Part shown: piece by piece, positions 1 to 64,000 of the stretch | Numbering within the stretch: the stretch's first letter is position 1 | How the letters are laid out: each line of letters starts with the position of its first letter | Source of the DNA: a virus | Taxonomy: Duplodnaviria > Caudoviricetes | Strand: one strand, 5' to 3' | Length of the DNA: 64,000 nt | IMG/VR virus record: IMGVR_UViG_3300024262_000013 | Made by a program: the position numbers and the translations under genes | Notes under the pieces: model-generated | The model's database searches: none | Told to the model about the DNA's origin: nothing | Seen by the model: the letters and a program-made list of their open reading frames with translations, nothing else

Positions 1-1
1 G

Positions 2-340
2 AAGAAAAATGTTGAGAAAAAATTTGATGCTTGTGTTAGTAGTGTTGGTAAAGATTTAAAGGAACATAAGAGAAAAGTTAGGCAAATTGAAGAAAGTATT
101 GTATCTTTGATAAAAAATACCAATAAACCTTCGATGACTAAAAAAGACTTAATTAATATGGTTGAACAGACACCAGGAACTAAAGAAGCCCCAGTAAAAA
201 CACCTACCCGTACTAAACCTGACCGAAAGTCACCATACAAACCTAAACATAAGCCAGCACCTAAAGCTAAGGTGGGGGATACTGATTTACCTGACTTTCT
301 TAAGTTTGATAATCTAAATATATCATTCAAAGATGAGTAA
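2..340 (+). CDS. 5'-truncated hypothetical protein with a Lys/Pro-rich C-terminus
   Basis: Frame 2 is open from base 2 (KKNVEKKFDACV...) into the track ORF 107..340, so the true start lies upstream of the window. Its stop overlaps the next start. Confidence 0.7.
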   Translation, partial: KKNVEKKFDACVSSVGKDLKEHKRKVRQIEESIVSLIKNTNKPSMTKKDLINMVEQTPGTKEAPVKTPTRTKPDRKSPYKPKHKPAPKAKVGDTDLPDFLKFDNLNISFKDE

Positions 341-1604
341 AAAAGTAAGAGAACAAATCGAGTATGATGGACCTGAAAGAATGGACCAAGGAATTCAATC
401 CAAATTAGAGAAAGGCGAAACTCCTATGTCTGATAACCCAGGTTTACCACGAAAAGACGATGATGAACTTGATAATTCTTTTGAACAATTAATTGCCTCC
501 AAAAGGTTTCGTGATGTGATTGAGAAAGTTAAGAGATATACAGGTGTTGACGATGTTACACCTAATCAACTCATGAACTTACAAGGTATGATGATGCAGG
601 CAGTTCAAGATGTTAAACAAATAGAATCGAGTAATGAAGGTTATTTAGAACAATTAGCCGTTAATTTAGTAAAGAAAGAATTATCTATACCTGATGACGC
701 GTTTCAATATGATGTAGAGTTAACTTCTATGCCAGGACAAATAGATATGTCAGGTATGAAGAAAGATTCTGAAGAACCTGAAGATGAAGACGTTATCGAA
801 CAATTTGGAGTAAGTGAAGACCAAGCCGAAGATGATTTAGAAAATTTTATGGCTGCTTTTGAAAAATTTGATTTAGAAAAGGCAAAAAGACGTTTTATTA
901 ATTCATTAATACAAGGAGCGTCTAAAAAGGGACATTACATGTTTCACTTAGTTAAAGAAGAGTTAGAAAAAATAGACCCTAAATTATTAAATCTTTATGG
1001 TGTATTAATGTCGGTAAATGATTTACTATACTGGATATTACCAGATGAGATGGTAATGAAAGCGGCTGAAAGTGGACAGGGAATGGAAGGTAAAGAAGAA
1101 GTTGATGATACAACGGACCCACCCACCATTAGAGCTAAGGGATTATTCTTCCCAATACTTGTACACGAACTTTTAAAGGGTGTTTACGAGGTTTTCGGAA
1201 CTCAGGGGTTACCTGATGACCCTAAAGCCGCAGGAATGGTTATGGCATCCCAAGACACCTTACCTTACGAAATATGGGATTTACGTTTAGGTCCTGTAAT
1301 TTGGGAAAAATTTATGGAATCATATCCTGAAAAATTATATGATGAAGACCTGAGAGAAATACAAAATTATTTATTCTCAAGATTTTCATCTTTAACTACT
1401 GATGAATTTTTTGATGTGGCTAAAATGATTATGTCAGGTTCAAGTGATGGTAAAAAAATTGTATCTAAGATGGTGGATGAGATTATAGATGAATTAAAAT
1501 CTCAAGATTATGAAGATGCAATATCACAGTATGACGATGATGATGACGATGAGGATGATGGTCTTGCGGGTCTTTTAGACGGGTTGGGTATTTCTTTATC
1601 ATAA
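333..1604 (+). CDS. hypothetical protein (423 aa, acidic C-terminus) directly upstream of terminase
   Basis: Long clean ORF co-oriented with the packaging genes; no recognisable family motif. Confidence 0.8.
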   Translation: MSKKVREQIEYDGPERMDQGIQSKLEKGETPMSDNPGLPRKDDDELDNSFEQLIASKRFRDVIEKVKRYTGVDDVTPNQLMNLQGMMMQAVQDVKQIESSNEGYLEQLAVNLVKKELSIPDDAFQYDVELTSMPGQIDMSGMKKDSEEPEDEDVIEQFGVSEDQAEDDLENFMAAFEKFDLEKAKRRFINSLIQGASKKGHYMFHLVKEELEKIDPKLLNLYGVLMSVNDLLYWILPDEMVMKAAESGQGMEGKEEVDDTTDPPTIRAKGLFFPILVHELLKGVYEVFGTQGLPDDPKAAGMVMASQDTLPYEIWDLRLGPVIWEKFMESYPEKLYDEDLREIQNYLFSRFSSLTTDEFFDVAKMIMSGSSDGKKIVSKMVDEIIDELKSQDYEDAISQYDDDDDDEDDGLAGLLDGLGISLS

Positions 1605-1624
1605 AAAAAACTTATTATGTATAG

Positions 1625-3397
1625 ATGGGACTATCAAGAGAGCAGGCTTTATTGGAATACGCGAAGTGTATAAAAGATACCCCTTACGCTTTAAAAACCT
1701 ATTTACAAACTTACGATAACACACAGTCACAGTACGTACCTTTAGAATTATTTTCAGACCAAAAAACCCTTATCAACGACTATGATAATTATGAGGAAAA
1801 TATAGCCTTAAAGTATAGACAGGCAGGTGTTTCAACGGTCACTGCTGCGTGGGCATCTAAAAAAGTAGTTACCGCATCTAAGAAAAAACCCGAAAAAGTA
1901 CTGATTATTGCCAATAAATTAGATACTTCCCAAGAATTCGCTAATAAAGTTAGAAGTTTTATTGACCAATGGCCAACATGGTTTGGTATCTCATATTCTA
2001 ATGAGAAAAATTCACAAAGACATTTTAAGTTGTCAAATGGTTGTGAGGTTAAAGCAGTTGCAACTTCAAAAGATGCCCTTCGTGGGTACACACCAACCAT
2101 ACTTATTTTTGATGAGGCGGCTTTTATCGACGCTGATGATGACTTTTGGTCGGCGTGTATGGCATCTTTGTCTACAGGAGGTAAAGTAATAGTTATATCA
2201 ACACCTAACGGATTTGACCCGATATATTATACAATTTACGACCAAGCCTTAAGAGGTATGAACGATTTTAAAATTACAGAAATGTACTGGTATCGTGACC
2301 CTCGATACTCCAAAGACTTACAACTTATTAAATGTAATGATATTATACACTATATGTTAAATCGTGATGATTATGATGACAATAAAATAATAATTAGATA
2401 CGGAGATATTGACCCTCGTGAAAGGGATTACGAGGATATTAAATTAAAATTAGCAAATGGATACAAAGTTTATTCTCCATGGTTCGAAGGTATGGCTAAA
2501 AAACTTAAATTTGATAGAAGAAAAATCTCACAGGAATTAGAATGTAATTTCTTAGGTTCAGGAGATAACGTGATTCCAAGTAGTACTATTGAGATTATGA
2601 AACAAAACTACATACAGGAACCAAAAAACAAATTTATAGGTGGTTCATTGTGGCAGTGGAAAGAACCAATAGCTAATCATAAATATATAATGGGTATTGA
2701 CGTATCTCGTGGAGATAGTGAAGATTATACCACATTTACCATTATTGATTTTGATACCAGGGAACAAGTTCTTGAATATTTAGGTAAAGTTCCTCCTGAT
2801 GTGGTTGCTGAGATAGCCTTTAAATGGGCAACTATGTATTCTGCATTTGTAGTGATTGATATTACAGGAGGTATGGGAGTGTCAACGTCAAGAAAATTAC
2901 AAGAATTAGGTTATAAAAATTTATATGTTGAAGGTATTAATGCCGCAGATAAATGGAAATATAATGTGAAGTCCATGGAGAAGATTCCGGGGTTAAATTT
3001 CAATAATAAACGTGTACAGATTGTTGCTTCATTTGAGGAGGCATTAAGACATAATTTTGAAATTCGTTCATCAAGACTTTTAAATGAGTTAAATACTTTT
3101 GTCTACGTAAACGGTAGACCTGACCACCAAAAGGGTCAACACGATGATTTAATTATGGCTATAGCTATGGCAATCTATGTTGGTGAGAACTCATTTACAC
3201 AATTAGAAAAAGTTACCAACCAAACTAAAGCCATGATGGAGAGTTGGTTAGTTAATGAGACACCAGTTAAAAACACTTCTAACGATTTTCATCCGAGTTT
3301 ATCGGCATTACCGGGAGGGATACACCACAACATAAACAGTGGACAGGCAACTAAACAAGACTATCAAGATAATTCTTGGTTATTTGGAAAATTTTAA
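1625..3397 (+). CDS. terL: terminase large subunit (T4 gp17-like)
   Basis: ATPase motifs LKYRQAGVST, ILIFDEAAF and VISTPNG; RNase H-like nuclease motifs MGIDVSRGDSED and HDDLIMA; adjacent to the portal gene. Confidence 0.95.
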   Translation: MGLSREQALLEYAKCIKDTPYALKTYLQTYDNTQSQYVPLELFSDQKTLINDYDNYEENIALKYRQAGVSTVTAAWASKKVVTASKKKPEKVLIIANKLDTSQEFANKVRSFIDQWPTWFGISYSNEKNSQRHFKLSNGCEVKAVATSKDALRGYTPTILIFDEAAFIDADDDFWSACMASLSTGGKVIVISTPNGFDPIYYTIYDQALRGMNDFKITEMYWYRDPRYSKDLQLIKCNDIIHYMLNRDDYDDNKIIIRYGDIDPRERDYEDIKLKLANGYKVYSPWFEGMAKKLKFDRRKISQELECNFLGSGDNVIPSSTIEIMKQNYIQEPKNKFIGGSLWQWKEPIANHKYIMGIDVSRGDSEDYTTFTIIDFDTREQVLEYLGKVPPDVVAEIAFKWATMYSAFVVIDITGGMGVSTSRKLQELGYKNLYVEGINAADKWKYNVKSMEKIPGLNFNNKRVQIVASFEEALRHNFEIRSSRLLNELNTFVYVNGRPDHQKGQHDDLIMAIAMAIYVGENSFTQLEKVTNQTKAMMESWLVNETPVKNTSNDFHPSLSALPGGIHHNINSGQATKQDYQDNSWLFGKF

Positions 3398-3425
3398 ATG
3401 TTTAGTTTAATTCAAATAATGTTAC

Positions 3426-3432
3426 TATTTAT
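3426..3432 (+). promoter_or_regulatory. TATTTAT putative late-promoter motif (portal)
   Basis: Lies 12 nt before the ATG at 3445; the same motif recurs before about 20 virion-associated genes. Confidence 0.6.
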
Positions 3433-3444
3433 GTAAAAAGAAGT

Positions 3445-5307
3445 ATGGCAGAAAATTATACTATATGGCAAAGACTTACTAAGGTGTTTGGTCCTGACTC
3501 AACGTTAGACCAACAAGCCCCGGTATTTCAGTTTGATAAAAAAGAACTTTTAAAGACTCCTGATAAGAAAGAGTATGAGAGAGAGAAACTTCAAGCCCAA
3601 CAAACTCTTTATCTTGGTCAACAATGGCAAAAAATTGAGAATAACTTATACACTCAAGCGGTATATTACGAACCAACTAGATTAGCTTCATTTTATGATT
3701 ATGAGAGTATGGAATATACTCCTGAAATATCTGCAGCCTTAGATATCTACGGTGAAGAATCAACAACCGTGAACGAAGATGGGCATATACTACAGATATA
3801 TTCTGAAAGTAAGAGGATTAAATCAATTCTTGGTGACTTATTTAACAATAGACTCGACATTAGTACTAACCTACCTATGTGGACAAGAAATACTTGTAAA
3901 TACGGCGATAACTTTGTTTACCTTAAGTTAGACCCTGAAAAGGGAGTTATGGGTGTACAACAACTACCTAACATTGAAATCACTCGTCAAGAACGAGGAA
4001 TGAAAATGAAACCAGAACGTAACAGTGTCGATAGTGAGAATGATGCTCTTAAATTTTTATGGCAAAATAAAGATATGGTACTGAATACTTGGGAAATGGC
4101 TCACTTTAGATTATTAGGTGATGACCGTAAATTACCTTATGGTACCTCTATGTTAGAAAAGGCCAGGAGAATATGGAAACAACTAATATTATCTGAAGAC
4201 GCTATGTTAGTTTACCGAACATCAAGGGCTCCCGAAAGAAGAGTCTTTAAAGTTTTTGTTGGTAATATGGATGACAAAGACGTTGAACCGTATGTACAAA
4301 GAGTGGCAAATAAATTTAAAAGAGACCAAGTAGTCGATTCTACAAATGGTAATGTTGATTTAAGGTATAATCAAATGGCGGTTGACCAAGATTATTTTAT
4401 ACCTGTTCGTGATGCTAACGCTCCGAATCCAATAGATACTTTACCAGGTGCACAAAATTTATCTGAAATCGCGGATATTGAGTATATTCAGAAAAAATTA
4501 TTAACCGCTCTTAGAGTACCTAAGGCATTCTTAGGGTTTGAAGAAGTAGTCGGTGACGGTAAAAATTTAGCATTACAAGATATTAGATTCGCTCGTACAA
4601 TCAATAGAATTCAAAAATCTATGATTCAAGAATTAAATAAGATAGCAATCATTCATTTATACTTATTAGGTTTTGAAGATGAATTAAATAACTTTACATT
4701 AGGTTTAACTAACCCATCAACACAAGCTGATTTACTTAAGGTGGAGCAATGGCAACAAAAAGTAGCTCTTTATCGTGACGCGGTATCTGACCCAGGAAAT
4801 GGGATTCAACCAGTATCTTCTTCATGGGCTAAGAAACATATTTTAGGTTTTTCAGATGAAGAAATTAAACTTGATTTACAACAACAAAGAATTGAAAAGG
4901 CGGTTGGAGCCGAATTAGAGAAAACTTCTGAAACAATTAGTAAGACAGGTATATTTGCAAATATCGATAAGTTATACGGCGACAAACCTGGTGAAGGTGG
5001 AGCACCTGAAGGTGAAGTAACTGAACCGTCAGACACAGGATTTGGTTCCGATGGAGGTGGTAGTGATTTTGGAGGTGACTTAGGTAGCGACTTAGGTAGC
5101 GACTTAGGTAGTGACTTAGGTGATACCGGTGGAGATACCGGTGGAGATACCGGTGGAGAGGTAACACCTGAAGGTATTAATGAAAAAGACTTAAATATGA
5201 TATTAGAAAATGATATGGTAACGGGTATTTCTGAAATAGATTTATCAAAAGGTAGAGTATCTTTAGGTAAAATCGAAGATGAACTAAGAACATTACTAGA
5301 TAGTTAA
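3445..5307 (+). CDS. gp20: portal protein (T4 gp20-like)
   Basis: SMLEKARRIWKQLILSEDAMLVYRTSRAPERRVFKVFVGNM and EDYF-like QDYFIPVR match the gp20 core; gene order is terL-portal. Confidence 0.95.
   Translation: MAENYTIWQRLTKVFGPDSTLDQQAPVFQFDKKELLKTPDKKEYEREKLQAQQTLYLGQQWQKIENNLYTQAVYYEPTRLASFYDYESMEYTPEISAALDIYGEESTTVNEDGHILQIYSESKRIKSILGDLFNNRLDISTNLPMWTRNTCKYGDNFVYLKLDPEKGVMGVQQLPNIEITRQERGMKMKPERNSVDSENDALKFLWQNKDMVLNTWEMAHFRLLGDDRKLPYGTSMLEKARRIWKQLILSEDAMLVYRTSRAPERRVFKVFVGNMDDKDVEPYVQRVANKFKRDQVVDSTNGNVDLRYNQMAVDQDYFIPVRDANAPNPIDTLPGAQNLSEIADIEYIQKKLLTALRVPKAFLGFEEVVGDGKNLALQDIRFARTINRIQKSMIQELNKIAIIHLYLLGFEDELNNFTLGLTNPSTQADLLKVEQWQQKVALYRDAVSDPGNGIQPVSSSWAKKHILGFSDEEIKLDLQQQRIEKAVGAELEKTSETISKTGIFANIDKLYGDKPGEGGAPEGEVTEPSDTGFGSDGGGSDFGGDLGSDLGSDLGSDLGDTGGDTGGDTGGEVTPEGINEKDLNMILENDMVTGISEIDLSKGRVSLGKIEDELRTLLDS
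5077..5157 (+). repeat. two adjacent 12-nt tandem repeats in the portal C-terminus
   Basis: GACTTAGGTAGY about 3.75 copies (5077-5121), then GATACCGGTGGA 3 copies (5122-5157), encoding (DLGS)n(DTGG)n. Confidence 0.9.
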
Positions 5308-5327
5308 TATTTATAATAAAAACAGTT

Positions 5328-6062
5328 ATGGATAAATTCGGACAAATAAAATCAAATATAGAATCTTTAATGACTAAGTCATATGGTAAAAATTCGTTTA
5401 AAACCAATATAAGGTCATTTAAAAGCCATATTATTAAAAACGAAAAACTTGCTGAAGCGTATTTTTTATATGATGAACTTTCTAAAAAGAAAGGTCTCTC
5501 AAAAGACATCGTAGATGATTATGTAAATGAATGTATTGAGAAAATAAAAGATATACTAACAACTGAATCCACTAAACTTAAAGAAGTTAATATGTGGGTT
5601 TCTGAAAGCTTAGAAAAAGAAACAATTAATCAATACTCGGATATTGATACTGTTGTTTATATTAATTCGGTAAGAAAACTTGAGGAAGTTTTAGAATGTA
5701 AAAATAACATAAAAAAGATATTAGGTGAGAATAAAGAAGTTTTAAACGTAACTGAATCGATTAACATTCCTTTAAGTTCTATGTTAAAAATTGCAACTAA
5801 CACTTTTAATCGTGAGTATGGTGACATTAGTGAAGAAGAAAAAAAAGAATTAAAAAATCTTTTATCATTGTCTAAAACTGAATTAACTGAAGAAATAACT
5901 ATTTCTAAAGGTGTTGTATTAAAAAAGTTAACTGAAAAAGTTAATGAATCGAACGATGAGGATTTAAATAATAGAGTTAATGAAACCATTAATAGGATTA
6001 ATGAGTCCGAAATATCTTTAACCTCTTTATATAAATTAAGACAATTAGAGCAAGGGTTATAA
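5328..6062 (+). CDS. hypothetical head-module protein (244 aa)
   Basis: ORF follows portal; TATTTATA at 5308; many [ILV]-x-E sites (VTES, LTEE, VNES, INES). Confidence 0.8.
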   Translation: MDKFGQIKSNIESLMTKSYGKNSFKTNIRSFKSHIIKNEKLAEAYFLYDELSKKKGLSKDIVDDYVNECIEKIKDILTTESTKLKEVNMWVSESLEKETINQYSDIDTVVYINSVRKLEEVLECKNNIKKILGENKEVLNVTESINIPLSSMLKIATNTFNREYGDISEEEKKELKNLLSLSKTELTEEITISKGVVLKKLTEKVNESNDEDLNNRVNETINRINESEISLTSLYKLRQLEQGL

Positions 6063-6087
6063 CCCTACATAACATATAAAATAAAAA

Positions 6088-6120
6088 AAAGGGTTCAGTT
6101 TTCTGAATCCTTTATTTTTT
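6088..6120. terminator. bidirectional intrinsic terminator overlapping the bS21 stop codon
   Basis: Stem AAAGGGTTCAG / CTGAATCCTTT with a TTTT loop, an A-tract on the left and a T-tract on the right, between convergent genes. Confidence 0.7.
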
Positions 6121-6286
6121 GTATATAAATTGCTTTTTGTTTCTCTTTTCTTCTCTTAGTGGACTTTTTAGTGTACTCTTTTTGCTCACGAAGTCTATTT
6201 AACTGTTTAGTTTTATAAACTTTATTTTTCCACCTTTTAAGTGCTCTATCGATATTTTCTTTACTACCTATTTTAATTATAATCAT
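6095..6286 (-). CDS. rpsU: 30S ribosomal protein bS21 (phage-encoded)
   Basis: 63 aa basic protein with ENIDRALKRWKNK, LREQKEYTKKSTKRR and KAIY, the bS21 pattern of Flavobacteriia type. Confidence 0.92.
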   Translation of the reverse strand: MIIIKIGSKENIDRALKRWKNKVYKTKQLNRLREQKEYTKKSTKRRKEKQKAIYIQKIKDSEN

Positions 6287-6301
6287 ATATTACTTATTAT
6301 A

Positions 6302-6308
6302 ATAAATA
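6302..6308 (-). promoter_or_regulatory. TATTTAT putative late-promoter motif (bS21)
   Basis: ATAAATA on the + strand, 15 nt upstream of the bS21 ATG. Confidence 0.55.
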
Positions 6309-6326
6309 GATTCACTTTATCAATAT

Positions 6327-6358
6327 TTTGACTACCGACCTTTTTATGGTTATATTTT
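6327..6358 (+). promoter_or_regulatory. host-sigma-type promoter candidate
   Basis: TTTG-N20-TATATTTT, one mismatch to the Bacteroidota -33/-7 consensus TTTG...TAnnTTTG. Confidence 0.5.
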
Positions 6359-6394
6359 CGTAGAACAAATAAACAATAGATATTATGAATTTAT

Positions 6395-6832
6395 ATGAAA
6401 AAAGGAAAAACATCCCAGTTATCGGGATACAAAAACGCAAAGTGTAGTTATGGTACAGTAGACGCAAAAAAATTAAAATCGGTTTATATCCTAATACAGA
6501 GTTGGGTAGAACCAGTGGTTAATGTAGACAATTGGTCACGAACCACAGGAATGTTAGAAAGAAATATTAAACATCATTTATTAGAGGTAGTTGACCCACT
6601 AATATTTGAAAAACACAATATAGTTGATTTAGATTTAAGGAGTAGTGGTATACAATTAGGTAAAAGAAGTTTTATGAATTTGGAAGTAACTTTATTTGTA
6701 AAAGAAGAATTAGACTTTAAATCTATCATATTAAGAGATAGAGTAAAACAAATAGTAAATACACTTTATGGGTATCCATTAATGAAATCTAAACATTTCA
6801 TATTACATAAAACTAAAAAACAAACAGTTTAA
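6395..6832 (+). CDS. hypothetical protein (145 aa)
   Basis: Clean ORF divergent from bS21, behind a host-type promoter. Confidence 0.75.
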   Translation: MKKGKTSQLSGYKNAKCSYGTVDAKKLKSVYILIQSWVEPVVNVDNWSRTTGMLERNIKHHLLEVVDPLIFEKHNIVDLDLRSSGIQLGKRSFMNLEVTLFVKEELDFKSIILRDRVKQIVNTLYGYPLMKSKHFILHKTKKQTV

Positions 6833-6855
6833 ACTATTTATAGTAAAACTATTAA

Positions 6856-7242
6856 ATGGAAGTTATAATTAATGAAAGTCAGATGTTAAGGTTATTTGAA
6901 GTTAACACTACTTTAGATAACCTTAATAACCTTATAGACCCTAAAAAATTTATATATGAATTTGGTTATAAGGATAGCTTTATTGAACCGAGTAGTGTTA
7001 TGTTAGAAGGTAATATTGAAGATGAAGATATAGGTGTTCGAGTCACTATTGGTAAAGTAGTGTATAACGGACAAGATGTTACTGAGTTTGCAAATAACTA
7101 TGTTTTTTTCTCAGGAGACGGTGACGACTCTAACTTTACATTAGAATATAAGGTATTTATTAGTGATAAAATAAATCAGTTATTGAGGGTAACTCCAATT
7201 AAAATAAGTGAGTGGGACGTTTATATTGGTATTGAATACTAA
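6856..7242 (+). CDS. hypothetical protein with a MEVIINESQMLRLFE leader (candidate internal head protein)
   Basis: TATTTATA at 6835; N-terminal leader with INE and LFE sites. Confidence 0.7.
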   Translation: MEVIINESQMLRLFEVNTTLDNLNNLIDPKKFIYEFGYKDSFIEPSSVMLEGNIEDEDIGVRVTIGKVVYNGQDVTEFANNYVFFSGDGDDSNFTLEYKVFISDKINQLLRVTPIKISEWDVYIGIEY

Positions 7243-7270
7243 ACGTGACATATTTATAAAATAAAAAGAT

Positions 7271-7993
7271 ATGAAGATATTAGGACCAAATGATACGGGT
7301 AAAGGAATTTTAATTGAATGGGACGCTGGATTTATTAACCCAAACGATAGACGTAACGCCGATGTAATAAAAGAATCATATGGTCAATTAGACCATTCTA
7401 AACCTTTTGAGTTTTACGCAGTATTACAAAAATACGACACACCAAATAGAAACGGTAGAATATATCCTGAAAAGATATTAAGAAGAGAAGGTGAAAAATA
7501 CCAAGAAGCGATAAAGAAAGGGTTATCTATTTCAGAACTTAATCACCCTGAATCATCATTAATTGATTTAGACCGTGTATCGCATTTAATTACTGAAATG
7601 TGGTGGGAAGGTAATGTATTAATGGGTAAGATAAAGTTATTAACTTCTCCAGGGTTTCATCAGACAGGTGTAGTTTCATGTCCCGGTGACCAAGCTGCAA
7701 ATCTTATGAGACAAGGTGTGACAATGGGGGTTTCCTCTCGTGGTGTCGGTTCATTAGTGAAAAAAGGTGATAGGAACGAAGTACAGGAGGATTTTGAACT
7801 AATTTGTTTTGACTTAGTTTCATCTCCATCGACACCAGGAGCTTACTTATTCTTGAATCAAGATGATAAAATGAAGTATGATGAAAACATTGAAGAAGAA
7901 ACTAAATTAAGAAGTGCTGAAGGTGAACCTGAAAAAGGTTTAGAAAAATCACTTGACTTAATGAAGAAATTAACCGATTATTTAGGATATTAA
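7271..7993 (+). CDS. gp21: prohead maturation protease (T4 gp21-like)
   Basis: ELNHP, GVSSRGVGS and FDLVSSPSTPGA motifs; lies upstream of scaffold and capsid genes. Confidence 0.93.
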   Translation: MKILGPNDTGKGILIEWDAGFINPNDRRNADVIKESYGQLDHSKPFEFYAVLQKYDTPNRNGRIYPEKILRREGEKYQEAIKKGLSISELNHPESSLIDLDRVSHLITEMWWEGNVLMGKIKLLTSPGFHQTGVVSCPGDQAANLMRQGVTMGVSSRGVGSLVKKGDRNEVQEDFELICFDLVSSPSTPGAYLFLNQDDKMKYDENIEEETKLRSAEGEPEKGLEKSLDLMKKLTDYLGY

Positions 7994-8017
7994 TTAATAA
8001 CTAAGAAAAAAAGTAAA

Positions 8018-8227
8018 ATGGAAGAAAAGTATTTTGTCGCAAAAATTCAGTATGACTTACCTGATGAACATTCAGGTAAAATCAAAAAAATTAGAGAAGA
8101 AAAATTAGTAAAAGGTTTCAACGTAACAGATGTTGAGGCTAAAGTTACTAAATCGTTTGAAGGATTCACACATGATTGGAGAATATCCGCATGTGTTGAA
8201 AGTAAAATTGATGAGGTAATCGAGTAG
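8018..8227 (+). CDS. small protein resembling DUF4494
   Basis: YFVAKIQY...KKIREEKLVKGFNVTDVEAKV resembles the N-terminal pattern of the Bacteroidota-associated DUF4494 family (recalled pattern, not searched). Confidence 0.55.
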   Translation: MEEKYFVAKIQYDLPDEHSGKIKKIREEKLVKGFNVTDVEAKVTKSFEGFTHDWRISACVESKIDEVIE

Positions 8228-8252
8228 CCTCGACACACATAATATAATTTAT

Positions 8253-8280
8253 AAATCGGGATAATACCCGATTTTTTTTT
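8253..8280 (+). terminator. intrinsic terminator
   Basis: Stem AAATCGGG / CCCGATTT with a 6-nt loop, followed by a long T-tract. Confidence 0.8.
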
Positions 8281-8367
8281 GCCTATTGTTTCCTAAATGG
8301 ATTTTTTTTTAATTTCGGCATATTTATAATAGAAACTATAAATAAACATTTTGCAAAAAAAACTATA

Positions 8368-9747
8368 ATGAAACAAAAAAAACAAAACTTAGTTGAAGAA
8401 GCGCTATTACAAATGGAGAATTTGAAAGAAGCCGTTACGGAGAATGCAAAAGGAATACTTGCTTCTACTATGAAGGAAGAAATCAGTGAATTAGTAAAAG
8501 AATCTCTAAATAATGAAGAGATTGAAGACGAAGTGTCTGTTGATGCAATGGAAGGTCAAGAAATTGAAAAAGGTGTAAAACACGAAACAAAAGAACAAGA
8601 CGAACTTGACATTGAAGACGACATGGAACTAGACGATGAAATGGAAATCGAAGACGAATCCGATGAGGATGAAGATGAGATTGAAATTGATTCTGATGAA
8701 ATGCTTATGATGGATTTACCAGGTGATGAGTTAGAAGTGGATGATGAAGAAGAAATTCTTTTACCGCTTGACTTAACAGGTGCATCTGACGAAGAAATCC
8801 TTAAGGTCTTTAAAGCTATGGGTGAAGAAGACGGAATCGTTGTTACAAAAGACGGTGACGAAATCACACTTAAAGATGATGAGGCTGATGTTGAATATCA
8901 AATTCAAATGGAGGAATTCGGAGGTAAGAAAGGTGACAATTCAAAATCACATGAGGACTACGAAGAATCTAACGAAGGAGACGAAGTAGTTTATGAAATT
9001 GAACTTGGTGAAGAAGACGATGAAGAGTACGACCACTATCACGGTGCGGAAGAAGACGACGCGGCACATATCGAAGACTTAGAAGACGATATGGAAGATG
9101 ACGCTGAGAAAACTGAAGCTAAGGAGAATTGGGGTTCTAAGAAACACGAATACAGACGTAAGGATGTAAACGGCGTTGAAAAGAAAGCTGGTGAAGGTAA
9201 AGGTGGACACTTTAAAGATTACGAAGGAGAGGCTACAGAAGGTATGACGAGAAGTCACGCTTCGGGACAAAAAGCTTCATCTGACAAATCTAAAGGTTTA
9301 TCAAGACCGGGAGCTATTCCTAATAGAGCAAGGTACAATGAATCTGCACTTGAGAAAGAAGTAAAACAATTAAGAGAAAAGAATGGTGAGTACCGTAAGG
9401 CACTTAACATCTTTAAAGAAAAACTTAATGAAGTTGCTGTTTTCAACTCAAATCTAGCATATGCAACTCGACTGTTTACTGAGCATTCGACAACAAAACA
9501 AGAAAAAATAAACATTTTAAGACGTTTTGACTCTGCGGAAACAATCAAAGAATCAAAAAGTCTTTATAAGACAGTAAGAGAAGATTTAGAATCGAAAGGA
9601 AATTCTTCAGTTGTAACTGAATCAGTTGCATCTAAAGTACAAAAATCACCATCTAAAGGTTCTGCTACTAATCTTATCGAAAGTAAAACTTATGAAAATC
9701 CTCAATTTATGAGAATGAAGGATTTAATGAGTAAACTTCAAAAATAA
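8368..9747 (+). CDS. prohead core scaffold protein (T4 gp22-like position)
   Basis: Very acidic, coiled-coil C-terminus, many [ILV]-x-E sites; lies between protease and capsid genes; TATTTATA at 8321. Confidence 0.8.
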   Translation: MKQKKQNLVEEALLQMENLKEAVTENAKGILASTMKEEISELVKESLNNEEIEDEVSVDAMEGQEIEKGVKHETKEQDELDIEDDMELDDEMEIEDESDEDEDEIEIDSDEMLMMDLPGDELEVDDEEEILLPLDLTGASDEEILKVFKAMGEEDGIVVTKDGDEITLKDDEADVEYQIQMEEFGGKKGDNSKSHEDYEESNEGDEVVYEIELGEEDDEEYDHYHGAEEDDAAHIEDLEDDMEDDAEKTEAKENWGSKKHEYRRKDVNGVEKKAGEGKGGHFKDYEGEATEGMTRSHASGQKASSDKSKGLSRPGAIPNRARYNESALEKEVKQLREKNGEYRKALNIFKEKLNEVAVFNSNLAYATRLFTEHSTTKQEKINILRRFDSAETIKESKSLYKTVREDLESKGNSSVVTESVASKVQKSPSKGSATNLIESKTYENPQFMRMKDLMSKLQK

Positions 9748-9772
9748 AATTAATTAAAAAACAAATACTAAA

Positions 9773-11539
9773 ATGGGAGCATTATTAGAATCAGGTCTTG
9801 TTGGTAACATTGGGTTAAAACACCTTAAAGTTATCAAAGAAGACACAATCAACAAATGGGACAAATTAGGATTCCTAGAGGGTCTTAAAGGTCACGTAAA
9901 AGAGAACATGGCACAACTATATGAAAACCAAGCGTCTCACTTAATTAACGAAGCATCTGCTTCAGATAACTCAGGTTCATTTGAAACAGTAGTCTTCCCT
10001 ATCATTAGAAGAGTATTCTCTAAATTATTAGCTAATGATATTGTATCAGTACAAGCGATGAACTTACCAATCGGTAAATTATTCTACTTTGTACCTAAAA
10101 TTCAAAACCGTCATACGACAGGTGGTGAAGATGTTCAACGACATTGGAAACCTTTTGGAGCACCAGGTGCTACAGGGTCTACAGGTTCAGGATATGGCAC
10201 CGGTAAAAACTTGTATGATAGATTCTACGAAGGAGAAACACCAAATTCAAACCCAGAAGGTTTATTTGACTACTCTAAAGGAGCTTATTCAGGTGTAGTT
10301 ACAAGTGTAACTCCTGTATCATGGTCTGGTTCAGAATTAGTAGTTGCTGCGGCATCTGCTTATACAGGTAACCAAAGAACTATCTTAGTTGCTTTATCAG
10401 GGTTTAGTAATGCAGGTGCAGGTAAACTAATCGGACCTTCAGGTAACGATATGGATACTGAAGAATTCTTATCATCATTAGAAGTTAAAGGTTCAGGTGG
10501 AACTTTTTATAACTTTAATGTTGTAACACAGAAGTATGGTAAAGGTATCGTACAGTACGGTAATGAAGCATCAACTAATTTCCCTCCAGGAACTTACACA
10601 GGTAACGGTGGAAAATATGATGATATTTGTGACGCTACAGGTATAATCTATTTATCAATTGACACTTCAACACCAGCTGTTGGATGTCCTACTTGTTCAA
10701 TAGATGGATACACAGGTACCACATTTACTTTAGGTTCAATACCTTCTTTCTCAGCGGCTTACAGAATCTACGCTAGTTTAGAATTTGAAGACCAAATGGG
10801 TGAGGTTTCTTTTGACCTTGATGCAGTTACTGTATCGGTTACAGAAAGAAAACTAAGAGCACAATGGTCTCCAGAATTAGCACAAGATGTTTCTGCATTC
10901 CACAACATTGATGCTGAAGCTGAATTAACAGCTTTATTATCAGAACAAGTGGCTGCTGAAATTGACCGTGAAATCTTAAGAGACTTAAGAAAAGGTGCGG
11001 CTTGGACATTACGTTGGGATTACAACGGATGGAAGAGAGTGTCTAATGGTTCAGTTAACTATAACCAAAAAGACTGGAATCAGACATTGATTACTGCGAT
11101 TAACCAAATCTCAGCTCAAATTCACAAATCTACATTAAGAGGTGGAGCTAACTGGATTGTTGTTTCTTCGGAAATTTCAGCTATCTTTGATGACTTGGAA
11201 TACTTCCACGTATCAAATGCGGCACCAGACCAAGACCAATACAACATGGGTATTGAGAGAGTAGGAACGTTATCAGGTAGATATCAAGTTTACCGTGACC
11301 CTTACTTCCCACCAAACACAGTGTTATTGGGACATAAAGGTTCTTCATTATTGGATACAGGGTACGTTTACGCACCGTATGTACCATTACAGTTGACACC
11401 TACGATGTATAACCCGTTCAACTTTACTCCGATAAAGGGTATTATGACGAGATACGCTAAGAAAATGGTTAATAACCGTTTCTATGGTAGAATCGTTGTT
11501 GATGGTGTTAGAACATTTGATTTGAACTCTTTAAGATAA
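9773..11539 (+). CDS. gp23: major capsid protein (T4 gp23-like)
   Basis: VFPIIRRVF, VQAMNLPIGKLFY, RKLRAQWSPELAQD, AEIDREI, YAPYVPL and GIMTRYA motifs; candidate maturation site INE60-A61. Confidence 0.97.
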   Translation: MGALLESGLVGNIGLKHLKVIKEDTINKWDKLGFLEGLKGHVKENMAQLYENQASHLINEASASDNSGSFETVVFPIIRRVFSKLLANDIVSVQAMNLPIGKLFYFVPKIQNRHTTGGEDVQRHWKPFGAPGATGSTGSGYGTGKNLYDRFYEGETPNSNPEGLFDYSKGAYSGVVTSVTPVSWSGSELVVAAASAYTGNQRTILVALSGFSNAGAGKLIGPSGNDMDTEEFLSSLEVKGSGGTFYNFNVVTQKYGKGIVQYGNEASTNFPPGTYTGNGGKYDDICDATGIIYLSIDTSTPAVGCPTCSIDGYTGTTFTLGSIPSFSAAYRIYASLEFEDQMGEVSFDLDAVTVSVTERKLRAQWSPELAQDVSAFHNIDAEAELTALLSEQVAAEIDREILRDLRKGAAWTLRWDYNGWKRVSNGSVNYNQKDWNQTLITAINQISAQIHKSTLRGGANWIVVSSEISAIFDDLEYFHVSNAAPDQDQYNMGIERVGTLSGRYQVYRDPYFPPNTVLLGHKGSSLLDTGYVYAPYVPLQLTPTMYNPFNFTPIKGIMTRYAKKMVNNRFYGRIVVDGVRTFDLNSLR

Positions 11540-11560
11540 TATATCTTAATTATAATATTA

Positions 11561-11589
11561 AAGGGGACCTATACGGGTCCCCTTTTTTT
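11561..11589 (+). terminator. intrinsic terminator after the capsid gene
   Basis: Stem AAGGGGACC / GGTCCCCTT followed by a T-tract. Confidence 0.85.
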
Positions 11590-11779
11590 ATCTAACGTTT
11601 TTCCTTTCAGTTTTACAAAATGATGACTCTTCTCCAAAGTACTTACATCTTAAATCTGTAAGTTCTTTTCGGTGTTCTTTAAACTTATCGTTATCATGTG
11701 GTCTATGACCATTTGAAACCGCCATGGTTATTTCAGCAGCTAATTCACATATTCGTGAACTTATATTTGAATTTTTCAT
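11588..11779 (-). CDS. small hypothetical protein (63 aa, MKNSNISS...)
   Basis: Start moved from the track position 11806, whose ATG sits inside a terminator stem. Confidence 0.5.
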   Translation of the reverse strand: MKNSNISSRICELAAEITMAVSNGHRPHDNDKFKEHRKELTDLRCKYFGEESSFCKTERKNVR

Positions 11780-11791
11780 ATTATTAAACAT

Positions 11792-11818
11792 AAAAAAAGG
11801 GGACATCGTCCCCTTTTT
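11792..11818 (-). terminator. intrinsic terminator for 11828..12235 (probably bidirectional)
   Basis: Stem AAAAAGGGGAC / GTCCCCTTTTT with an ATC loop; a 7-A tract on + gives a U-tract on the - strand. Confidence 0.8.
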
Positions 11819-11827
11819 ATTGTTTGA

Positions 11828-12235
11828 TTAAGATTTGTGTATTTCAGGTTCAGGAACTGATGGTTCCTTATCTTCGGGTGGTGTTGTAAGCACTCTTATC
11901 GCTCTTGATACGATTTCAGACTCCTCAATACTAAAAACACCTCTTTTGTGGGCGGCTTTTGCGGCTTGTACCACACAATATAAAGATTGGTCACCTGTTA
12001 GATTTTGAACGAAACGGTCTAAATCCGCTACGTTATGATAGTTTATCGTATCAAACAATGAACCGATTGGTTTTGGTTGTTCTTCAGGTGTACTTGTTTC
12101 TTGACCTTCAAGTATCTCATTTACTTCTTTTACATTACTATCAACAGGAACAGTTTCAGTTTTTTTTGTTCTTGTTTTCCTAGTTATAGGTTTTTGAGTA
12201 TTCTCTTCCAACTCAGTTTTTTTAGCTTTAGCCAT
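11828..12235 (-). CDS. hypothetical protein (135 aa)
   Basis: Clean ORF followed by a terminator. Confidence 0.7.
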   Translation of the reverse strand: MAKAKKTELEENTQKPITRKTRTKKTETVPVDSNVKEVNEILEGQETSTPEEQPKPIGSLFDTINYHNVADLDRFVQNLTGDQSLYCVVQAAKAAHKRGVFSIEESEIVSRAIRVLTTPPEDKEPSVPEPEIHKS

Positions 12236-12314
12236 TTTGTTTTTTATTTAAGGTAATAAGTTTATTTCTTGTTATATTTATTAATAGATAACAGAAGTAT
12301 AGTAATAATCAAGT

Positions 12315-14591
12315 ATGAGTGAATATATTTTATCAGAAGATTTAGCAGTATGGTTCGGTAATAAGAAAAAAAAGAAAAATTCTTCACAACCGAAAGGACC
12401 ATGGGTTAATATTTGTAAAAAGAAAAAAGGTGGGGGTCATCCACCATGTGGTCGTGAAGACGCAGATAAAGGGGGGTATCCTGTTTGTCGAGGAGCAGGC
12501 GTTGCCGGTAAGATGACTCAAAAAGAAAAAGATTCCGCATGTCGTAGAAAACGTGAAAAAGAAAAGAATGACACTCAATCAGGTAAAGGTCAAAAACCAA
12601 CAAGAATTAAAGTGAAAAATTATAAAAAAAAGAATGAATCTATAGAAAGATTAGTTAGTTTAGTGTTAGAGAATGAAGTTAGTGATGTTAGTGATGTTAG
12701 TGACGTTAATGTATCTAGTAAAGTAATTAAAAGTATTTGCGACTCTAAAAAATTCTGTAGTGCTCAAGGACCAATAACGTTCGGACAATTAAAGAGTATT
12801 GTTGATAGTGCCAAAAACAAAAGATTAGCCAAACATATCGGTGAAGGTGGATTTAAAGCGTTTATACGTTTAATGCCTTGGTTTATACCACAAATTGCCG
12901 TCGCTGGAATGTTTACCTCAGCAATGAGAGCGGCAAATAAGTTATTTGGACCAACATTAAAGGAAACCCCATCATATAAATCTTGGTGGTCGAAAGCAAT
13001 CATGAAAATGTTTAGTTTCGCCGAGGGAGATATAAATCCATCTGACCCTTTTAGTAAAATATTCTTTATAAGTGATGGTCTAATGAATTTAATGAATAGT
13101 GAAAATAAATTAAAATTTGCTTATCATATATCTGAAATTGCGTCGACACAACCTGACGATGAACCAGTGCCTGAATTTTTTGTTGAAAATGAATTAAGAA
13201 GTTGGATAAATCAACGATTTTTATTGGACCCACCATTACAACCAAAACGTTTAGATTCTTTCGATGATGTCCAATTACCTTTAGATAATTCAGATGATGA
13301 ATCATATGATGATAGTCAGGATGAACCTGACTTAATAGATACTAAATTAATCGAATCGGTTTTAAAGTCATATACTAAAGAAAAAACCGTAATATCTGAA
13401 GAATTAAAATATCATATTGATAATAGTCTTTCATTAACTGAAAATGTTTTTAGATATGGTAGTCCCAAATACTTTGACGTAATTAACGAAGCACGTAAAT
13501 TATATAATGAAGGTTACAATCAATGGTCAGAAGAGGAAGTGGAGTTAATAGAATCCGATAGAGGTAGATTTTTTAATTATAAGGGTGAAAGATTACCGTT
13601 TGATTTTCCAATGGTTAATGAACAGGCATTTAGTTGGGACGGAACATATGCCAATGAAATTGATGAACAAGGCGCGGACACGTCTTGGTCTGACGATGAA
13701 GATAAAATAACCCTTCAAGATATTTTAGAACTTACAAAAGACATTAAAATCATAAATTTCCCAACTAAGGAATTGGCAAATATTGTCCTAAATTGGAATG
13801 ATAATCCTGAGGAAATAGAAAGAATTAGTCAAGTAGAAATCTCATCTCAGTACCCTATTTTAATTATGGTAGACGAAAATGATATAATTCAATGGATATT
13901 AGATGGAAATCATAGAGCACAAAAAGCATTAAAGTCTAATTCAGAAACAATACCTGCAAAACTTATTAAACCATCGAATCTTAATCCTAAATCTAAAAAA
14001 ATATTTGGTTTATCTGAATCCGATTATAAAGGTAAAGATGGTGATAACGATTTAAATTACAATGTCTTACTAGGGTATACTATGGAGATGTCAAAATCTG
14101 CATGGGCCGAGTCAAATAAAGATATAAACCGAATAGGTGCACTTAAGGAGTTAAAAATGTATTATTTAGATTTAAGAAATAATAAAACCCCTATGGCTTT
14201 ATCAGTACCTGCGGAGGTAGCTAAGAAGACTGTTGAGAAATTGGTCGGTGAGTTACCTAACGAATCATTATCATCACTTGAGGAATTAGGTGCAAGTCTA
14301 AAGACACTTAGTGAAGCCGAATATAAGGGCAAAGATGTTAGTTTAAACAAACCTAAGTCAGGTGGACCTAAGAAGTGGTATGTGTACGTTAAAAACCCTA
14401 AGACGGGTAAGGTAATCAAAGTATCGTATGGCTCCCCTGTTATGACAGCTAAATGGAATGACCCAGGTGCTCGTAAATCCTTCGCTGCTCGACATAGGTG
14501 TCATATGAAGAAGGATAAGACTAAGGCGGGTTATTGGGCTTGTAGAGCACATAAAGACTTCGGAAAAAACGTCTCAGGGAGATTTTGGTAA
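12315..14591 (+). CDS. multidomain late protein: basic Cys-containing N-domain, ParB/Srx-like domain, basic C-domain
   Basis: YPILIM...WILDGNHRAQKA...IPAKLI (DGNHR at 13902-13916) is a ParB/Srx-type core. Modules are separated by LSE, KNE, LTE, INE and VNE sites. TATTTAT at 12275. Confidence 0.75.
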   Translation: MSEYILSEDLAVWFGNKKKKKNSSQPKGPWVNICKKKKGGGHPPCGREDADKGGYPVCRGAGVAGKMTQKEKDSACRRKREKEKNDTQSGKGQKPTRIKVKNYKKKNESIERLVSLVLENEVSDVSDVSDVNVSSKVIKSICDSKKFCSAQGPITFGQLKSIVDSAKNKRLAKHIGEGGFKAFIRLMPWFIPQIAVAGMFTSAMRAANKLFGPTLKETPSYKSWWSKAIMKMFSFAEGDINPSDPFSKIFFISDGLMNLMNSENKLKFAYHISEIASTQPDDEPVPEFFVENELRSWINQRFLLDPPLQPKRLDSFDDVQLPLDNSDDESYDDSQDEPDLIDTKLIESVLKSYTKEKTVISEELKYHIDNSLSLTENVFRYGSPKYFDVINEARKLYNEGYNQWSEEEVELIESDRGRFFNYKGERLPFDFPMVNEQAFSWDGTYANEIDEQGADTSWSDDEDKITLQDILELTKDIKIINFPTKELANIVLNWNDNPEEIERISQVEISSQYPILIMVDENDIIQWILDGNHRAQKALKSNSETIPAKLIKPSNLNPKSKKIFGLSESDYKGKDGDNDLNYNVLLGYTMEMSKSAWAESNKDINRIGALKELKMYYLDLRNNKTPMALSVPAEVAKKTVEKLVGELPNESLSSLEELGASLKTLSEAEYKGKDVSLNKPKSGGPKKWYVYVKNPKTGKVIKVSYGSPVMTAKWNDPGARKSFAARHRCHMKKDKTKAGYWACRAHKDFGKNVSGRFW

Positions 14592-15139
14592 TGATATATT
14601 CAGATACACGACTATCACATAACAAAAAACGTAGAGTTTTTAATGAATCCGTTAACTCAGAAGAGTTAAAATGGCATAAAGATGAGTACAACCGTACAAT
14701 ACTCGTAGAGTCAAGTGACGGTTGGAAACTACAAATGGACGAGGAACTACCTCAGGACCTTAAGGTTGGACAAAAATACTCTATTAATAAAGAGACATAC
14801 CACAGAGTAATTAAAGGTTCTGGTGACCTTAAAATTGTTATAATAGAGGATAATGACTATATTCGAGTTCCATCACCTGTTATAAGTCAAATGAAAAAGG
14901 GTTTAGTGTACTCTAAAAAGGGTGGTGAAATTAATAGATTTATTGAAAAAATTGTAGAAAATAAAGTAATACATAAAAATGATTTAAATAAAATTAAAAC
15001 ATTTTTTGATAATACTAAAGAAATAATCACTTTAAATGAGTCATATAAGGGTAATCCCGAAAATGACAAGAAGTACGTTAAATGGTTATTAAATGGAGGA
15101 GATATAGGGTACCAATGGGTTATTTCTAAATCAGTTTAA
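14591..15139 (+). CDS. two-domain hypothetical protein (cupin-like N-domain plus LNGGD domain)
   Basis: Start placed at the TAATG overlap with the upstream stop. ELKWHKD...YHRVIKG is a cupin-like pattern; the C-domain resembles 40162..40626. Confidence 0.7.
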   Translation: MIYSDTRLSHNKKRRVFNESVNSEELKWHKDEYNRTILVESSDGWKLQMDEELPQDLKVGQKYSINKETYHRVIKGSGDLKIVIIEDNDYIRVPSPVISQMKKGLVYSKKGGEINRFIEKIVENKVIHKNDLNKIKTFFDNTKEIITLNESYKGNPENDKKYVKWLLNGGDIGYQWVISKSV

Positions 15140-15351
15140 CTCCATTCCTGAGCAATATCACGATTAAAGTTAGTTGGTTTAATTCCAATACTATAGTTTG
15201 GATTACCATACGACTTAGGTTCCATAATATAAAAATAGTCTAATGCTTTTTCAACACAAGAAGCTTCTGTTTCAAGAATAACAGTTTTTTCGTTATTAAC
15301 TTCATCGATTTTAGTAAATTGGTAAGTTGGGTTATTATATCCTCTATTCAT
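15136..15351 (-). CDS. hypothetical protein (71 aa)
   Basis: ORF with a TATATTTG (-7-like element) upstream at 15372-15379. Confidence 0.6.
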   Translation of the reverse strand: MNRGYNNPTYQFTKIDEVNNEKTVILETEASCVEKALDYFYIMEPKSYGNPNYSIGIKPTNFNRDIAQEWS

Positions 15352-15390
15352 GGTTTTAAATGTTTAAGTTACAAATATAGTATTAATTTT

Positions 15391-15789
15391 TTATAATTTA
15401 TTAATTTTCTGTGGAAATATTTTAAACCTATTAACCAAAGATTGGTTATTCGGATTACTTTTAAGTTCTTTTATTAGGGATTTAGCGAATTCAAAAGTTA
15501 TTTTATTATCCTCAACTTCTCTAAATACACCACAATAGAATTTACGGCAATTAGTGGGTCTATCATCATAAATACCACATAAGTTACAACTATCTAAATG
15601 CTCACATTTTTTTTTAAATAAATGCATTCCTGAGTTTAATATAATAGATTCCCCATTATGATTAAACCCCTTATCGGGCGTTATAGTATTAAATAAATGA
15701 GTTTTAGATTCCTCAACATGAACTCCTGGCCATAATATACTGTTACAACATAAACCACACCCAGCACATAAATCTTTAGTATGTTCCAT
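15391..15789 (-). CDS. YkgJ-like cysteine-cluster (Zn/Fe-chelating) protein
   Basis: CAGCGLCC plus CEHL...CGIYDDRPTNCRKFYC, the 8-Cys pattern of the family. Confidence 0.8.
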   Translation of the reverse strand: MEHTKDLCAGCGLCCNSILWPGVHVEESKTHLFNTITPDKGFNHNGESIILNSGMHLFKKKCEHLDSCNLCGIYDDRPTNCRKFYCGVFREVEDNKITFEFAKSLIKELKSNPNNQSLVNRFKIFPQKINKL

Positions 15790-15819
15790 TCATGTGTTTC
15801 ATTATGTAAATCTCAATTA

Positions 15820-16074
15820 TTAATTTTTATTGGTACAGTACTTACCTGAACATTTTTTTACACCATCTTTATCTGGCATTTTACCCTTACAAACTTGAAC
15901 TGCATAACCATTAGCATAAGCTGATGGATAGACATCGTACTTTGCCTTAGCGGCGTTTTTACCTCTTGAACATAAAGTGGTATCTTTTTTCTTTTTTCTA
16001 CTTCTCTTCTTTTCGTTAATTACTCGTGTAATAATCTCAAGAATGTCGTTTTCGGTTATTGTTAATTTTATCAT
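15820..16074 (-). CDS. small basic protein with an ITE/INE leader (candidate internal head protein)
   Basis: Acidic leader MIKLTITENDILEIITRVINE, then a K/R-rich domain containing YPSAYANGY. Confidence 0.7.
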   Translation of the reverse strand: MIKLTITENDILEIITRVINEKKRSRKKKKDTTLCSRGKNAAKAKYDVYPSAYANGYAVQVCKGKMPDKDGVKKCSGKYCTNKN

Positions 16075-17534
16075 TTTCTATTAACTATTTGGAATTTAAG
16101 TTCTCTTTTATAAGTATTAATTTCCCTATCGGTAATAACCTTTATATCAATAAAATATTCATTTGGTATTTTATCGTCAGTATTAAAAATAAAATAATGA
16201 CTATCTGGTGTTCTATTTAATTTTGTCCAATCTTGAACTTGAACTTCAGTTTTTCCTTCTCTAACATATACCCGGTAATAAGCGTCAACTTTATTTAATA
16301 TTTCATTTGTCGTATACGCTTTCTTAATGATAACATTAACTTTACGAGTATCGGGACCTAATATCTTTTCATCTTGTTTAATCCCGTAAAAATCAAAACC
16401 ATATATTGAAGGGTCATTAGTTGTGGAACCTATTTGGTATAAGTCCGATAAATCATTAACTACAAATTCATTAGTTACGTTAGAAATATCTACTCCATTT
16501 ATTTTTAAATTCTTCCATGTATCATAATACATACACGGTATATTTGTTTCGGTTACTCCTGACACTATAACTTCATATACACCATTAGTTACTTGACACG
16601 TAGTTAAATTTGAGTATTTAACCGCACCTGACATATCCGTGATATCTACAGTGGGTAGTTCATCAAAATTCTGAGGATTACCAAATTGGTAACTATAAAG
16701 ATACAACCTATTTGATTTTTTCTCATAAAAAATATTTCTATCATCTTGAATTAAGTCATCATGTGTAGTTTCTAAATAAGGCTCATAGAAAGTTTGAGTA
16801 TGTCGAGTAAAAAACCCAACAGAATAATTTTCAGTTAGACCTGTAATATTTTCAACTTGAGGGTAATAAGCGACACCCCATCCAGTCACACCTGTAGTGG
16901 CTCCTGTTAAGATATCGTTAATTTCTTGAGTCATATCAAATTTAATGTCTTCATTACCGAACTCAAAATGTTGTGTATCAATAATTGTTAAACCTGAAAA
17001 ATTAAGTCCTGAATTTAAGTTACTATTTAAATTATCATAAACACCAGGAACCGACCATTTTGAAATTGTTTGTGGCTCATACCAGTTAGTTGGTCTACTT
17101 GAGTAGGATTTATCTGTGGGTAATTCTGTAAAATCATAATAATCGTACCCAACACCTTCATCCCATGATTGAATATCACCTGTTGACCCCGAAACTTTTG
17201 GAATTCTAAAAAGTACTAAATCAAAGGAAGTTGCTCTCCTTCTACCATTTGACCAAGTATCGTTTAGTAATTCCTTATCGAATGATGAGGTATTAGTCAT
17301 GTTAAGAATATGTGTCATATTCTTTGAGCAACCCGTAGAAATTTGGCCTCCACTTATTTGATTAGTTAAACCTGATAACTCAATGTTGAATAAAAGTCGA
17401 CTATACCCTTTTGGTGTTATTACATTATTTACCCCTCCAAAGAATAATTCGCATATGGGATTTCTACCTGTATTAGCATAAGAATTTGAAACGATTGTAG
17501 TGTTCCTATTAAAATATGATTTATAAACTGACAT
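16071..17534 (-). CDS. putative virion structural protein (487 aa)
   Basis: TATTTATA 14 nt upstream; S/T/G-rich; beta-rich C-terminus; lies downstream of the spike gene. Confidence 0.7.
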   Translation of the reverse strand: MSVYKSYFNRNTTIVSNSYANTGRNPICELFFGGVNNVITPKGYSRLLFNIELSGLTNQISGGQISTGCSKNMTHILNMTNTSSFDKELLNDTWSNGRRRATSFDLVLFRIPKVSGSTGDIQSWDEGVGYDYYDFTELPTDKSYSSRPTNWYEPQTISKWSVPGVYDNLNSNLNSGLNFSGLTIIDTQHFEFGNEDIKFDMTQEINDILTGATTGVTGWGVAYYPQVENITGLTENYSVGFFTRHTQTFYEPYLETTHDDLIQDDRNIFYEKKSNRLYLYSYQFGNPQNFDELPTVDITDMSGAVKYSNLTTCQVTNGVYEVIVSGVTETNIPCMYYDTWKNLKINGVDISNVTNEFVVNDLSDLYQIGSTTNDPSIYGFDFYGIKQDEKILGPDTRKVNVIIKKAYTTNEILNKVDAYYRVYVREGKTEVQVQDWTKLNRTPDSHYFIFNTDDKIPNEYFIDIKVITDREINTYKRELKFQIVNRK

Positions 17535-17556
17535 AAACTCTTTTTAATATAAATAC

Positions 17557-19119
17557 TTAGTTTATACGAATATACTTATTTAGTATCTTTTGATTTGCAT
17601 TTCTAAGTTCTTCTAGTAACTTATCTTGGGTTACACCGTTAACAGAGGTACCATCAGGAACCATACCATGGTAAGGATGGACATGTCCGATTACGTATTG
17701 AACAACTAAATTTAATAATTCAACTAATTCTTCCCCTCGAACTATTGATGATGTTTTAGGTTCAATCTCATCAGAAAGAGTATATTCTTCAATACCGTAT
17801 AAAGTGTTTGATAAATTTACTTTTCCCGTACTACTCTTGGTTGATTTATGGGATAATAAGTAGACGTAGTCACCTCCCAATATAGATGCGGTATTATTTA
17901 ATAACACTTCTTTTTCTGGAATTATAACATTTTTTTCAGGCGTAAATGGTACGTCACCTCTCTTACTTTGGTCATAAACTAAACCATACCCCCCCTTTAA
18001 ATCTGACGGAATAATTTTTATGCCCGACATTAAATTAGCAACAAATAGTTTTTCATTTGTTTGCGAAGTATCTGAAGTTAATTTTCTATATAAACTATGT
18101 TGAGGTCTAAAGTAAATTGGAAAAATTGATTCAGCACCTGACCTTAACCTAAATGGGCCTAAAGGGGTAACTGAAGTAGTAATATTGGATAGGTCAGGAA
18201 CTAATCTTTCTGACACCCCTTCAATAATCTCATTTATTAATGAGGTTAATTTATTAACGGTTAAACCTATAAATTCAAATTTTTGGTATAAGTTTTTACC
18301 ACTTTCAACATCTGTAGTTAAATTAAAAGTTTGGGTACCAATTCTTTCACTTGGAGTTAGAGTATAAATGTATATACCGCCCGTATATGCGTCTGAATTA
18401 TTATCAGGGTTAATCACATTATATTCCACCAATAGTTTAATTGGTTTATGTCTATATTTAAACTTATATAATTTTTCAGGTGTACCGTAAGTTGTTTTTT
18501 TATTAAACTTACTGAGTTGGAGAAAGGACCTATTATCGTTACCTACTGGGTACACGTTAGGTTTTGCCACCCCATTAAATTTACCGGCTCTTAAAAGTAC
18601 AGTATCATTTTTAACGATAATGTCCGCACTACCTCTACCATCAATTGAAATATCATCAGGTATAGAATAGACTCCTTTATTATTTGATTCAAACTCTAAA
18701 CCTGTTTCAGGATTACGTAATTGTTTTAGTTGTTTATTCCTACTACCTAAATTACTTTCGCTTACCGCTGAGTCGTATGGTTCTTGGTTAGTGTTCGTAA
18801 GTGATGAAAACACTCCAGAAACATAAAATTTATCACGATTAGACTTATCATCCGGATTAGAATAAATAAGATGAACAAACTCACCTTTTTTGGGTGAGGT
18901 ATTAATAAAAACTGGTAATAGTGGTCTAATAACAAAAGGGTCCTTAGGTCCCCAATATTCGGTAACACCTATAGAACTATTAACACTCTTTTCTCTATCA
19001 ATCGTATTTTCAGTTTTTAAAATTGCACGAATACGACCTAATCCCATTGGGTCATTATTGTCTATACATTCTCCAACGTATATTATCCTATTGTTATATG
19101 GGATGTTAGTGTTTGCCAT
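17557..19119 (-). CDS. baseplate central spike/hub protein (gp5/VgrG-like OB fold)
   Basis: N-terminal GECIDNNDPMGLGRIRA is the gp5-type OB-fold signature; C-terminal GHVHPYH is a spike-tip H-x-H motif. Confidence 0.75.
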   Translation of the reverse strand: MANTNIPYNNRIIYVGECIDNNDPMGLGRIRAILKTENTIDREKSVNSSIGVTEYWGPKDPFVIRPLLPVFINTSPKKGEFVHLIYSNPDDKSNRDKFYVSGVFSSLTNTNQEPYDSAVSESNLGSRNKQLKQLRNPETGLEFESNNKGVYSIPDDISIDGRGSADIIVKNDTVLLRAGKFNGVAKPNVYPVGNDNRSFLQLSKFNKKTTYGTPEKLYKFKYRHKPIKLLVEYNVINPDNNSDAYTGGIYIYTLTPSERIGTQTFNLTTDVESGKNLYQKFEFIGLTVNKLTSLINEIIEGVSERLVPDLSNITTSVTPLGPFRLRSGAESIFPIYFRPQHSLYRKLTSDTSQTNEKLFVANLMSGIKIIPSDLKGGYGLVYDQSKRGDVPFTPEKNVIIPEKEVLLNNTASILGGDYVYLLSHKSTKSSTGKVNLSNTLYGIEEYTLSDEIEPKTSSIVRGEELVELLNLVVQYVIGHVHPYHGMVPDGTSVNGVTQDKLLEELRNANQKILNKYIRIN

Positions 19120-19316
19120 TATTTAGTTCTACTTTTATATTCATTTAAGATTTTATTGTAGATTAATTCACTACTATCTAAATGATGTGTTAATTTTATT
19201 ATATTCTTTTTAGTTTCTTGGAAATCATTTTCTAAAAAATCCATTACCTCCATCAAGTCTTTATTGGGACTTGTCTTATATTCTAATAATATTTTTGTTA
19301 CTTTTTCTTCAGTCAT
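19119..19316 (-). CDS. small hypothetical coiled-coil protein
   Basis: Start moved to the ATG at 19316 (MTEEK), immediately after the upstream stop; this removes the 47-nt overlap in the track call. Confidence 0.65.
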   Translation of the reverse strand: MTEEKVTKILLEYKTSPNKDLMEVMDFLENDFQETKKNIIKLTHHLDSSELIYNKILNEYKSRTK

Positions 19317-19317
19317 T

Positions 19318-21291
19318 TTAATAAGATTTTCCAGATGCTTTAGCAGGTAACGTTGAGCCGGCAACTACCGGTGGTACCGCTAATGGTGGTATCCACACTT
19401 CAACCTTACCGTTAGATAGTTGTTCTTGATAACTACCCTTTATTTGTTGGGCTATTGCCGGCATCGCAATATTTACTGCTCCACTTGGTAAATCTCCTGT
19501 CGGTATACCTAAAGATTGAAATCTTTCAGTAACTTCAGTCATGGCTCTTGTCGGTGAAAACCCACCCAATAATGAGCTAGCTGCCAACGCAAATGATGGT
19601 AATGAAATACCTGATGCTGCGGCGCCTAAGTTTAAGAGTTTTAATATTTCATCAACTAAACTTTTACATTCCCTATAATCAATAAACCCCTTTATTAATT
19701 GTATTAACATAAATATTACACCGGCTATCATCGAGGCTTGTTTATTTTTAGCTTCTTTTATCACTTCTATTATTAAAGTTTCTACTAGTAATCTTAAGTT
19801 CTTTTTTAATAGAATAAATAATTCCTCCACAAATATCGCGGCAATCTTACTTAACATATTAGTAATAAACTTACCGAAAGTTTTAATAAAAGACTCTAAA
19901 CTACTAAATGCTAAAATATTTGAAAAATTAGGGTTAACCGATTTCATAACAATTTGTAATCCTAAAAGCATTTTTGGTCTTAGTATTGCAAACATTACCG
20001 CTTTAGGTATTATCTTTAAAAAATCACTGTTTATTGCGACGTTTAAATTTAAATCTACACCCGAAGGAATATTTAATTTCCAATCTTGGTCTTTTGACAT
20101 ACCATTTACTAATGACATTAAATTATTGGCGTTATCGCCAGCATTACCATTATCATCATTAATTAACTGAGTCATTGAGTCTAATAATGCTTCGGTATTA
20201 ACGGGGAACTTTAGATTGTTACAATCCGTAAATTCAGTAACCCCTTGAATCATATTATTAACCTCTATTTCAATATTTTTTAAATCTACAGGTGCCATCT
20301 CAAAAAATGATTGGTCGATATTATCTAATTGACCTAATTTAGCGGTTCCTTGAACATCTATTTCTTTTTTACTATCAAAACATAAACCTAATATTCTTTG
20401 TATTATTTTTTCAAATTTACTTTGTTCCTCTTTTTGGTTGACTGAAATACCACCTGATATATCAATAATGTTAGTTAACATATTCATAATCTCTACCGAA
20501 ACCATACTAAAGTCAATTAAATCAATAGACCCATAATAGTCTCGTAAAAAATCACCTACATTATTTCCCGTTAATCTGTTAGATAATGTTACCTCATAAA
20601 AATCACCAAAAATTGGTGTTGATGTGATTGGGTCATTATAAGTTGTCACATATTTTAAATCAAAAAGACCTACTCCTGATGCTCCGGGATAACTATTACC
20701 ATACTCACTGTTGAATGATGTTCCTTGATTTTGTAGTCGATTATAAAGTTCTCTATCCATCGAAAATGGTTGAGAACCAACTGAAATGTCATTTTTTTCA
20801 TATCTTAGAGACCATGGTTTACCTGATGGGTCATTTTTTAATAACTCTTTTAAATCAATATCGGAGACTGGAACATAAATTGGTTGATTATTAAATTCTT
20901 GTTCTTCAGAACAACCGGCAACCTTTAAGACTTCATCTGTAATTATTTCACCTATTCTAGACTTAGTATTTTGACTTGCCATTAGAACTTGCTTGATAAG
21001 GAAATCCATAGTTGAGGAACCAGTATTCTTAAACTTATCTCCACTTGGCATGGATTTCTTAAGTAAGTTAGTTAACTCATCGAAAGTGTTTTGGAACTCT
21101 TGTTGAGCTCTTTGTTTAATGTCACCCATAGCATTAAGTTGCTTTAAGGTTTCACTCTTAGCTTTTGAGATATTACTGTCTAATCCGTCACTTAATTTTT
21201 TTATCTTATCTTCGTTAACCGTGGTTTGGATGGTAGACTTATAAGAATCAATTTTAGAACTCGCTTGATTAAATTTATCTTTAATTGGCAT
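19318..21291 (-). CDS. hypothetical protein (657 aa), probably tail/baseplate-associated
   Basis: Long ORF in the same operon as the spike gene; no family motif recognised. Confidence 0.75.
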   Translation of the reverse strand: MPIKDKFNQASSKIDSYKSTIQTTVNEDKIKKLSDGLDSNISKAKSETLKQLNAMGDIKQRAQQEFQNTFDELTNLLKKSMPSGDKFKNTGSSTMDFLIKQVLMASQNTKSRIGEIITDEVLKVAGCSEEQEFNNQPIYVPVSDIDLKELLKNDPSGKPWSLRYEKNDISVGSQPFSMDRELYNRLQNQGTSFNSEYGNSYPGASGVGLFDLKYVTTYNDPITSTPIFGDFYEVTLSNRLTGNNVGDFLRDYYGSIDLIDFSMVSVEIMNMLTNIIDISGGISVNQKEEQSKFEKIIQRILGLCFDSKKEIDVQGTAKLGQLDNIDQSFFEMAPVDLKNIEIEVNNMIQGVTEFTDCNNLKFPVNTEALLDSMTQLINDDNGNAGDNANNLMSLVNGMSKDQDWKLNIPSGVDLNLNVAINSDFLKIIPKAVMFAILRPKMLLGLQIVMKSVNPNFSNILAFSSLESFIKTFGKFITNMLSKIAAIFVEELFILLKKNLRLLVETLIIEVIKEAKNKQASMIAGVIFMLIQLIKGFIDYRECKSLVDEILKLLNLGAAASGISLPSFALAASSLLGGFSPTRAMTEVTERFQSLGIPTGDLPSGAVNIAMPAIAQQIKGSYQEQLSNGKVEVWIPPLAVPPVVAGSTLPAKASGKSY

Positions 21292-21302
21292 AATGGTTAA
21301 TT

Positions 21303-21677
21303 TTAATCTAGATTATAACCACCTTTTTTATCGTCATTACCTAAATCCTGTTGTATTAGGGTCTGTAATGTATCGTCATCAATATCGGATAAACTGAAAT
21401 CTTCACTTGTAGTGTTACTAGTTTTTTCCCATATTGATGATTGTAATTTTGATAGTGATAATTTTTTCTCTATGGTATCGTTTACGATTTTCTGTTGTTC
21501 CTTAATAACAGGACCAATAACGGTCATATCTTCAGGGTCCTTTAACATCGCTAACATTTTATTTTGAATCCTTATGGCAGTCGCTCTCTGTTCAACAAGT
21601 TCATTATAAATTTCTTGCATAAGAGAAAGAACTGAGTCCTTACTTAATACTATTTGTTTTTTTTTAGGTCTTGCCAT
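21303..21677 (-). CDS. helical hypothetical protein, weak candidate for terminase small subunit
   Basis: TATTTATA upstream (21684-21691). KIVNDTIEKKLSLSKLQ loosely resembles the gp16-type helical hairpin. The ORF is secure; the function is speculative. Confidence 0.35.
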   Translation of the reverse strand: MARPKKKQIVLSKDSVLSLMQEIYNELVEQRATAIRIQNKMLAMLKDPEDMTVIGPVIKEQQKIVNDTIEKKLSLSKLQSSIWEKTSNTTSEDFSLSDIDDDTLQTLIQQDLGNDDKKGGYNLD

Positions 21678-21706
21678 AATATTATAAATATTTATAGAAT
21701 AACTTT

Positions 21707-22567
21707 TTACAGATTATGTAGCTTATTTGTTAGCTCGTAATATAATTTTTTGTACTTCCTCATTGATGTCCTTATCTCTTTAGTGGACATATTGGTCATA
21801 TCACGTAAAGATAATAGTATAATATTCTTGTTAAATTTGTTATTATCCGTACCAATAAAAATGTTACCATAGTTCTCAAATAACTCTATTAGTGCGTACC
21901 CTAACTTTAATTCGTTATTATTTAAATCGTTAGATTCTATATAATTCTCTAATTCTTTAATAAAGTGTCTAATTACATCTGTCGCATCTACTTTCTCATG
22001 TTCGAGATAATAAATCATATCAGGTCTACTTTCTAATTTAGTCGTGATATCTTCATAAGAAATTTTTCGATTCTGTTCTTTTTGGTCTTTTATAATCATA
22101 CCCATTAGGTAATTTTTACAAATAGTACCAAAATAAGAATACGCCTTTTTATTCCTTTCAGGTTTAAATTTTTCTACTTTAGTTATTAAAAATGAATGTG
22201 TATCATGATTAATTTCACGAAACTCCATACCTTTTCTATAAAGTTTATATCTACGAATGATTGATTCTATCATTTTATCTAAAGGTGTCCTTAGAAATTC
22301 ATTATATATTTCATTTTTTTCGGTATATGTAGAAGCCGTTAGAAATAATCTAACCGCTCTTTCTTCTCTCTCAGCAAAATAATTAGTGGGGCTTGGTTTT
22401 CTCCCCCTCTTTTTTGGTTCACTAGATTCGTCAGTCTCAGTACTACCCGACACTACCTCAGTAGTTACAGTGCTACCGGATACTAATTCAGTAGTTATGG
22501 TATTACCTGACACTACAATCTTAACTGATTCATCATTAGAAGTAGTGTTTTTGGGTTTTAATATCAT
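21707..22567 (-). CDS. phage sigma factor, T4 gp55-like (late transcription)
   Basis: FKPERNKKAYSYFGTICKNYL resembles sigma region 2 of gp55-type proteins; preceded by an NYF...helix region. Confidence 0.7.
   Translation of the reverse strand: MILKPKNTTSNDESVKIVVSGNTITTELVSGSTVTTEVVSGSTETDESSEPKKRGRKPSPTNYFAEREERAVRLFLTASTYTEKNEIYNEFLRTPLDKMIESIIRRYKLYRKGMEFREINHDTHSFLITKVEKFKPERNKKAYSYFGTICKNYLMGMIIKDQKEQNRKISYEDITTKLESRPDMIYYLEHEKVDATDVIRHFIKELENYIESNDLNNNELKLGYALIELFENYGNIFIGTDNNKFNKNIILLSLRDMTNMSTKEIRTSMRKYKKLYYELTNKLHNL
22441..22520 (-). repeat. 30-nt degenerate tandem repeat (about 2.7 copies)
   Basis: Encodes VVSGNTITTE-LVSGSTVTTE-VVSGST in the sigma factor N-terminus. Confidence 0.8.
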
Positions 22568-23373
22568 TAAACATCCATTACTTGATAGTTTATGTCTCTA
22601 TCCTCAATAAAAAAATGTTCTTTTTTAGCGGTATCTATCCAAAACGCAACTTCGTCCTCAGTTATTTTTTTCTCACCAAATTTGTAATTCCAAAAAATTC
22701 CTCCTTCTCTCATGTTCATATGTTTATATCCAATTCTTGGTATTGTCATAATATTTACTGAATTATAACTCAGTCTTAGTAGGAACTCATATACAAAAGT
22801 TAATTTCATAGATTTTTTAAATCCGCCAAAGTCATTAAATATTGATTTCTTAATTACTATTCCACTTGTTTGAAAATTTTGATAGTTTAATAAAACTTCA
22901 TTTGTTAAGTAACCAATTTCAGAATTCATATTAGCTGCAAAGGTTGCTTCATTTGTGAATCCAGCAAAAACTCCTTTCTCGTCTACATCAAGAACTAAAG
23001 GTAGAAACCCTGAAACCTCTGGGTAAGCTTCCATATATCTTTTAACGTTTTTAAACCATATTGATGCGTATTCATCATCAAATTCAATTAATGAAACCCA
23101 TTCATTTTTAGCGTTTTCAACACCTAAATTTACTTGAGACGCAAAATCAACATCTCCAGTGTTTTCTACCAAATTCACTGTAAGACCACTGTAGTTGAAA
23201 TTTTGTACTACTTCTTTTAACGATTCTTCATCGCTGTGTACAATAACTAACTCATCAATCGGTGTTGATTGTTTTGCTATTGATAGGATACAACTACTAA
23301 AAAAATCTACAAAATTTTTAACTTTCGATGAGTTGATAGGTAGTATCGCCGATACATTTAATTTATTTTCCAT
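22567..23373 (-). CDS. glycosyltransferase family 2 (GT-A)
   Basis: VSAILPI, FASQVNLGVENAKNEWVSLIEFDD (DxD-like), and a C-terminal EFLLRL...IPRIGYKH segment. Confidence 0.85.
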   Translation of the reverse strand: MENKLNVSAILPINSSKVKNFVDFFSSCILSIAKQSTPIDELVIVHSDEESLKEVVQNFNYSGLTVNLVENTGDVDFASQVNLGVENAKNEWVSLIEFDDEYASIWFKNVKRYMEAYPEVSGFLPLVLDVDEKGVFAGFTNEATFAANMNSEIGYLTNEVLLNYQNFQTSGIVIKKSIFNDFGGFKKSMKLTFVYEFLLRLSYNSVNIMTIPRIGYKHMNMREGGIFWNYKFGEKKITEDEVAFWIDTAKKEHFFIEDRDINYQVMDV

Positions 23374-23378
23374 AATTA

Positions 23379-24443
23379 TTAATTTTCTTCTTCTACTTTA
23401 AGTTTATCTAATTGAGATTCGAATGTAACTTTTCTAATATCTAAGTAACCCGTGAAGGTATTTATGACGTTAGACTCGAACTCTTCTCTGTTTTGAAATT
23501 TATTAGCGGTTTCTAAACCTACGGTATATAACTCTTCATTTATATTATCCTCTAACCAATTTTGAGTGAATTCAGCAATAATGTCAGTCATCTGATTTAA
23601 CTCATATGTCCATATCCCATTATTCTCTAACATCCATTCAGGTTTTAAGTTAGGTACCTTACCAATTACAGGTGTTTTACTTGCCATAGATTCAAGTGGG
23701 AAAGTACCTACCGATGACGTGTCGTCTACCCATATAGAAACAAATGAGTCCTTTAGGTACTCTGCGAACTCTTCTTGATTAAGACCTCTCATATCTCTAA
23801 ATGTTACCCATCTAAATTGTGGGTATTTTAAATAAAAGGTTTTAATTATTTTCATCGTATCCCTCTGTTCACGAGTATGTATAGAAATAATTGGTTTAGA
23901 TGGGACTTCTTTAGGTGAAAATATTTCAGAAATGAAAGGTGGAATAATATCAAATGTGACATTTTTCATAACACTCTTAACATATTCTGTCTGTTTTTCA
24001 CTTGTAGTGATAGCCTTTAAGAAACCATATTGTGACCAAGTGGTACCTGGTTGAAGTGTTTCTAACATATGGTCATACGCTTGACAAGAAATAATTTTAC
24101 CACAAGGTAAATTTGATACTTGCTCTAATACGTGACCGTATATTTCAGGAACGACCATAAAATCCTCAGGAGAAATTTTTAAATTTTCTCCATCAATAGA
24201 TTCGTGAGGTAATTCCATATATTTCTTACCTAACCATTCAGAAACTCCCGTATATTCTTTTGTTTCATGAATTATGATTGGATTAAATCCGTTATTTTTA
24301 AGAGTTAAGGCAATCTCATAAGTTTGTCTTACGGATGCCCTAGCATTACCCTTAGTATCTTGTGTTAAAAAATAAATTCTAACTGATTTATCTTTTAATC
24401 TCTGAACTGATTGTTCAACTTTATTTAATAGTTCTGTGTTCAT
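23379..24443 (-). CDS. glycosyltransferase, GT-B (GT4-like)
   Basis: C-terminal SVGTFPLESMASKTPVIG donor-binding motif; N-terminal PEIYG...QAYDH. Confidence 0.75.
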   Translation of the reverse strand: MNTELLNKVEQSVQRLKDKSVRIYFLTQDTKGNARASVRQTYEIALTLKNNGFNPIIIHETKEYTGVSEWLGKKYMELPHESIDGENLKISPEDFMVVPEIYGHVLEQVSNLPCGKIISCQAYDHMLETLQPGTTWSQYGFLKAITTSEKQTEYVKSVMKNVTFDIIPPFISEIFSPKEVPSKPIISIHTREQRDTMKIIKTFYLKYPQFRWVTFRDMRGLNQEEFAEYLKDSFVSIWVDDTSSVGTFPLESMASKTPVIGKVPNLKPEWMLENNGIWTYELNQMTDIIAEFTQNWLEDNINEELYTVGLETANKFQNREEFESNVINTFTGYLDIRKVTFESQLDKLKVEEEN

Positions 24444-24446
24444 AAT

Positions 24447-24749
24447 TTAAATATATTTTATAATTCCGTGTCTTAATAAGGTATTAAATGCAATTTTAAA
24501 GGGAATACTTAAACTCTTTGAAGTTCCACGTATACCTAAATTATTATCTAATTCTTCTCTTTCGGTTAATACAACCTCTAACATCATTTTTATTGTTTCA
24601 AATTTTACAACACTAATATGTTGTAAAAATTTATCTTCATCTTTATCTTCAGAAATTACCACTTCTTCATTATCTGACTTTGGTATGTTAACTTGTGACT
24701 CTAAAGATTCAAAATCAACGTAATAGTTCTCACCTAAAAATTGTAACAT
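24447..24749 (-). CDS. hypothetical protein (100 aa)
   Basis: Tightly packed ORF within the operon. Confidence 0.7.
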   Translation of the reverse strand: MLQFLGENYYVDFESLESQVNIPKSDNEEVVISEDKDEDKFLQHISVVKFETIKMMLEVVLTEREELDNNLGIRGTSKSLSIPFKIAFNTLLRHGIIKYI

Positions 24750-25399
24750 TATTTTAATTTTAATTTTTTATATAGTTCTTTAAATTCAACGATATCATTA
24801 ATACTATATTTCGATTTAACTTCTTCATTATATGATGTGGAGTACTTAATAACTGTTTTATTCTGTGGTTGTTCTATGATGTGATTTGGGTTTGCCGTAA
24901 TTAAAATATCCACCTCATCCCACATACTGTCTAATGTAATATTAGAATAGAATTTTATTTTTTCAACTAAACACCCATACTTTGATAGAAAAAATAATGT
25001 CGATGGTTTAGACTTACCAATTTCATCAGACACGATTATCACTTCATGGTTATCTCTTAAGGTTTCGTATATATCATTTAAAACATTAAATGTGGGTCCG
25101 CTGATAGACGGTGAATGACCAAAAATTTGCATGGCGAAATCAACGTAGAAAAAATCATATAAATCTTCTTTATTTTTAAATTTAAAGTGATTTATTAGAT
25201 TATCTAAAGATTTTACCGGTAAATCTAGTTCGTATTTAAAAGTGTCTTTATCTCCTTTTTCATCGAATTCTTCAGTTTCTTCATTATAAGTTAATGTGTT
25301 CTCATCTTCAAACTCATCAATATAATATTTTTGATATATTTGTTCCGCTTTTAAAAAAGTGTCTCTTAGTACTCCGTTAATGTCAAATGCTATTCTCAT
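24749..25399 (-). CDS. HAD-family 5'(3')-deoxyribonucleotidase-like protein
   Basis: RIAFDINGVLRD (DxxGVL motif I), VIIVSDE, and K...DILITANP pattern. Confidence 0.7.
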   Translation of the reverse strand: MRIAFDINGVLRDTFLKAEQIYQKYYIDEFEDENTLTYNEETEEFDEKGDKDTFKYELDLPVKSLDNLINHFKFKNKEDLYDFFYVDFAMQIFGHSPSISGPTFNVLNDIYETLRDNHEVIIVSDEIGKSKPSTLFFLSKYGCLVEKIKFYSNITLDSMWDEVDILITANPNHIIEQPQNKTVIKYSTSYNEEVKSKYSINDIVEFKELYKKLKLK

Positions 25400-26100
25400 G
25401 TGTCGTATCTATCTAATATTTTAGTTATTAATGGATTACGTATAATGTCCTCATTTTTAAAGTTAAACGTACCAACTTTTTCCATATCTTTAAATCTCAT
25501 GGTAGCGTCATATAATCCTGATTGGGTCTTATCACGATACCTATCTGTCTGGTCAATATCTCCAGAAATAAAAAATTTACTATTAAATCCTATTCGTGTT
25601 AATAGTAATTTCATTTGACTCGGTGTTGAGTTTTGAGCTTCCTCAAAGATTAATAACGAGTTATCAATATTCATACCTCTCATATATGCTAAGGCAAAAA
25701 CTTCAATTATATCGTTTTCCTTTAATTTCTCTCTAACTTCTTTACCTATGATTTTATTTAATAAATAATATGAAGGGAAAATATAGGGGTCTAATTTTTC
25801 TTCGAGATTACCAGGTAATGCTCCTAATTTTTCTTCTGCCTCGACCGCGGGTCTAACAATTATAATTTTTTCATAAGAATTATCTGTTTCCATTAAAAGC
25901 TCTACAGCTGCTTTCATCGCTATATATGATTTACCAACACCTGCTGGTCCGGTACAGATTGTTATCTCACTTGATTTTAATATATTATAGTACTCTTTTT
26001 GACTTTCAGATAAAAACTTTTGTTTAGGGTTTTTAGTTATTATTTTATTAATTAAATCTTTTCTCGGTATTTTATTATTCGTCTCTACTTTTCTTGCCAT
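25396..26100 (-). CDS. phoH: PhoH-like ATPase
   Basis: GPAGVGKS Walker A, RPAVEAEEKLGALPG, AYMRGMN, EEAQN and SGDIDQTD motifs. Confidence 0.95.
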   Translation of the reverse strand: MARKVETNNKIPRKDLINKIITKNPKQKFLSESQKEYYNILKSSEITICTGPAGVGKSYIAMKAAVELLMETDNSYEKIIIVRPAVEAEEKLGALPGNLEEKLDPYIFPSYYLLNKIIGKEVREKLKENDIIEVFALAYMRGMNIDNSLLIFEEAQNSTPSQMKLLLTRIGFNSKFFISGDIDQTDRYRDKTQSGLYDATMRFKDMEKVGTFNFKNEDIIRNPLITKILDRYDT

Positions 26101-26120
26101 TATTATATATAATTTAAATT

Positions 26121-27116
26121 TTATTTTTGATGATTAAATCCGGTCCAGTATTCAATCATTTCATCTAACATACTCTCAAATGTGTAGTTAGGCGACCAAT
26201 TAGTTTTTTCTCTTAATTTACTATTATCTCCCTTTAAATCTTTTAATTCTTCAGGTCTAAAATATTTATCATTAACTTTAACATATTCCTCTACATTTAG
26301 TTCTAGTTTATTAAATACGTATTCAACTAAGTCTTTAACTGAGTGTGATACCCCTGTAGAACATATAAAGTCATCTGGTTCGTCTTGTTGTAATATTAAC
26401 CACATAGCTTCGACATAGTCTTTTGCGTGTCCCCAGTCTCTTGTTGCATCCATATTACCTAATACTAACTCACTTCTAAGTCCTTTTTTAATTTCAACGG
26501 CAGTTTTAACCACTTTATTAGTGACAAAATTAGTACCTCTTCTTGGTGACTCATGATTAAATAAAATTCCATTTGAAATAAACATCCCATATGAGTTACG
26601 GTAATTTTTTGAAATATTATAGGCAAAAACTTTTGAACACCCATAAGGCGAAACTGGACTCATCGGAGTATTTTCTCGTTGGTAACCATCATCATCAGTA
26701 TTGTTTCCAAACATTTCAGATGAAGAAGCTTGGTATATTTTAATGGTTGGGTCAATTAATTTTACGGACTCTAATAGGTTGAGTGTACCAATAGCGGTAA
26801 CATTAGCGGTATATATCGGTTGGTCAAAAGATATTCTTACGTGTGACTGAGCAGCTAAGTTATAAATCTCATCAGGTTTACATTTTTGTATTATCCTTAT
26901 TAGTGAGGATAAATCAGTCATATCAACATACTCTAAGTTATCCTTTATTAACTCATAAGATTTACCTAAACGATTAGTTTGGTTTTCTGAAACTGAATTA
27001 CGTTTTACTGTTCCCCAAACTTCGTATCCTTTTTGTAATAAAAATTCAGCTAAATAGGAACCATCTTGACCATTAATTCCGGTTATTAAGGCAACTTTAT
27101 TTTCTCGTTGTTTCAT
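26121..27116 (-). CDS. gmd: GDP-mannose 4,6-dehydratase
   Basis: ITGINGQDGSYLAE, LAAQSHVRISF, YQASSSEMFG, SPYGCSK, NHESPRRG and RDWGHAKDYV motifs. Confidence 0.97.
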   Translation of the reverse strand: MKQRENKVALITGINGQDGSYLAEFLLQKGYEVWGTVKRNSVSENQTNRLGKSYELIKDNLEYVDMTDLSSLIRIIQKCKPDEIYNLAAQSHVRISFDQPIYTANVTAIGTLNLLESVKLIDPTIKIYQASSSEMFGNNTDDDGYQRENTPMSPVSPYGCSKVFAYNISKNYRNSYGMFISNGILFNHESPRRGTNFVTNKVVKTAVEIKKGLRSELVLGNMDATRDWGHAKDYVEAMWLILQQDEPDDFICSTGVSHSVKDLVEYVFNKLELNVEEYVKVNDKYFRPEELKDLKGDNSKLREKTNWSPNYTFESMLDEMIEYWTGFNHQK

Positions 27117-27993
27117 AATTTTGTTTAAACCAATCTACCGTTTCTTTTATTCCGACTTCGATAGGGGTGAATTTAAAATCGGGTAAGTACTTTTTTATTT
27201 TTGAGTTGTCTGAAGGTTTTCTGAATTGACCTTCAGGTTTATCGGTATTAAAAATTACTTTACCCTTAAAGTTAAACTCGTTTACTAATAAATCAACTAG
27301 TTCTTTAATTGAAATCTCTTCTGAGGTAGTAAGTATTATTGGTTCGTCTTCATTATACTCATTTAAAACCCATTCGGTTAGTTTAGCAATATCTTTTGAA
27401 TAGATGAATTCTCGTAGAGGATTGCCTGAACCCCAAACCTCAAACGGAGTATTATTTTTTTGAGCTAAATACATTTTATGTATTAACATAGGCATAACAT
27501 GACCGTGTTCTAAAGAAAAATTATCATTAGGTCCATAAATATTTGTTGGTATTACTGATTTATATTGTAACCCGTATTGTTCTCGATAGGCCCTAATTTG
27601 TATGTCAGCCATTCTTTTTGCATAAGCATAAGCATTATTAGAGGTGTGAGGTTCACCCAAATGTATTTTATCTTCAGTTAATGGATAATCAACTTCATTA
27701 GGAAAAACACAGGTGGATAAAAAGGTTACTAATTTTTTTACACCACTCAATCTCGCTTGTTCAATGACGTTAGTATTCATCATAATATTATCGTAAAAGT
27801 ACTCACCTTTATACTTCATATTAGAACCTAACCCACCAACTTTAGCTGCGGTGTGAATCACTTCTTTCGGGTTATAAAACTTAAACATTGATTTTACGCT
27901 TTCACTATTTCTTAAGTCAAAATGTTGAGTGGAAATTTTTACATCTCCCTTTAATGATGAACCTACTAATCCATTTCCAGTTATTAATCTCAT
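27097..27993 (-). CDS. fcl: GDP-L-fucose synthase (epimerase/reductase)
   Basis: HTAAKVGGL, FLSTCVFP, YAYAKR, PTNIYGPNDNF and WGSGNPLREFIYSKD motifs. Confidence 0.95.
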   Translation of the reverse strand: MRLITGNGLVGSSLKGDVKISTQHFDLRNSESVKSMFKFYNPKEVIHTAAKVGGLGSNMKYKGEYFYDNIMMNTNVIEQARLSGVKKLVTFLSTCVFPNEVDYPLTEDKIHLGEPHTSNNAYAYAKRMADIQIRAYREQYGLQYKSVIPTNIYGPNDNFSLEHGHVMPMLIHKMYLAQKNNTPFEVWGSGNPLREFIYSKDIAKLTEWVLNEYNEDEPIILTTSEEISIKELVDLLVNEFNFKGKVIFNTDKPEGQFRKPSDNSKIKKYLPDFKFTPIEVGIKETVDWFKQNYETTRK

Positions 27994-27994
27994 A

Positions 27995-28810
27995 TTACGA
28001 TATTGCTCTACCTTTTAGTTTATTCCAATCTTGTTCGGGTCTAACCTCTAAGTTAGTTTTCCAAGCTGCGTCTAATATGTTCATATTAACTCCAACATCA
28101 TTTGCCATAGAAATAATAGCGTTAATATCTTTAGGAAAACATGTACCACCAAAACCTAATTTACCATCAGGTCCAGGTACGTGTAAGTGTGAATCTCCAA
28201 CACGACCATCAGATGAGAAACCGTATACCGCGTCATCCCAATTAATTCCGACTAATTTAGCTAATCTATGGTATTCATTCATTAATGAGACTTTAGTCGC
28301 AAAAAATGTATTATTCATATATTTTATAAATTCGGCAGTTTTTGAATCGGTATGTATGAAGTGACGATTCATAAATCTATTTGAAAATAGTTTTTCAACT
28401 TTATCGGTTAGTTCCTTATCACCACCAAAAATTATTCTAGATTGAGTTAACATATCTAATTTAGCCGTTCTTTCAGTTAAAAACTCAGGTGAAAATATTA
28501 TATTTAAATGGGGATATTTTCTCTGTAACTCTTCTGTAGTACCAGGTAAGACAGTTGATTTGATAATATAAATGGGTCCCTCAACAGACTCTTCAAAAAC
28601 TTTTTCAATGAAGGATAAGTCTTGTCTACCGTCAACACTCATAGGTGTTGGTACGCATACAAATATAAAATCTGATTTATGTGTTTCACCTTTAGTATGT
28701 GTCGATTTTAATGGGTCTATATCATACACTCTAATTTCATTTGTTGGTGAAAACGCAAAAATTTGTGACTCCCCTACAAACCCGTTTCCAACTATACCTA
28801 CTATTTTCAT
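27995..28810 (-). CDS. short UDP-glucose/GDP-mannose dehydrogenase-family protein (no C-terminal domain)
   Basis: GNGFVG, FVCVPTP, KSTVLPG, SPEFL, KYMNN and GFGGTCFPKD (catalytic Cys); ends about 40 aa after the catalytic motif. Confidence 0.88.
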   Translation of the reverse strand: MKIVGIVGNGFVGESQIFAFSPTNEIRVYDIDPLKSTHTKGETHKSDFIFVCVPTPMSVDGRQDLSFIEKVFEESVEGPIYIIKSTVLPGTTEELQRKYPHLNIIFSPEFLTERTAKLDMLTQSRIIFGGDKELTDKVEKLFSNRFMNRHFIHTDSKTAEFIKYMNNTFFATKVSLMNEYHRLAKLVGINWDDAVYGFSSDGRVGDSHLHVPGPDGKLGFGGTCFPKDINAIISMANDVGVNMNILDAAWKTNLEVRPEQDWNKLKGRAIS

Positions 28811-28832
28811 AATTATAATTTTAATTCTAACC

Positions 28833-28863
28833 TAAATGTACTATACTATTTAAAAATCTCAAT
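28833..28863 (-). promoter_or_regulatory. host-sigma-type promoter candidate for the leftward sugar/PhoH/sigma operon
   Basis: ATTG-N19-TACATTTA on the - strand. Confidence 0.4.
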
Positions 28864-28919
28864 TGTTTGTTTATTTTTATAACTAAATTAATAACTTATA
28901 GTATATAAAACAACATAAT

Positions 28920-30101
28920 ATGAAAAAAATAGACTTATTCAGGGTATTCATGGCCCCAACTGCGGCCGAAGAGGTAACTAAAGTAATCAATAGCGGTTAT
29001 ATCGGTCAAGGACCTAAAGTAAATGAATTAGAAGAGATGATGAAGACACACTTCAATCATGATTACGTATCAACGGTTAATGCCGGAACATCTGCTCTTC
29101 ACTTAGCCTTACATTTATTAAAAAAACCATCAACAAATCAAGTAGTTTATGAAGGAGTTATTGGTTACGATTCAAAATGGCCAGGACTAGAAGACGGTGA
29201 TGAAGTTTTAGCTACACCATTAACTTGTACCGCGTCTAATTGGCCTGTATTGGCAAATAATTTAAAGATTAAATGGGTGGATATTGACCCTGAAACTTTA
29301 AATATGGATTTGGATGATTTAGCAAGAAAAATAACTCCAAAAACTAAAGTTATAATGTTAGTTCATTGGGGCGGATATCCAAACGACTTAGACAAAATAA
29401 AAGAAATTCAAGAAAAGGCTCAACGTATGTACGGATTTAAACCCGCGGTAATTGAAGACGGAGCACACTCTTTTGGTTCAACATATAAAGGAAAAAATAT
29501 AGGTACTCACGGTAACTTAACGATGTTTTCATTACAAGCTATCAAACATATAACATCCATTGATGGGGGATTATTACTTTCACCACATAAAAAGTTAAAT
29601 GATAGAGCGAGATTAATAAGGTGGTATGGTATCGATAGAGATGGTGATAGAAAAGATTTTAGATGTGAGGCAGATATTGAAGAATGGGGGTATAAATTTC
29701 ACATGAACGATGTTTGCGCAACAGTAGGTATTGAAAATTTAAAACATGCTGATGAGATAATTGAGAAACATAAATCAAACGCTAAATTTTATGATGAAAA
29801 TCTTAAAGATATTAAAGGTCTTACATTATTAAAAAGAGAGGATGGATTTGATTCATCTTTTTGGATATATTCAGTACTTGTCGATAACAAAGACTTATTT
29901 TATAAACATATGGGTAATCACGGAATTGCGGTTTCTCAAGTACACGAAAGAAATGACAAACATACCTGTGTTAGAGAGTTTGTATGTAATTTACCTAACT
30001 TAGATAAAACCATTGGTAAAATGGTATCAATACCTGTTGGTTGGTGGGTAACGACTGAAGATAGACAGTACATTGTTGATACTATTAAAAAGGGATGGTA
30101 A
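28920..30101 (+). CDS. DegT/DnrJ/EryC1/StrS PLP-dependent sugar aminotransferase
   Basis: GYIGQGP, NAGTSALHLA, VHWGG, IEDGAH and FSLQAIKH (PLP lysine) followed by DGG. Confidence 0.93.
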   Translation: MKKIDLFRVFMAPTAAEEVTKVINSGYIGQGPKVNELEEMMKTHFNHDYVSTVNAGTSALHLALHLLKKPSTNQVVYEGVIGYDSKWPGLEDGDEVLATPLTCTASNWPVLANNLKIKWVDIDPETLNMDLDDLARKITPKTKVIMLVHWGGYPNDLDKIKEIQEKAQRMYGFKPAVIEDGAHSFGSTYKGKNIGTHGNLTMFSLQAIKHITSIDGGLLLSPHKKLNDRARLIRWYGIDRDGDRKDFRCEADIEEWGYKFHMNDVCATVGIENLKHADEIIEKHKSNAKFYDENLKDIKGLTLLKREDGFDSSFWIYSVLVDNKDLFYKHMGNHGIAVSQVHERNDKHTCVREFVCNLPNLDKTIGKMVSIPVGWWVTTEDRQYIVDTIKKGW

Positions 30102-31229
30102 ATGATATTAAGAAAGTTAACTGTAGATGATTTATCTTTTTTATTAGAAGTTAGGAATGATGAGTCAACTAGAAAATTTTTAGAAAATGATTCAGTATTT
30201 ACATATGACGACTGTAAATCATGGTTTGAGTCTAATAATCCTTTATGGTTTATAATAGAGATTGATGAAGAATCTGTTGGTTATATTAGAACTAATGGTG
30301 ATGAGGTTGGGTGCGATATACACCCTGATTTTCGTAAAAAAGGATATGCCAGACAAGCATATAACTTATATTTAGAAAATAAAAAATATGCGACTTTATG
30401 GGTTTTTGAAAACAATTTCGCTAAAAAATTATATGAGTCATTAGGATTTATAGAGGTAGTGGGTGAAGTTAAAACAATAAGGAATAATAACTATATTAAA
30501 ATGGTTTATAATAAACCTATATTAGATGCGGACCTTAAGGTCGTACAAAATGTTAATTATATTATATCTTTTTATAATGGTCCACGAAGATGTTATGGTA
30601 GTTATAGAGGTATTGAATTCGCAACTAAACATATAGAATTTTTAAATAATAATTTACCTAATATTGGATTAGTATCGTTTGTTATACAAGAAAGTAAAAC
30701 CTCATTGGATGAAGAATTAATTGAATTTATTAATTCTTCAGATATAAAATTTAATTATGAAATAATTTTAAGAGAGAATGAAGGGTTGAGTTATGGGGGG
30801 TTTTCACACGTTATGAGAAAAAACCATACAAAGTATGGTTGGAGTTTTATTATTGAAGATGACTATATACCTATTTTAAAAGATTTTTTAAAATATTTTT
30901 GGGGTGAATTTAAACAAGATATAATTTATGTCTGTTCATTTTATCAAAACCGATACGCATCTATATCTACAGGTATGATATCCAATAATTTAATGAGAGG
31001 TAATATTAATGTACTTAAAGAATATGTAGGTAATGGATATTACGGTAGTGGTGGAGATTGTCAAATTCATTTTATGACGGAATTTTATAAATTAGGATTT
31101 TGTTTTGCAGATATAACTAAGGTCGCTTATACCTTGTTTTTACATTGTCATGGGGGGAACGACCCTATTCATATAAGATATCCAAAACATAGCCGAGTCT
31201 TATTACCATTAATAATTAAACCCATATAA
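30102..31229 (+). CDS. PseH-like GNAT N-acetyltransferase fused to a GT-A-like domain
   Basis: N-terminus LRKLTVDDLSFLLEVRN and FRKKGYA (acetyl-CoA motif); C-domain from about 30552 has RENEGLSYGG and IIEDDYIP. Confidence 0.8.
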   Translation: MILRKLTVDDLSFLLEVRNDESTRKFLENDSVFTYDDCKSWFESNNPLWFIIEIDEESVGYIRTNGDEVGCDIHPDFRKKGYARQAYNLYLENKKYATLWVFENNFAKKLYESLGFIEVVGEVKTIRNNNYIKMVYNKPILDADLKVVQNVNYIISFYNGPRRCYGSYRGIEFATKHIEFLNNNLPNIGLVSFVIQESKTSLDEELIEFINSSDIKFNYEIILRENEGLSYGGFSHVMRKNHTKYGWSFIIEDDYIPILKDFLKYFWGEFKQDIIYVCSFYQNRYASISTGMISNNLMRGNINVLKEYVGNGYYGSGGDCQIHFMTEFYKLGFCFADITKVAYTLFLHCHGGNDPIHIRYPKHSRVLLPLIIKPI

Positions 31230-31242
31230 AAGAATTAAATGT

Positions 31243-31917
31243 ATGGAACATAGAAAAGAAAAAATTAATCAAATTTTTATAGGGGGGTTTGGGGGTACTG
31301 GAAGTCGAGTAGTCTCCGAAATATTTGAAGGTTTTGGTTATTATGTTGGGAGAGAAATTGGTGGTGACTCATTAGACTTCGGTAAAGGAAGATTTGTTCA
31401 ATTTTTTGATTTGTGTTGGGGTAGAAAAGAATTTTCCTACCTTTTTAACTTTATTAATGGACGCTTAAAATTCACTAAAAATTCTAATAAATTTGCAATT
31501 AAACATGGTCATTTTATGTTTATAAATGATGAATTAAAAAAAGAGTACCCGAACTGCAAAACTGTATATGTTATGAGACATCCAATAGATATGGCGGTTA
31601 AAGATAAGTATATACCACATGTAAAGTATGGAAAGTTAATAGACCGTTATGATTTGAGGGGACATCTTTTAAGCGATAGTTTAGATGGTAAAATAAAATA
31701 TTATATAAGACAGTCGATTAAATCATGTAAAGAGGCAGATTTAGTCATAAAGTATGAGGACCTTTGTTTTGACTTAGAAAACCAATTAAAAATAATAAGA
31801 GAGTTTATTGGTGACCCTAATTTAAAGTTACCGGAAATTGTTATAAAACCATCAAAATCAATAGGTACGCAAGTACAATTGTATGATAATTATGATGTGT
31901 CAATGTTAGGTTACTAA
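31243..31917 (+). CDS. sulfotransferase-like protein (P-loop fold)
   Basis: IFIGGFGGTGSR, YVMRHPID and IKYEDL match the 5'-PSB, 3'-PB and YEDL patterns of sulfotransferases. Confidence 0.65.
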   Translation: MEHRKEKINQIFIGGFGGTGSRVVSEIFEGFGYYVGREIGGDSLDFGKGRFVQFFDLCWGRKEFSYLFNFINGRLKFTKNSNKFAIKHGHFMFINDELKKEYPNCKTVYVMRHPIDMAVKDKYIPHVKYGKLIDRYDLRGHLLSDSLDGKIKYYIRQSIKSCKEADLVIKYEDLCFDLENQLKIIREFIGDPNLKLPEIVIKPSKSIGTQVQLYDNYDVSMLGY

Positions 31918-31938
31918 ATTAAAGTATAAAAAAGAAAA

Positions 31939-32607
31939 ATGGTAAATTATATTGTTGCGGTTTATGCCGGTAAAAGGAGGGGTTATTTGGGACATTTACC
32001 AATTAATGAGTTTTTAGAGAAACATTTTAATTTTTTAGAAAAAAAACCTAACCATATTAGTGGATTTACATTTATAATAAATAAATCAGAAAATGATGAA
32101 GAATGTATAAAAAATATAAATAACTTTATAGAAAAATCTAATCTTACAGGTAAACTGATAGTTCGTGAAAACTTACATGGTTCTTACGGAGCATGGGAAA
32201 GGGGTGTATTAGATACTTATACCGATTATCTTTATTCTTTTTTAATTGAAGATGATTATATTCCAAGCAGGGTAGATTTTCTTGATTTTTTTATAAATAA
32301 AATTAAAACTAATTGTTATGGTTATGTCTCGTCTTTTTGGAAAAATAATCACGCTTCCATATCTAATGGTTTATTAGACAACGGTATAGTAAAACCAACT
32401 TTTGATAAACACAATAAGTTATTTCAGTTACAAAAAGATAAAATGTATGGTGGTTTTCTGACGTGTCAACTGACCTTTCTAAATTTATTAGATAGTGAGT
32501 TTACAGATATTACAGATGTCGGACATACTATTTATCGAGCGTCGAGTAAAAAGATACTATACTATGTAAATACAGATTTGCCGTTATTAATAGAGCCAAA
32601 TGCATAA
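31939..32607 (+). CDS. GT-A-like protein, paralogue of the C-domain of 30102..31229
   Basis: Shares VNYI..Y.G.RR, REN..SYG and F(L/I)IEDDYIP with that domain. Confidence 0.65.
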   Translation: MVNYIVAVYAGKRRGYLGHLPINEFLEKHFNFLEKKPNHISGFTFIINKSENDEECIKNINNFIEKSNLTGKLIVRENLHGSYGAWERGVLDTYTDYLYSFLIEDDYIPSRVDFLDFFINKIKTNCYGYVSSFWKNNHASISNGLLDNGIVKPTFDKHNKLFQLQKDKMYGGFLTCQLTFLNLLDSEFTDITDVGHTIYRASSKKILYYVNTDLPLLIEPNA

Positions 32608-32627
32608 ATAAAATTATAAATACTGAA

Positions 32628-33308
32628 ATGAAAAATATTAAAAATAATCCAATAGATTATTACATAGAAAAAATAAATAATAAAGATAATTTCTCATTTA
32701 CTCGATGGGGTGATGGGGAATGGTTTTGTTCAATGGGTGTGCCAGGTCAAAATTGTGATGGTCATAAATATTTTCCTGAAATGAGGAAATCACTCAATAC
32801 CGCGTTAAATAACGATAAAGGATATTATAAAGCGATATGGAACTTAGACCATGGTCAAATAAAAAATATACTTCATATGTTATTACCATTTATAAAAAGT
32901 AATAATATTGACCTTAAATGGGTTAATGCGGGAATATGGGAAGATGCCGCATTAAGTGGTCAGTTAAGTCCATTAGTTAAATCCTTAGAAAGTAGAAATT
33001 TTGTTATTGTGTCAAGTGATAAGTTAAAGAAAATAGATATTAAATATACTGATTTTGTTAGTGTACCTCCAGTTAATTGTTTTTTAGATAAAGAAAGAAT
33101 TAAAAACGATATGATAAAAATGACAGAAAAATACGATGATGTAGTCTTTGGGTTATCATCCTCTATGGCTACTAACGTCATTGTAGATGAACTTTATGAC
33201 TTAATTGGGGATAAGTGTACTATGATTGATTTTGGTTCAATATGGGACCCCTTTGTAGGTCATATGGGTAGGAAATATCATAAAGAATATAAAAAAACAA
33301 ATTTATGA
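32628..33308 (+). CDS. GT-D-fold-like glycosyltransferase
   Basis: FSFTRWGDGE N-terminal motif and IDFGSIWD C-terminal motif. Confidence 0.6.
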   Translation: MKNIKNNPIDYYIEKINNKDNFSFTRWGDGEWFCSMGVPGQNCDGHKYFPEMRKSLNTALNNDKGYYKAIWNLDHGQIKNILHMLLPFIKSNNIDLKWVNAGIWEDAALSGQLSPLVKSLESRNFVIVSSDKLKKIDIKYTDFVSVPPVNCFLDKERIKNDMIKMTEKYDDVVFGLSSSMATNVIVDELYDLIGDKCTMIDFGSIWDPFVGHMGRKYHKEYKKTNL

Positions 33309-34012
33309 TAAATTGTAACCCCTATGGTGGTATTTCTAATAGGATGAAATGTATTATATCCTCTATAGTAAAACATGGAGGTATAAATCTTAGATGGGAT
33401 GTACCTAAAAGTGGTGGTGGGGTTAGATGTAAGTTTAATGATTTATATAAAAATATTTATAATGGTAATGCCATAGGTAGTGTATCTGACTGCAAATTTA
33501 TTCATCCTCAAATGAATACACATAATGAAGGAGGTAAAGATAAGTTACCTATTGACCTTAAAAAAAGATATATTGAAGTTATCAAAACTTTAGAACCTAT
33601 CGATTATATTTCAAATAAAATTAAAGAAGAGAAAGAAAAGTTAGGTGAATATTGTGCAGTTAGCGTTAGAACTTTTAGAAGTTTTCCTGCAGAATATAAC
33701 TCATGGGGTAGACATTTTAAAATAGATAACCTTTTTAGGGTAATGGATGAAATTGAAAGTAAAATTTTATTAACCTGTGATGATACTGAGACAACAAATT
33801 TAATTAAACAAAGATATGATGTTTACACTACGCCTAAAAGAACCAAATTTGGAGATTTTACTACTGTGGAAGGTATGCAAGATATATTAATAGACCAATA
33901 CTTAGGTAGTTTATCAACAGATATTTATGGTACGAATATGAGTAGTTTTTCTGAAATGCAGTGGTGGTTAGGACAATGTAAACCTAATTATCATGAAATG
34001 AAATTACATTAG
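33305..34012 (+). CDS. fucosyltransferase-like GT-B protein (NodZ/GT23/POFUT-type motifs)
   Basis: GGISNRM, AVSVRT, LLTCDD and DQYL...YGTNMSSFS correspond to conserved fucosyltransferase motifs. Confidence 0.65.
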   Translation: MINCNPYGGISNRMKCIISSIVKHGGINLRWDVPKSGGGVRCKFNDLYKNIYNGNAIGSVSDCKFIHPQMNTHNEGGKDKLPIDLKKRYIEVIKTLEPIDYISNKIKEEKEKLGEYCAVSVRTFRSFPAEYNSWGRHFKIDNLFRVMDEIESKILLTCDDTETTNLIKQRYDVYTTPKRTKFGDFTTVEGMQDILIDQYLGSLSTDIYGTNMSSFSEMQWWLGQCKPNYHEMKLH

Positions 34013-34021
34013 TAATAAGTA

Positions 34022-34867
34022 CTATCTTCTTGATGGGTGTAACCACATATTTTTTGAGTCATTAAGTAATTTCTCGTAGTCGTTATAACCATACACTTTT
34101 GAACCAGATAATTTTTCCAACCATGAACCTGTTTTCCAAACTCCCCTATCTTTAGACATACAATTAGGGCAATTATAGATAAAAACATCACCACCAAAAT
34201 AGGAGGGTATAACTGCATCACCCGCAGCTGTTATATGATGTAATGAATTAGATAATATCATAAATTGAACTTCATTATAATTTTTATCAGTTTGAGATAA
34301 TAGTGTCTCAATATCAATTACCGAAGGGTATTTTTTTAAAACCTCTTTATCCCCAATATCTACTGTGGTTTGTCCGTTATCTCTTTGTAGTTTGAACTTA
34401 TCAGGATTATCGGGTGGTCTTATATAAACGATTTGATAATCTTTTTCAAAGGATTTAATTATTTTTTCTAATATTTCACTATTGAAATAATTATGAGGAT
34501 GAGTCATCCATTCTTTAGTGTTTTTATTATTTATAGTTAATATTGGTTTTGTGTAAGTATACTCGTCATTTTTATAAAATTCTTTGAATGGCGGTGGAGA
34601 CCAATTATCATTAACAAATTTAGGTCCTTGAATATTATAACAGGCGGTATTATGTTCTTCTGTTAAAATTTTAGCTAAAATTGGTGGGTCAAAATGTTTA
34701 TTTTCTTCTTTATGGTTTGGGGAAAAATAAAATACCGGTTTAGTACCAATTTTACTTGAAGTCGATTTTAATTTTCCCTCTAAATATTGATGATATGCCA
34801 CAGGTGCGTAATACCATAAAATATAACCAAACTCATCAAACGCTTCTATATTAGGATTATTTTTCAC
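34022..34867 (-). CDS. hypothetical glycan-locus protein (possibly GT-B-like)
   Basis: Clean ORF with EFGYILW and IVYIRP; context among glycosyltransferases. Confidence 0.6.
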   Translation of the reverse strand: MKNNPNIEAFDEFGYILWYYAPVAYHQYLEGKLKSTSSKIGTKPVFYFSPNHKEENKHFDPPILAKILTEEHNTACYNIQGPKFVNDNWSPPPFKEFYKNDEYTYTKPILTINNKNTKEWMTHPHNYFNSEILEKIIKSFEKDYQIVYIRPPDNPDKFKLQRDNGQTTVDIGDKEVLKKYPSVIDIETLLSQTDKNYNEVQFMILSNSLHHITAAGDAVIPSYFGGDVFIYNCPNCMSKDRGVWKTGSWLEKLSGSKVYGYNDYEKLLNDSKNMWLHPSRR

Positions 34868-36263
34868 TATATTGTTTTATTTTTCTTTTGTTATGTCTTT
34901 CTAAAACTGTTTTATGTAATTCTCCCATATTTTGTCTAGCTGAAGTGGAGACTGAACCTTTACCTTCACTTTCATGGTGGTAATAAATAAATAATCCTTT
35001 AGGTATTCTTTTACCAATAAAACCAGCGTCCATCATTTGTACCCATAAATCATAATCAACCCAACCTTTCATTTCAGTATTATACCCTTCTATTGATTCA
35101 TATGCTTCACGAGAATACATAGAACTGTTAACAATAAATGGTCCTTGTAAGAGTCTTTCTTTTGACCACTCAGGTCTTTTTTCTAATCCTTGCATTTCCC
35201 CAACGTGTACAGTATCACAATATACGGGACTTATCTTAGGATTTTTCTTTATAATATTAACTCCTGTTTTAAGATAACCCGGATGAATCATATCATCAGC
35301 ATCTAAAGGTAGTATGTATTCACCTTTACCTTCTCTAACCGCCACATTTCGCGTATCGGAAACTCCCGTATTTTCTTTATGTATAATTCGTACACCTTCC
35401 TGTCCTTCTAATGAATCTAATTTCATTAAACAGTATTGGTCATCTGAACCATCATTAACTAAAGTAATTTCAAAATTAGTATAATCTTGATTATAAACTG
35501 ATTGTAAAGTAGGGTTTAATCTTTTGGCGTAATTATAAATTGGCATCGCTAATGTAACTAATGGTTCACCTTTCTTTATTGGTTTTTTATTAAATTTAGT
35601 TGGTAAAAGTATTGGTAATTTATCTTCGTACATACTTAAGAATTTTAACCTATTATTTTCCCATTTATCGTTCGTTTGACCTATTGATAAGTGAGTAATT
35701 CTCACATCATAAAATACCCCAATTTTAACTCCACTAATAAAATTTTTAAAACTAAATCCTAAATCATAGAAATGAAACCCATCAAAAGATTCGTCAAATT
35801 TATGTTTTATCTTAGTTTTGTCTAACGCAATAAAAAGACCGTCAACTATAACGGTATCGTCTAATTTACTACCTTTTGATTCACTATATTGATTAGTCCA
35901 TTTTTTTTCATCTTGTTGGTGATTAACGATACCTAACATCTCTTCCGTTATTTCCCACCACCTTGCAGATTTAGGAAAAAATTTAGTGCCCGCAACCCCT
36001 AAAATTCCATATTCAGGATTTCTTTTAAAGTGCTTTAATACTTTGTTACCCCAATTCTTTTTTTCAAAATATAAATCATCATGGCATAGTACGACAATGT
36101 CATTATTCGCTTTTTCTAAAATTATGTTATATACTTCACTTAAGGAGTGTGTGCCTGGATTTTCAAAAGGAATTACTTCCACTTTATGAACACCGCAAGA
36201 CTTTTCAATATAATCTCTAAATTCGGGGTTAATTTTTTTTGTACTATATCCTATTGTTATCAT
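34857..36263 (-). CDS. bifunctional glycosyltransferase with two GT-A domains
   Basis: N-domain has LCHDDL, VDGLFIA and FHFYDL; C-domain has LVNDGSDD, GVSDTRN and LPLDADD. Confidence 0.88.
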   Translation of the reverse strand: MITIGYSTKKINPEFRDYIEKSCGVHKVEVIPFENPGTHSLSEVYNIILEKANNDIVVLCHDDLYFEKKNWGNKVLKHFKRNPEYGILGVAGTKFFPKSARWWEITEEMLGIVNHQQDEKKWTNQYSESKGSKLDDTVIVDGLFIALDKTKIKHKFDESFDGFHFYDLGFSFKNFISGVKIGVFYDVRITHLSIGQTNDKWENNRLKFLSMYEDKLPILLPTKFNKKPIKKGEPLVTLAMPIYNYAKRLNPTLQSVYNQDYTNFEITLVNDGSDDQYCLMKLDSLEGQEGVRIIHKENTGVSDTRNVAVREGKGEYILPLDADDMIHPGYLKTGVNIIKKNPKISPVYCDTVHVGEMQGLEKRPEWSKERLLQGPFIVNSSMYSREAYESIEGYNTEMKGWVDYDLWVQMMDAGFIGKRIPKGLFIYYHHESEGKGSVSTSARQNMGELHKTVLERHNKRKIKQYSEK

Positions 36264-36274
36264 TAAAATCTACA

Positions 36275-36874
36275 TTAATTTCCTGTCGAACCAAAACCAT
36301 TTTCATTACGGTCTTTATTTTCGATATCTTTAACTCTTTTTAGAGTAACATCTCTACCTTGTATAACAGGACAAATCACTGCTTGAGCGATTTTATCGCC
36401 AAACTCAATAGTCTGAGAGTTAGGACTAAGATTAATTAATATCACTTTAATTTCTCCCGTGTACCCCTCATCAACAGTTCCTGGTGTGTTAAGAACAGTT
36501 AAACCTTTATTTAAAGCTAATCCACTTTTAGGTCTTATTTGTATCTCACACCTTTTAGGTACATTAATATGTAATCCTGTTGATACTAACTTTCTATCAA
36601 AGGGTTCTAACTTTACCTTTTCATTTGCTCTTAAATCAAATCCTGAATCACTACCATAGTGGTATTTAGGTTCGGGATTAATTGATTTGTATGTGTATTC
36701 GACTTGTGTTGATTCAAATTCAGTAGGAGAGAACGATTTTTCTAATTCATCGTAATCAATACCAAAAGACTCCATCATCGCCTTAGGGTCTGTCATATCC
36801 ACATCACTAAGTTGTTTTTGAATGTCTTTTAATTTGGACATATCATTTTTTAATTCGTTAAATTTCTTAAACAT
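36275..36874 (-). CDS. dut: trimeric dUTPase with an N-terminal extension of about 55 aa
   Basis: SGFDL, RPKSGLA, GTVDEGYTGEI, IAQAV and RNENGFGSTG motifs. Confidence 0.95.
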   Translation of the reverse strand: MFKKFNELKNDMSKLKDIQKQLSDVDMTDPKAMMESFGIDYDELEKSFSPTEFESTQVEYTYKSINPEPKYHYGSDSGFDLRANEKVKLEPFDRKLVSTGLHINVPKRCEIQIRPKSGLALNKGLTVLNTPGTVDEGYTGEIKVILINLSPNSQTIEFGDKIAQAVICPVIQGRDVTLKRVKDIENKDRNENGFGSTGN

Positions 36875-36877
36875 ATC

Positions 36878-37579
36878 TTATTTTAAATTATAAATTTTTC
36901 TAATTAATTTTACTAACACATTAACATCTTTTTCACAGTAATCTGATATCGGCAATAAACCATTAGAATTCCAATATGTGTCATGAACTAAATTACCGGT
37001 AATTTCACCTGTTTTAGGACTTTCAATACCCATAGAAATACACATTAAATCTAATGATGATATACCAAAATTATTACCGAATTGCCATATATCTTTAGTA
37101 TCTAAAGCTTTAACCTCCCAAGGTTTAGTCTCATATGAAGGTAATAATTTAGGTGGTAATATACCATTGGTTAAAAATCTTTTACCTAACGTAGGTATAT
37201 CAAAAAACTTAATATTATGACCACATAGGTAAAAATCTAATTTATCTACTTTATTTAATAAATCTCTAACTTTAAGTAATAATTCCTTTTCATCGTCTTC
37301 GGCGAATGTTTGAGTATGAACGTCATCGTTTGGGGTAATAAATGAAAATGACGCAACAATTATTTTAGAGAACTCAGCAACTAATGCTGCTTTATTAATA
37401 AAAATTTCTTCAGGAGTTTTCCCTTCTTGGTCAGGATATTTCCTAATAAACCAATCTAAGTAACTTTCAAAAAGTCTGGCTAATTCTGGTCTATTTTTCT
37501 TTAGTGTTGGTAAATCTTTCTCGACTCCGACAGTTTCTAAGTCAAAAAATAAAAGTTTGTTTAATGGTAAGTCTATCAT
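36878..37579 (-). CDS. stand-alone PolB-related DnaQ-like 3'-5' exonuclease
   Basis: FFDLETV, GHNIKFFDIP and YCEKDV are Exo I, II and III motifs. Confidence 0.85.
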   Translation of the reverse strand: MIDLPLNKLLFFDLETVGVEKDLPTLKKNRPELARLFESYLDWFIRKYPDQEGKTPEEIFINKAALVAEFSKIIVASFSFITPNDDVHTQTFAEDDEKELLLKVRDLLNKVDKLDFYLCGHNIKFFDIPTLGKRFLTNGILPPKLLPSYETKPWEVKALDTKDIWQFGNNFGISSLDLMCISMGIESPKTGEITGNLVHDTYWNSNGLLPISDYCEKDVNVLVKLIRKIYNLK

Positions 37580-38784
37580 TTTGTTATTGTTTTATATATT
37601 TCAGCTCTTGTTTTTGTTACATTATTTAAATCATAAGTATCTTTTACGGTTTCATATAGTCGTTCCCCTAAATCTTCTGCCCATGATGGGTTTTTAACTA
37701 ACTTCTTGATATGTTTAGCCCAATCAGAATGATTTCTACTCTCATCGACCAATAAAGCGTTACCATCTACAAATTCACCATATTTAAGCGCGTGCTTTAA
37801 GTCAATCGTATAAGGTCCTATATTAGAAGCTATAATTGCTTTTTTATAAAATCCCGCCTCTATCACTTTTAACTGTGATTTCATTCTATTAAAGATATGA
37901 TTTTTAATGGGAGCTAAAGAAACGTCAAATTTAGCATAATTTTTAGCGTATGACGTAACAGGTTGTGTCCAAACTCTATGATAGTATTTTTCATCATTAT
38001 ATGGTTGTTGTTTATACGCTAATAAATATTTTTTATATTCTTCAGATACGTCATCATGACTTCTCGTAAATATTTTTTCATACTCAGCCCAAACAGTTTC
38101 TTCAGGTTTTATATCCCTTTGTTTTTGTTTCTTTGTTTCTTTATCAATCTCAGTTACCGTACCTCTAATATCAAAACCACACAAATATAATTCATATTGT
38201 TCTTTTAATGTACCTAATTTACTAAAACAGTCATCTAATATTTTTAAATCATGTAAGTGAGATGACCCACCTAACCATCCGAATCTAAGCTTATCTGACG
38301 GTTCTGTCTTATGTTTAAATTGAGGCTCATTTGGATTAATCGCGTTGGGGAGAACAAAAACATTTTTATTAAATTTTTTAATTTCTTGTGCAAATAATTT
38401 AGTGGTGGTTGTAACATATTGAGCGGCTTTAAGATTATTTCTAATTTTTAAATGTAGCCCCGAATTAACAATCATATCGTGAGCTGGATGTTCTTTAGTT
38501 GGTAACCAATAGTCATCGATGTCTGCCACGGTCACAATTCCCCATTTATGTAATTTCTCTAATAGAGCTGGGGTACCATCATAATCTTTAGTAATGGTTC
38601 TATGGAAATGAACCATATCATAATTTTTCCAATAATTATCATCATCGACTCTAGGTTCATAATCAATATCTACATGGAAATCGTTTGGATTTTGATTTTG
38701 TAAAAAAATGTGGGGTTCGACTGAACGAAATTTACCTACTCCCGTTCTATCGGATGGTAATACTAATACTCTTATCTTTGACAT
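37576..38784 (-). CDS. glycosyltransferase, GT-B (GT4-like)
   Basis: DIDDYW, FGWLGGSSHLHDL, FNRMKSQLKVIEAG and IASNIGPY motifs. Confidence 0.85.
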   Translation of the reverse strand: MSKIRVLVLPSDRTGVGKFRSVEPHIFLQNQNPNDFHVDIDYEPRVDDDNYWKNYDMVHFHRTITKDYDGTPALLEKLHKWGIVTVADIDDYWLPTKEHPAHDMIVNSGLHLKIRNNLKAAQYVTTTTKLFAQEIKKFNKNVFVLPNAINPNEPQFKHKTEPSDKLRFGWLGGSSHLHDLKILDDCFSKLGTLKEQYELYLCGFDIRGTVTEIDKETKKQKQRDIKPEETVWAEYEKIFTRSHDDVSEEYKKYLLAYKQQPYNDEKYYHRVWTQPVTSYAKNYAKFDVSLAPIKNHIFNRMKSQLKVIEAGFYKKAIIASNIGPYTIDLKHALKYGEFVDGNALLVDESRNHSDWAKHIKKLVKNPSWAEDLGERLYETVKDTYDLNNVTKTRAEIYKTITK

Positions 38785-38839
38785 ATACTTTAATTTTACT
38801 TAAAATATAGTAAAAGATTCTTAATAAGAAAAGGAAATA

Positions 38840-39469
38840 TTATTGTTTTACCTTTTTTACTTTAAGTACTTTTCCTTCAAAGATATGTTTACCGACTCTA
38901 AGAGATAATGTCTCGTTAACTTTCTGATTACCTTCGATAATCATACCCGAACTTTTTAGTTCTTCTCTTATAACGTCTCTTACGGTATCACGTACAACAT
39001 CCCTAATCATTTGTTTTAGGTCATTATTAATTGGTAACGATGTAGTGATTTCGTTTAATGGTTGACCCACACTAGTTGATGGGTTAGTTTGAGGTGATGA
39101 CACAACTGATTCATTACTACGATTCGCATTCATTAATCTTGCTGCTCCTTCAATAATATCGTTAGATAAAACAGGTCCGTTCGTTTGTGGTTGGACTATA
39201 GGGTTCTCTAACATTAATCTTTTTATTTCATCAGGTAATTTAGAATTTTTAATTGCGTTTTCAGTTACTGGTTCACTCGGAGTTAGGGTCTGTGGCGTAA
39301 TTTGTTGTTGTTGTGGTGGTGGTTGTTGTATCATGTCTTGAGGTATATTATACGAAGCGTTGATATTTTCTGACATAGGTAATGAACCACCATGTGCTCT
39401 TGGTGTTGCATTATGCTTTTCCATTATTTTCTTAGAAACTGCTAATTTCTCCATTAGGTTACTACTCAT
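38840..39469 (-). CDS. hypothetical Gln/Pro-rich protein (209 aa)
   Basis: Clean ORF with many x-x-E sites (MSE, VTE, MLE, LNE, VNE). Confidence 0.7.
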   Translation of the reverse strand: MSSNLMEKLAVSKKIMEKHNATPRAHGGSLPMSENINASYNIPQDMIQQPPPQQQQITPQTLTPSEPVTENAIKNSKLPDEIKRLMLENPIVQPQTNGPVLSNDIIEGAARLMNANRSNESVVSSPQTNPSTSVGQPLNEITTSLPINNDLKQMIRDVVRDTVRDVIREELKSSGMIIEGNQKVNETLSLRVGKHIFEGKVLKVKKVKQ

Positions 39470-39473
39470 ATTA

Positions 39474-39863
39474 TTAATTATTAAATTTTGCGTTTAAAAT
39501 CACGCTAGACATACTATTGTCTCCGTTAGGGTTATAGTTAGGTCTAGGTTCATTAAAGGTATCATTAGTTAACTTATAAGTAAATATTTTGTCGACTCTG
39601 AATAATCTCCACCCAGGTAATGGTTTTTCACCTATAGTTGCGGTATGTGAGGCCCCTTCCGTATCCCACGCCCTAAGTACCATATTATTACCACCTTTAC
39701 TTCTACCCACACACACAGGTTCAATAGTCCTATAACCTTTACCACCAGGTTCTTTACCATCGTAATTAATAATCACAACTTTTCGGTCTCTAATTGACTT
39801 TTCAATATCATTAAGAGACGCGATTTCATTTATGAGACCTTTAACCGTGGTAAGTAAATTCAT
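39474..39863 (-). CDS. stand-alone WYL-domain-like protein
   Basis: INYDG...RTIEPVCVG...LRAWD...WRLFRVDKI pattern; leader ends in LINE. Confidence 0.7.
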   Translation of the reverse strand: MNLLTTVKGLINEIASLNDIEKSIRDRKVVIINYDGKEPGGKGYRTIEPVCVGRSKGGNNMVLRAWDTEGASHTATIGEKPLPGWRLFRVDKIFTYKLTNDTFNEPRPNYNPNGDNSMSSVILNAKFNN

Positions 39864-40162
39864 TATAACTCGAAACTTGGGTAAGGTTTGTTATGACTAT
39901 ACTTGTCAATTTTTTCATTCTCTACTCTCGCTTGGATATCCGTAGAAGTACCAACTTCATGGTTATAGATATCTAAGTATTTTGCGGTTCCTCTCCCTAA
40001 TTTATCACCATCAGCCATTGCATCTGGATGTTGAGGTGAATAAAGGTCACTATTAGGTGAATAATCATTCTTTGGGAATAATTTTGCTCTTTCTGCTTCA
40101 GCGTATTCAGATAATGTGTTTACTGGTTGAGCGAAGTCTAATTTGTCGTTTTGTGTTGCCAT
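39863..40162 (-). CDS. hypothetical protein (99 aa)
   Basis: Translationally coupled ORF. Confidence 0.7.
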   Translation of the reverse strand: MATQNDKLDFAQPVNTLSEYAEAERAKLFPKNDYSPNSDLYSPQHPDAMADGDKLGRGTAKYLDIYNHEVGTSTDIQARVENEKIDKYSHNKPYPSFEL

Positions 40163-40626
40163 TATATTAATGTTTTCATTATGTCGTTTATTTGTTTTAT
40201 CTGTTCGGTAACAGACGTATCAAATTTGTTAATACCTTTTTCATGTTTTTGATTAGGACTAACAACTATCCCGTCTTTAGTATGATATTTTATATATTCA
40301 TTTTCCATACCACCTTCTAACTTGGCTTTATTACCGATATCTAAAGTTTTTCTCCAATGGTCTAAAACACTGTTACACCATTTCTCCATTCTATCCCCAC
40401 CGTTTAAAATAAAAGACGGTTCGTCTTTAGTTCCCTCATAACCTTCAAACCAATTTTTAATTCGTTTTATCTGTTGGTAAGTAGCCACCCCACTATCTCT
40501 CATGTCTTTGTTTCTATTAAACCCTTCAACATTACTATCCGCGTCTACAGAATCAAAACACTTTGATAGGTGACCACAAAGAGATTCAGGTATCTTTACT
40601 TTTCTATCGTATAATTCTTTATTCAT
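40162..40626 (-). CDS. hypothetical protein with an LNGGD domain
   Basis: Aligns by eye to the C-domain of 14591..15139. Confidence 0.7.
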   Translation of the reverse strand: MNKELYDRKVKIPESLCGHLSKCFDSVDADSNVEGFNRNKDMRDSGVATYQQIKRIKNWFEGYEGTKDEPSFILNGGDRMEKWCNSVLDHWRKTLDIGNKAKLEGGMENEYIKYHTKDGIVVSPNQKHEKGINKFDTSVTEQIKQINDIMKTLI

Positions 40627-41371
40627 TTTTTAAAATTTTAACTAACTCATTAGTAGAAATACCATCAGCTACCGCTAATTTTTTTAAAACTTTAATGTTT
40701 CTTTGTAAGATTGGTGAGATTTTACTATTAATTTTTAAATCTTTATTGTCTGATTTAGATACTAACATATCGTCTGCCATCTTAATTAACTCTTCTTTAC
40801 TTAAAACTTTCCCCTTTTCAACCAATCTACCTTTCATTACAAAATCTTTCATTTTCTTAAAATAAGATGAGTCGTCTAATTTAGGGTCCTTGCCCATTTC
40901 TTCAGACCGACCTTTAGCCTCATCTTCATCAAAACCTAACTCATCAATAAAAAAATCGATAGTCTCATCGGCGTCCATATATTTAGTTTCATCATACCCA
41001 AAAGCGTCTTCCATATCCTCCTCACTAATTTCCCTAGGTTCAACACTTTCACCGTAATAAACTCTATAACCCCTTGTTAGAGGGTCTTGAGTGATACGTG
41101 CCATGGCAACAGTTTTATCCATGGTGGTATTTCCATCTGCACTAACAGTCGGGTCTAATATTGGTATTTTAGAATTTAACATAGTACCATCATAGTCGAT
41201 TATTTCGTCCATTTCACCCTCAGGTTTATCACTTTTAGTTGTTGACAAAAACTCTTTGTGGGTCTTACAAGGCATAAATGTATTTCTTTTATGTTTGTGA
41301 GAACCTTCACAACCTAATTCATTTGCAGCTTTCTCAGCTTGCTCTACAGTTTTATAAAGATATGACTTCAT
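40619..41371 (-). CDS. hypothetical late protein with an N-terminal Cys/His module
   Basis: Start moved to MKSYLY (41371) because TATTTATA lies 15 nt upstream; contains GCEGSHKH...MPCKTH. Confidence 0.7.
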   Translation of the reverse strand: MKSYLYKTVEQAEKAANELGCEGSHKHKRNTFMPCKTHKEFLSTTKSDKPEGEMDEIIDYDGTMLNSKIPILDPTVSADGNTTMDKTVAMARITQDPLTRGYRVYYGESVEPREISEEDMEDAFGYDETKYMDADETIDFFIDELGFDEDEAKGRSEEMGKDPKLDDSSYFKKMKDFVMKGRLVEKGKVLSKEELIKMADDMLVSKSDNKDLKINSKISPILQRNIKVLKKLAVADGISTNELVKILKNE

Positions 41372-41386
41372 TGATTCTTTTTTAAT

Positions 41387-41412
41387 ATAAATACCGCGAA
41401 CAAAGTATTTAT
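41387..41412. promoter_or_regulatory. back-to-back pair of TATTTAT motifs driving divergent genes
   Basis: ATAAATA at 41387-41393 (for the - gene) and TATTTAT at 41406-41412 (for the + gene), each 15 nt from its ATG. Confidence 0.65.
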
Positions 41413-41427
41413 CTATAAAAACCATTC

Positions 41428-43521
41428 ATGCCCAGTCAGAATATTAATAATTATAATTTTAATCGATACGATATCCGTTTAGACTATAGTAGTTACTTTG
41501 ACCTCACAATCGCATCAGATGAGAGAGATTATGATGAGGAAGTAGTATTTTCTACAAAACTAATCGCAGAAGACGATGGAGACAGACTGCCCGTATATAT
41601 TGATTTATCATCAAATTTGTCAAATCAACAAATGAAATTGTTATGGAATGTTAATTATACCGGAAATACTTTAGTTTCAGAAAATTATTATAACCCTAAA
41701 AACGTTGATTTATATTGTGAATCCGCGACTACTTTATGTGATATTGGTTTAGTTGCTACGGATAACGGTTTATACGATAAAATGACCGGTGAGACAATAA
41801 CGTTTACTATGGGTATTAATGATTTTGAAAAATGGAACCCACACTATTATGACCGCAGAATGAAATTTCACCCTGTTACGTCATATGCCGATTGGCCAAA
41901 TCATAGGTTTTCAGGTAACTCAAAAACCATATATAATGTGATATCTAAAAATAATGGAGACTCTATTGGTTATTATAATGAACTTTATGGGGGGTTTTAT
42001 CAGGGATTTTATAAGTTATTTGGTTATGATTATGAGGTTTTTCCTGAGAGGGTTAACAAGGGATGGACAATGGAGACCGTCATTAAACCGAGACAAAGGG
42101 AAGAGTTTAAAATACAGCCTTCTGAAGTATACTTAAATGATGTTTATCCTGAAAATTCGGGTATGTTCTTTTATTTTGGTACAAGGGCAGAAAATAAATA
42201 TTATCATCCATCATCAGGTAAGACTGAATCTAAAAGAGGAAACCAAGGTTCAGATGGTTTAGGTTGTTATAATTATAATTGTGGATTTAATGTTGATACC
42301 TCAGGCAGTAGTTCTACTCAATGGACATATAAAAGAGTAACTTCAGGTTTAGGGAATTGTATAAGAACATGTGCCTGCTCAAATACTGGCGTAACTAACT
42401 CTAATTGTTTTGACGTTTTTCCAACATCAGGAACAACAGTTAAACATAATACAGGTCCTTGTGGGGCATATAACACTACAATCGTAAATCCCCCTGTTGA
42501 CCCTGGTGTAGATGCGTTATCTAACGCAATGTCAATCAGATTATCAGGAGACCCTAAGAACCCCCATTTATGTGTAAAATATATTAAATTAACGGGTGAT
42601 TGTGTAACAACAGGTAGTTGTGGTACTACGGGGCTAACATACTCTTCAGGTTACTGTATAAATGAAATATGTTCAGTTAGAGGTATATATGATGATTGTG
42701 GTTATGATTCATTAATATGTTTAACCGCAAATACTGAAGAAAGATGGGTAATGTTTTCCGCTGTATTCGAAAGATATCAAACATTAGAGGATTGTGATTT
42801 AATCAATTGGGGGGGATTAGGAGATATTAGAGACGTTGTTTATCCTTCATCAATAAATGGCGCTAGTATTAATTTAATTACGCCACCACAAACACATATC
42901 GGTAGTAAAAAAGAGAAGAAAACAAGTCTTATAGATTTAAATCGAAAATGGTTAAGAAATAAAGATAGAAGACAAGGTCTTTTAAAACTATATGTTAATG
43001 GTTATTTATTTATGGTGATTGAGGATTTTGAAGAAATTATACCTCGTGAATTAAATACCCAAAAAGAAAAACAACTTGGGGTTCCTTTTAACATAAGTTG
43101 GGGAGGAGGGACACAGGGACTTAGAGAGAGTCTAATGTTCAGTGCTTGTACCGCAACTGAAGGTCCTTATATTCAAGACCCTGAAGATATGCCGAATCAA
43201 ACATTATCAGGTACTTCATTATCTGGATTGACTACCGACATTCTAATCGAACCTAATTTTGGTGGTACGTTTATGGGTGGTATATCACAATTTAGAATGT
43301 ATACGGAGCCGTTGTCAACTCCACAAATACAACATAATTATAGGGAACTAAAAACAAAGTATAATTTATATGATTTTTGGTGTATCGATTGTTTCCCTTG
43401 TCTATTAGGGTGTTACTTTAATTTTGATGCCGACGCTGCGGCATGTGATTTTGATTTCGTAGCTGATGAAATAACTTGTGATTTTGGATTTAATATATCT
43501 GATAATGACCCTAATATATAA
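41428..43521 (+). CDS. putative virion protein (697 aa, Cys-rich segments, LamG/ConA-like C-terminal pattern)
   Basis: Late motif upstream; S/T/G-rich; LKLYVNG...ISWGGG...FMGGISQFRMYTEPLS resembles a LamG-like tail. Confidence 0.6.
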   Translation: MPSQNINNYNFNRYDIRLDYSSYFDLTIASDERDYDEEVVFSTKLIAEDDGDRLPVYIDLSSNLSNQQMKLLWNVNYTGNTLVSENYYNPKNVDLYCESATTLCDIGLVATDNGLYDKMTGETITFTMGINDFEKWNPHYYDRRMKFHPVTSYADWPNHRFSGNSKTIYNVISKNNGDSIGYYNELYGGFYQGFYKLFGYDYEVFPERVNKGWTMETVIKPRQREEFKIQPSEVYLNDVYPENSGMFFYFGTRAENKYYHPSSGKTESKRGNQGSDGLGCYNYNCGFNVDTSGSSSTQWTYKRVTSGLGNCIRTCACSNTGVTNSNCFDVFPTSGTTVKHNTGPCGAYNTTIVNPPVDPGVDALSNAMSIRLSGDPKNPHLCVKYIKLTGDCVTTGSCGTTGLTYSSGYCINEICSVRGIYDDCGYDSLICLTANTEERWVMFSAVFERYQTLEDCDLINWGGLGDIRDVVYPSSINGASINLITPPQTHIGSKKEKKTSLIDLNRKWLRNKDRRQGLLKLYVNGYLFMVIEDFEEIIPRELNTQKEKQLGVPFNISWGGGTQGLRESLMFSACTATEGPYIQDPEDMPNQTLSGTSLSGLTTDILIEPNFGGTFMGGISQFRMYTEPLSTPQIQHNYRELKTKYNLYDFWCIDCFPCLLGCYFNFDADAAACDFDFVADEITCDFGFNISDNDPNI

Positions 43522-43527
43522 TAATTA

Positions 43528-43935
43528 ATGATGGAGTTTTTTATAAGAAAAAATAGTACGTTACCAATTATAAAGGTACAAATCGTAAAAGATGGTAGAT
43601 TAGGATTTCGTGAATTCGATAATTTAACAAAAGACTCTACCATCACATTCAGTATGTGGAATGAAGAAACTAATGTGTATTACATAATGAATAAACCCGC
43701 TTCGGTAATGGTTAAACCATCTACGGTCGGGTCCAATGAAGTGGAGTATTTTGTATATTACCAATTAAGTTCTCACGAAACAAGGGATATTGGTGGATAT
43801 ATAGGTGAGTTTAAAGTTACAAATAGTCAAGGTGAAATTATTTTACCGAGAAGAAAAAAGTTATTTATTAATATAACAGATTCTTTTAGTCGAGCTGATT
43901 TATGTTGTAAACCAAGTACCCCCAATGGGACATAA
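43528..43935 (+). CDS. small Ig-like/BppU-N-like structural protein (paralogue 1)
   Basis: MEFFIRKNSTLP, ITFSM and GEF...IILP pattern shared with the next gene. Confidence 0.6.
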   Translation: MMEFFIRKNSTLPIIKVQIVKDGRLGFREFDNLTKDSTITFSMWNEETNVYYIMNKPASVMVKPSTVGSNEVEYFVYYQLSSHETRDIGGYIGEFKVTNSQGEIILPRRKKLFINITDSFSRADLCCKPSTPNGT

Positions 43936-43960
43936 TAAAAATGATATAAAATAATAAAAT

Positions 43961-44314
43961 ATGGAATTTTTTATAAAACATAAAAGTGAATTACCAATTC
44001 TTAAAATGCAAGTGGTTAGAGATGGTAGAACAGACGCCTATAAGATTTTTGATACTGACTTAGATACCGCGACTATTCGATTTTCTATGAAAAATGAATC
44101 AAATGGTATACAAAAAATACTTATGAATAACGCATATATAACTGAAAAAACACAACTTAATCCTGACTCACCATCAGAATATTACATTTATTATCGATGG
44201 AGTAAACGTGATACAAACACTAAAGGTAGGTTTATTGGTGAATTTCATATTCATAATTCAATGGGTGAATTAATTGCTCCAATTAGAGAAAATCTTTATA
44301 TCAATATTATTTGA
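43961..44314 (+). CDS. small Ig-like/BppU-N-like structural protein (paralogue 2)
   Basis: MEFFIKHKSELP, IRFSM and GEF...LIAP...LYINI. Confidence 0.6.
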   Translation: MEFFIKHKSELPILKMQVVRDGRTDAYKIFDTDLDTATIRFSMKNESNGIQKILMNNAYITEKTQLNPDSPSEYYIYYRWSKRDTNTKGRFIGEFHIHNSMGELIAPIRENLYINII

Positions 44315-44341
44315 CAACTTCAATAACTTACCTTACCTTTG
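44310..44341 (+). promoter_or_regulatory. Bacteroidota housekeeping-sigma promoter upstream of DNA polymerase
   Basis: Exact TTTG (44310-44313)-N20-TACCTTTG (44334-44341), matching the -33 TTTG / -7 TAnnTTTG consensus. Confidence 0.75.
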
Positions 44342-44408
44342 TTTAAGTGTTAAAGAGTAATCGCATCAATACGATACGAGTAAATGTCTCAAACGAAAAA
44401 CAAATATT

Positions 44409-47240
44409 ATGGTATCACAAGAAGAAATTGAAATCTTCCTTAACGGAGAAGACCCTGAAAAGTATATAGTAGCGTTAGAATATGATTACGCATCAGGAAA
44501 AATATTCAAAGTAATTCAAGACCCTCTTCAGGGTAAAACAATAAAATCAGACACATTTATCCCATTCGCTTGGGTAGGTAACCTACAAGGAATTAACTTT
44601 TATGGTGGGTCTAAATCTGCTCAGAAACAAGCCATGTCTACACATGGTATTATCATAGAAACGTTAGATACACATAATGATTCACGAATGGAAGAAGGTT
44701 TAAAATATTTAGTTAAAACAACTAAAACATATAGTAACTTAGTGAACTTCTTTAAGGGTGGTGGGTTAGACCCATGGGGTCGAGGTAATTCCGACTATAT
44801 AATGATTCTAGCACCCGCGGAACAATATCTCATACAAAAAAATAAAAGACTTTTTAAAGGGTTTGATGAGTATGATGAGGTACATAGGTTCGTATTCGAT
44901 ATTGAGACAACGGGACTATCTCCAGAAGAAAGTAGAATTTTCATGATAGGTATGAAAGACAATAAAGGGTTTGAAAAGGTTATTGCGTGTGAGAATGACG
45001 AAGAAGAACGTAAATTAATTATTGAGTTTTTTGATATTATATCATTTATTAAACCATCGTTAATCGGAGGATATAATTCAGCGTTTTTCGATTTCCCCTT
45101 TATTATTCGTAGAGCCGAAATATTAGGATTAGATATCAAAAAAATATCTAAAACATTAAATCCTAAACAAAAATTAAGACAGAAAGAAGGTATGTTAAAA
45201 TTGGCTAATGAAATGGAGTCATATACTCAAACAATGATGTGGGGGTATAATATCATTGATATTGCGCATGCCGTTAGAAGAACCCAAGCAATTAATTCAG
45301 ACATTAAAAGTTGGGGACTTAAATATATCACTAAATTCATCGGAGCGGAAAAAGAAAACAGAGTTTATGTTGAGGGAGATAAAATTGGTAAAATTTATTT
45401 TGACAATAAAGACTATTATTTTAATCCTAAGACGGGTGGTTATAAAGAAGTTGGGTCAACAGGAACTGAAGACCTAATGGAAAGATTTCCAGGCCATTAC
45501 GAGAAGGTAAACGGTAACTATATTATTGAGAGATATCTTTATGATGATATATGGGAGACTATGATTGTTGATGAAGAATTTAATCAAGCAAATTTTCTAC
45601 TCTCTAAACTGGTTCCTACCACATATGAACGACTATCTACTATGGGTACAGCTACATTATGGAAGATGATTATGGCAGCATGGTCATATAAACATAATTT
45701 AGCTATCCCTAAGAAAGGTGAGAAGAGACCATTTACCGGGGGACTCTCAAGATTATTAGCCGTTGGGTACTCTACGGACGTTTTAAAATTAGATTACTCC
45801 TCACTATACCCATCAATACAGTTAGTCCATGACGTGTTCCCTAAGTGTGATGTAACGGGGGCAATGAAGAGTATGTTGAAGTACTTTAGAGATACCCGTA
45901 TTAACTATAAACAGTTAGCCTCAGATTTATACGTATCCGACCCTGAGCAATCTAAGAAGTATAACCGTAAACAATTACCGATTAAAATATTCATTAACGC
46001 TTTCTTTGGTTCATTATCTGCCCCTCATGTATTTCCATGGGGAGATATGGATATGGGTGAACAAATTACGTGTACTGGTCGACAATATCTTAGACAAATG
46101 ATTATGTGGTTTATGAAACGCGGGTATAATCCTCTTGTAATGGATACTGATGGGGTTAACTTTTCCTCACCACCTGAACGTGAAAAACATACATACATAG
46201 GTAAAGGTTTAAATGGTTTAGTTGTCGAAGGTAAAGAATACATCGGTACAGAAGCAGATGTTGCGGAATACAACGATATATTCATGAGGGGAGAAATGGG
46301 GTTAGATACTGATGGGGTATGGCCATCAACTATAAATGTTGCACGTAAAAACTACGCGTTACTTACTGACACAGGTAAAGTTAAATTAACGGGAAATAGT
46401 ATTAAATCTAAAAAACTACCCACATATGTTGCTGAGTTTTTGGACCACGGGTTAAGACTATTATTAGATGGTAAAGGTCACGAGTTCTTAGATTTTTATT
46501 ATGAGTATGTTGATAAAATCTATAACTTACAAATACCAATTTCTAAAATAGCCAACAAATCTCGTGTAAAACAAAGTATCGGTGATTATAAATTACATAT
46601 GAAAAAAAGAACTAAATCAGGTTCTTTAATGTCAAGACAAGCTCACATGGAATTATCTATAAAACATAAGTTAAATGTTGGTTTAGGTGACACTATCTAC
46701 TATGTCAATAATGGAGAAAGAAAGTCTCATGGTGACGTACAGAAAAAAAATAAGTGGAGCGCAACCGCAGCTGAAAAGAGAGAATATGCTATTGTTAATG
46801 GGAAACCAATGCCTCCTGACTCTTCCGAAATTGTACTTAATTGTTACTTAATTGATGATAAATATATTAGTGAAACACCTGACAAATTAGGTGAATATAA
46901 TATCCCTAGATATATGGCGGCGTTTAATAAACGTATTGAGCCCTTATTAGTAGTTTTTTCTCCTGATATTCGTAGTGAAGTATTAATCGACAACCCTGAA
47001 GACCGACCATTTTTCACAAAATCTCAAACAGAATTAGTTAGAGGTTTCCCAATGAAAGAAGGTAGTCAAGATAATTTAGATGAGGTTTTAACTTTATCAG
47101 AACCAGAAATTAGATTTTGGAATGATGTTAATATAAGCCCGTTTTATATGTACTTAGAAAACACTACTAAATTAGTAGATGAGAAATATGTTAATAAGAA
47201 TATGGAAATTATGAATTCTTTAATCCGTCAGAAGACATAA
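44409..47240 (+). CDS. polB: family B DNA polymerase with proofreading exonuclease
   Basis: Exo motifs FDIETTG, GYNSAFFD and YLYDD; polymerase motifs DYSSLYPSI, KIFINAFFG and MDTDG. Confidence 0.96.
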   Translation: MVSQEEIEIFLNGEDPEKYIVALEYDYASGKIFKVIQDPLQGKTIKSDTFIPFAWVGNLQGINFYGGSKSAQKQAMSTHGIIIETLDTHNDSRMEEGLKYLVKTTKTYSNLVNFFKGGGLDPWGRGNSDYIMILAPAEQYLIQKNKRLFKGFDEYDEVHRFVFDIETTGLSPEESRIFMIGMKDNKGFEKVIACENDEEERKLIIEFFDIISFIKPSLIGGYNSAFFDFPFIIRRAEILGLDIKKISKTLNPKQKLRQKEGMLKLANEMESYTQTMMWGYNIIDIAHAVRRTQAINSDIKSWGLKYITKFIGAEKENRVYVEGDKIGKIYFDNKDYYFNPKTGGYKEVGSTGTEDLMERFPGHYEKVNGNYIIERYLYDDIWETMIVDEEFNQANFLLSKLVPTTYERLSTMGTATLWKMIMAAWSYKHNLAIPKKGEKRPFTGGLSRLLAVGYSTDVLKLDYSSLYPSIQLVHDVFPKCDVTGAMKSMLKYFRDTRINYKQLASDLYVSDPEQSKKYNRKQLPIKIFINAFFGSLSAPHVFPWGDMDMGEQITCTGRQYLRQMIMWFMKRGYNPLVMDTDGVNFSSPPEREKHTYIGKGLNGLVVEGKEYIGTEADVAEYNDIFMRGEMGLDTDGVWPSTINVARKNYALLTDTGKVKLTGNSIKSKKLPTYVAEFLDHGLRLLLDGKGHEFLDFYYEYVDKIYNLQIPISKIANKSRVKQSIGDYKLHMKKRTKSGSLMSRQAHMELSIKHKLNVGLGDTIYYVNNGERKSHGDVQKKNKWSATAAEKREYAIVNGKPMPPDSSEIVLNCYLIDDKYISETPDKLGEYNIPRYMAAFNKRIEPLLVVFSPDIRSEVLIDNPEDRPFFTKSQTELVRGFPMKEGSQDNLDEVLTLSEPEIRFWNDVNISPFYMYLENTTKLVDEKYVNKNMEIMNSLIRQKT

Positions 47241-47544
47241 CATACCAATTATCTCCAACGAACTTTAATTCTACAGAAGCAAACCTTTCTAGTTGAATTT
47301 CTTCATATTCTTCATCGATTAGTTTGTCTGTTTTTATAATGGTATCACACATAGACTTAATAGTTATGTGGTTAGTCGTAGTGTTATCTAATGTTATAGT
47401 ACTAACATTAATTTTATTTTTTACAATAATTACCCCTTCTCCATTAGTTGTGTAGTTTAATCCGTTCACAATTATAGAGTCTGAAACAAACTTTTCTTGA
47501 CCGTTTATTATTTTTTTTATTGGGTATGATTTTGAGATTCCCAT
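47209..47544 (-). CDS. small beta-rich hypothetical protein, probably virion-associated
   Basis: Follows the neck gene in the same operon; overlaps the polB 3' end convergently by 32 nt. Confidence 0.65.
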   Translation of the reverse strand: MGISKSYPIKKIINGQEKFVSDSIIVNGLNYTTNGEGVIIVKNKINVSTITLDNTTTNHITIKSMCDTIIKTDKLIDEEYEEIQLERFASVELKFVGDNWYVMSSDGLKNS

Positions 47545-47545
47545 A

Positions 47546-48658
47546 TTATATTACATACATTTGACGAGGTAGAGCTCGGTACTGTAATGATTTATTAAGG
47601 TTTTCAGCTAAATTAGCCTCTCTTTCCATCATTTTATCTGGTCTTAATCTTTCTAACCTAGCAATTAACTCTTCCATTAATTTACTTTTTTCGTCCTTAG
47701 CCTCTGTAAGTAATGAATCATAATCCATTGTGACTTCAGAATCAGGTGTCTTTAAATTACCACTAAATTTACCTCGGACACGACCTAAAGTTTCTTTAAC
47801 GTATGCGACAAACCATTTCCTAACCCAAGCCTGTGCTGGGTTATTTAACTCCGCCCATAACATCTCATCAATAGGTATATCGGAAGGTAATCTAACAACG
47901 TCAGGGTTATTTGCTAAACAATCTTCCCTATCATCGGTCTCATAATACCAATACCATACTTTATATTCGTTATTTGCTATATTACCAAAATCAAACTCCC
48001 CACCAGGCACATTATAAAGATGTAGTGCTTTTTTACCTTCAGGAAGTGCAGTAATACGGTATGTTAACTCACCACTTATAATTCTTCGTTTTAAATTTAT
48101 GTCTTGCATTCTAAGTAATATATCAAATGCGGGTGTTATAGCATAATTTCCAGCTGAACCCATTTGTGAGAAACCGGCACCACCACCGAGACCTCCACCA
48201 CCCATGCCTCCCATACCACCCATAAATGGGTCGAAAAAAGCCGCGTCTAACTCCGCACGAGTAAACCATAAAATTTCATTAACTTCTCTACCTGCGGGTA
48301 TTTCATATATTTGTTGACCGTTTACGAGGTTAATATAATCCCTTTTAAGTATATAGTCACCACCCGCTTGTAGTCCAACAATTTTAGAATATGCGTAAGT
48401 GTATTGAGTTTCCCAATCTAAGGAACGTGTGGTAAATGCCCTTGTGACGGATTCTTCATCTAAGTTCATCCCATAAAGAGATGTCCATTGTGATTCAATT
48501 AACCAATCATTCACATATTGGGCGTAATCTTGAATTGAAAACTCTAATAGTGAGTCCATCATTTCATCTTCGACTTCTACACTACGTATTGGTGCACCTA
48601 GTAGGTGTTTTACACGAGTATATAGTTTTGTTCTTTGTGGTTCATTAATTACTGACAT
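47546..48658 (-). CDS. neck/head-tail adaptor (T4 gp13-like)
   Basis: RVKHLLGAPIRSVEVEDEMM resembles the gp13-type LGAP..VE N-terminus; TATTTATA 15 nt upstream. Confidence 0.75.
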   Translation of the reverse strand: MSVINEPQRTKLYTRVKHLLGAPIRSVEVEDEMMDSLLEFSIQDYAQYVNDWLIESQWTSLYGMNLDEESVTRAFTTRSLDWETQYTYAYSKIVGLQAGGDYILKRDYINLVNGQQIYEIPAGREVNEILWFTRAELDAAFFDPFMGGMGGMGGGGLGGGAGFSQMGSAGNYAITPAFDILLRMQDINLKRRIISGELTYRITALPEGKKALHLYNVPGGEFDFGNIANNEYKVWYWYYETDDREDCLANNPDVVRLPSDIPIDEMLWAELNNPAQAWVRKWFVAYVKETLGRVRGKFSGNLKTPDSEVTMDYDSLLTEAKDEKSKLMEELIARLERLRPDKMMEREANLAENLNKSLQYRALPRQMYVI

Positions 48659-48699
48659 ATGTATGTTTTCTTTATAAATATTAAGAAAACTACATTTCT

Positions 48700-50262
48700 T
48701 TAATTAATATATTCAGATGATTCGTTAAAAACGTATCTACCGTTAATTATTTTGGTAGAATTATTCTCAAAAACAACAGTTCCTAACTTATCACTATGGA
48801 AAACTAAGTAATCTGTTTTATAGGGCTTAACGTTACCAGTACCATAAACAACCACTTTACCGTTTCGTTTATTAACACCGTTAAATGGTTTTATTTGTAT
48901 GGTTTTAGACCCTTCAGGTAATTGGACAATTGCATCAATACCTTTAATCATATCATCAACATCACCTAATTCCCCAACTTTTTTAACTTTCTCGGTTTTA
49001 AAAATTTCTCTTAAACTTACAACCGCATCTACTTCACGTTTATCACCAAACTTATTAGTTTTATCTAAACCAGACATGATAGTTTTAAATGTTGGGGAGT
49101 CTGAATTAAAAATGCTATATCTTAATTCAACTAAATATTTATTTAATCTATCTACTTCCGATAATTGTTGGTTACGGTTTTTATCGTTAAAATTAATGGC
49201 ATCGATACCATATTTTCTTAAGTACTTATTAATATCACTAACTAATGTACAAAACGCAGTATAATTAGTGTTTAATTTATTAATAACTGAACGACCTTTT
49301 TGTTCGTAATCGTAAATACCTGACATTTGACCTTCAGAGTACTTATTTTTTTCATACCAATATTCTGAAAAGACCTCTTTTAATATATCCATAATGGTAT
49401 ACATAAAACGTTTTTTAATTTCAGGATTAGTATTAAATAGTCGTCTATATGTTTGAACTTGATTTCTATTACATCCGGCACTTGCCCCTTCAGAGATAAT
49501 ACTTTTTACGATTTTTGTCTCATTTAATTTTTTTGATGTTTGAGATACGTATAATTCGTTAACGTAATCCCAATTAATTACCGACCAAAAATTCCTTATA
49601 TAATCATCTCTTTTATTACGATATTTTAAGTAATATGCGTGTTCCCAGGTATCTAAACAAAGTAATGGATAACCACCATTTTTTACAACATCCATTAATG
49701 GGTTATCTTGGTTCGGTGTTGACATAACTTTTAATCTACCCGATTTAGTCAGAACCAACCATGTCCATCCAGACCCGAAGTTTTTAAGTGCCTCATTACT
49801 AAATATTTTTTTAAATTTTGGAAAATTATCAAAATCTTTGATTATCTTATTGTAGATTTCTCCATGAGCTTTTTGTTTTTCAGGTGACATGATTTTCCAA
49901 AAAAGTGAGTGGTTAAATACTCCTCCACCATTGTCTCTGATTGTTTTATTATATCTCGATATACCTTTTATTATTTGTTCTAATCCAATATCTCCATCAA
50001 TTTTACTTGATAGAGCGTCATTTAATTTTTTTACGTATCCTTTATAGTGTTTGTTATAGTGAGTATCCATAGTTTCTGAGTCTATAAATCTCTCTAAGGC
50101 AGAATAAGAGTACGGCAATTTTTCAATACCTATTTTTTTCATTTCTGTTAAAATTTCTTTAGGGAATTGCGAGTTTTTGTGATTAACTTCTGTTAATTCT
50201 TCTCGGCTATTTAATTTATGTTCTATAAATGAGATTTTATTTATTAATCTTTTGAACTTCAT
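48700..50262 (-). CDS. sod: Mn/Fe superoxide dismutase fused to a 40-aa leader and a C-terminal PD-(D/E)xK-like domain
   Basis: LPYSYSALE, HYNKHY, GGVFNHSLFW, GSGWTWL, NQDNP and DTWEHAYY show all four metal ligands. The C-domain has GDKRE...DDMIKGIDAIV...TIQIKP. Confidence 0.9.
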   Translation of the reverse strand: MKFKRLINKISFIEHKLNSREELTEVNHKNSQFPKEILTEMKKIGIEKLPYSYSALERFIDSETMDTHYNKHYKGYVKKLNDALSSKIDGDIGLEQIIKGISRYNKTIRDNGGGVFNHSLFWKIMSPEKQKAHGEIYNKIIKDFDNFPKFKKIFSNEALKNFGSGWTWLVLTKSGRLKVMSTPNQDNPLMDVVKNGGYPLLCLDTWEHAYYLKYRNKRDDYIRNFWSVINWDYVNELYVSQTSKKLNETKIVKSIISEGASAGCNRNQVQTYRRLFNTNPEIKKRFMYTIMDILKEVFSEYWYEKNKYSEGQMSGIYDYEQKGRSVINKLNTNYTAFCTLVSDINKYLRKYGIDAINFNDKNRNQQLSEVDRLNKYLVELRYSIFNSDSPTFKTIMSGLDKTNKFGDKREVDAVVSLREIFKTEKVKKVGELGDVDDMIKGIDAIVQLPEGSKTIQIKPFNGVNKRNGKVVVYGTGNVKPYKTDYLVFHSDKLGTVVFENNSTKIINGRYVFNESSEYIN

Positions 50263-50299
50263 TTTCTTTTAATTATAAATAATGGTCAATTAGAAATCT

Positions 50300-52063
50300 T
50301 CATCGTCTTACTGATATTTGATTTATAATTTGTTCCATAATGTCTCCTCTATCTTCGTTATCACCCATAACTGTCTCAAATATATTCTTTTTTCGAGACA
50401 AAATATCATAAATCGCCCCTTCAATAGAATTTTCAAAGATTGGGTAAAATACTGAAACATTTGAATTTTGACCATATCGATATGCCCTATCTTCGGCTTG
50501 TGAGTGGTCTGAAGGTACAAAAGATAAGTCATTCATTATAACGGCTTCCGCAGCCGTTAATGTTATACCAACACCAGCAGCTTTTAAATTACCGACAAAG
50601 ACTTTAATTTTATCATTTTCTTGGAATTGGTCTACCGAGTTTTGTCTGGCAATTTTACTCATTTTTCCATCTAACTTAACCGCTTTGTTCCCGAAATGGT
50701 CGGTTATTCTATTTAAAACGTTAGTAAAATTTGTGAATACAATAACTTTTTTCCCCTGCTCAATTATATTTTCAACTAATTCACAGGTCTCATTGACTTT
50801 ACTCTCAGCGATGACTTGTCTTACTTTCATTAGTTTAGAGAATTGAACGGTTAATGATTTCTGTTCACTGTCATCTTCAATCCAATTATAATATTCACCC
50901 ATTAGTCCTTCATAGTCTCTAGACTTTAAATTTAAATAAATTGGTGTAATTATTTTATCAGGTAAATCTAAAATGTCTTGTTTTAATCTTCGTAGTACAT
51001 GGGTTTTAGTTCTATCACGTAGTTCAGTTAAATTAGATGACCCATTTACGTTCCAAACTCTACGGTTACCTACATTAAATTGGTACCCCTCACAATATCT
51101 AATAACATAAGCCATCCAATTATATGCAACGGGGGACTCAACTAAATTTAGTAAATTATAATAATTTATAGGTCTCGATGTCATTGGGGTTCCCGTTAAT
51201 AACCACACTTTACCTATTGAATTAATTATGTCGTTAATAAGTTTAGTTCGTTTAGCTTGTACATTTTGTATATAATGGGCCTCATCCACAACTACTAAAT
51301 CAAACCCTTCTTGTAGAATAATAGATTCTTCTTTATTTTTTAAGTCATGGAAATTTTTTAAAATATCGTAATTTATTATTACAAAGTCGGCGCTCTCCCA
51401 TTTCTTACCCTCAACAATTGATATTGTTTTATCAGTATAATTTTCAATTTCTCTTTTCCAATTAAATTTTAAAGATGCCGGACAAACAATTAAAACTCTT
51501 TCTACTCCAGATTCTAAAGCGGCTATTACTGTAGAAGTAGTTTTACCTAAACCCATATCATCCGCTAAAATATATTTATCATGTGTTGCCAATTTTTCAA
51601 TTGACTCTATCTGATGTTCTAACGGTGGACGATGAGAATATTTTGAATAGTCAATCGATACTTTTAGGTTCTCTTGAGTTTTAATCAATGATACACGAGG
51701 TAACCAAAATGAGTGTAATTTTTCACTCTCAAAGATTTTACCCCAAATGTGAAAGGACTTATCTTTTTCAACTAAAAGTTTTTCAACAAATATTTTTTCA
51801 GGTACTTTTGTAAGTAACTTATCCTCCATCATTTTTTTACCAAAATAACTATCTAAATCAACCCATTTTCTTGCTATTTTTGGGACAAGATTATGGTAAG
51901 TATTAATATAGTCTGATTGGGCTCTTGTGAGTTTAAAATGTTTCTGTTCTCTAAACTTCTTTTGAATAGATTGTATATAGTTATTGAACCCATCGTATAC
52001 TTCTAATATACGTTGAGCCCTTACTTCAGGTATTTTGGATAATTTATCTTTATTACTTTCCAT
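50300..52063 (-). CDS. SNF2-family helicase/ATPase
   Basis: LADDMGLGKT, VVDEAH, LTGTP, GVGITLTAA and QAEDRAYRYGQ motifs. Start set at MESNK (52063); the track start is 52087. Confidence 0.93.
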   Translation of the reverse strand: MESNKDKLSKIPEVRAQRILEVYDGFNNYIQSIQKKFREQKHFKLTRAQSDYINTYHNLVPKIARKWVDLDSYFGKKMMEDKLLTKVPEKIFVEKLLVEKDKSFHIWGKIFESEKLHSFWLPRVSLIKTQENLKVSIDYSKYSHRPPLEHQIESIEKLATHDKYILADDMGLGKTTSTVIAALESGVERVLIVCPASLKFNWKREIENYTDKTISIVEGKKWESADFVIINYDILKNFHDLKNKEESIILQEGFDLVVVDEAHYIQNVQAKRTKLINDIINSIGKVWLLTGTPMTSRPINYYNLLNLVESPVAYNWMAYVIRYCEGYQFNVGNRRVWNVNGSSNLTELRDRTKTHVLRRLKQDILDLPDKIITPIYLNLKSRDYEGLMGEYYNWIEDDSEQKSLTVQFSKLMKVRQVIAESKVNETCELVENIIEQGKKVIVFTNFTNVLNRITDHFGNKAVKLDGKMSKIARQNSVDQFQENDKIKVFVGNLKAAGVGITLTAAEAVIMNDLSFVPSDHSQAEDRAYRYGQNSNVSVFYPIFENSIEGAIYDILSRKKNIFETVMGDNEDRGDIMEQIINQISVRR

Positions 52064-52109
52064 ATTGAGATATTTATAATATAACAATAAACTATGTATT
52101 TATCAATAT

Positions 52110-52625
52110 ATGAGTAACAGAAAGATACCTATAACACGATTAGAGAAGTTTTTTGGGTCCGAAGATTTTGGTTTAGAACAAAGTATGGGTCGAGAATGGC
52201 TTGAGGGTGACATGCATTTTACTATAGTTTTATATCGGGTTGACCGACAAAAAACAAAAACTGACGATGTTTATGGTGAATCATTAGAAGATGGAATACA
52301 ATTTTTACCACCTGTAGAGTTTAAAGGTTATGTTACCATTGAGTCACCTGATAATCAAAATTATGCTAGTTCTAACTTATCTCAAATGGAGCCCGGGAAC
52401 TTAAAAGTGGGTGTCTATCAAGAATCATTAGATGAGTTAAATATCGACATTGATTATGGTGATTACTTAGGGTATTATGAAACTGAGGACCGAGTAAGAT
52501 ATTATTCAGTTGTAAATGACGGCCGAGTTGTTAGTGATAATAAACATACGTATGGAGGTTACAAACCTTTCTACCGAAGTATAATTGCGGCACCTGTTAA
52601 TGACGGTGAATTTAGAGGGATATGA
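52110..52625 (+). CDS. putative head-closure/neck protein (T4 gp14-like position)
   Basis: VLYRVD...DDVYGES pattern; late motif at 52097; upstream of the tail terminator. Confidence 0.5.
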   Translation: MSNRKIPITRLEKFFGSEDFGLEQSMGREWLEGDMHFTIVLYRVDRQKTKTDDVYGESLEDGIQFLPPVEFKGYVTIESPDNQNYASSNLSQMEPGNLKVGVYQESLDELNIDIDYGDYLGYYETEDRVRYYSVVNDGRVVSDNKHTYGGYKPFYRSIIAAPVNDGEFRGI

Positions 52626-53182
52626 AAAAATTAATAAAAGAGATAAATTTAATTAAAAGTTGTATGGTACATATGTGTGAAGGTATCGAGGGCGAAAAAG
52701 TTGTGTGTGATGATTGTGGTTGGTCTTGGGATTTAAGTGACGGTGGGGATGACCCATATATTTGTCATAAATGTGGTAACAATAATCAAGAGGTAAACTA
52801 CGTAGGTGAAAAAGTTATGGTTTATTATAATTTACATAAACACACATTTTCAGTTTCATATAAGGGTAAAATTGTTATGTATGCCGATTACGTTAAATTA
52901 AATGACGTAGAGTTTAGAGTTAGACAGGGAGGAAAAGAAAAAGTAAGGGATGAGATGAGAAAAAATGTCCACGCGTTTGTTATCGGAACCTTAGTGGAGT
53001 TTTGTAATTACCCGTGTGAAGATTTACCCGATGAGCCAAATGAAAACATAATCACTTATAATCCGTATAAGTACGATTCATTCGTCAGAAAGGGAAGTGA
53101 AAAACCAATCTATAACGCTAATGAGGTTGAGATGATTAACTCTAAAAATAAAGTTTTTTTTATAAGTGAAAATAAAAAATAA
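52622..53182 (+). CDS. hypothetical protein: leader, CxxC...CxxC zinc ribbon and a conserved-looking C-domain
   Basis: CDDCGWSW...PYICHKCG; YYNLHKHTFSV...RKNVHAFV. Confidence 0.7.
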   Translation: MKKLIKEINLIKSCMVHMCEGIEGEKVVCDDCGWSWDLSDGGDDPYICHKCGNNNQEVNYVGEKVMVYYNLHKHTFSVSYKGKIVMYADYVKLNDVEFRVRQGGKEKVRDEMRKNVHAFVIGTLVEFCNYPCEDLPDEPNENIITYNPYKYDSFVRKGSEKPIYNANEVEMINSKNKVFFISENKK

Positions 53183-54222
53183 TGGGATTACCTAAAAACG
53201 TAAAGAAACATTTACCCTTAACTCTCAATAAGATTCTGCTTAAAAGGAGGGAAGAGTTGTTGGAACAAATTGAAGAAAATGGGACTTACTTACCTAAATC
53301 TATTCTACACGCCGATTTAGATAGGGGTATGTTAGATTTCGTAAAGAATGAATTAGGTATTTCAGTAAACGGTAAAAATATAAGTAATATTGATTTAATT
53401 ATTACTACCCAAAATTGGGCACAATTTACTGAAACATGGAATTTTCAAGATTTAGATAAAAATATACAACCACCCTTTGTTGCCACAGTTAGAAATCCTG
53501 ATGTTAAATTTGGGACTAACCCATCCTTACAATATACAATACCTAATCGTAGACAATTTTACTACGCTAAAGTACCCACATGGGATGGTCAAAGAAAGGG
53601 TATGGACATTTACAAGATACCCCAACCTGTGCCCGTAGATATAACATTTAACGTTAAAATATTCTGTAATAGAATGAGGGAACTGAATGATTTTAATAAA
53701 AAAGTCTTACAGAAATTTTCATCAAGACAAGCATATACCGAAATAAAGGGACATTATATCCCAATGATTTTAAACAGTTCGTCTGATGAATCTGTTTTAG
53801 AATTGGAGAAAAGAAAGTATTACGTACAAAGTTATGAATTTCTAATGATGGGGTTTCTATTGGATGAAGAAGAGTTTGAGGTTTCACCGGCAATTTCAAG
53901 AACCGCAACTATCTTTGAGGTTGACACATTGAATACTGGTCGGAAAGTAGAGAAGTATCCTTCTAATCCAAATAATTTTGATTTAGACATACGTTTTATT
54001 AATGGCGTTACATCTTTAACGGAGACTTATAGGTATGAGATTAACTTATCTATTTTAGAGAGTACTAATGTCGATAGTTACTCCACATACATTAATGGTA
54101 ATTATATTGGTGACGATGTTCCGGTTATTAAGGTTTCAACTAATGACTCAATCAAAATTGATGTAGTAAAGAATGATAATAGTAAGGAGTCAGTTTTAAA
54201 AGCTAAAGCTCGTTTACTTTAG
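53182..54222 (+). CDS. tail terminator/sheath stabiliser (T4 gp15-like)
   Basis: PQPVPVDITFNVKIF...ELNDFNKKVLQKF resembles the gp15 PVP.N..F.L core; lies upstream of sheath. Confidence 0.7.
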   Translation: MGLPKNVKKHLPLTLNKILLKRREELLEQIEENGTYLPKSILHADLDRGMLDFVKNELGISVNGKNISNIDLIITTQNWAQFTETWNFQDLDKNIQPPFVATVRNPDVKFGTNPSLQYTIPNRRQFYYAKVPTWDGQRKGMDIYKIPQPVPVDITFNVKIFCNRMRELNDFNKKVLQKFSSRQAYTEIKGHYIPMILNSSSDESVLELEKRKYYVQSYEFLMMGFLLDEEEFEVSPAISRTATIFEVDTLNTGRKVEKYPSNPNNFDLDIRFINGVTSLTETYRYEINLSILESTNVDSYSTYINGNYIGDDVPVIKVSTNDSIKIDVVKNDNSKESVLKAKARLL

Positions 54223-54372
54223 TTACTCACCATAAATATCCTTTTCTTCTTTACACTTTTCTTCAATTAATTTCTCAATGAATTTATATAACGTAAAACC
54301 GTGTTTTTTACAGTAGAGTTTTAATGTCTCATGAGACTCAGGTGAAATTTTTATGTTTTTTATTTTACTCAT
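54223..54372 (-). CDS. 49-aa ribbon-helix-helix-like protein (not in the ORF track)
   Basis: Manual translation gives MSKIKNIKISPESHETLKLYCKKHGFTLYKFIEKLIEEKCKEEKDIYGE; TATTTATA at 54423-54430 on the - strand. Confidence 0.7.
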   Translation of the reverse strand: MSKIKNIKISPESHETLKLYCKKHGFTLYKFIEKLIEEKCKEEKDIYGE

Positions 54373-54507
54373 AGGTGTTTTTTTAAAAAGGTAGAAAAAA
54401 GGTAGAAGTTTTTCATACTCTTTATAAATATAGTCTTAACATAATAGTTTTTTGGTATTTTTCATAATATTTATCAATAAATAAAAACTTAAGAAAAAAA
54501 TTACACA

Positions 54508-57500
54508 ATGGCAACATCTAACAAAGTATTTGTATCTCCGGGTGTTTATACATCAGAAAGAGATTTAAGTTTTGTAGCACAAAGTGTGGGAGTCACAACT
54601 CTTGGGTTAGTAGGTGAAACAATTTCGGGACCAGCGTTCGAGCCGATTTTCATAACTAATTACGATGAGTTCCAATCCTATTTTGGTGGTACAAATCCAA
54701 CTAAATTCGTAAATACTCAGATACCTAAGTACGAGGCAGCTTACATAGCGAAATCATATCTACAACAATCAAATCAATTGTTTGTTACTAGAGTACTTGG
54801 TTTATCAGGGTACGACGCGGGGCCTTCATGGTCAATAACAACTATCGGTAACTTAGATAGCTCAGGTACAACGGCAACAGGCGTTTTAGGACCTTTCTCT
54901 ATTTCATTTACAGGAGTTTCAGGAACATCCACAAGTGTTGGAGTAAATTACTCAGCATTACCTATCAGTATTACGGATGTGATAACTAATCCATATACAA
55001 CATATACGGGTGGAGAGTCCTCTATTATTCGTGATATGGATAGATATTTATATTCGGAGATTGTAAATAACACGACTTCAGGAGAAACATCTTATTTTTG
55101 GGGAGCGGTAAGTGCCTCCACATTTAATAGTACTACAGGCGATACGGTTAATCAAACAGGGGCTCTTGGGTCAGTTAATACTAATGTATTTAATGTAGAA
55201 GATATTCTTTTTGAATCTTGTGATTTAACCGCATCGGTTAATGACCCATGGTATTACGCATTATTTACTGAAACTGCTAACGTGTATAACGGTACAGGTT
55301 TTGGTATGGGTGTAACATCAATGACGAATGTAGGTCTTAACTTCCAAGGTACGGCTAAAGTTTATGTAACAAGCTATTCGGGTACACCATATAGCGGTTA
55401 CCACGATGTGGTAGTTGCAACTTTACGTTCAAGAGGTATAGATAACTATACAAATGATGACGGACCAGTTTATGAGGTATCAGGGGTAACTGACGTTCTT
55501 TTAGATTGTACAGGAGCGTATTCTGGTATATCCACTAATCCTTTTTCGACTTTTGCAGTCTCTGCAACAACTACCGATGGAGATAACTTTATATTCCAAA
55601 CATCATTTAACTTATCTAGTTCAAACTACCTTTCAAAGGTATTTGGTAAATCAAATTTTGCGAAACCGAAATCAGAGGTACCATTATTTGTTGAGGAAGA
55701 ATATTATAACTTATTAAATACGGGGTATCGTTTAGGTAAAGTCCGTGGATTAAGTTGTGACCTAGTTGATTTACCAAGTGCTAGACAAGATTTAGCAACC
55801 AATACAAGTATCGGATGGTACTTAGAAAGATACCAAACACCTGAAACACCTTATTTCGTTTCTGAATTAAGAGGTAATCAAGTTTACAATATGTTTAAGG
55901 TATTAACCATATCTGATGGTAACACCGCAAATAGAGAGATAAAAGTCTCTATTATGAACATTTCATTTAATAATGGGACATTCGATGTAGTTGTACGTGA
56001 TTTCTTCGATACCGATGCTAACCCAGTAGTTTTAGAGAAATTTACTAACTGTACTATGGATATGAATCAAAATAGTTTTGTAGCTAAAAGAATTGGTACA
56101 TCTAATGGGGAGTTTGAGTTAAGGTCAAGATTTATAATGTTAGAGATGAATGAGGACGCACCTTATGACTCACTACCTTGTGGTTTCCGTGGATACCAAA
56201 CTAGACAATACTCAGGAGTTAATTCACCATTCTTAGAATATAAAACAAAATACGACACACCAGGTGAAGTTATTTGGAACCCACCATTTGGTGCGGCGAC
56301 AGGTACTGACAATGAAACGAGAAGTTCAGGTGATAGAGTAAGAAGAACTTTCTTAGGTGTTTCAAACACCGTAGGGATTGATTCAGATTTCTTACAGTAT
56401 AAAGGAAAACAAAACCCTACAAATTTAGGGACCGCAACTGATTCACAACCATGGGGTTACCTTACTAAAGGTTACCATATGGATTCAGGAGCAACGGTTA
56501 TTATGATTTCTTCTAATTATATTACGTCAGGTGAAACGGCTTTTGAAGTTGGGGACGCGAGTTTCGATTCAGAACCAACTGAAGGTAGTCCATATTTTAG
56601 ATTAAATGCACGTAAGTTCACAGTAGTTCCATCAGGAGGTTTCGATGGATGGGATATTTATAGACAATATAGAACTAACGGTGACAGATATCAATTAGGA
56701 GCAGCAGGATTTAGAAAAGGGGCGGCACCATCGATAAGTTATCCAACCGCAACAGGATGGGGAGCGTTTAAACAAATTGTAGGACCAGACCAATTAACTT
56801 GGGCTAACACAGATTATTACGCTTACTTATGGGGTCAATATACATTTAATAATCCTGAATCAGTTAACATTAATGTGTTTACTACACCAGGTATTGATTA
56901 TGTAAATAACTCAAACTTAGTTGAGTCAGCAATTGATATGATTGAACAGGATAGAGCAGATTCAATTTATCTCTGTACTACACCTGACTATCAAATGTTT
57001 ACACCTTCATTAGGTAGTTTTGATACTGACTTTATTTACCCTGAAGAAGCGGTAGATAATTTAGTAGACACAGGAATAGACTCTAACTACACAGCAACTT
57101 ATTATCCATGGATACTTACGAGAGACACGGTTAATAATACACAAATATATCTTCCACCAACAGGTGAGGTTGCTAGGAACTTAGCATTAACTGATAATAT
57201 AGCTTTCCCATGGTTCGCATCTGCGGGTTACACAAGAGGTTTAGTTAACTCAGTTAAAGCACGTAAGAAGTTAACACAAGAAGATAGAGATGTACTATAC
57301 CAAGGTAGATTAAACCCAATTGCAACCTTCTCCGATGTTGGTACTGTAATATGGGGTAACAAAACTTTACAAGTTAAAGAATCTGCACTTGATAGAATAA
57401 ACGTTAGAAGATTACTACTACAAGCACGTAAATTAATTTCGGCTGTGGCGGTAAGATTATTGTTCGAACAAAATGACGAACAAGTAAGACAAGAATTCTT

Positions 57501-57702
57501 AGACTCAGTTAACCCTATCTTAGATAGTATTAGGAGAGACAGAGGTTTAATTGACTTTAGAGTTACAGTTTCAGGTACACCTGAAGATTTAGACTCTAAC
57601 ACGTTAACAGGTAAAATTTACTTGAAACCAACAAGAGCACTTGAATTTATTGATATTGAATTTTTGATTACTCCTACAGGAGCATCTTTTGAAGATATTT
57701 AA
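54508..57702 (+). CDS. gp18: contractile tail sheath protein (T4 gp18-like, 1064 aa)
   Basis: N-terminal VSPGVYTSERDLS; C-terminal YYPW, PWFASAGYTRG, LYQGRLNPI, WGNKTL and RINVRRL motifs. Confidence 0.96.
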   Translation: MATSNKVFVSPGVYTSERDLSFVAQSVGVTTLGLVGETISGPAFEPIFITNYDEFQSYFGGTNPTKFVNTQIPKYEAAYIAKSYLQQSNQLFVTRVLGLSGYDAGPSWSITTIGNLDSSGTTATGVLGPFSISFTGVSGTSTSVGVNYSALPISITDVITNPYTTYTGGESSIIRDMDRYLYSEIVNNTTSGETSYFWGAVSASTFNSTTGDTVNQTGALGSVNTNVFNVEDILFESCDLTASVNDPWYYALFTETANVYNGTGFGMGVTSMTNVGLNFQGTAKVYVTSYSGTPYSGYHDVVVATLRSRGIDNYTNDDGPVYEVSGVTDVLLDCTGAYSGISTNPFSTFAVSATTTDGDNFIFQTSFNLSSSNYLSKVFGKSNFAKPKSEVPLFVEEEYYNLLNTGYRLGKVRGLSCDLVDLPSARQDLATNTSIGWYLERYQTPETPYFVSELRGNQVYNMFKVLTISDGNTANREIKVSIMNISFNNGTFDVVVRDFFDTDANPVVLEKFTNCTMDMNQNSFVAKRIGTSNGEFELRSRFIMLEMNEDAPYDSLPCGFRGYQTRQYSGVNSPFLEYKTKYDTPGEVIWNPPFGAATGTDNETRSSGDRVRRTFLGVSNTVGIDSDFLQYKGKQNPTNLGTATDSQPWGYLTKGYHMDSGATVIMISSNYITSGETAFEVGDASFDSEPTEGSPYFRLNARKFTVVPSGGFDGWDIYRQYRTNGDRYQLGAAGFRKGAAPSISYPTATGWGAFKQIVGPDQLTWANTDYYAYLWGQYTFNNPESVNINVFTTPGIDYVNNSNLVESAIDMIEQDRADSIYLCTTPDYQMFTPSLGSFDTDFIYPEEAVDNLVDTGIDSNYTATYYPWILTRDTVNNTQIYLPPTGEVARNLALTDNIAFPWFASAGYTRGLVNSVKARKKLTQEDRDVLYQGRLNPIATFSDVGTVIWGNKTLQVKESALDRINVRRLLLQARKLISAVAVRLLFEQNDEQVRQEFLDSVNPILDSIRRDRGLIDFRVTVSGTPEDLDSNTLTGKIYLKPTRALEFIDIEFLITPTGASFEDI

Positions 57703-57724
57703 TAACTAACTATATTTATAATAA

Positions 57725-57748
57725 AGAGGGGAGTTAATTCTCCCTTCT
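57725..57748 (+). other. GC-rich hairpin between a late motif and a small ORF
   Basis: AGAGGGGAG / CTCCCTTCT (one G-U pair). It follows TATTTATA at 57713 and has no long T-tract, so it may be a terminator or a leader structure. Confidence 0.5.
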
Positions 57749-57778
57749 TAGCCAATTAAAAGTTTAAATAAAAATAAA

Positions 57779-57931
57779 ATGGAATTTAAGAAAAAAATAC
57801 TTAACGAAGCTTTAGACGTAAAGTCTAACGGTAGTAAGTCTTTCTCAGAAAAACCTCAGAATATTGTTATTTCTGAAACTCAACTAGAAAGATTAATAGA
57901 AAAAATTAATAAGAAACCAAATAGAAAATGA
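57779..57931 (+). CDS. 50-aa protein (not in the ORF track)
   Basis: Manual translation gives MEFKKKILNEALDVKSNGSKSFSEKPQNIVISETQLERLIEKINKKPNRK; ATGA overlap with the next gene. Confidence 0.7.
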   Translation: MEFKKKILNEALDVKSNGSKSFSEKPQNIVISETQLERLIEKINKKPNRK

Positions 57932-58779
57932 GTTTAAAGGGAGTCATAAGGGAATTTTTTAGCGAAAGGTTACTACGTGAAGGGTTTGACCCTGAAGGTA
58001 ATCCAGACTTAAAATATTATGCGTTCGACTGGGACGATAACATCGCTACGATGCCGACCCAAATTTTAGTATTAACTGACAATGATGAAGAGGTAGGTAT
58101 GTCTACTGAAGATTTCGCAGATTATCGAAGTATGATAGGTAAAGAGCCTTTTGAATACAAAGGTAAGATGATTGTGGGATACTCTAAGGACCCTTATAAG
58201 AATTTCGGTATACAAGGTGATAACGCATTTATAATTGATTCTATGTTAGCTAAACCAGGTCCATCATGGGGTGATTTTGTTGAAGCGATAAATGGGGGTT
58301 CCATTTTTTCAATAATCACCGCTAGAGGTCACACACCTTCAGTTTTACGTGAAGCTATTTATAATATGATAGTTACTGACCATAATGGTATTAGTAAGGA
58401 ATCTTTAATTGACAACCTTAAAAAATATCGTAATATTACGGGTGACGACAGAGAAAATTACTTCGGTATGATTAACGACTATTTGGACCTTAATAGGTAT
58501 TACCCCGTAACTTACGGTGAAGGTGATGCTGCTGACCCTGAAGAAGGGAAGATTAAAGCTTTACGTGAATTTATCTCTTATGTTAGAGATATAAGTAAGA
58601 AAATTGGTAAAGAAGCCTTTCTTAAAAATGATATAAAAAATAATTTTGTACCAATGATTGGGTTTTCTGATGATGACCCAGGCAATGTAGAAAAAATTAA
58701 AGCCTTTTTAAATAAAGAATATAAAGATAAACCAGTTAAAACATATTTAACTAAAGGAGGAAATAAAAAAGAAGTATAA
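57928..58779 (+). CDS. HAD-superfamily phosphatase with an N-terminal leader
   Basis: AFDWDDNI (motif I), ITARG (motif II) and FSDDD (motif IV); leader MSLKGVIREFFSERLLREG. Confidence 0.75.
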   Translation: MSLKGVIREFFSERLLREGFDPEGNPDLKYYAFDWDDNIATMPTQILVLTDNDEEVGMSTEDFADYRSMIGKEPFEYKGKMIVGYSKDPYKNFGIQGDNAFIIDSMLAKPGPSWGDFVEAINGGSIFSIITARGHTPSVLREAIYNMIVTDHNGISKESLIDNLKKYRNITGDDRENYFGMINDYLDLNRYYPVTYGEGDAADPEEGKIKALREFISYVRDISKKIGKEAFLKNDIKNNFVPMIGFSDDDPGNVEKIKAFLNKEYKDKPVKTYLTKGGNKKEV

Positions 58780-58901
58780 TAATTATTATTATTTTATTTG
58801 CTCTAGTAGATTACTGAAAAAAAAATAAAAGTAAATAGAAAAACTTTTAAACTGGATATTTATAATTAAATAAACTAAAAGAAATATAAAACCAAAATAC
58901 A

Positions 58902-59390
58902 ATGGCAGACTTATTAATGAAAATGCCCGTTCCTTATGAACCAAAAAGAAAGAATAGATTTATCTTATCTTTTCCATCTTCATTGGGGATTAATTCTTGG
59001 TATGTTGAGTCTACATCAAGACCTAACATCCAAATCGGGTCCACAGAAATTCCTTTTCTAAACACATCCACTTACGTGGCAGGTAGATTTACCTGGAACA
59101 CAATAAACGTTACTTTCCGTGACCCAATCGGTCCATCAGCCTCACAAGCTTTAATGGAGTGGGTTAGACTACACTCAGAGTCCGTTACAGGCCGTATGGG
59201 ATACGCAGCAGGTTATAAGAAAGATTTAGACTTAGAGATGTTAGACCCAACAGGGGTAGCAGTTGAGAAATGGATATTACAAGGGACATTCTTAACTGAC
59301 GTTAATTTCGACAGTTTAGGTTATAGTGACGATGCGTTAGCGACAATTACAGCAACATTACGTCCTGATAGATGTATTTTGGTGTACTAA
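58902..59390 (+). CDS. gp19: tail tube protein (T4 gp19-like)
   Basis: 162 aa; AGRFTWNTINVTFRD, LEMLDP and WILQGTFLTDVNF pattern; TATTTATA at 58857. Confidence 0.88.
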   Translation: MADLLMKMPVPYEPKRKNRFILSFPSSLGINSWYVESTSRPNIQIGSTEIPFLNTSTYVAGRFTWNTINVTFRDPIGPSASQALMEWVRLHSESVTGRMGYAAGYKKDLDLEMLDPTGVAVEKWILQGTFLTDVNFDSLGYSDDALATITATLRPDRCILVY

Positions 59391-59431
59391 TAGAAACAAG
59401 TATTGATAATAAAACAATCAATAGTATATTT

Positions 59432-59467
59432 AAAACCATAGAGGTCATTGAACTTCTATGGTTTTTT
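59432..59467 (+). terminator. intrinsic terminator after the tail tube gene
   Basis: 14-bp stem AAAACCATAGAGGT / ACTTCTATGGTTTT followed by a T-tract. Confidence 0.75.
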
Positions 59468-59483
59468 ATTTTAATAAACAATT

Positions 59484-60233
59484 ATGGACCAAGGAAAACA
59501 ATACGGAGAAATGAATATGGACTTACCACATGATGTGGTACCATTACCATCACAAGGTTTATTCTACACAAGTAAGAAAAAATCTCTTAAGGTGGGTTAT
59601 TTAACTGCTCAAGATGAAAATATATTATTATCAAACGCAGGGAATAACAATTTAGTAATGACATTACTGAAGAATAAAATTTATGAGCCGGATTTTAACG
59701 TAAATGAATTACTTGACGGAGATGCGGAAGCTATCTTAATCTTTTTAAGAAATACCGCTTTTGGCTCAGATTATAATTTTAAATTAAAAGACCCTAAGAC
59801 AGGGAAAGATTTTGAGACGACAATCGCTTTAGATGAATTAAATATTATAAAAGCTAAAATAACACCAAATGAAAAAGGGTTATTTGAATTTAACCTACCT
59901 AAATCGGGTGTTAATGTAAAATGTCGACTTTTAAATGTTCAGGACACTAATGAATTATCTGCGTTACCCGACTCATACCCTAATGGAGTAACTGTACCAA
60001 TTGTTACTAAAAGATTAGAAAAACACATTATGTCTATCGATGGTGATGAAAACAGAGAAAAAATATCAACCTTTATAAGTACGCTACCTATTATGGATTC
60101 AAAGTTTATTAGGAACACAATGTCAGATTGTGAACCTAAATTAGACCTTAATAGAACTACTACAGCCCCGTCAGGAGAAAAAGTGAATATGCGTATCACT
60201 TTTGGGGCGGAGTTTTTTCGTCCTTTCTTCTAG
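59484..60233 (+). CDS. baseplate hub/tail assembly chaperone (T4 gp26-like)
   Basis: VPLPSQG, YLTAQDENILL, LIFLRNTAFG and C-terminal EFF; lies between tube and tape measure. Confidence 0.75.
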   Translation: MDQGKQYGEMNMDLPHDVVPLPSQGLFYTSKKKSLKVGYLTAQDENILLSNAGNNNLVMTLLKNKIYEPDFNVNELLDGDAEAILIFLRNTAFGSDYNFKLKDPKTGKDFETTIALDELNIIKAKITPNEKGLFEFNLPKSGVNVKCRLLNVQDTNELSALPDSYPNGVTVPIVTKRLEKHIMSIDGDENREKISTFISTLPIMDSKFIRNTMSDCEPKLDLNRTTTAPSGEKVNMRITFGAEFFRPFF

Positions 60234-60408
60234 TTATAGAAAAGTTCTGCTCGATGAGTTCTACTATCTAAGTAAACATGTAAATATGTCTTACTCGGAC
60301 CTACTTATTATGCCGACATTCGAAAGAAAATTCTTTATTAATAAGTTGTCAACCGAATTCCAAGAAAAAAATGAACAAATAGAGAAACAAAGGCAAAAAT
60401 CTCGTTAA
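60202..60408 (+). CDS. T4 gp51-like short chaperone ORF; no good start, possibly reached by frameshift
   Basis: MSYSDLLIMPTFERKFFI resembles the gp51-type pattern; overlaps gp26 in the +1 frame across TTTTTTC. Confidence 0.65.
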   Translation: MGRSFFVLSSSYRKVLLDEFYYLSKHVNMSYSDLLIMPTFERKFFINKLSTEFQEKNEQIEKQRQKSR

Positions 60409-60433
60409 CTAATATTTATAATAAAAGAAAATT

Positions 60434-62362
60434 ATGTTTGAAGGTGATGGAATAGCTGGAGAGGTTAAATCGATAGAATCGAGTATTAAGTTAGCGGACA
60501 TCTCGCTTACAGCATTTGCGAGAAAATTAAAAGACAGTATCATCGATGTTGGTTCGTTAATTGAAAGGGCTGCTGCGATTCAAACTAAATCTGCCAATAC
60601 GGTTAGAGAAAGTTTAGGACAAACTAGAGCGGTAAGTAATGAGGTTCAAAAAGTTATGGCTGAGTCAGCTAAAAGTACTATGCAAATTGGTATTAGTGCT
60701 GAAAAAAATATTGAATTATTTGCCGCGATAAATAATTCAATGATGAGAAATACGTTTCTCACGGATTCACAAATAACAGGATTTCAAGCGTTAGGTATGA
60801 CCGCTAATATGACGGCAACCGAGTTAGCTACTATGGCTACCTCATTCGATACCTTAGGTTATACCACAGACCAAACACTTGCGATGATGGGAGAAATGAC
60901 CGACCAAGCGAGAGCTTATGGTTTAAACGTTTCCACATTTATGGGTGAGGTTAACAAGAATTTAAAGTTAATGGTCACATATAACTTTAAAGACGGTGTC
61001 GTAGGTCTTTCTAAAATGGTTGCCCAAGCACAAGCCTTAAGAATTGATATGGGTAAGACGGTTAGTTTTGCTGATGAACTAATGTCACCTGAAAAGGCAA
61101 TTGAAACCGCAGCTGGATTCCAAATGTTAGGGGGGTCAATTAGTAAATTAGGAGACCCATTCTCATTATTAAATATGGCTCAAACAGATATGGCGGGACT
61201 ACAAGATAGTCTTGTTGATATGGCAGCGGGGGCAGTTTCATTTAATAAGGAGTCAGGGGAGTTTGATATTCCTGTTACTGAGATGTACCGTCTTAGAGAA
61301 GCCGCAAAATTAGCTGGAATGTCATATCAAGAGTTTGCGGAGATGGGTATGAAAGCGGCTCAAAAGACTGAAAAGTTAAAAATATTAGATAATTTTAATA
61401 CTGTACCTGAAGAGCAAAAAGAACTAATCGCTAATATGGGTAAAATTGGGGCTAATGGTAATTTAGAGATAACTATGCCAGACGGTACGGTTAAAAAAAT
61501 TGGCGAAGGGTTTAATCAATTAATTGCTAGTGATTACACTCAATTAGAAAATATGTTAGATGTTAATAACATGTCAGAAATTGATGTCGCTAAGGAATCT
61601 ATGGGTTATCTTAACCAAATTGAGGCAGCTCAGAAGACTTTAATTAATTTAACAACGTTAAACTTAGTAAAAGGTGGTGGTTTTGATATTTTTGCTGAGA
61701 AAGCTACAGAGGCTCAAAAAATGCTAACTGAAGAGTTTTTAAAACGAGAAGATGAGATAAAGGTTCCTGACAATATTATTAGTGGGATTGGTCAAATACA
61801 AACACAATTAAGTATGGATAGGGAAACAGCTGCCGCGATTACTGAGGCGGTTGTTAATGGTATTAATGAATCCGCTAAAGCCACTAATGAGATTATTCAA
61901 CAACTAATTGATAAAGCTGATGGTGCCGCACTTTTATTATTAATGAAGCAAGGTTGGGGGGAAGTTATTTTAGCTATCGAAAACTTACCTGAGAGTATTT
62001 CGGGAATATTTAAAGAAACTGGAAGTAGAAAAAACCATAGTTTGAATGGTGAAACTCAGATAATCGACCACGAAACTGGGGGTAGAGGTAATCCATCAAT
62101 TAATCACGAAACCGGGGGTAGAGATAATCCATCTATATCTAGTCTTAATTACAGTACTGGTAGTATAGGTGAACCAACAACTATGATGGCGTCTAATTCT
62201 AATGTAAATGTGAGCGGTCAAGTTAACCTCACACTTGAAGGGATACCAACCAACTCAGTATTAGATAAAGATGCATTAGCTAACTTACTAATTAATAATC
62301 CAACCGCAATGGCTACGATTAATTCTCAAATAAATAATACGTTAGGAACTTATAACTCCTAA
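60434..62362 (+). CDS. tape-measure-like protein (642 aa)
   Basis: Ala/Met/Gln-rich helical composition; position after tube and chaperones; TATTTATA at 60413. Confidence 0.7.
   Translation: MFEGDGIAGEVKSIESSIKLADISLTAFARKLKDSIIDVGSLIERAAAIQTKSANTVRESLGQTRAVSNEVQKVMAESAKSTMQIGISAEKNIELFAAINNSMMRNTFLTDSQITGFQALGMTANMTATELATMATSFDTLGYTTDQTLAMMGEMTDQARAYGLNVSTFMGEVNKNLKLMVTYNFKDGVVGLSKMVAQAQALRIDMGKTVSFADELMSPEKAIETAAGFQMLGGSISKLGDPFSLLNMAQTDMAGLQDSLVDMAAGAVSFNKESGEFDIPVTEMYRLREAAKLAGMSYQEFAEMGMKAAQKTEKLKILDNFNTVPEEQKELIANMGKIGANGNLEITMPDGTVKKIGEGFNQLIASDYTQLENMLDVNNMSEIDVAKESMGYLNQIEAAQKTLINLTTLNLVKGGGFDIFAEKATEAQKMLTEEFLKREDEIKVPDNIISGIGQIQTQLSMDRETAAAITEAVVNGINESAKATNEIIQQLIDKADGAALLLLMKQGWGEVILAIENLPESISGIFKETGSRKNHSLNGETQIIDHETGGRGNPSINHETGGRDNPSISSLNYSTGSIGEPTTMMASNSNVNVSGQVNLTLEGIPTNSVLDKDALANLLINNPTAMATINSQINNTLGTYNS
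62069..62136 (+). repeat. 36-nt tandem duplication in the tape-measure C-terminus
   Basis: Encodes HETGGRGNPSIN / HETGGRDNPSI. Confidence 0.85.
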
Positions 62363-62459
62363 TCGTTATAAAATAATGTTGGTGGCTTGAGATAATTCTA
62401 CTCGTTTAGATTACGCAAAATTATGTTACCATCTATTTATCTAAAAAGAATATATATAG

Positions 62460-64000
62460 ATGCAGAGCCCGTTATCATTTGATTCAACTGAGAACTTTAG
62501 AAAAAAGTTATTAGTTAAAAATTTACAACCATACAATAGTGATGGCTTTAGACCGGCTAGTCAGCCAGGTCAAAGTGAAATCATTATTAATGACACCGCA
62601 GTTATTGATACCCAAGAGGTTGAAGTTATAGGTCAAAGCGAGGGTACTTATGCTTATGTTAAAAACCAATATGGTCCTGAAGGAGGTTTTGGTGTACCTA
62701 AATCTATTGAAGATGTTACGTTTATTAATTCAGTTACAAGTTTTAGTAATACCTTAAACCTTGATATGGGACAAGGAATACCCGCATTGGTCGGTAAAAG
62801 TCCTTACAATACATTTATTGCTTCATCATATAATCCATTCACTCTATTAACTAGTCAGAATCCACAAGGAAATAATGGTTCATTATCTCAGGATTCAGAT
62901 TTAGCGAGAATAGCTGCCGAATCACTTAAATCTGAGTTTCAGTATAGAGTCGCTCAAGAAACCTACCAACAAACAATAGGTAGGGTAAATGCCATTGACG
63001 CATTATCTGACCCATTTGATTTATTAGCTATAGTTACAGGTAACAAATCAGTCATCGAGAGAGATTGGAAAATTTCAGTACCTAAAAGTTTAATTGGTAA
63101 AGGGTTAGACTTTATAAGTCGTATTAGTGGAATTTACTCACCATACTCATGGATACCCGGAGATTACTTTAGTTCGGAACCAAAACAAATGTACTTAAAT
63201 CAGATAGCTAACCAAGTTACTGGTCTATTTGATAAGAGAGGTATATTAAAACTACCAACTGAAAAAACAGGGATGCAAATATTCTTGGATAACACAGGTG
63301 GGGGTCAACGGTCAAGACTATTTCACGGACTTAGATTAAATCGTTATATTCCTGATTATAATAGAAATTTCTTAACCGATTTATTTACTAAAGTACCTAA
63401 ACAAAATTATTATGTAGGTAGTTCACAACAAGAAATGAGGGATATTGTTGCCCCCGCTGAGTCATTGCCGTTAGACAGAGATGGTAATAAGACTCAATCG
63501 CCGGTTTATGGTTATGATGAAATTGCAAAAATATATGAGAATGAAAAGAGGGATAACATATATCAATTTGGTCTAAATCAAACTTCAACATACGATAGTG
63601 GTGGGTTACAAGGTGGGTTTACGTGGGTATCTCCTAAATATCAAGAAAGAGCAGGACAAAAAGTTGGTAAAGGTGCCGAGTTTTATGGTACCATTGATAC
63701 AGATTGGAACGAACAAGGGGTTCAAAATACTTTTACTGCAACACAATCTGTTGATGGTTCAGGTAATTATGAGTACACAACAGGCTCAATATTAGATAAT
63801 ACTCAAAAATTAATTAACGCTGCGGATGATGTTGTTGGTGTTAGAAAATTACAACATGTTGGTAATGCTATTGACCAAATATCTAAAGTTTTTCATGACG
63901 GCACTAGAGAATTAACTAAAGGTTCAAGAGTAATAGCATATAAAGATATTGCAGGCGATATTGTAGGTCAAGAATATTGTCGAGTTTTTACTAAAGACAC
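62460..64000 (+). CDS. 3'-truncated large virion (baseplate/tail) protein, not in the ORF track
   Basis: ATG at 62460 (MQSPLSFDSTENFRKKLL...), open to the window end by manual translation; TATTTAT at 62434. Confidence 0.8.
   Translation, partial: MQSPLSFDSTENFRKKLLVKNLQPYNSDGFRPASQPGQSEIIINDTAVIDTQEVEVIGQSEGTYAYVKNQYGPEGGFGVPKSIEDVTFINSVTSFSNTLNLDMGQGIPALVGKSPYNTFIASSYNPFTLLTSQNPQGNNGSLSQDSDLARIAAESLKSEFQYRVAQETYQQTIGRVNAIDALSDPFDLLAIVTGNKSVIERDWKISVPKSLIGKGLDFISRISGIYSPYSWIPGDYFSSEPKQMYLNQIANQVTGLFDKRGILKLPTEKTGMQIFLDNTGGGQRSRLFHGLRLNRYIPDYNRNFLTDLFTKVPKQNYYVGSSQQEMRDIVAPAESLPLDRDGNKTQSPVYGYDEIAKIYENEKRDNIYQFGLNQTSTYDSGGLQGGFTWVSPKYQERAGQKVGKGAEFYGTIDTDWNEQGVQNTFTATQSVDGSGNYEYTTGSILDNTQKLINAADDVVGVRKLQHVGNAIDQISKVFHDGTRELTKGSRVIAYKDIAGDIVGQEYCRVFTKD

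Follow-up and report, generated by a model that had tools for sequence, protein, structure and literature searches.

A start-proximal TATTTAT(A) box as a probable late-promoter element in a T4-related phage of Bacteroidota

Boxes and genes at the locus

The stretch of DNA that was analysed (hereafter the window) comprises 64,000 nt and is part of a T4-related myovirus of Bacteroidota of about 300 kb, which is one of the published 'bS21 phages'. Genes on both strands of the window are preceded by the 7-mer TATTTAT or the 8-mer TATTTAT(A), called the box in the following. An earlier note on this DNA had listed 20 copies (13 on the plus and 7 on the minus strand), and every one of them is an exact match to TATTTAT; a 21st copy that had been missed is located at 52071. 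In 18 of the 21 cases, the gene opens with the first ATG that follows the box, and the sense-strand consensus at the sites reads (A/C)TATTTAT(A/T).

The first box (3426..3432, plus) is located 12 nt before the ATG at 3445 of the gp20-type portal gene. The second one (5308..5315, plus) adjoins the portal stop codon, lies 13 nt before the ATG at 5328 of a gene for a 244-aa protein and is conserved in relatives. On the minus strand, the box at 6302..6308 precedes the gene of the ribosomal protein bS21 (6095-6286, minus) by 15 nt. Two further plus-strand boxes stand 14 nt before the ATG at 6856 (6835..6842; 128 aa) and 13 nt before the prohead protease gene (7251..7258; gene at 7271-7993). The protease unit is ended by an intrinsic terminator (8253..8274, plus), and just downstream of it the box at 8321..8328 (plus) heads the unit of a scaffold-like gene and the major capsid gene (8368-11539) with a 40-nt leader. 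A strong intrinsic terminator (11560..11585, plus) follows 3' of the capsid gene, where the depth of the RNA contigs drops; the two terminators and the box at 8321 frame a block of high RNA-contig depth.

Further downstream, the box at 12275..12281 (plus) lies 33 nt before the ATG at 12315 (758 aa) and the one at 17549..17555 (minus) 14 nt before the ATG at 17534 (487 aa). The box at 21684..21690 (minus) is located within a 14-nt palindrome (21683-21696), only 6 nt before the ATG at 21677 (124 aa), and belongs to a class that we call leaderless. The gene directly upstream of it (21707..22567, minus), which ends a minus-strand run of box-free genes, encodes a gp55-like sigma factor of 286 aa, which is the candidate for reading the box. 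Two boxes are arranged back to back, each 15 nt before its gene: 41387..41393 (minus; ATG at 41371, 250 aa) and 41406..41412 (plus; ATG at 41428, 697 aa). The true start of the former gene is probably 41371 and not the longest-ORF start at 41425. Two minus-strand boxes follow, 15 nt before 48658 (48674..48680; 370 aa, with a head-tail adaptor-like C-terminus) and 12 nt before 50262 (50275..50281; 520 aa, with Fe/Mn superoxide dismutase domains). The start codon at 52110 (171 aa) is preceded by two plus-strand boxes, the extra copy at 52071..52078 (32 nt) and one of the leaderless class at 52097..52103 (6 nt).

The spacer at 54223-54507 contains the box of the tail sheath gene (54468..54474, plus; 33 nt before the gene at 54508-57702) and another box (54424..54430, minus), which faces away from the sheath gene and has only a short ORF downstream. 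The box at 57713..57720 (plus) adjoins the sheath stop codon; a 50-aa ORF begins 59 nt downstream and the predicted transcription start coincides with the foot of a GC hairpin (57729-57744). The remaining plus-strand boxes are located 38 nt before the tail tube gene (58857..58864; gene at 58902-59390), 14 nt before 60434 (60413..60420; 642 aa) and 19 nt before 62460 (62434..62440; 1587 aa in the near-identical contig G001). A different promoter class is represented by a Bacteroidota sigma-A type -7 box (TATATTTG; 15352..15390, minus) upstream of the gene at 15136-15351.

The box therefore is found before the portal, protease, scaffold and capsid, sheath, tube and bS21 genes. Of the eight recognisable virion genes, five carry it, and it is absent from all 17 genes of the replication, nucleotide and sugar classes (p = 0.001, Fisher test); it is confined to late (virion) genes. 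The replication, sugar and sigma genes in the window lack a box of their own upstream, and a recheck bore out the earlier observation that polB, the SNF2 gene and the sugar genes have no sense copy before them. Boxes of their own are also missing from TerL and some tail genes, and the capsid gene, an internal cistron, has none either. RNA-seq of this phage group revealed that bS21 and the structural genes are co-expressed late (PMC9723584). In these data the genes did not form one operon; 'MCP and its upstream gene' were co-transcribed, and so were 'protease and its downstream gene' (PMC9723584). These published units match the pattern of box presence and absence in the window.

Enrichment and conservation

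Counted over the whole window, TATTTAT is not enriched (64 copies observed vs 59.6 +/- 6.5 in shuffled sequence), and 24 copies of the 8-mer TATTTATA compare with 18.8 in shuffles. About 24 of the 64 TATTTAT copies fall in non-coding DNA, which amounts to 2.2 kb or 3.4% of the window. Upstream of genes, expected counts were derived from a Markov-1 model trained on the upstream regions themselves. Sense copies were observed within 25 nt of the start in 12 of 69 genes vs 1.2 expected, a number that none of 1000 simulations reached, and within 60 nt in 17 of 69 genes vs 2.5 expected. The antisense word ATAAATA showed no enrichment upstream of the same 69 starts, neither within 25 nt (3 vs 4.7) nor within 60 nt (7 vs 6.5); the T4 box (TATAAATA/ATAAATA) is thus not enriched in sense orientation. 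The comparison with a composition-matched control that the earlier note had called for therefore yields an excess that is sense-only, start-proximal and about tenfold, and the rough chance of 0.03 per 60 nt given there agrees with the recomputed value of 0.037.

The box is also kept in relatives. It precedes 42 of 170 genes in G001, a near-identical contig of 162 kb. In 80 related loci, TATTTAT is the top sense 7-mer, located upstream of 316 of 816 genes (antisense word: 49). The box of the portal gene is retained in about 65 of the 80 relatives (68-98% aa identity), with diverged flanks and a spacing to the ATG that varies from 4 to 29 nt. Moreover, the cultured Flavobacterium phage immuto, whose capsid protein is only 42% identical, carries TATTTATA before 24 of its 221 genes, and several of these copies are located directly 3' of terminators. 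The look at relatives that had been proposed along with the motif thus uncovered a box that persists despite diverged flanks. No published description of this late box was found.

In view of these data, there is next to no probability that the pattern is a functionless by-product of AT-rich intergenic composition: the genome has 31-35% GC and the whole-window count does not exceed that of shuffles, but neither would produce a tenfold sense-only enrichment over a model trained on upstream regions, the exact word in diverged relatives with changed flanks, or its rank as top upstream 7-mer in 80 loci.

Promoter architecture and start site

No -35 element was detected, and no column between -45 and -2 is informative beyond weak A/C preferences; TTG occurs in the -35 region of only 12 of 44 sites. 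The box alone would thus define the promoter, as in promoters of the T4 type. The distances from box to ATG are trimodal (4-6, 12-20 and 32-59 nt), with none at 7-11 nt. Positions 11-13, counted from the start of the box, are A in 31-35 of 44 sites, and in the class with 4-6 nt the A of the ATG falls exactly on these positions.

A single RNA 5' end was seen at the locus (8333..8335, plus; AAA in the genome). One metatranscriptome contig with a depth of 394 starts at 8333, which is position 12 of the site at 8321 and lies 5 nt after the 8-mer; this 5' end belongs to a contig of one assembled RNA run. Ahead of 8333 the contig has 17 A that are not templated by the genome. In scans of contig collections, whose contigs of the locus are derived from DNA only, this poly(A)-joined form was not found again.

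A gp55-like sigma factor as candidate reader

The 286-aa protein (21707-22567) had no match when it was scanned directly against Pfam and PHROG. However, phrog_234 matches its orthologues (E 2.5e-4 to 2e-3), and profile-profile comparison using hhalign revealed a match to the gp55 family (E 2.8e-5, probability 74%, 92 columns). Among PDB profiles, SigA region 2 (E 0.004) and gp55 (7d7c_F, E 0.17) were matched. An AlphaFold model of the protein (pLDDT 82.6) was aligned by VIA-align to T4 gp55 (7d7c_F) with a Z-score of 10.9 and an rmsd of 4.4 A over 116 of 137 residues; other sigma factors also reach Z-scores of 9-11. The contact residues L54, R57, F86 and Y97 of gp55 align with I103, R106, F134 and Y145, respectively, and Y143 stands opposite H95, the residue of the -9 pocket. 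Residues 190-286 of the model form a helical domain, which is included in the alignments to full-length or two-domain sigma factors (sigma-H, sigma-E, sigma-B and, to residue 613, sigma-70). The protein therefore does not share the gp55-family trait of having sigma-2 only, without sigma-4, and the sigma-4-like domain is present although no -35 element is seen.

The profile and fold comparisons thus point to a sigma region-2-like domain homologous to gp55. The placement in the sigma superfamily is secure; the assignment to the gp55 subfamily is less so and of moderate strength, because other sigma factors score equally well. Most likely, the protein is a very diverged, so far unannotated phage sigma factor and the candidate reader of the box. 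The gp55-like gene is located directly upstream of a late box in both the window and immuto.

The relatives differ in their further transcription genes. Immuto has this sigma factor (E 5e-35) and the box, and no Sigma70_r2 match at E <= 1. The near-complete relatives G006 (99% complete) and G007 carry an additional canonical sigma factor (271-276 aa), which is above the Pfam cut-off for Sigma70_r2 (E 6e-18). A phage RNA polymerase was not found in a 99%-complete relative. For a gp45-type clamp, PF02916 and PF09116 matched neither G001 nor the complete immuto genome, and PF09116 matched neither G006 nor G007; these models might miss a clamp that has diverged strongly. T4 gp33, used as a single query in a search that is insensitive since the protein is small and variable, gave one weak match in G006 (E 0.013) and none in G007, G001 or immuto. 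With no gp45-type clamp and no convincing gp33, the T4 activation mechanism should not simply be assumed.

Proposed mechanism and alternatives

We propose, with a probability of roughly 0.7, that TATTTAT(A) is a -10-like late-promoter element of the gp55 type, which is read by a phage-encoded sigma factor and altered at -10 and -9. In T4 numbering, the letters of the box are T-13 A-12 T-11 T-10 T-9 A-8 T-7 A-6, and it matches TATAAATA at six of eight positions, differing at -10 and -9. The earlier note had described the motif as the reverse complement of the T4 late promoter. As a string of letters this is correct; as a mechanism it does not hold, since a -10-type box has a direction and is read on the non-template strand, and the relation is a coincidence of letters. 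Its further suggestion, that the late promoters have a specificity of their own and that the 21707-22567 protein is a candidate for the factor, is supported by the sense-specific enrichment, the conservation, the restriction to virion genes, the placement behind terminators, the missing -35 element, the contig 5' end and the sigma-2 fold.

According to this proposal, early genes would use host sigma-A promoters (TTG, 17-21 nt, TAnnTTTG), as suggested by the enrichment of this arrangement. The box-free gene run would supply the phage sigma factor with its gp55-like region 2 and a C-terminal helical domain that overlays sigma-4. This factor would displace the host sigma factor on the host core RNA polymerase and presumably read the box without a -35 element. 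Transcription would begin 4-6 nt past the 8-mer, within the conserved A-tract, and the resulting mRNAs would be leaderless, with the ATG as start site, or have A-rich leaders of 7-15 nt or leaders of 27-54 nt. Many virion genes would own a box, often just past the stop codon or terminator that ends the gene before it.

An alternative, which we regard as rather unlikely, is that the box acts as a late or middle promoter but has another reader, either the second, canonical sigma-70-family protein of near-complete relatives or a phage-modified host sigma factor, and that the gp55-like protein serves a different class. Indeed, the Sigma70_r2 proteins of G006 and G007 occur beside the gp55-like one, the Rak2-like phage CBB likewise has two sigma-type proteins (PMC5259590), and the gp55 assignment is only moderately strong. 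However, immuto, with the box before 24-33 of its genes, manages with the gp55-like member, the box has no -35 partner, as is expected of a gp55-type reader, and in both phages a late box directly follows the gp55-like gene.

It is also conceivable, but very unlikely, that the motif works in the RNA, either as a translation enhancer for SD-less Bacteroidota ribosomes, perhaps together with the phage bS21, or as an endonuclease site that frees late cistrons. The copies are mostly close to start codons, the host phylum lacks Shine-Dalgarno pairing and the phage has its bS21 gene under the same box (PMC9723584), and processing could also yield an RNA 5' end near the motif. However, the motif stands 4 to 59 nt from the ATG, in three distance classes, and where it lies 4-6 nt before the ATG or behind a terminator, ribosomes cannot land on it in a transcript from upstream. 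Furthermore, immuto carries the motif without bS21, internal cistrons such as the capsid gene manage without the motif, and a 5' end downstream of it with non-templated A is unlike a cleavage product.

The promoter reading could be extended to the late mRNAs themselves, which might all be leaderless or oligo(A)-headed. Polymerase slippage, as hinted at by the 17 non-templated A of the single RNA 5' end seen here, may lengthen these ends to a 5' poly(A), and ribosomes with the phage's own, late-expressed bS21 may prefer such ends over Shine-Dalgarno sequences. We hold this extension to be speculative and unlikely. If true, promoter design would be coupled to translational takeover in Bacteroidota, which would be a bacterial parallel to poxvirus late mRNAs.

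Comparison with known systems

Late and intermediate promoters of poxviruses have a TAAAT initiator, and their transcripts receive 5' poly(A) leaders by polymerase slippage. A likeness exists in the speculative reading only, with initiation in a short A-tract at or near the ATG and 17 non-templated A on one contig; poxviruses belong to an unrelated realm and use an unrelated polymerase, and for this phage the evidence consists of one contig end. Housekeeping promoters of Bacteroidota, as known from promoter studies in Bacteroides and Flavobacterium, consist of -33 TTG and -7 TAnnTTTG. TTG, 17-21 nt and TAnnTTTG are present upstream of at least 10 other genes of the phage (10 observed vs 0.7 expected). 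Both kinds of promoter have AT-rich boxes with a T-tract in the -10 region, but the late box stands without a -33 partner, has AT(A) and not TTTG at its end, and serves a separate gene set. The late sites lack both -33 TTG and -7 TAnnTTTG and hence do not qualify as sigma-A promoters.

The late promoters of T4 (TATAAATA, -13 to -6), which depend on gp55, gp33 and the gp45 clamp, likewise have an 8-bp AT box as sole element. In both systems, many virion genes have their own copy, and a phage-encoded sigma-2-type factor is present that is, in the case described here, structurally close to gp55 (Z 10.9). T4 late transcription starts at position 13 (PMC7892883), and one contig end and the A-tract would fit a start about 5-6 nt after the box in this phage as well. 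Moreover, gp55 flips the bases at -12 and -8 into pockets (PMC7892883), and both bases are retained in the box of this phage. In contrast, the box has T at -10 and -9 where T4 has A, and the H95 of the -9 pocket aligns with a tyrosine. The factor comprises 286 aa vs 185 aa in gp55; its N-terminus is extended by a low-complexity stretch and its C-terminus forms a sigma-4-like domain. Neither a gp45-type clamp nor a convincing gp33 was found in complete relatives. Finally, the host belongs to the Bacteroidota, whose translation is not SD-led, and the leaders are very short or missing.

The Rak2-like jumbo phages CBB and GAP32 have the late motif ATAAATA together with a gp55-like sigma factor (PMC5259590). 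They also encode a second, sigma-70-like factor and have no homologues of gp33 or gp45 (PMC5259590). Like the phage described here, they belong to the jumbo myoviruses and have a gp23-type capsid; a tblastn search with the capsid protein from the window has their capsids among its matches. However, the sense-strand box of the Rak2-like phages keeps the T4 letters ATAAATA, whereas the sense word in this phage is TATTTAT.

Placement and anatomy of the late box

The word TATTTAT(A), here called the late box and numbered from its first T, had been proposed in an earlier note as a late promoter, and every coordinate listed for it proved to be an exact TATTTAT match. In the whole window, the 7-mer is not over-represented (64 copies versus 59.6 in shuffled sequences) and the 8-mer occurs 24 times versus 18.8; thus, a naive count would dismiss the box. 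The box stands out by its position: of the 64 copies, about 24 fall within the 2.2 kb of non-coding DNA. Start-proximal enrichment over a background model, which had been posed as a test of the proposal, was assessed for 69 genes using a first-order Markov model fitted to their own upstream regions, and it is present for sense TATTTAT only. The sense word lies within 25 nt of the start at 12 of the 69 genes (1.2 expected) and within 60 nt at 17 (2.5 expected); none of 1000 simulations reached 12 or 17, respectively. For the antisense word ATAAATA, no enrichment was found within 25 nt (3 of 69 genes; 4.7 expected) or within 60 nt (7 of 69; 6.5 expected). At 18 of 21 sites, the first ATG downstream of the box is the gene start; for the box at 41387 on the minus strand, the probable start is 41371 and not that of the longest ORF.

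The anatomy of the box was derived from an alignment of 44 sites, all from G001, a near-identical IMG/VR contig (161,923 bp; 97% identity with the whole window) that was used as a stand-in for the window's larger genome in wider counts. In these sites, A or C stands before the core and A (57%) or T after it, and positions 11-13 are A in 31-35 of the 44. Upstream of the core nothing is conserved to -45, so the box has no -35 element. The distances from the 7-mer to the ATG fall into three groups of 4-6 nt (9 sites), 12-20 nt (22 sites) and 32-59 nt (13 sites), with no site at 7-11 nt, and the same three groups are seen in 80 related loci. In the 4-6-nt group, the A of the ATG falls exactly on positions 11-13.

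Divergent genes can also be separated by a spacer of about 20-50 nt in which two late boxes stand back to back (G001 3786-5442; window 41387-41412), so that two late promoters can overlap on opposite strands. Moreover, a perfect 14-nt palindrome, TATAAATATTTATA at 21683-21696, gives each strand a late box. The one on the plus strand is directed into the sigma-like gene (21707-22567) in antisense orientation and has no A-run behind it; it could either drive a late antisense transcript against the sigma mRNA or be meaningless.

Gene content and the genes behind the box

Pfam and PHROG scans of the window identified a T4-type large terminase (1625-3397), a gp20-type portal (3445-5307), a prohead protease (7271-7993), a gp23-type major capsid protein (9773-11539), a tail sheath (54508-57702), a tail tube (58902-59390), a baseplate hub (59484-60233), a family B DNA polymerase (44409-47240) and an SNF2 helicase (50300-52087, minus strand). 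The gene for ribosomal protein bS21 (6095-6286, minus strand) lies inside the head module on the opposite strand and has its own late box. A dUTPase, an exonuclease, glycosyltransferases and a block of sugar-nucleotide enzymes are also encoded. The nearest cultured capsids, those of Microcystis phage Mel-JY01, the Flavobacterium phage vB_FspM_immuto (immuto) and Rhodothermus phage RM378, share only 35-45% identity, and neither megablast with positions 1-25000 nor tblastn with a 697-aa protein gave a match in the phage collection. A genome size of about 300 kb follows from CheckV estimates and from longer relatives. Since this size and the gene order terminase, portal, reverse-strand bS21, protease and capsid match those of the ~300-kb bS21 phages of Bacteroidota (Chen et al. 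2022, PMC9723584), the phage belongs to this group. Promoters, motifs and sigma factors are absent from that study.

The boxed genes encode the portal, post-portal, bS21, protease, scaffold-like, sheath and tube proteins, an adaptor-like protein, a superoxide-dismutase fusion and several large proteins of unknown function. The capsid gene, which follows the boxed scaffold-like gene by 25 nt, has no box of its own. As the earlier note had observed, the box is absent upstream of polB, SNF2 and the sugar enzymes, and none was found upstream of the exonuclease, dUTPase, PhoH, glycosyltransferase and sigma-like genes. Among the recognisable genes, 5 of 8 virion genes and 0 of 17 others carry the box (Fisher p = 0.001).

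The superoxide-dismutase fusion is a 520-aa protein (48700-50262, minus strand) with complete N- and C-terminal Fe/Mn superoxide dismutase domains, followed by a C-terminal extension of about 280 aa. In view of its late box and its virion-gene neighbours, it may be a virion-associated superoxide dismutase. The cargo block at 22567-34012, which is free of late boxes, encodes a GDP-mannose 4,6-dehydratase, an epimerase, a UDP-glucose dehydrogenase, a DegT aminotransferase, a GNAT acetyltransferase, a sulfotransferase-like protein, GT2 glycosyltransferases and PhoH.

Conservation in related phages

TATTTAT precedes the portal gene in about 65 of 80 IMG/VR loci with portal relatives (68-98% amino acid identity), where the flanks vary by clade and the ATG lies 4-29 nt away. 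It is the commonest sense upstream 7-mer in these loci (316 of 816 genes; 49 for the antisense word). In the relatives that lack a portal box, it is still found upstream of post-portal, protease and scaffold genes. An alternative late word in these relatives was rejected because TATTTAT remains the top word upstream of other late genes. In G001, the box precedes 42 of 170 genes. The complete genome of immuto has TATTTATA upstream of 24 of 221 genes, several copies lying directly behind intrinsic terminators, and TATAAATA upstream of 6. This phage lacks bS21, and the box is therefore not tied to bS21. Overall, the motif is judged to be real, functional and clade-wide.

Other promoter classes

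A second set of genes, separate from the boxed ones, has the housekeeping promoter of Bacteroidota (TTG, 17-21 nt, TAnnTTTG), which was found at 10 genes in G001 (0.7 expected). This set speaks for a host among the Bacteroidota and for a split into early and late promoters. E. coli-type TTGACA/TATAAT sites are not enriched in either of two counts (70 versus 93 and 80 versus 90 expected), and a search for a third promoter class in long-spacer genes with neither box gave no clear word, only variants of the host-type -7 box. The divergent neighbour of bS21 (6395-6832) has a host-type promoter, TTGACT-17-TATATT, at 6328-6356. Furthermore, the divergent spacer at 28811-28919 contains TTG-19-TACATTTAG, which resembles the early promoters of immuto (TATATTTAGGTA). 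In the latter genome, about 18 small early-region genes at ~60-76 kb (L081/L097-L098) share a promoter whose conserved sequence is long: GTTGC, a gap of ~17-19 nt and TATATTTAGGTATCAATAATTAAAAC. This early-region promoter is of the host-type -33/-7 form with a phage-specific extension and is clearly distinct from the late box of the same genome.

RNA data on the proposed late promoter

The RNA data, assembled contigs of four marine metatranscriptome runs, are of little use for depth, for strand and for most ends. Upstream of the scaffold gene, the contigs have a depth of near zero to low; in three of the four runs, the depth rises in the bin 8344-8677, and it drops behind the capsid gene. One contig of run X5, with a depth of 394, starts at 8333, which is position 12 and lies 5 nt past the 8-mer at 8321-8328. 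An intrinsic terminator (8253-8274) is located just upstream of this box and a strong one (11560-11585) just after the capsid gene. Together, these elements make up one unit of terminator, box, apparent start, two genes and terminator. Independent raw-read mapping of lake samples revealed that the region is not one operon, the reported pairs being the capsid gene with its upstream gene and the protease gene with its downstream gene (Chen et al. 2022, PMC9723584). The boxes at 7251 and 8321, with none upstream of 8018 and 9773, match this pattern exactly. The late box also explains the published expression pattern of bS21.

The first 17 letters of the X5 contig are non-templated A, the genome reading AAA at 8333-8335, and nearly all late boxes are followed by an A-run of 3-6 nt at the predicted start. 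The 17 A may reflect slippage on the A-tract, that is, reiterative transcription yielding 5' oligo(A) leaders, which is only a lead, taken from one contig of one run. Neither 3' polyadenylation nor oligo(dT) priming on either strand can account for them. At least 8 A joined to the scaffold leader were found in none of the metagenome_contigs or viral_contigs, in which only four contigs, all DNA, hold the locus. Contigs encoding the tube protein were long DNA contigs only, among the matches listed. In the region 57713-57745, the box directly after the sheath stop codon has a GC hairpin behind it (stem 57729-57744). As the hairpin begins where the start is predicted, the transcript would have a stem-loop at its 5' end; the only ORF behind it, of 50 aa, lies 59 nt downstream.

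A gp55-like sigma factor as candidate reader

The candidate reader is the 286-aa protein encoded at 21707-22567 (minus strand), which the earlier note had put forward in connection with a distinct late-promoter specificity. Its gene is the last in a same-strand run from 28810 down to 21707, all without late box, and the first late box on the minus strand follows directly behind it. Direct Pfam and PHROG scans assigned the protein to no family, and phrog_12791 had no match in relatives; its orthologues give weak matches to phrog_234, the T4 gp55 family. The protein's own family is very large (at least 8000 clusters at the 90% identity level, 1135 at the 50% level), has neither a Pfam domain nor an informative name, and is listed as 'hypothetical' in public records. 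A narrow alignment of close homologues proved too shallow (hhalign E 0.011; PDB matches were noise) and was replaced by a diverse one for profile comparisons. The latter aligned with the gp55 family over 92 columns (hhalign E 2.8e-5, probability 74%), and hmmsearch of PDB sequences placed SigA region 2 first (E 0.004) and gp55 (7d7c_F) at E 0.17.

The AlphaFold model (mean pLDDT 82.6) gave only weak E-values in plain Foldseek owing to domain orientation, which was resolved with VIA-align: the alignment to gp55 has Z 10.9 and rmsd 4.4 A over 116 of 137 residues. This score is tied with those of sigma-H, sigma-70, sigma-B and sigma-S (Z 9-11), whose sigma-4 parts cover the C-terminal domain (residues 190-286). 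The protein is therefore predicted to be a two-domain, minimal sigma factor with a gp55-like region 2. In the hhalign register, L54/I103, R57/R106, F86/F134 and Y97/Y145 (T4/candidate) are identical or similar pairs. In T4, Y97 stacks on A-12, and L54, R57, F86 and Y97 are needed for box recognition. H95, which lines the -9 pocket in T4, aligns with the nearly invariant Y143, and T99 with G147. In this moderately confident alignment, the pairing would agree with a box that keeps A-12 and A-8 and is changed at -9 and -10.

The main rival reader is a second, canonical sigma factor. The near-complete relatives G006 and G007 each encode a sigma-70-family protein (271-276 aa) with a score above the Pfam Sigma70_r2 cut-off (E 6e-18; G006:C1:68134-68343 and G007:C1:246879-247088, both on the minus strand), outside the window and G001. 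However, the complete genome of immuto has the box and, at 78150-78872, a member of the gp55-like family (gp118, YP_010114565.1; E 5e-35) that is annotated as 'hypothetical', and it has no Sigma70_r2 match. The claim of a distinct late-promoter specificity with the 21707-22567 protein as candidate reader is backed by the sense enrichment, the conservation, the virion genes and the sigma fold; the second sigma factor could be the reader instead. The box is most probably the promoter of the late genes, and the joint reading, a late promoter read by the window's gp55-like sigma factor, is given a probability of about 0.7.

In G006, which is 99% complete, neither the multisubunit RNA polymerase family PF00623 nor a gp45 clamp was matched. 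The T7-type RNA polymerase family had no match there either, a weak test as the control genomes gave none. With no phage RNA polymerase found, the host core polymerase is presumably used. T4 gp33 as query gave one weak, unreplicated match only, and clamp-coupled activation as in T4 is not supported.

Significance and comparison with known late boxes

A full-text literature search for TATTTATA or TATTTAT as a phage promoter yielded no description of the box. Carriers of the sigma family are phages of Flavobacteriia and relatives that abound in marine and fresh waters; among them are the ~300-kb bS21 phages, which have no described promoter or regulator. With the box and a likely reader, sequence alone allows the prediction of late genes and transcription units for thousands of uncultured phages. 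Moreover, immuto, growing on Flavobacterium strain LMO8, is a cultured member of the wider clade and makes these proposals bench-testable.

In T4 and its relatives, the late box is TATAAATA; read in the same direction and register, the box of the window differs from it at -10 and -9. The earlier description of the late box as the reverse complement of TATAAATA is literally true, but it arises by chance, the AT word being near-palindromic, and is mechanistically irrelevant. The T4 box extends from -13 to -6, with the bases at -12, -9 and -8 singled out and the start at position 13 (PMC7892883). With the X5 contig starting at position 12, the geometry would be equal within one base. The Rak2-like jumbo phages CBB and GAP32 have the box ATAAATA and a gp55-like factor with no gp33 or gp45 (PMC5259590), and phage rV5 has a looser T4-like word. 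The box described here and its likely reader offer a natural gp55 specificity variant (-10/-9, His95 to Tyr) as a model for minimal sigma factors reading single-stranded -10 DNA.

Follow-up and report, generated by a model that had tools for sequence, protein, structure and literature searches.

The question raised by this locus is whether a diverse set of proteins with N-terminal leaders ending in glutamate is loaded into the head of a large phage and trimmed there by the phage's own protease. The window, i.e., the whole stretch of 64,000 nucleotides analysed here, comes from an uncultured marine jumbo phage of the T4 superfamily with a genome of ~300 kb. In the initial annotation, eight leaders ending in [ILV]-x-E were viewed as a family of late-gene leaders marking candidate protease-processed capsid cargo, and all eight were found to read exactly as given. 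The window was compared with G001, a 162-kb near-identical contig, as well as with G002 and G004, two complete relatives of ~300 kb each. On balance, the reading we favour, with somewhat better than even chances, is that of a T4-type system of capsid-targeting propeptides on an expanded scale, whereby cargo would be loaded and trimmed in the head.

Head protease and major capsid protein

As judged by family matches, the window encodes a T4 gp21-type S77 protease together with a gp23-like major capsid protein (MCP), in the gene order TerL-portal-..-protease-scaffold-like-MCP:

7271..7993, + strand: prohead protease, S77 (T4 gp21 type; Pfam PF03420, 5.9e-24)
8368..9747, + strand: acidic scaffold-like protein in the gp22 position
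9773..11539, + strand: gp23-like MCP (Pfam Gp23, 1.4e-71, 242 bits)
9773-9952, + strand: putative MCP propeptide (residues 1-60), ending LINE60|A61

The protease scores 85 bits against PF03420 (cut-off 27), matches phrog_207 (1e-43) and PDB 5JBL (1.4e-15) as well, and is 36% identical to T4 gp21, whose H85 and S140 align with His92 (in ELNHP) and Ser155 (in GVSSRG), the two catalytic positions occupied by Ala in the inactive 5JBL chain. It possesses an N-terminal site of its own, GILIE16|W, the gp21 counterpart of which is LLIE9, and LIE16 is conserved in 36/36 orthologues. Regarding the MCP, the site INE60-A61 initially proposed is present as described. Across 72 relatives (72-91% overall identity), LINE60|A is invariant and residues 1-60 are near-invariant, followed by a variable Ala/Ser stretch; when aligned to T4 gp23, the site falls in the N-arm, just upstream of a conserved N-arm segment. 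With the catalytic His and Ser aligned and LINE|A in place, the original comparison with the T4 protease and the gp23 site stands. As for the scaffold-like protein, its N-terminal 45 residues are conserved and the remainder is variable; a family search matched none, and a count of its [ILV]xE sites gave no enrichment.

Leaders and their junctions

The eight leaders belong to the following genes, listed with a neck protein carrying a similar motif:

6856..7242, + strand: p6856, small protein between portal and protease (gp67/gp68 position), leader MEVIINE|..LFE|
12315..14591, + strand: p12315, mosaic basic/Cys-rich protein of 758 aa, leader MSEYILSE| at 12315-12338
15820..16074, - strand: p15820, basic protein of 84 aa, leader MIKLTITE..VINE
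16012-16074, - strand: p15820 residues 1-21, degenerate copy of tag A, described below (leader HMM score 12, E 0.0015, N-terminal)
39474..39863, - strand: p39474, WYL-like protein of 129 aa, leader MNLLTTVKGLINE
39825-39863, - strand: p39474 leader, residues 1-13, ending LINE|
47546..48658, - strand: neck adaptor protein with MSVINE6 (phrog_211, head-tail adaptor)
48700..50262, - strand: Fe/Mn-SOD fused to a nuclease-like C-domain (Pfam SOD domains at 47-236)
50143-50262, - strand: SOD leader of 40 aa, ending ILTE|M (..KEILTE40)
52622..53182, + strand: p52622, L5-gp82-like protein with zinc ribbon (Pfam PF25735, 8e-31, at 62-175)
52622-52642, + strand: p52622 leader MKKLIKE, i.e., the first half of tag B
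57779..57931, + strand: p57779, ORF of 50 aa overlapping the following gene by 4 nt, MEFKKKILNE..VISE, with ILNE10
57928..58779, + strand: p57928, HAD-like protein (Foldseek)
57928-57981, + strand: p57928 leader, residues 1-18, MSLKGVIRE..LLRE, with sites VIRE9 and LLRE18|GF

While all eight leaders fit [ILV][IL]-x-E, they do not constitute one homologous family as had been proposed, but comprise tag A, tag B, a coiled-coil SOD leader and short leaders of 7-13 aa. What does survive of the proposal is comparative support at the junction: selection for h-h-x-E (h, hydrophobic) appears supported by the orthologues of five proteins, namely the SOD, p12315, p15820, p57928 and p39474, and more weakly so for p52622, p6856 and p57779.

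In the case of the SOD, 108/120 of the closest homologues have a leader of at least 8 aa, and the 108/108 leader-bearing ones end in [FIL][ILV]xE|M-K-K-I despite differing leaders; IISE258|G, an additional internal site in the stretch separating the domains, is kept in fusions. The C-domain, for which the Pfam search returned none, has a TaqI/MjaI-like atlas match (0.92-0.94) that serves as a lead only. Throughout 49 orthologues of p12315, the block DLAVWFG.. always comes directly after [ILVM]-x-E, however long the N-extension is, and distant orthologues likewise begin h-x-E|[AGS]-T-S-S; this protein contains 20 [ILV]xE vs 10.9 expected and had no match in the Pfam search. For p39474, [IL][IL]xE stands at residue 13 in 120/120 homologues with a variable P2, as well as in G002 and G004, the WYL match itself (19.5 bits) being under the Pfam cut-off of 21.8. 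Some 116/120 homologues of p57928 (~116) keep h-h-[KR]-E and L-x-E|GF, where E18 and G19 are invariant and the other leader residues vary, and in G004 a different leader of 9 aa ends in LIIVE|GF. In the AF2 model of this protein, residues 3-16 form a separate helix of low confidence; the HAD match is weak (Foldseek E 4e-3, TM 0.33-0.45) and a lead only, and the Pfam search found none.

Orthologues of p15820 in relatives bear the canonical tag A, and its payload matches phrog_27331. The orthologue of p52622 carries the full tag B in L104/L240, and MKILITE..LIIE|N in G004. Only 4 orthologues of p6856 were found, the leader being kept in the 2 full-length ones, and domain searches including Pfam matched none. 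The tag-like helix of p57779, VISETQLERLIEK, gives a marginal leader-HMM match (score 5), and the gene is kept as an ORF of 47-50 aa in 21 relatives. The view that the Glu is immediately followed by a recognisable domain is borne out by the SOD (Pfam match from residue 47), p12315, p57928 and, roughly, p15820 and p39474, but neither by p52622, where a zinc-ribbon stretch of 55 aa intervenes, nor by p6856, which has no recognised domain. The motif of the neck adaptor is kept in G002 and G004; to our knowledge, T4 neck proteins are not gp21 substrates, and this protein is probably a motif carrier rather than a substrate. Whether motif sites are conserved in the closest relatives was discarded as evidence, interior sites being conserved too (median 0.92).

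Modular tags A and B

Tag A is a module of 22-23 residues with the consensus MKKIIRLTESDLTRIVKRVIKEQ, present on 109 distinct proteins that share only this tag. With a search pattern that contained no ATG, 116/136 matches in viral contigs start 4-6 codons after the first ATG. Tag B is N-terminal in 7/7 cases, on 5 payloads, and the two tags together span lengths of 21-23 aa. In the complete genomes G002 and G004, the strong leader-HMM matches start at residue 1 in 19/19 cases and all end h-h-x-E. Some copies are internal or C-terminal and are then preceded by x-N-E without a hydrophobic P3. Within the window, tags occur only on p15820 (tag A) and p52622 (half of tag B), the other leaders being short and individual. 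All of the large tag-bearing contigs (5/5) belong to the clade of this phage. Contig G005 was considered as a tag carrier devoid of the S77 protease and rejected: the clade tail sheath is present and TerL is absent as well, so that the contig simply lacks the head module. The tags' amphipathic (helical hydrophobic) moment falls short of significance and is suggestive at most.

A broader proposition, to which we give somewhat less than an even chance, is that marine jumbo phages of a widespread clade use terminal h-h-x-E tags, chiefly the near-invariant one of 22-23 aa, as a general-purpose signal for cargo loading at either terminus, bringing 30-45 proteins (about a tenth of the proteome) into the capsid for co-injection. 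The candidate cargo would include SOD, restriction-like nucleases, phosphatase-like enzymes and peptidoglycan-binding or lytic modules.

Alternatively, leaders and tags might be functional N-terminal helices unrelated to capsid loading, by which payloads dock or oligomerise on the tail, the envelope or a hub protein, or which pack against the domain, the Glu being structural. Such a role would suit the conservation of the tags, far in excess of the need of a cleavage site, the C-terminal copies, the richness of the payloads in envelope-acting peptidoglycan-binding, LysM and OmpA modules, the motif retained in the neck protein, and the fair conservation of the whole N-terminal helix in p39474 and p57928. 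We nonetheless deem it unlikely, as it leaves unexplained why an identical h-h-x-E precedes the conserved domain after very different leaders (SOD, p12315, and p57928 in G004), why this motif is at once the specificity of gp21 and the MCP's own site, and why T4 gives the same statistic for known substrates, as detailed below.

Enrichment of the motif at N-termini

Two motifs were counted, a loose one, [ILV]-x-E, and a tight one, [ILV][IL]-x-E. The initial annotation had made its case depend on [ILV]-x-E being more frequent at these N-termini than in replication and metabolic proteins. In the loose form, this comparison went against it: among the 30/67 window proteins with the motif in their first 26 residues, metabolic/replication genes (7/21) do not differ from others (23/46; p=0.29), and in the first 15 aa of G001 the count (47/164 proteins vs 35 expected from interior windows) is barely above chance. 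As such, the loose motif was abandoned as a discriminating signal, being near chance in the window and carried equally often by glycan and replication enzymes. Once tightened, the same comparison came out in favour, with 0/21 metabolic genes (glycan/PhoH/polymerase) vs 11/46 others (p=0.013).

Within the first 15 aa, the tight motif was found 8 times vs 3.6 expected in the window (z 2.7) and 15 vs 6.1 in G001, while G002 and G004 gave 40 and 48 occurrences, respectively, where 11.0 and 14.8 were expected (z 9.7 in either case); the result persists after removal of paralogues. T4, as positive control, gave 16 vs 6.3, an excess of ~10 that matches the known gp21 substrates, while Staphylococcus phage K, an equally AT-rich negative control without S77, gave 6 vs 8.2, i.e., no excess. 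Variants of the tight motif with D, N or Q are not enriched at N-termini, those with Lys are somewhat so, phage K included, and [ASG].E in the first 12 aa is not (13 vs 19.2). At N-termini, the tight motif is a genuine signal. A longer helical pattern, h-x-E-x-x-h-x-x-h-h, was tried and proved not to be general across leaders.

It could be argued that most of the eight leaders arose by chance in a proteome rich in I, L, K and E, the real substrates being only the MCP, the protease and one or two core proteins, as in T4. In the window, where the loose motif is near chance, the excess with the tight motif indeed amounts to only ~4-5 proteins, and comparative support is slight for p6856 and p57779. 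This explanation appears improbable given the excess of 29-43 proteins per complete genome (z ~10), the specificity of the enrichment for E, the tight motif in none of the 21 metabolic genes, and the junction conserved in orthologues of 5/8 leaders. Still, no single leader is certain because ~11-15 motif carriers are expected by chance per complete genome and evident non-virion proteins carry the motif, namely the RNR small subunit, DegT, PPK2, a sigma factor and primase, the neck adaptor being listed also. A gene-start feature at the nucleotide level, i.e., AT-rich 5' coding for initiation without Shine-Dalgarno or the boundary of a recombination cassette, is disfavoured and very improbable: a GC content of 30-34%, the absence of obvious Shine-Dalgarno sequences on reading the sequence and the enriched Lys variants would fit, but copies of the tag show synonymous differences, the Asp and Asn variants, which are just as AT-rich, lack enrichment, and phage K exhibits no Glu-motif enrichment.

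Proposed cargo-loading mechanism

Considering the protease and MCP families, the N-terminal enrichment, the selected junctions and the modular tags together, a system of capsid-targeting propeptides could operate as follows. The gp21-type S77 protease most likely cuts after the Glu of [FILV]-[ILV]-x-E, and many otherwise unrelated proteins carry an N-terminal leader ending in such a site, in the form of (i) a short peptide of 7-13 aa, (ii) a helical leader of 30-40 aa, or (iii) the conserved tag of 22-23 aa. On the model of the internal proteins of T4, the leader may bind the assembling prohead core as its partner; the protease would then remove it, leaving the mature payload in the head beside the DNA, possibly for injection. 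The predicted payloads are the SOD-nuclease fusion, HAD-like, WYL-like and basic Cys-rich proteins and, in relatives, peptidoglycan-binding and lytic modules. This prediction is directly testable, since the mature N-terminus to be expected follows exactly from each leader.

Comparison with known systems

In T4, the internal proteins IPI, IPII and IPIII bear an N-terminal CTS removed by gp21, which, like the window leaders, is an N-terminal peptide on unrelated payloads ending in hydrophobic-x-Glu (PMC3012670, PMC9026906). Both phages share an S77 protease, a gp23-type capsid and payload genes in plastic regions. However, the T4 CTS is 10 aa long (MKTYQEFIAE) and has no likeness to the tags beyond the terminal h-x-E, whereas the latter measure 21-23 aa, occur on >100 payloads and are sometimes C-terminal. 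The leaders are thus best regarded, from their sequences, as an analogue of the T-even CTS and not as a member of that family. The propeptides of T4 head proteins (Alt, gp67, gp24, gp22, gp21 and gp23) are of the same style as the short window leaders, MELITE|, MEGLIE|, MAKINELLRE|S and ..FLTE65|A of the known substrates resembling MEVIINE|, MSEYILSE|, ..VIRE..LLRE|G and ..LINE60|A. Candidate substrates per genome number ~3-4x those of T4, and payloads such as the SOD-nuclease fusion and the HAD-like, WYL-like and L5-gp82-like proteins have no counterpart among T4 head proteins.

In phiKZ-like giant phages (phiKZ, 201phi2-1, SPN3US), many head and ejection proteins are trimmed after Glu by a gp21-related protease, with 19 processed substrates in phiKZ and 9 in SPN3US (PMC10052503). 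Their motif is S/A/G-x-E and the propeptides are often of 100-250 aa, whereas [ASG]-x-E is not N-terminally enriched here; the capsid of the window phage is plainly gp23-like, unlike theirs. We know of no shared tag in phiKZ-like phages. In encapsulins, a short terminal peptide suffices to bring a variety of enzymes into an HK97-fold shell, and SOD-like oxidative-stress enzymes are typical cargo. However, encapsulin peptides are usually C-terminal, uncleaved and unrelated in sequence to the present leaders, and no encapsulin is involved here. No description of a tag borne by >100 payloads, as tag A is, was found in the sources searched, and neither tblastn of the tag consensus against GenBank phages nor full-text search for tag strings returned anything, which is weak evidence of novelty only.

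Were the tags a general cargo-loading signal, no known capsid cargo system would be larger or more modular, and capsid cargo loading would be a major strategy of abundant marine jumbo phages, beyond a T-even curiosity; homologues number thousands in metagenomes, Tara samples included. Dozens of "hypothetical" genes per genome would receive first functions, the proteins delivered with the DNA would deal with oxidative stress, host DNA, defence systems or the cell wall, and foreign proteins could be loaded into large capsids by means of a natural, compact and highly conserved tag.

Upstream box

There is only partial support for calling the leader genes late. Both p6856 and the SOD gene have a TATTTATA box 12-20 nt upstream (14 nt for p6856), as the structural genes do. 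Its association with leader genes, absent in G002, is seen in G004 and G001, where they are more often preceded by the box.

Head genes and relatives

With a GC content of 30-36%, the window is densely coding and displays no obvious Shine-Dalgarno sequences. Besides a neck adaptor, a tail sheath, a family-B DNA polymerase and a 16-kb glycan-enzyme block, it encodes:

1625-3397, TerL
3445-5307, portal
7271-7993, S77 prohead protease
8368-9747, acidic scaffold-like protein
9773-11539, gp23-like capsid protein

T4 gp21 and the window protease share 36% identity, with the catalytic H85/S140 aligning with His92/Ser155. A 161,923-bp IMG/VR contig (G001) covers the window at ~97% identity and the capsid proteins of two complete relatives, namely G002 (322 kb) and G004 (294 kb), are 75-76% identical to that of the window; from these relationships, the window is part of a ~300-kb uncultured jumbo phage clade, with homologues in the thousands, Tara sources among them.

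Residues 1-60 of the capsid protein (9773-9952) are nearly invariant across 72 relatives of 72-91% overall identity, and the N-terminal 45 residues of the scaffold-like protein (8368-8510) are much better conserved than the remainder; both N-termini may be partner surfaces for one another or for leaders, i.e., N-terminal peptides ending in a Glu motif. Between portal and protease, a helical 244-aa protein (5328-6062) contains 14 [ILV]xE vs 8.4 expected (z 2.3) and is a candidate core protein, which would be degraded by the protease.

N-terminal excess of a Glu motif

The eight leaders and the INE60|A61 site of the capsid protein (the bar denotes a putative protease cut) read exactly as the initial annotation gave them. 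Its loose motif, [ILV]-x-E, does not hold as an N-terminal signal. The motif is very frequent in this proteome, which is rich in I, L, K and E; in the first 15 residues, it occurs in 47 of 164 G001 proteins vs 35 expected from interior windows. Within the first 26 residues, glycan and replication genes of the window (7/21) equal the others (23/46; p=0.29), the very comparison by which the annotation had proposed to judge it. A tight motif, [ILV][IL]-x-E, matches 8/8 leaders, often with Lys or Arg immediately before it, and its N-terminal excess is Glu-specific and calibrated with phages T4 and K.

Table. Tight-motif carriers, observed vs expected (first 15 residues for G002, G004, G001 and the window)
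G002: 40 vs 11.0 (z 9.7); with preceding basic residue, 27 vs 3.1
G004: 48 vs 14.8 (z 9.7); with preceding basic residue, 42 vs 5.1
G001: 15 vs 6.1
Window: 8 vs 3.6
T4 (positive control, same ORF caller): 16 vs 6.3
Staphylococcus phage K (30% GC, without S77 protease): 6 vs 8.2, no excess

Removing paralogues altered the excess little, and Asp, Asn and Gln variants of the tight motif were flat, without N-terminal enrichment, so that AT-rich codon use does not account for the signal. The T4 excess is ~10, and as many gp21 substrates are known; their leaders read from NC_000866 (MELITE, MEGLIE, MAKINELLRE, MKTYQEFIAE, ..FLTE65|A) resemble those of the window, where the tight motif lies within the first 26 residues in 0/21 glycan, PhoH and polymerase genes vs 11/46 others (p=0.013). 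By chance, 11-27 carriers are expected per genome, with which the clear background in G002 and G004 (RNR small subunit, DegT, PPK2, sigma factor, primase) is in accord. Chance would account for about one quarter to one third of motif carriers. Judged from sequence, each individual leader stays a candidate substrate.

Conservation of leader junctions

Leader junctions are under selection. In 108/120 closest homologues of the SOD, a leader of 8-70 residues precedes the canonical MKKIGIE.LPY start; these leaders diverge widely, yet 108/108 end in [FIL][ILV]-x-E with variable P2. SOD-nuclease fusions retain a second site between domains (IISE|G or LITE|G). Met follows the SOD junction (E|MKKIGIE) in 107/108 homologues (one has GKKI), and this Met may also permit internal initiation of a leaderless SOD. 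The G004 SOD (116081-116788; 235 aa) lacks the nuclease-like C-domain (window 48700-49482), and the window fusion is therefore particular to a sub-lineage.

In p12315 (window proteins are named by gene coordinate), [ILVM]-x-E directly precedes the conserved block DLAVWFG in 49/49 orthologues, regardless of N-extension length (8 or 130 residues), and distant versions begin h-x-E|[AGS]-T-S-S (h, hydrophobic), like LINE|ASAS of the capsid protein. This protein (12315-14591) is mosaic: 758 aa in the window and 130-320 aa in relatives, with an internal tag-like helix at residues 107-119, NESIERLVSLVLE. Around residue 530 it has a ParB-like DGNHR motif, and its C-terminal phrog_7595 domain shares 88% identity with the C-terminus of short versions.

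For p57928, h-h-[KR]-E and L-x-E|GF are retained in ~116/120 homologues; the G004 orthologue has another leader, of 9 residues, ending LIIVE|GF, and residues 3-16 form a separate, low-confidence helix in the AF2 model. In p39474, [IL][IL]-x-E stands at residue 13 in 120/120 homologues. Orthologues of p6856 and p57779 are few or very close only. The p57779 ORF (57779-57931), conserved over 47-50 codons, overlaps the HAD-like gene 57928 by ATGA. A cleavage-type site is present in it, as is a tag-like helix, and it may encode a free leader-like peptide.

Modular tags

Tags are modular. In more distant relatives, p15820 orthologues start with a near-fixed peptide, tag A, of consensus MKKIIRLTESDLTRIVKRVIKEQ. 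A degenerate DNA pattern that covered the tag core and contained no ATG retrieved at least 120 stretches from viral contigs; among the matches listed, 116/136 have the motif starting 4-6 codons downstream of the first ATG in the ORF, and a few copies are internal or C-terminal. Synonymous sites vary between copies, and the carriers, at least 109 distinct proteins of 70-445 aa, have nothing but the tag in common. Strong leader-HMM matches in G002 and G004 begin at residue 1 in 19/19 cases. No match to tag A was found in GenBank phages or the literature searched. In the window, it occurs only on p15820, degenerate (HMM E 0.0015), with a marginal piece on p57779; a canonical copy lies in G001 just beyond the window edge. 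Tag B, similar in build (M-K-K-x-I-I-x-E-I-S-R-I-K-x-M-M-G-L-I-x-E), is strictly N-terminal on five payloads, and one p52622 orthologue carries it in full.

In p15820 (15820-16074), a poly-Lys run after the leader varies from ~5 to 14 Lys across relatives (orthologues L013-L032); its coding tract may be slippage-prone, because it is A-rich and homopolymer-like. Outside the window, G002 (31641-34179) and G004 (1186-3547 and 285715-293080) encode at least 12 paralogous small proteins of 100-120 aa that start MKYLITESQL..KYLDNQDF, the first half tag A-like, then a conserved domain.

Payloads and possible route into the capsid

Most payloads match no family. Among the tag A proteins listed, at least seven have PG_binding_1, at least four LysM and at least one an OmpA domain, and tight-motif carriers in G002 and G004 include lysozyme, M23 peptidase, GH19, SOD and L5-gp82-like proteins. 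The TaqI/MjaI-like atlas neighbours of the SOD C-domain and, for p57928, HAD-like atlas neighbours and weak Foldseek similarity to HAD domains are leads only.

In T4, gp21 cleaves after L/I-x-E, and a 10-residue CTS, cleaved off afterwards, brings internal proteins to the core of the prohead (PMC9026906, PMC3012670). The same protease family and the same kind of capsid-protein site are present here. By analogy, leaders would bind the prohead core and be cut off, and the payloads would be retained inside the head, with possible entry into the host; ejection through the tail would fit envelope-directed payloads. Alternatively, leaders and tags may have a docking role without relation to the capsid. 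As for leader-targeted capsid cargo, the principle is already established for T-even phages, and phiKZ-like phages follow it with a different cleavage motif (phiKZ, 19 substrates; SPN3US, 9; PMC10052503). What is new is (i) the scale, an excess of 29-43 motif carriers per genome, (ii) the long conserved tags on >100 payloads, and (iii) the types of candidate cargo.

Promoter-like box

The octamer TATTTATA lies 12-20 nt upstream of ~11 mostly structural window genes (47 nt at 8321):

5308, 6835, 7251, 8321, 58857, 60413, TATTTATA box
17548, 21683, 48673, 50274, - strand, TATTTATA box

Over the whole window, it is not enriched (24 vs 18.8); it is a candidate late promoter, differing from the T4 box TATAAATA. 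The association of leader genes with this box of structural genes, absent in G002, is preferential in G004 (p=2e-4) and G001 (p=0.0075). The p6856 gene occupies the gp67/gp68 position, downstream of a TATTTATA box.

What the first reader, a model, noticed from the sequence alone, without database searches (positions are those of the whole stretch)
22567..38784. A ~16 kb phage-encoded glycan system: donor synthesis, decoration and about 9 transferase-like domains
Seen: Gmd, Fcl, an NDP-sugar dehydrogenase, a DegT aminotransferase, a GNAT, a sulfotransferase-like gene, and GT-A, GT-B, GT-D-like and fucosyltransferase-like genes. No Wzx/Wzy/ABC exporter, undecaprenyl priming transferase or obviously membrane-spanning protein was recognised, so the system looks cytoplasmic. 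Known: chloroviruses and mimiviruses make their own NDP-sugars to glycosylate virions, and some mycobacteriophages glycosylate capsids with a few GTs. Inference: a giant-virus-scale autonomous glycosylation pathway in a tailed phage, most plausibly for virion proteins. DNA or host-surface modification are alternatives.
Basis: partly seen in the sequence, partly recalled or inferred. Interest (0 to 1): 0.82.

Follow-up and report, generated by a model that had tools for sequence, protein, structure and literature searches.

The report
Marine jumbo-phage glycan gene cluster
A large uncultured marine phage carries about ten sugar-transferring enzyme domains and a swappable set of genes that make unusual activated sugars; similar clusters are already published in cultured cyanophages, and what the sugars are attached to is still unknown.

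Summary
Window 22567-38784 encodes Gmd, an Fcl-like synthase, a two-domain 'short' NDP-sugar dehydrogenase, a DegT aminotransferase, a GNAT fused to a GT-A-like domain, a weak sulfotransferase-like protein and ten GT-like domains. Five unrelated genes are interleaved: PhoH, dUTPase, an exonuclease and two unknowns. No gene has a membrane segment. All are under purifying selection, and the arrangement recurs in independent marine metagenomes, so it is not a chimera.

Relatives share a fixed core of six GT genes around a mosaic donor-sugar cassette. Gmd+Fcl (L-fucose) is replaced by a GDP-mannose 3,5-epimerase (L-galactose/L-gulose) in sister phages. The GNAT's fusion partner and the second domain of the double GT also change.

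The system is not autonomous, because no GDP-mannose or PAPS supply was found. It is not unprecedented either: cyanophage S-SCSM1 has a comparable ~17 kb Gmd/Fcl/epimerase/fucosyltransferase/GT cluster, and 'moraphages' have four core GT families.

The target is unresolved. Phage protein is most likely, host envelope glycan second and DNA least likely. The cluster sits in the replication/nucleotide module and lacks the late-promoter-like motif of the virion genes.

The scan noted sister loci before, on other DNA (e1-5336461, e1-5336468).

The parts
22567..23373 (-). GT2-family (GT-A) glycosyltransferase, 268 aa. Lineage core gene.
   Evidence: PF00535 33.2 bits against GA 23.3. Present in 11 of the related loci. 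dN/dS 0.04-0.07.
23379..24443 (-). GT-B, GT4-like glycosyltransferase, 354 aa. Lineage core gene.
   Evidence: No Pfam or PHROG hit. A profile of six orthologs hits PDB 8xsg, the Actinobacillus AmGGT glucosyltransferase (PMC12159676), at E 1.4e-10 over residues 46-335. Atlas neighbours are GT1/GT4 clusters at 0.98-0.99.
24447..25399 (-). Two unknown core ORFs of 100 aa and 216 aa. No glycan function is shown.
   Evidence: No family at E<=10 beyond noise. Conserved in relatives. dN/dS is 0.06-0.09 for the 216-aa ORF and 0.17-0.48 for the 100-aa ORF.
25396..26100 (-). PhoH-like ATPase. Not a glycan gene; interleaved core gene.
   Evidence: PF02562 217.8 bits.
26121..27116 (-). GDP-mannose 4,6-dehydratase (Gmd). 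Part of the variable cassette.
   Evidence: PF16363 399.6 bits over profile 1-332/332; TIGR01472 404 bits against a cut-off of 415. Present only in L001/L002 and L006 among relatives.
27097..27993 (-). GDP-L-fucose synthase-like SDR (Fcl) with a shortened N-terminal region. Part of the variable cassette.
   Evidence: NF047922 229 bits against a cut-off of 500, aligned 20-294 to 32-306/308. TGNGLVG, STC, YAYAK and HGH are readable. dN/dS 0.03.
27995..28810 (-). Short two-domain NDP-sugar dehydrogenase homolog, 271 aa. It lacks the C-terminal nucleotide-sugar-binding domain.
   Evidence: PF03721 and PF00984 only; TIGR03026 176.5 bits against 189.8, covering profile 67-295/413. GIVGNGFVG and GGTCFPKD are present. 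dN/dS 0.04-0.06. The 120 closest metagenomic clusters listed (270-304 aa) have the same two-domain make-up.
28811..28919 (.). Divergent intergenic region between the dehydrogenase operon (-) and the DegT cassette (+).
   Evidence: The only sizeable gap inside the block. It has no TATTTAT motif. An independent marine contig spans it, X2 record 11 at 28005-33360.
28920..30101 (+). PLP-dependent sugar 4-aminotransferase (DegT family), closest to CalS13-type enzymes.
   Evidence: PF01041 239 bits. PDB 4zwv/4xau 390 bits, CalS13 (4zas) 355 bits, ArnB 115 bits. PseC model 200 bits, below its cut-off of 423.
30102..30506 (+). GNAT acetyltransferase domain, the N-terminal part of the 375-aa fusion protein.
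   Evidence: Four GNAT Pfam models above GA, residues 2-135.
30552..31226 (+). GT-A-like domain, the C-terminal part of the fusion. Paralog of 31939-32607.
   Evidence: BLASTP 36% identity, E 4e-32, to 31939-32607. Not related to the sulfotransferase-like protein.
31243..31917 (+). Sulfotransferase-like P-loop protein, 224 aa. The assignment is tentative.
   Evidence: PF00685 22.9 against GA 22; PF13469 23.9 against GA 27. The ortholog profile hits cytosolic sulfotransferases only at E about 0.07, among noise. RHPxD is conserved, but the 5'-PSB lysine is absent (GGTGSR).
31939..32607 (+). GT-A-fold transferase, 222 aa, from an un-named family with an invariant E-D-D-Y motif.
   Evidence: AF2 pLDDT 93.2. 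VIA Z 15-16 to SpsA, WrtF fucosyltransferase, TarS and TarP; GlmU 15.1. BFVD and AFDB hits are GT2-like or rhamnan-synthesis-F-like. Invariant residues are listed.
32628..33308 (+). GT-D (DUF1792)-like transferase, 226 aa. Lineage core gene.
   Evidence: Atlas 0.94-0.96 to GT-D/GT-D-like clusters. The profile's top PDB hit is 5v4a, a DUF1792 glycosyltransferase, at E 0.018. R-x-G-D-G-E is invariant. No Pfam hit.
33305..34012 (+). Fucosyltransferase-superfamily-like protein, 235 aa. Lineage core gene.
   Evidence: Atlas 0.95-0.97 to O-FucT/FUT8/NodZ clusters. hhalign to the S-SCSM1 O-FucT gives E 2e-4, aligning VSVRT with VHVRR and GTxMSSFSE with GTYLSTFSK. GGISNR aligns with GGFGNR of the NodZ-like gene. 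No Pfam or PDB sequence hit.
34022..34867 (-). GT-B, GT9 (heptosyltransferase)-like protein, 281 aa, from an un-named family.
   Evidence: AF2 pLDDT 94.6. VIA Z 14.4-14.6 over 230-235 residues to WaaC, WaaF and 3tov; TibC 12.6; the next matches score about 10-12. It has 447 homologs, often fused to GT2, WbsX or methyltransferase domains.
34857..36263 (-). Double GT-A protein, 468 aa: Glyco_tranf_2_5 (residues 26-212) plus Glycos_transf_2 (residues 236-450). Lineage core gene whose second domain is swappable.
   Evidence: PF13712 92.5 bits and PF00535 101.3 bits. In L010, L013 and L014 the ortholog is 549-551 aa; in L010 the second domain is confirmed as GT4 (PF13439).
36275..37579 (-). dUTPase and a PolB-type 3'-5' exonuclease. 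Not glycan genes; they sit in the same operon.
   Evidence: TIGR00576 142 bits. PF10108 33.7 bits.
37576..38784 (-). GT-B glycosyltransferase, 402 aa. Lineage core gene.
   Evidence: phrog_7162 153 bits. Weak PF13692/PF00534 hits. Homologs at 25-35% identity occur in a 735-kb phage and in Phapecoctavirus and Klebsiella phages. In ESCO13 the homolog sits in a four-GT row next to the primase/helicase and Pol I genes.

Best explanation
The block is the glycan locus of a lineage of large (about 300 kb) marine tailed phages.

A fixed core of six soluble glycosyltransferase genes (seven to eight GT domains) assembles a hetero-oligosaccharide in the cytoplasm of the infected cell. A recombining 'donor cassette' between PhoH and the GT-D gene decides which rare activated sugars go into it.

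In this phage the cassette does the following:
- Gmd and Fcl turn host GDP-mannose into GDP-L-fucose, presumably for the conserved fucosyltransferase-like enzyme.
- A second branch (short dehydrogenase, CalS13/ArnB-like 4-aminotransferase, GNAT) makes an N-acetylated 4-amino sugar. The GT-A-like domain fused to the GNAT probably transfers it directly.
- A sulfotransferase-like protein may decorate the product.

Sister phages swap Gmd+Fcl for a GDP-mannose 3,5-epimerase (L-galactose/L-gulose in place of L-fucose) and exchange other modules. The glycan therefore varies like a serotype.

The most likely acceptor is one or more phage proteins, ending up on the virion.

Shown: gene identities, solubility, the core/variable architecture, purifying selection, and presence in independent samples. 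Inferred: the pathway order, the sugar identities beyond GDP-fucose, and above all the acceptor.
For: - Enzyme assignments.
- No membrane segments, and no priming transferase or flippase.
- Core against cassette: GT2_268, the GT4-like gene, GT-D, the FucT-like gene, the double GT2 and the 402-aa GT-B occur in essentially all related loci that cover their position. Gmd, Fcl, the short dehydrogenase, DegT, GNAT, the sulfotransferase-like gene, the GT-A-like gene and the GT9-like gene are patchy.
- The 360-aa SDR that replaces Gmd+Fcl in L004/L007 scores 306 bits to Arabidopsis GDP-mannose 3,5-epimerase.
- The GNAT is found alone, fused to the sulfotransferase-like domain, or fused to the GT-A-like domain. 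The second domain of the double GT is either GT2 or GT4.
- Recombination patches: dS against the nearest relative jumps to 0.7-1.7 in PhoH, Gmd and the GT9-like gene, while neighbouring genes are at about 0-0.16. Metagenome assemblies break at the same places, and one brine population lacks 29.9-33.5 kb.
- Purifying selection acts on all genes.
- GT2-family domains were found only in this block in the partial genomes searched.
- For a protein acceptor: lineage-wide conservation argues for a role in the phage's own biology. Several GT types here have protein-glycosylating members (GT-D in serine-rich-repeat adhesins, O-FucT-like, TibC-type GT9); this is my own knowledge of those families. The DNA route lacks its prerequisite enzymes.
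Against: - No acceptor is identified.
- The cluster is not in the virion module. It is co-operonic with dUTPase, an exonuclease, PhoH and a sigma-like gene.
- None of its 25 neighbouring gene starts carries the TATTTAT motif found upstream of 16 of the 34 other genes.
- No Ser/Thr-rich tail like those of glycosylated mycobacteriophage capsid or tail-tube proteins is seen on the virion proteins in the window.
- The amino-sugar branch lacks a decarboxylase or a matching 4,6-dehydratase in this phage.
- The short dehydrogenase lacks its substrate-binding domain.
- The sulfotransferase and FucT assignments rest on weak evidence.
- The phage is uncultured and its host unknown.
Confidence: 0.45

Rival explanations
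1. Host envelope remodelling. The soluble GTs and donor enzymes feed the host's own lipid-carrier, flippase and polymerase (or general O-glycosylation) machinery. LPS, capsule or surface glycoproteins of the infected cell are altered, for example to block superinfection or to stop progeny adsorbing to debris. This is the 'cell wall synthesis and modification' reading used for cyanophage clusters.
For: - The enzyme types (GT2, GT4, GT9 heptosyltransferase-like, fucosyltransferase-like, Gmd/Fcl, DegT/GNAT) are those of O-antigen and capsule loci. Such GTs are normally soluble or peripheral.
- Module shuffling resembles O-antigen locus variation.
- This is the published interpretation of the closest analogues (PMC9602691, PMC12801897).
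- Expression outside the late class would suit it.
Against: - No priming transferase, flippase, polymerase or any membrane protein was found.
- Six GT genes are lineage-core in an apparently lytic jumbo phage, which is unusual for a dispensable host-modification function (four core GT families in moraphages, PMC12619734).
- It would need tight compatibility with each host's lipid-linked intermediates.
Confidence: 0.25
2. DNA hypermodification. The GTs glycosylate phage DNA bases to evade restriction, and the cassette variation is driven by an arms race with nucleases.
For: - The cluster is embedded in the nucleotide-metabolism and replication region (dUTPase, exonuclease, PhoH; PolB at 44409-47240) and lacks the late-type motif.
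- Homologs of the 402-aa GT-B sit in a four-GT row beside primase/helicase and Pol I in Phapecoctavirus ESCO13.
- Phage DNA can carry diverse glycans (bioRxiv 10.1101/2023.12.21.572611).
Against: - No hydroxymethylase was found. The only thymidylate-synthase-family gene in relatives is a bona fide ThyA (TIGR03284 282-311 bits against a cut-off of 108).
- No Tet/JBP dioxygenase and no C5-methyltransferase were found. The genomes are only 21-66% complete, and the Tet control was silent.
- ThyA plus dUTPase argue for ordinary thymidine.
- Ten GT domains, GDP-sugars, an acetamido sugar and a possible sulfate go far beyond any DNA glycan that I know of.
- The GT-A model found generic GT2-like proteins, not the JGT-like DNA transferases.
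Confidence: 0.12
3. Another cytoplasmic acceptor. The enzymes glycosylate a host protein (take-over or toxin-like modification) or build a soluble glycoconjugate or small molecule.
For: - All enzymes are soluble.
- The closest solved relatives of the aminotransferase are natural-product sugar enzymes of the CalS13 type.
- The GT9-like fold includes the protein heptosyltransferase TibC.
- The timing appears to be early or middle.
Against: - Ten GT domains imply a sizeable oligosaccharide, not a single regulatory sugar.
- Serotype-like cassette exchange suggests an exposed product.
- No scaffold-biosynthesis genes lie nearby.
Confidence: 0.08

Closest known systems
Cyanomyovirus 'LPS / cell-wall synthesis and modification' clusters: Synechococcus phages S-SCSM1 (PMC9602691) and S-SCSM2R (PMC12801897). 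P-SSM2 is cited from my own knowledge.
   Same: Tailed marine phages with a contiguous 15-20 kb block. The block holds Gmd, Fcl and/or GDP-mannose 3,5-epimerase, fucosyltransferase-like genes and many GT2/GT4 genes, with no flippase or polymerase. The target is unknown.
   Different: A different phage lineage; the terminase is about 24-26% identical to those of Flavobacterium phages and cyanophages. This block adds the DegT/GNAT amino-sugar branch, the short dehydrogenase, the sulfotransferase-like gene and GT-D-like and GT9-like genes. It lacks methyltransferases, MPI and 2OG oxygenases. Here the GT core is interleaved with dUTPase, an exonuclease and PhoH.
Moraphages: 200-307 kb aquatic jumbo phages with predicted Bacteroidota hosts (PMC12619734)
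   Same: Estimated genome size of about 310 kb (G001 is 162 kb at 52% completeness). Shared core content includes PhoH, dUTPase, a sigma factor, PolB and a contractile tail. Four core GT orthogroups are reported. A glutamine-synthetase-like gene is present in relative G002.
   Different: Membership was not tested by phylogeny. Moraphages were found mostly in fresh water, whereas this phage is marine or from brine. No DnaK was found. The paper does not describe the donor cassette or its swaps.
Chlorovirus and mimivirus virion glycosylation machineries (own knowledge; review PMC7019647 listed)
   Same: Virus-encoded Gmd/GMER-type donor synthesis plus soluble cytoplasmic GTs that act independently of host membrane machinery. 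Amino-sugar acetyltransferase-GT combinations also occur.
   Different: Those are eukaryotic giant viruses with the glycans demonstrated on the capsid or fibrils. Here there is no evidence on the product or the acceptor.
Mycobacteriophage virion O-glycosylation (Freeman et al. 2023, as cited in PMC12619734)
   Same: A tailed phage with its own GTs acting on phage proteins in the cytoplasm.
   Different: Those phages have one to a few GTs located in the structural operon, and the acceptors are C-terminal tails of the capsid and tail-tube subunits. Here there are ten GT domains outside the virion module and no such tails are seen.
Phage DNA glycosylation: T4 alpha/beta-GT and MT/5mYOX-associated GTs (bioRxiv 10.1101/2023.12.21.572611)
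   Same: GT-A and GT-B enzymes encoded beside replication and nucleotide-metabolism genes.
   Different: Those systems need a hydroxymethylpyrimidine-forming enzyme next to the GT or elsewhere in the genome. None was found here.
NDP-aminopentose / Ara4N-type pathways: CalS8-CalS9-CalS13 and Ugd-ArnA-ArnB (pathway roles from my own knowledge)
   Same: An NDP-sugar dehydrogenase homolog paired with a 4-aminotransferase. The transaminase's best solved relatives are CalS13-type (355-390 bits), followed by ArnB (115 bits). N-acylation follows.
   Different: No decarboxylase is present in this phage. The dehydrogenase lacks its C-terminal domain. The nucleotide carrier is unknown.

Membership tests
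GDP-mannose 4,6-dehydratase (Gmd) | Full-length match to the family models at or above the curated cut-offs | tested here: met
   PF16363 399.6 bits (GA 27), profile 1-332/332. TIGR01472 404 bits, just under its equivalog cut-off of 415.
GDP-mannose 4,6-dehydratase (Gmd) | Extended-SDR cofactor and catalytic motifs (Gly-rich loop, YxxxK) | tested here: met
   TGINGQDGSY and YGCSK can be read in the translation.
GDP-L-fucose synthase (Fcl/GMER) | Score above the curated equivalog cut-off over the full length | tested here: not met
   NF047922 229 bits against 500. The first ~31 profile positions are replaced by a shorter N-terminus. It is still the best-scoring model by far, and it is under strong purifying selection (dN/dS 0.03).
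GDP-L-fucose synthase (Fcl/GMER) | NADPH loop, Ser-Tyr-Lys triad and the Cys/His epimerisation pair | tested here: inconclusive
   TGNGLVG, STC, YAYAK and HGH are present by eye. Their equivalence to E. coli C109/H179 comes from memory and was not aligned here.
UDP-glucose/GDP-mannose dehydrogenase family | Three-domain architecture: NAD-binding N domain, central domain with the catalytic Cys, C-terminal nucleotide-sugar-binding domain | tested here: not met
   Only PF03721 and PF00984 match. The protein ends ~18 residues after the central domain. The same holds in the 120 closest relatives listed. It is a two-domain offshoot; its activity is unknown.
DegT/DnrJ/EryC1 sugar aminotransferases | End-to-end match to PF01041, with close characterised relatives | tested here: met
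   PF01041 239 bits, 15-389 to 7-359/360. CalS13 (4zas) 355 bits over residues 4-393. No substrate-specific equivalog model is reached.
Sulfotransferase (PAPS-dependent) | Family model above the gathering score, plus the 5'-PSB (PKxGTT-type Lys/Arg) and 3'-PB (RxPxD...S) motifs | tested here: inconclusive
   PF00685 22.9 against 22; PF13469 23.9 against 27. RHPID is conserved, but the loop reads GGTGSR without the Lys, and Ser is replaced. PDB profile hits are at E about 0.07, among noise.
GT-D (DUF1792) glycosyltransferases | Match to PF08759/PF22882, or to a solved GT-D, plus the metal-binding DxE motif | tested here: inconclusive
   No Pfam hit even at E<=10. The profile's best PDB hit is the DUF1792 GT 5v4a, at E 0.018 only. 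Atlas neighbours carry GT-D families at 0.94-0.96. G-D-G-E is invariant.
Fucosyltransferase superfamily (GT11/GT23/GT65-type GT-B) | The conserved motifs (N-terminal GGxxN, the HxRR-type Arg motif, C-terminal S-x-F-S/T) and a family-model match | tested here: inconclusive
   No Pfam or PDB sequence match. hhalign to the S-SCSM1 O-FucT gives E 2e-4, probability 46%, with the Arg and GT..S.FS motifs aligned. GGISNR aligns to GGFGNR of a NodZ-like gene. Atlas 0.95-0.97. The His of HxRR is absent (VSVRT). The protein was not folded.
GT9 heptosyltransferases | GT-B fold closest to WaaC/WaaF, plus sequence-family membership | tested here: inconclusive
   Fold: Z 14.4-14.6, rmsd 3.4-3.6, 230-235 residues, clearly above the next matches. 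Sequence: no Pfam family. It works like a GT-B transferase; the donor is unknown.
GT-A (GT2-like) for 31939-32607 and the GNAT-fusion C-domain | GT-A fold with an acidic DxD-type motif after beta-4 | tested here: met
   pLDDT 93; Z 15-16 to SpsA, WrtF, TarS and TarP. E104-D105-D106 is invariant. A nucleotidyltransferase reading (GlmU Z 15.1, IspD) is not excluded.
Wzx/Wzy- or ABC-dependent polysaccharide locus | Initiating phosphoglycosyl transferase, flippase or exporter, and polymerase | tested here: not met
   None among the block ORFs. No TM segments. No Bac_transf or Polysacc_synt in five related records.
Phage DNA glycosylation system | A hydroxymethylpyrimidine-forming enzyme (dCMP/dUMP hydroxymethylase, or C5-MT plus Tet/JBP dioxygenase) in the genome | tested here: not met
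   The only PF00303 genes are true ThyA. There are no PF12851 or PF00145 hits. Caveats: the records are 21-66% complete, and the PF12851 control was silent.
Mycobacteriophage-type virion glycosylation | GT genes inside the structural operon, and Ser/Thr-rich acceptor tails on capsid or tail-tube proteins | tested here: not met
   The cluster lies outside the virion module and lacks the motif shared by virion genes. No virion ORF has a 30-residue window with 45% or more Ser+Thr. This lowers 'is of that type'; it does not lower 'glycosylates virions'.
Virion glycosylation in general | Glycan demonstrably attached to virion proteins | not testable with these tools
   This needs particles, which means glycoproteomics or lectin binding.
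Moraphage lineage | Placement within the clade by marker-gene phylogeny or AAI | not tested
   Only the gene content and size agree (PMC12619734).

The most novel reading that the evidence does not exclude
The six-gene GT core builds a glycan coat on the virions of a whole lineage of marine jumbo phages. The recombining donor cassette works as a phage 'serotype switch': L-fucose against L-galactose/L-gulose, an acetamido amino sugar with or without sulfate, and GT2 against GT4 modules. This would be analogous to O-antigen variation in bacteria, selected by whatever recognises the particles (host defences, grazers, lectin-like receptors). It would include two enzyme families with no described activity: the two-domain 'short Ugd' and the E-D-D-Y GT-A family, which is fused here to a GNAT.
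Probability: 0.3. Interest if true: 0.75.

Novelty: new member of a known kind. Interest (0 to 1): 0.42.

Why it matters
Large sugar-nucleotide-plus-GT clusters have been known in marine phages for some twenty years (own knowledge; recent examples PMC9602691 and PMC12801897). No experimentally assigned product or target was found in the papers read.

This lineage adds a clean comparative picture. An invariant GT core sits inside the replication operon. It surrounds a cassette that swaps chemically equivalent donors (GDP-L-fucose against GDP-L-galactose/gulose) and reshuffles domains. That argues the product is both important to the phage and under diversifying selection.

The phage is widespread: runs from 11 marine and brine studies hold the cassette. 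If the target were virions, it would extend virus-made glycan coats from giant viruses and mycobacteriophages to abundant ocean phages.

Without a host or particles, the finding does not make that question directly testable.

Tried and rejected
- Nucleotide search against 50,697 phage records found nothing. The FucT-like and GT4-like proteins also have no tblastn match there.
- Single-sequence Pfam, PHROG and NCBIfam searches left nine ORFs or domains unnamed.
- 'The short dehydrogenase and Fcl are truncated pseudogenes left by a deletion'. Rejected: both keep their cofactor loops and catalytic motifs, dN/dS is 0.03-0.06, and the two-domain dehydrogenase is an abundant family. The two genes are in different frames, so a read-through fusion is excluded by the coordinates.
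- 'The GNAT's C-domain is a second sulfotransferase', as in the sister-phage fusion. Rejected. It is a paralog of the GT-A-like ORF.
- 'DegT acts on the Gmd product (GDP-perosamine)'. Not excluded, but weakened. DegT is 95% identical in L004, which has no Gmd. DegT also occurs without any dehydratase in L013 and L014. Its nearest solved relatives are CalS13/ArnB-type.
- Chimeric assembly or host insert. Rejected.
- Ser/Thr-rich acceptor tails on virion proteins. None found. Only the sigma-like ORF has such repeats.
- JGT-like DNA GT-A. Not among the structural neighbours.
- DnaK as a moraphage marker. Absent.
- A ManC-type GDP-mannose pyrophosphorylase. Absent in relatives.
- No complex-prediction job was sent, because no specific binding pair is claimed.

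Full report
**Context.** The window comes from a large, low-GC (about 32%) tailed phage.
- Terminase, portal and major capsid genes lie at 1.6-11.5 kb. A family-B DNA polymerase, an SNF2 helicase and a tail sheath lie at 44-58 kb.
- The nearest held record, an IMG/VR contig of 161.9 kb judged 52% complete, matches the whole of 22567-38784 colinearly at 95% identity. This implies a genome of about 300 kb.
- The terminase is only about 26% identical to those of Flavobacterium phages and about 24-26% identical to those of cyanophages.
- Runs from 11 marine, seawater and brine studies hold at least 55% of the 31-mers of 25400-34100. One independent study holds 87-93%.
- Contigs from those runs bridge PhoH-Gmd-Fcl-dehydrogenase, dehydrogenase-DegT-...-GT-D, and FucT-like-GT9-like-double GT-dUTPase.
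- The block is therefore genuine phage DNA, not a chimeric insert.

**Gene content.** Pfam and NCBIfam identify the following:
- a GT2 (22567-23373);
- PhoH;
- Gmd (404 bits to TIGR01472);
- an Fcl-like SDR (229 bits, with a shortened N-terminus);
- an NDP-sugar dehydrogenase homolog with only the N-terminal and central domains;
- a DegT aminotransferase;
- a GNAT at the front of a 375-aa protein;
- a marginal sulfotransferase match;
- a double GT2-type protein;
- dUTPase;
- a PolB-type exonuclease;
- a weak GT1 match, confirmed by phrog_7162 at 153 bits.

**The ORFs without a family.**
- *23379-24443.* A profile of six orthologs hits the solved GT4 glucosyltransferase AmGGT (8xsg; PMC12159676) at E 1.4e-10. 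This agrees with its atlas neighbours.
- *31939-32607.* With 36 homologs it folds at pLDDT 93 into a GT-A fold. Z is 15-16 to SpsA, the WrtF fucosyltransferase and TarS/TarP, and viral and cellular neighbours are GT2-like. E-D-D is invariant. A nucleotidyltransferase reading (GlmU, Z 15.1) is not excluded.
- *C-terminal 225 residues of the GNAT protein.* These are a 36%-identical paralog of that ORF (E 4e-32). They are not related to the sulfotransferase-like protein.
- *34022-34867.* It has 447 homologs, often fused to GT2, WbsX or methyltransferase domains. It folds at pLDDT 94.6. It matches the GT9 heptosyltransferases WaaC and WaaF at Z 14.6 over about 230 residues, clearly above the rest.
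- *32628-33308.* GT-D-like on weaker grounds: atlas 0.94-0.96, a best PDB profile hit to a DUF1792 transferase at E 0.018, and an invariant R-x-G-D-G-E.
- *33305-34012.* Fucosyltransferase-superfamily-like on atlas scores of 0.95-0.97 and on profile alignments to cyanophage O-FucT and NodZ-like genes, which line up the three family motifs. No family model or solved structure matches by sequence.

That makes ten GT-like domains. None of the block's glycan genes has a membrane segment. All block genes are under purifying selection against sister phages (dN/dS 0.02-0.2 for nearly all, up to about 0.5 for the two most divergent small ORFs).

**Comparative anatomy.** This is the most informative result. 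Eighteen related IMG/VR loci were fetched through the GT-D-like gene and compared gene by gene.
- *Core.* Six GT genes are present essentially wherever the locus covers them: the GT2, the GT4-like gene, GT-D-like, FucT-like, the double GT and the 402-aa GT-B. So are PhoH, two unknown ORFs, dUTPase, the exonuclease and a sigma-like gene.
- *Minimal forms.* In L003 and L010 these genes form one co-directional operon with no donor-synthesis gene at all.
- *Mosaic cassette.* Gmd+Fcl occur only in the window type and in L006.
- *Epimerase swap.* In L004 and L007 their place is taken by a 360-aa SDR that scores 306 bits to Arabidopsis GDP-mannose 3,5-epimerase. An L-fucose supply is thus exchanged for an L-galactose/L-gulose supply, while the FucT-like gene stays. 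L-fucose is 6-deoxy-L-galactose (textbook chemistry).
- *Other module changes.* The GNAT occurs alone, fused to the sulfotransferase-like domain, or (here) fused to the GT-A-like domain. L007 has an extra full-length dehydrogenase. L003 and L007 carry a DUF1919 gene. L014 has a cytidylyl/adenylyl-transferase-like gene. The double GT carries a GT4 instead of a GT2 second domain in L010, and its orthologs in L013 and L014 have the same enlarged size.
- *Orientation.* The central cassette (28920-34012) is inverted in the window relative to L014.
- *Recombination.* Against its nearest relative the window shows dS of 0.7-1.7 in PhoH, Gmd and the GT9-like gene, beside neighbours at about 0-0.16. Metagenome assemblies break at the same spots, and one brine population lacks 29.9-33.5 kb.

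**Pathway reading.**
- *Secure.* Gmd followed by Fcl gives GDP-L-fucose from GDP-mannose (established biochemistry of these families).
- *Donor supply.* GDP-mannose must come from the host. No NTP_transferase gene is present in three related records.
However, DegT is 95% identical in a phage without Gmd, and it occurs in others without any dehydratase. Its closest solved relatives are 4zwv/4xau and CalS13 (355-390 bits), then ArnB (115 bits). From memory, these enzymes aminate NDP-4-keto-pentoses made by a dehydrogenase and a decarboxylase.
- *Fit and gaps.* That reading fits the divergent pairing of DegT with the dehydrogenase homolog. But no decarboxylase is present, and the dehydrogenase lacks its nucleotide-sugar-binding domain. 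This two-domain form is not a wreck: the 120 closest clusters listed, all 270-304 aa, share it. The branch is therefore left as 'an N-acetylated 4-amino sugar of unknown carrier'.
- *Sulfation.* This is only a possibility.

**Target.**
- *DNA.* Relatives encode a true thymidylate synthase and no second family member. No Tet/JBP hit (control silent) and no C5-methyltransferase was found. These records are only 21-66% complete.
- *Classical polysaccharide locus.* There is no priming transferase, flippase or membrane protein. Soluble GTs could still feed host machinery, so this absence does not exclude envelope remodelling.
- *Simple virion reading.* The motif TATTTAT lies 13-47 nt upstream of 16 of the 34 genes outside 21707-41425. 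Many of these are virion genes. It lies upstream of none of the 25 genes inside that range (Fisher p 2e-5; chance expectation about 2 of 59). That this is a late-promoter motif is my inference, from its resemblance to the T4 late promoter and from the gp55-like sigma lead. Giant viruses express their glycan genes early (own knowledge), so timing is weak evidence either way. No virion ORF has a Ser/Thr-rich tail.
- *Ranking.* Phage protein or virion about 0.45, host envelope about 0.25, DNA about 0.12, other cytoplasmic acceptors about 0.08.

**Comparison with what is known.**
- Gmd is annotated in 84 phage records, mostly cyanomyoviruses.
- Cultured Synechococcus phage S-SCSM1 carries an adjacent set of Gmd, Fcl, GDP-mannose 3,5-epimerase, MPI, three fucosyltransferase-type genes, at least six GTs and methyltransferases. 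[quoted passage not shown]
- S-SCSM2R has 13 GTs among 22 such genes (PMC12801897).
- Moraphages are 200-307 kb aquatic jumbo phages with predicted Bacteroidota hosts. They have four core GT orthogroups together with PhoH, dUTPase and a sigma factor (PMC12619734). The present lineage may belong to them or lie near them. This was not tested.
- The kind of system is therefore known, and 'giant-virus-scale, autonomous' overstates the case.
- What is additional here is the core-plus-cassette architecture with the fucose/galactose donor swap, the GNAT-GT-A fusion, and two un-named but abundant enzyme families.
- The scan's first readers had already flagged sister loci on other DNA.

**Verdict.** This is a real, well-conserved phage glycan locus and a new member of a known kind. 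It is moderately interesting, and the acceptor remains the open question.

Noticed in passing
window-wide; for example 3420-3426, 5308-5314, 54460-54475, 60405-60415: The motif TATTTAT (often ATATTTATAA) lies 13-47 nt upstream of 16 of 59 gene starts, against a chance expectation of about 2. The genes include portal, sheath and other virion-module genes. It resembles the T4 late promoter in reverse composition and may be read by the sigma-like gene at 21707-22567.
   Followed up: partly
window 21707-22567 (-): A sigma-70 region-2-like ORF (weak: PF04542 E 0.036; TIGR02937 E 0.0025) has an N-terminal run of VSG[NS]T[IV]TTE-type repeats that is 50% Ser/Thr. Its start overlaps the stop of the GT2 gene at base 22567.
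   Followed up: partly
window 27995-28810 (-): The two-domain 'short' UDP-glucose/GDP-mannose-dehydrogenase homolog belongs to a large metagenomic family. The 120 closest clusters listed are 270-304 aa long, 71-96% identical, and all lack PF03720. They sit on contigs of up to 316 kb. No activity is known to me for this form.
   Followed up: partly
window 48700-50262 (-): A 520-aa ORF has complete Fe/Mn superoxide dismutase N and C domains (residues 47-236), followed by about 280 residues with no family match.
   Followed up: no
window 25400-26500 and 34000-34900: PhoH/Gmd and the GT9-like gene are recombination patches. dS to the 95%-identical relative is 0.7-1.7, against about 0-0.16 in neighbouring genes. 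Metagenome contigs break or diverge here. In one brine run, depth is about 0 over 29.9-33.5 kb.
   Followed up: partly
L023 (Escherichia phage ESCO13, NC_047770.1 about 105.1-108.2 kb): Phapecoctavirus carries a row of four annotated GT genes directly beside DNA primase/helicase and Pol I. Two of them are homologs of the window's 402-aa GT-B. I found no paper that explains their role.
   Followed up: no
It was not examined further.
   Followed up: no
G002:C1:180941-181345: A relative encodes a glutamine-synthetase-like gene (PF00120, 41.6 bits). This is an auxiliary gene also reported in nine moraphages.
   Followed up: no
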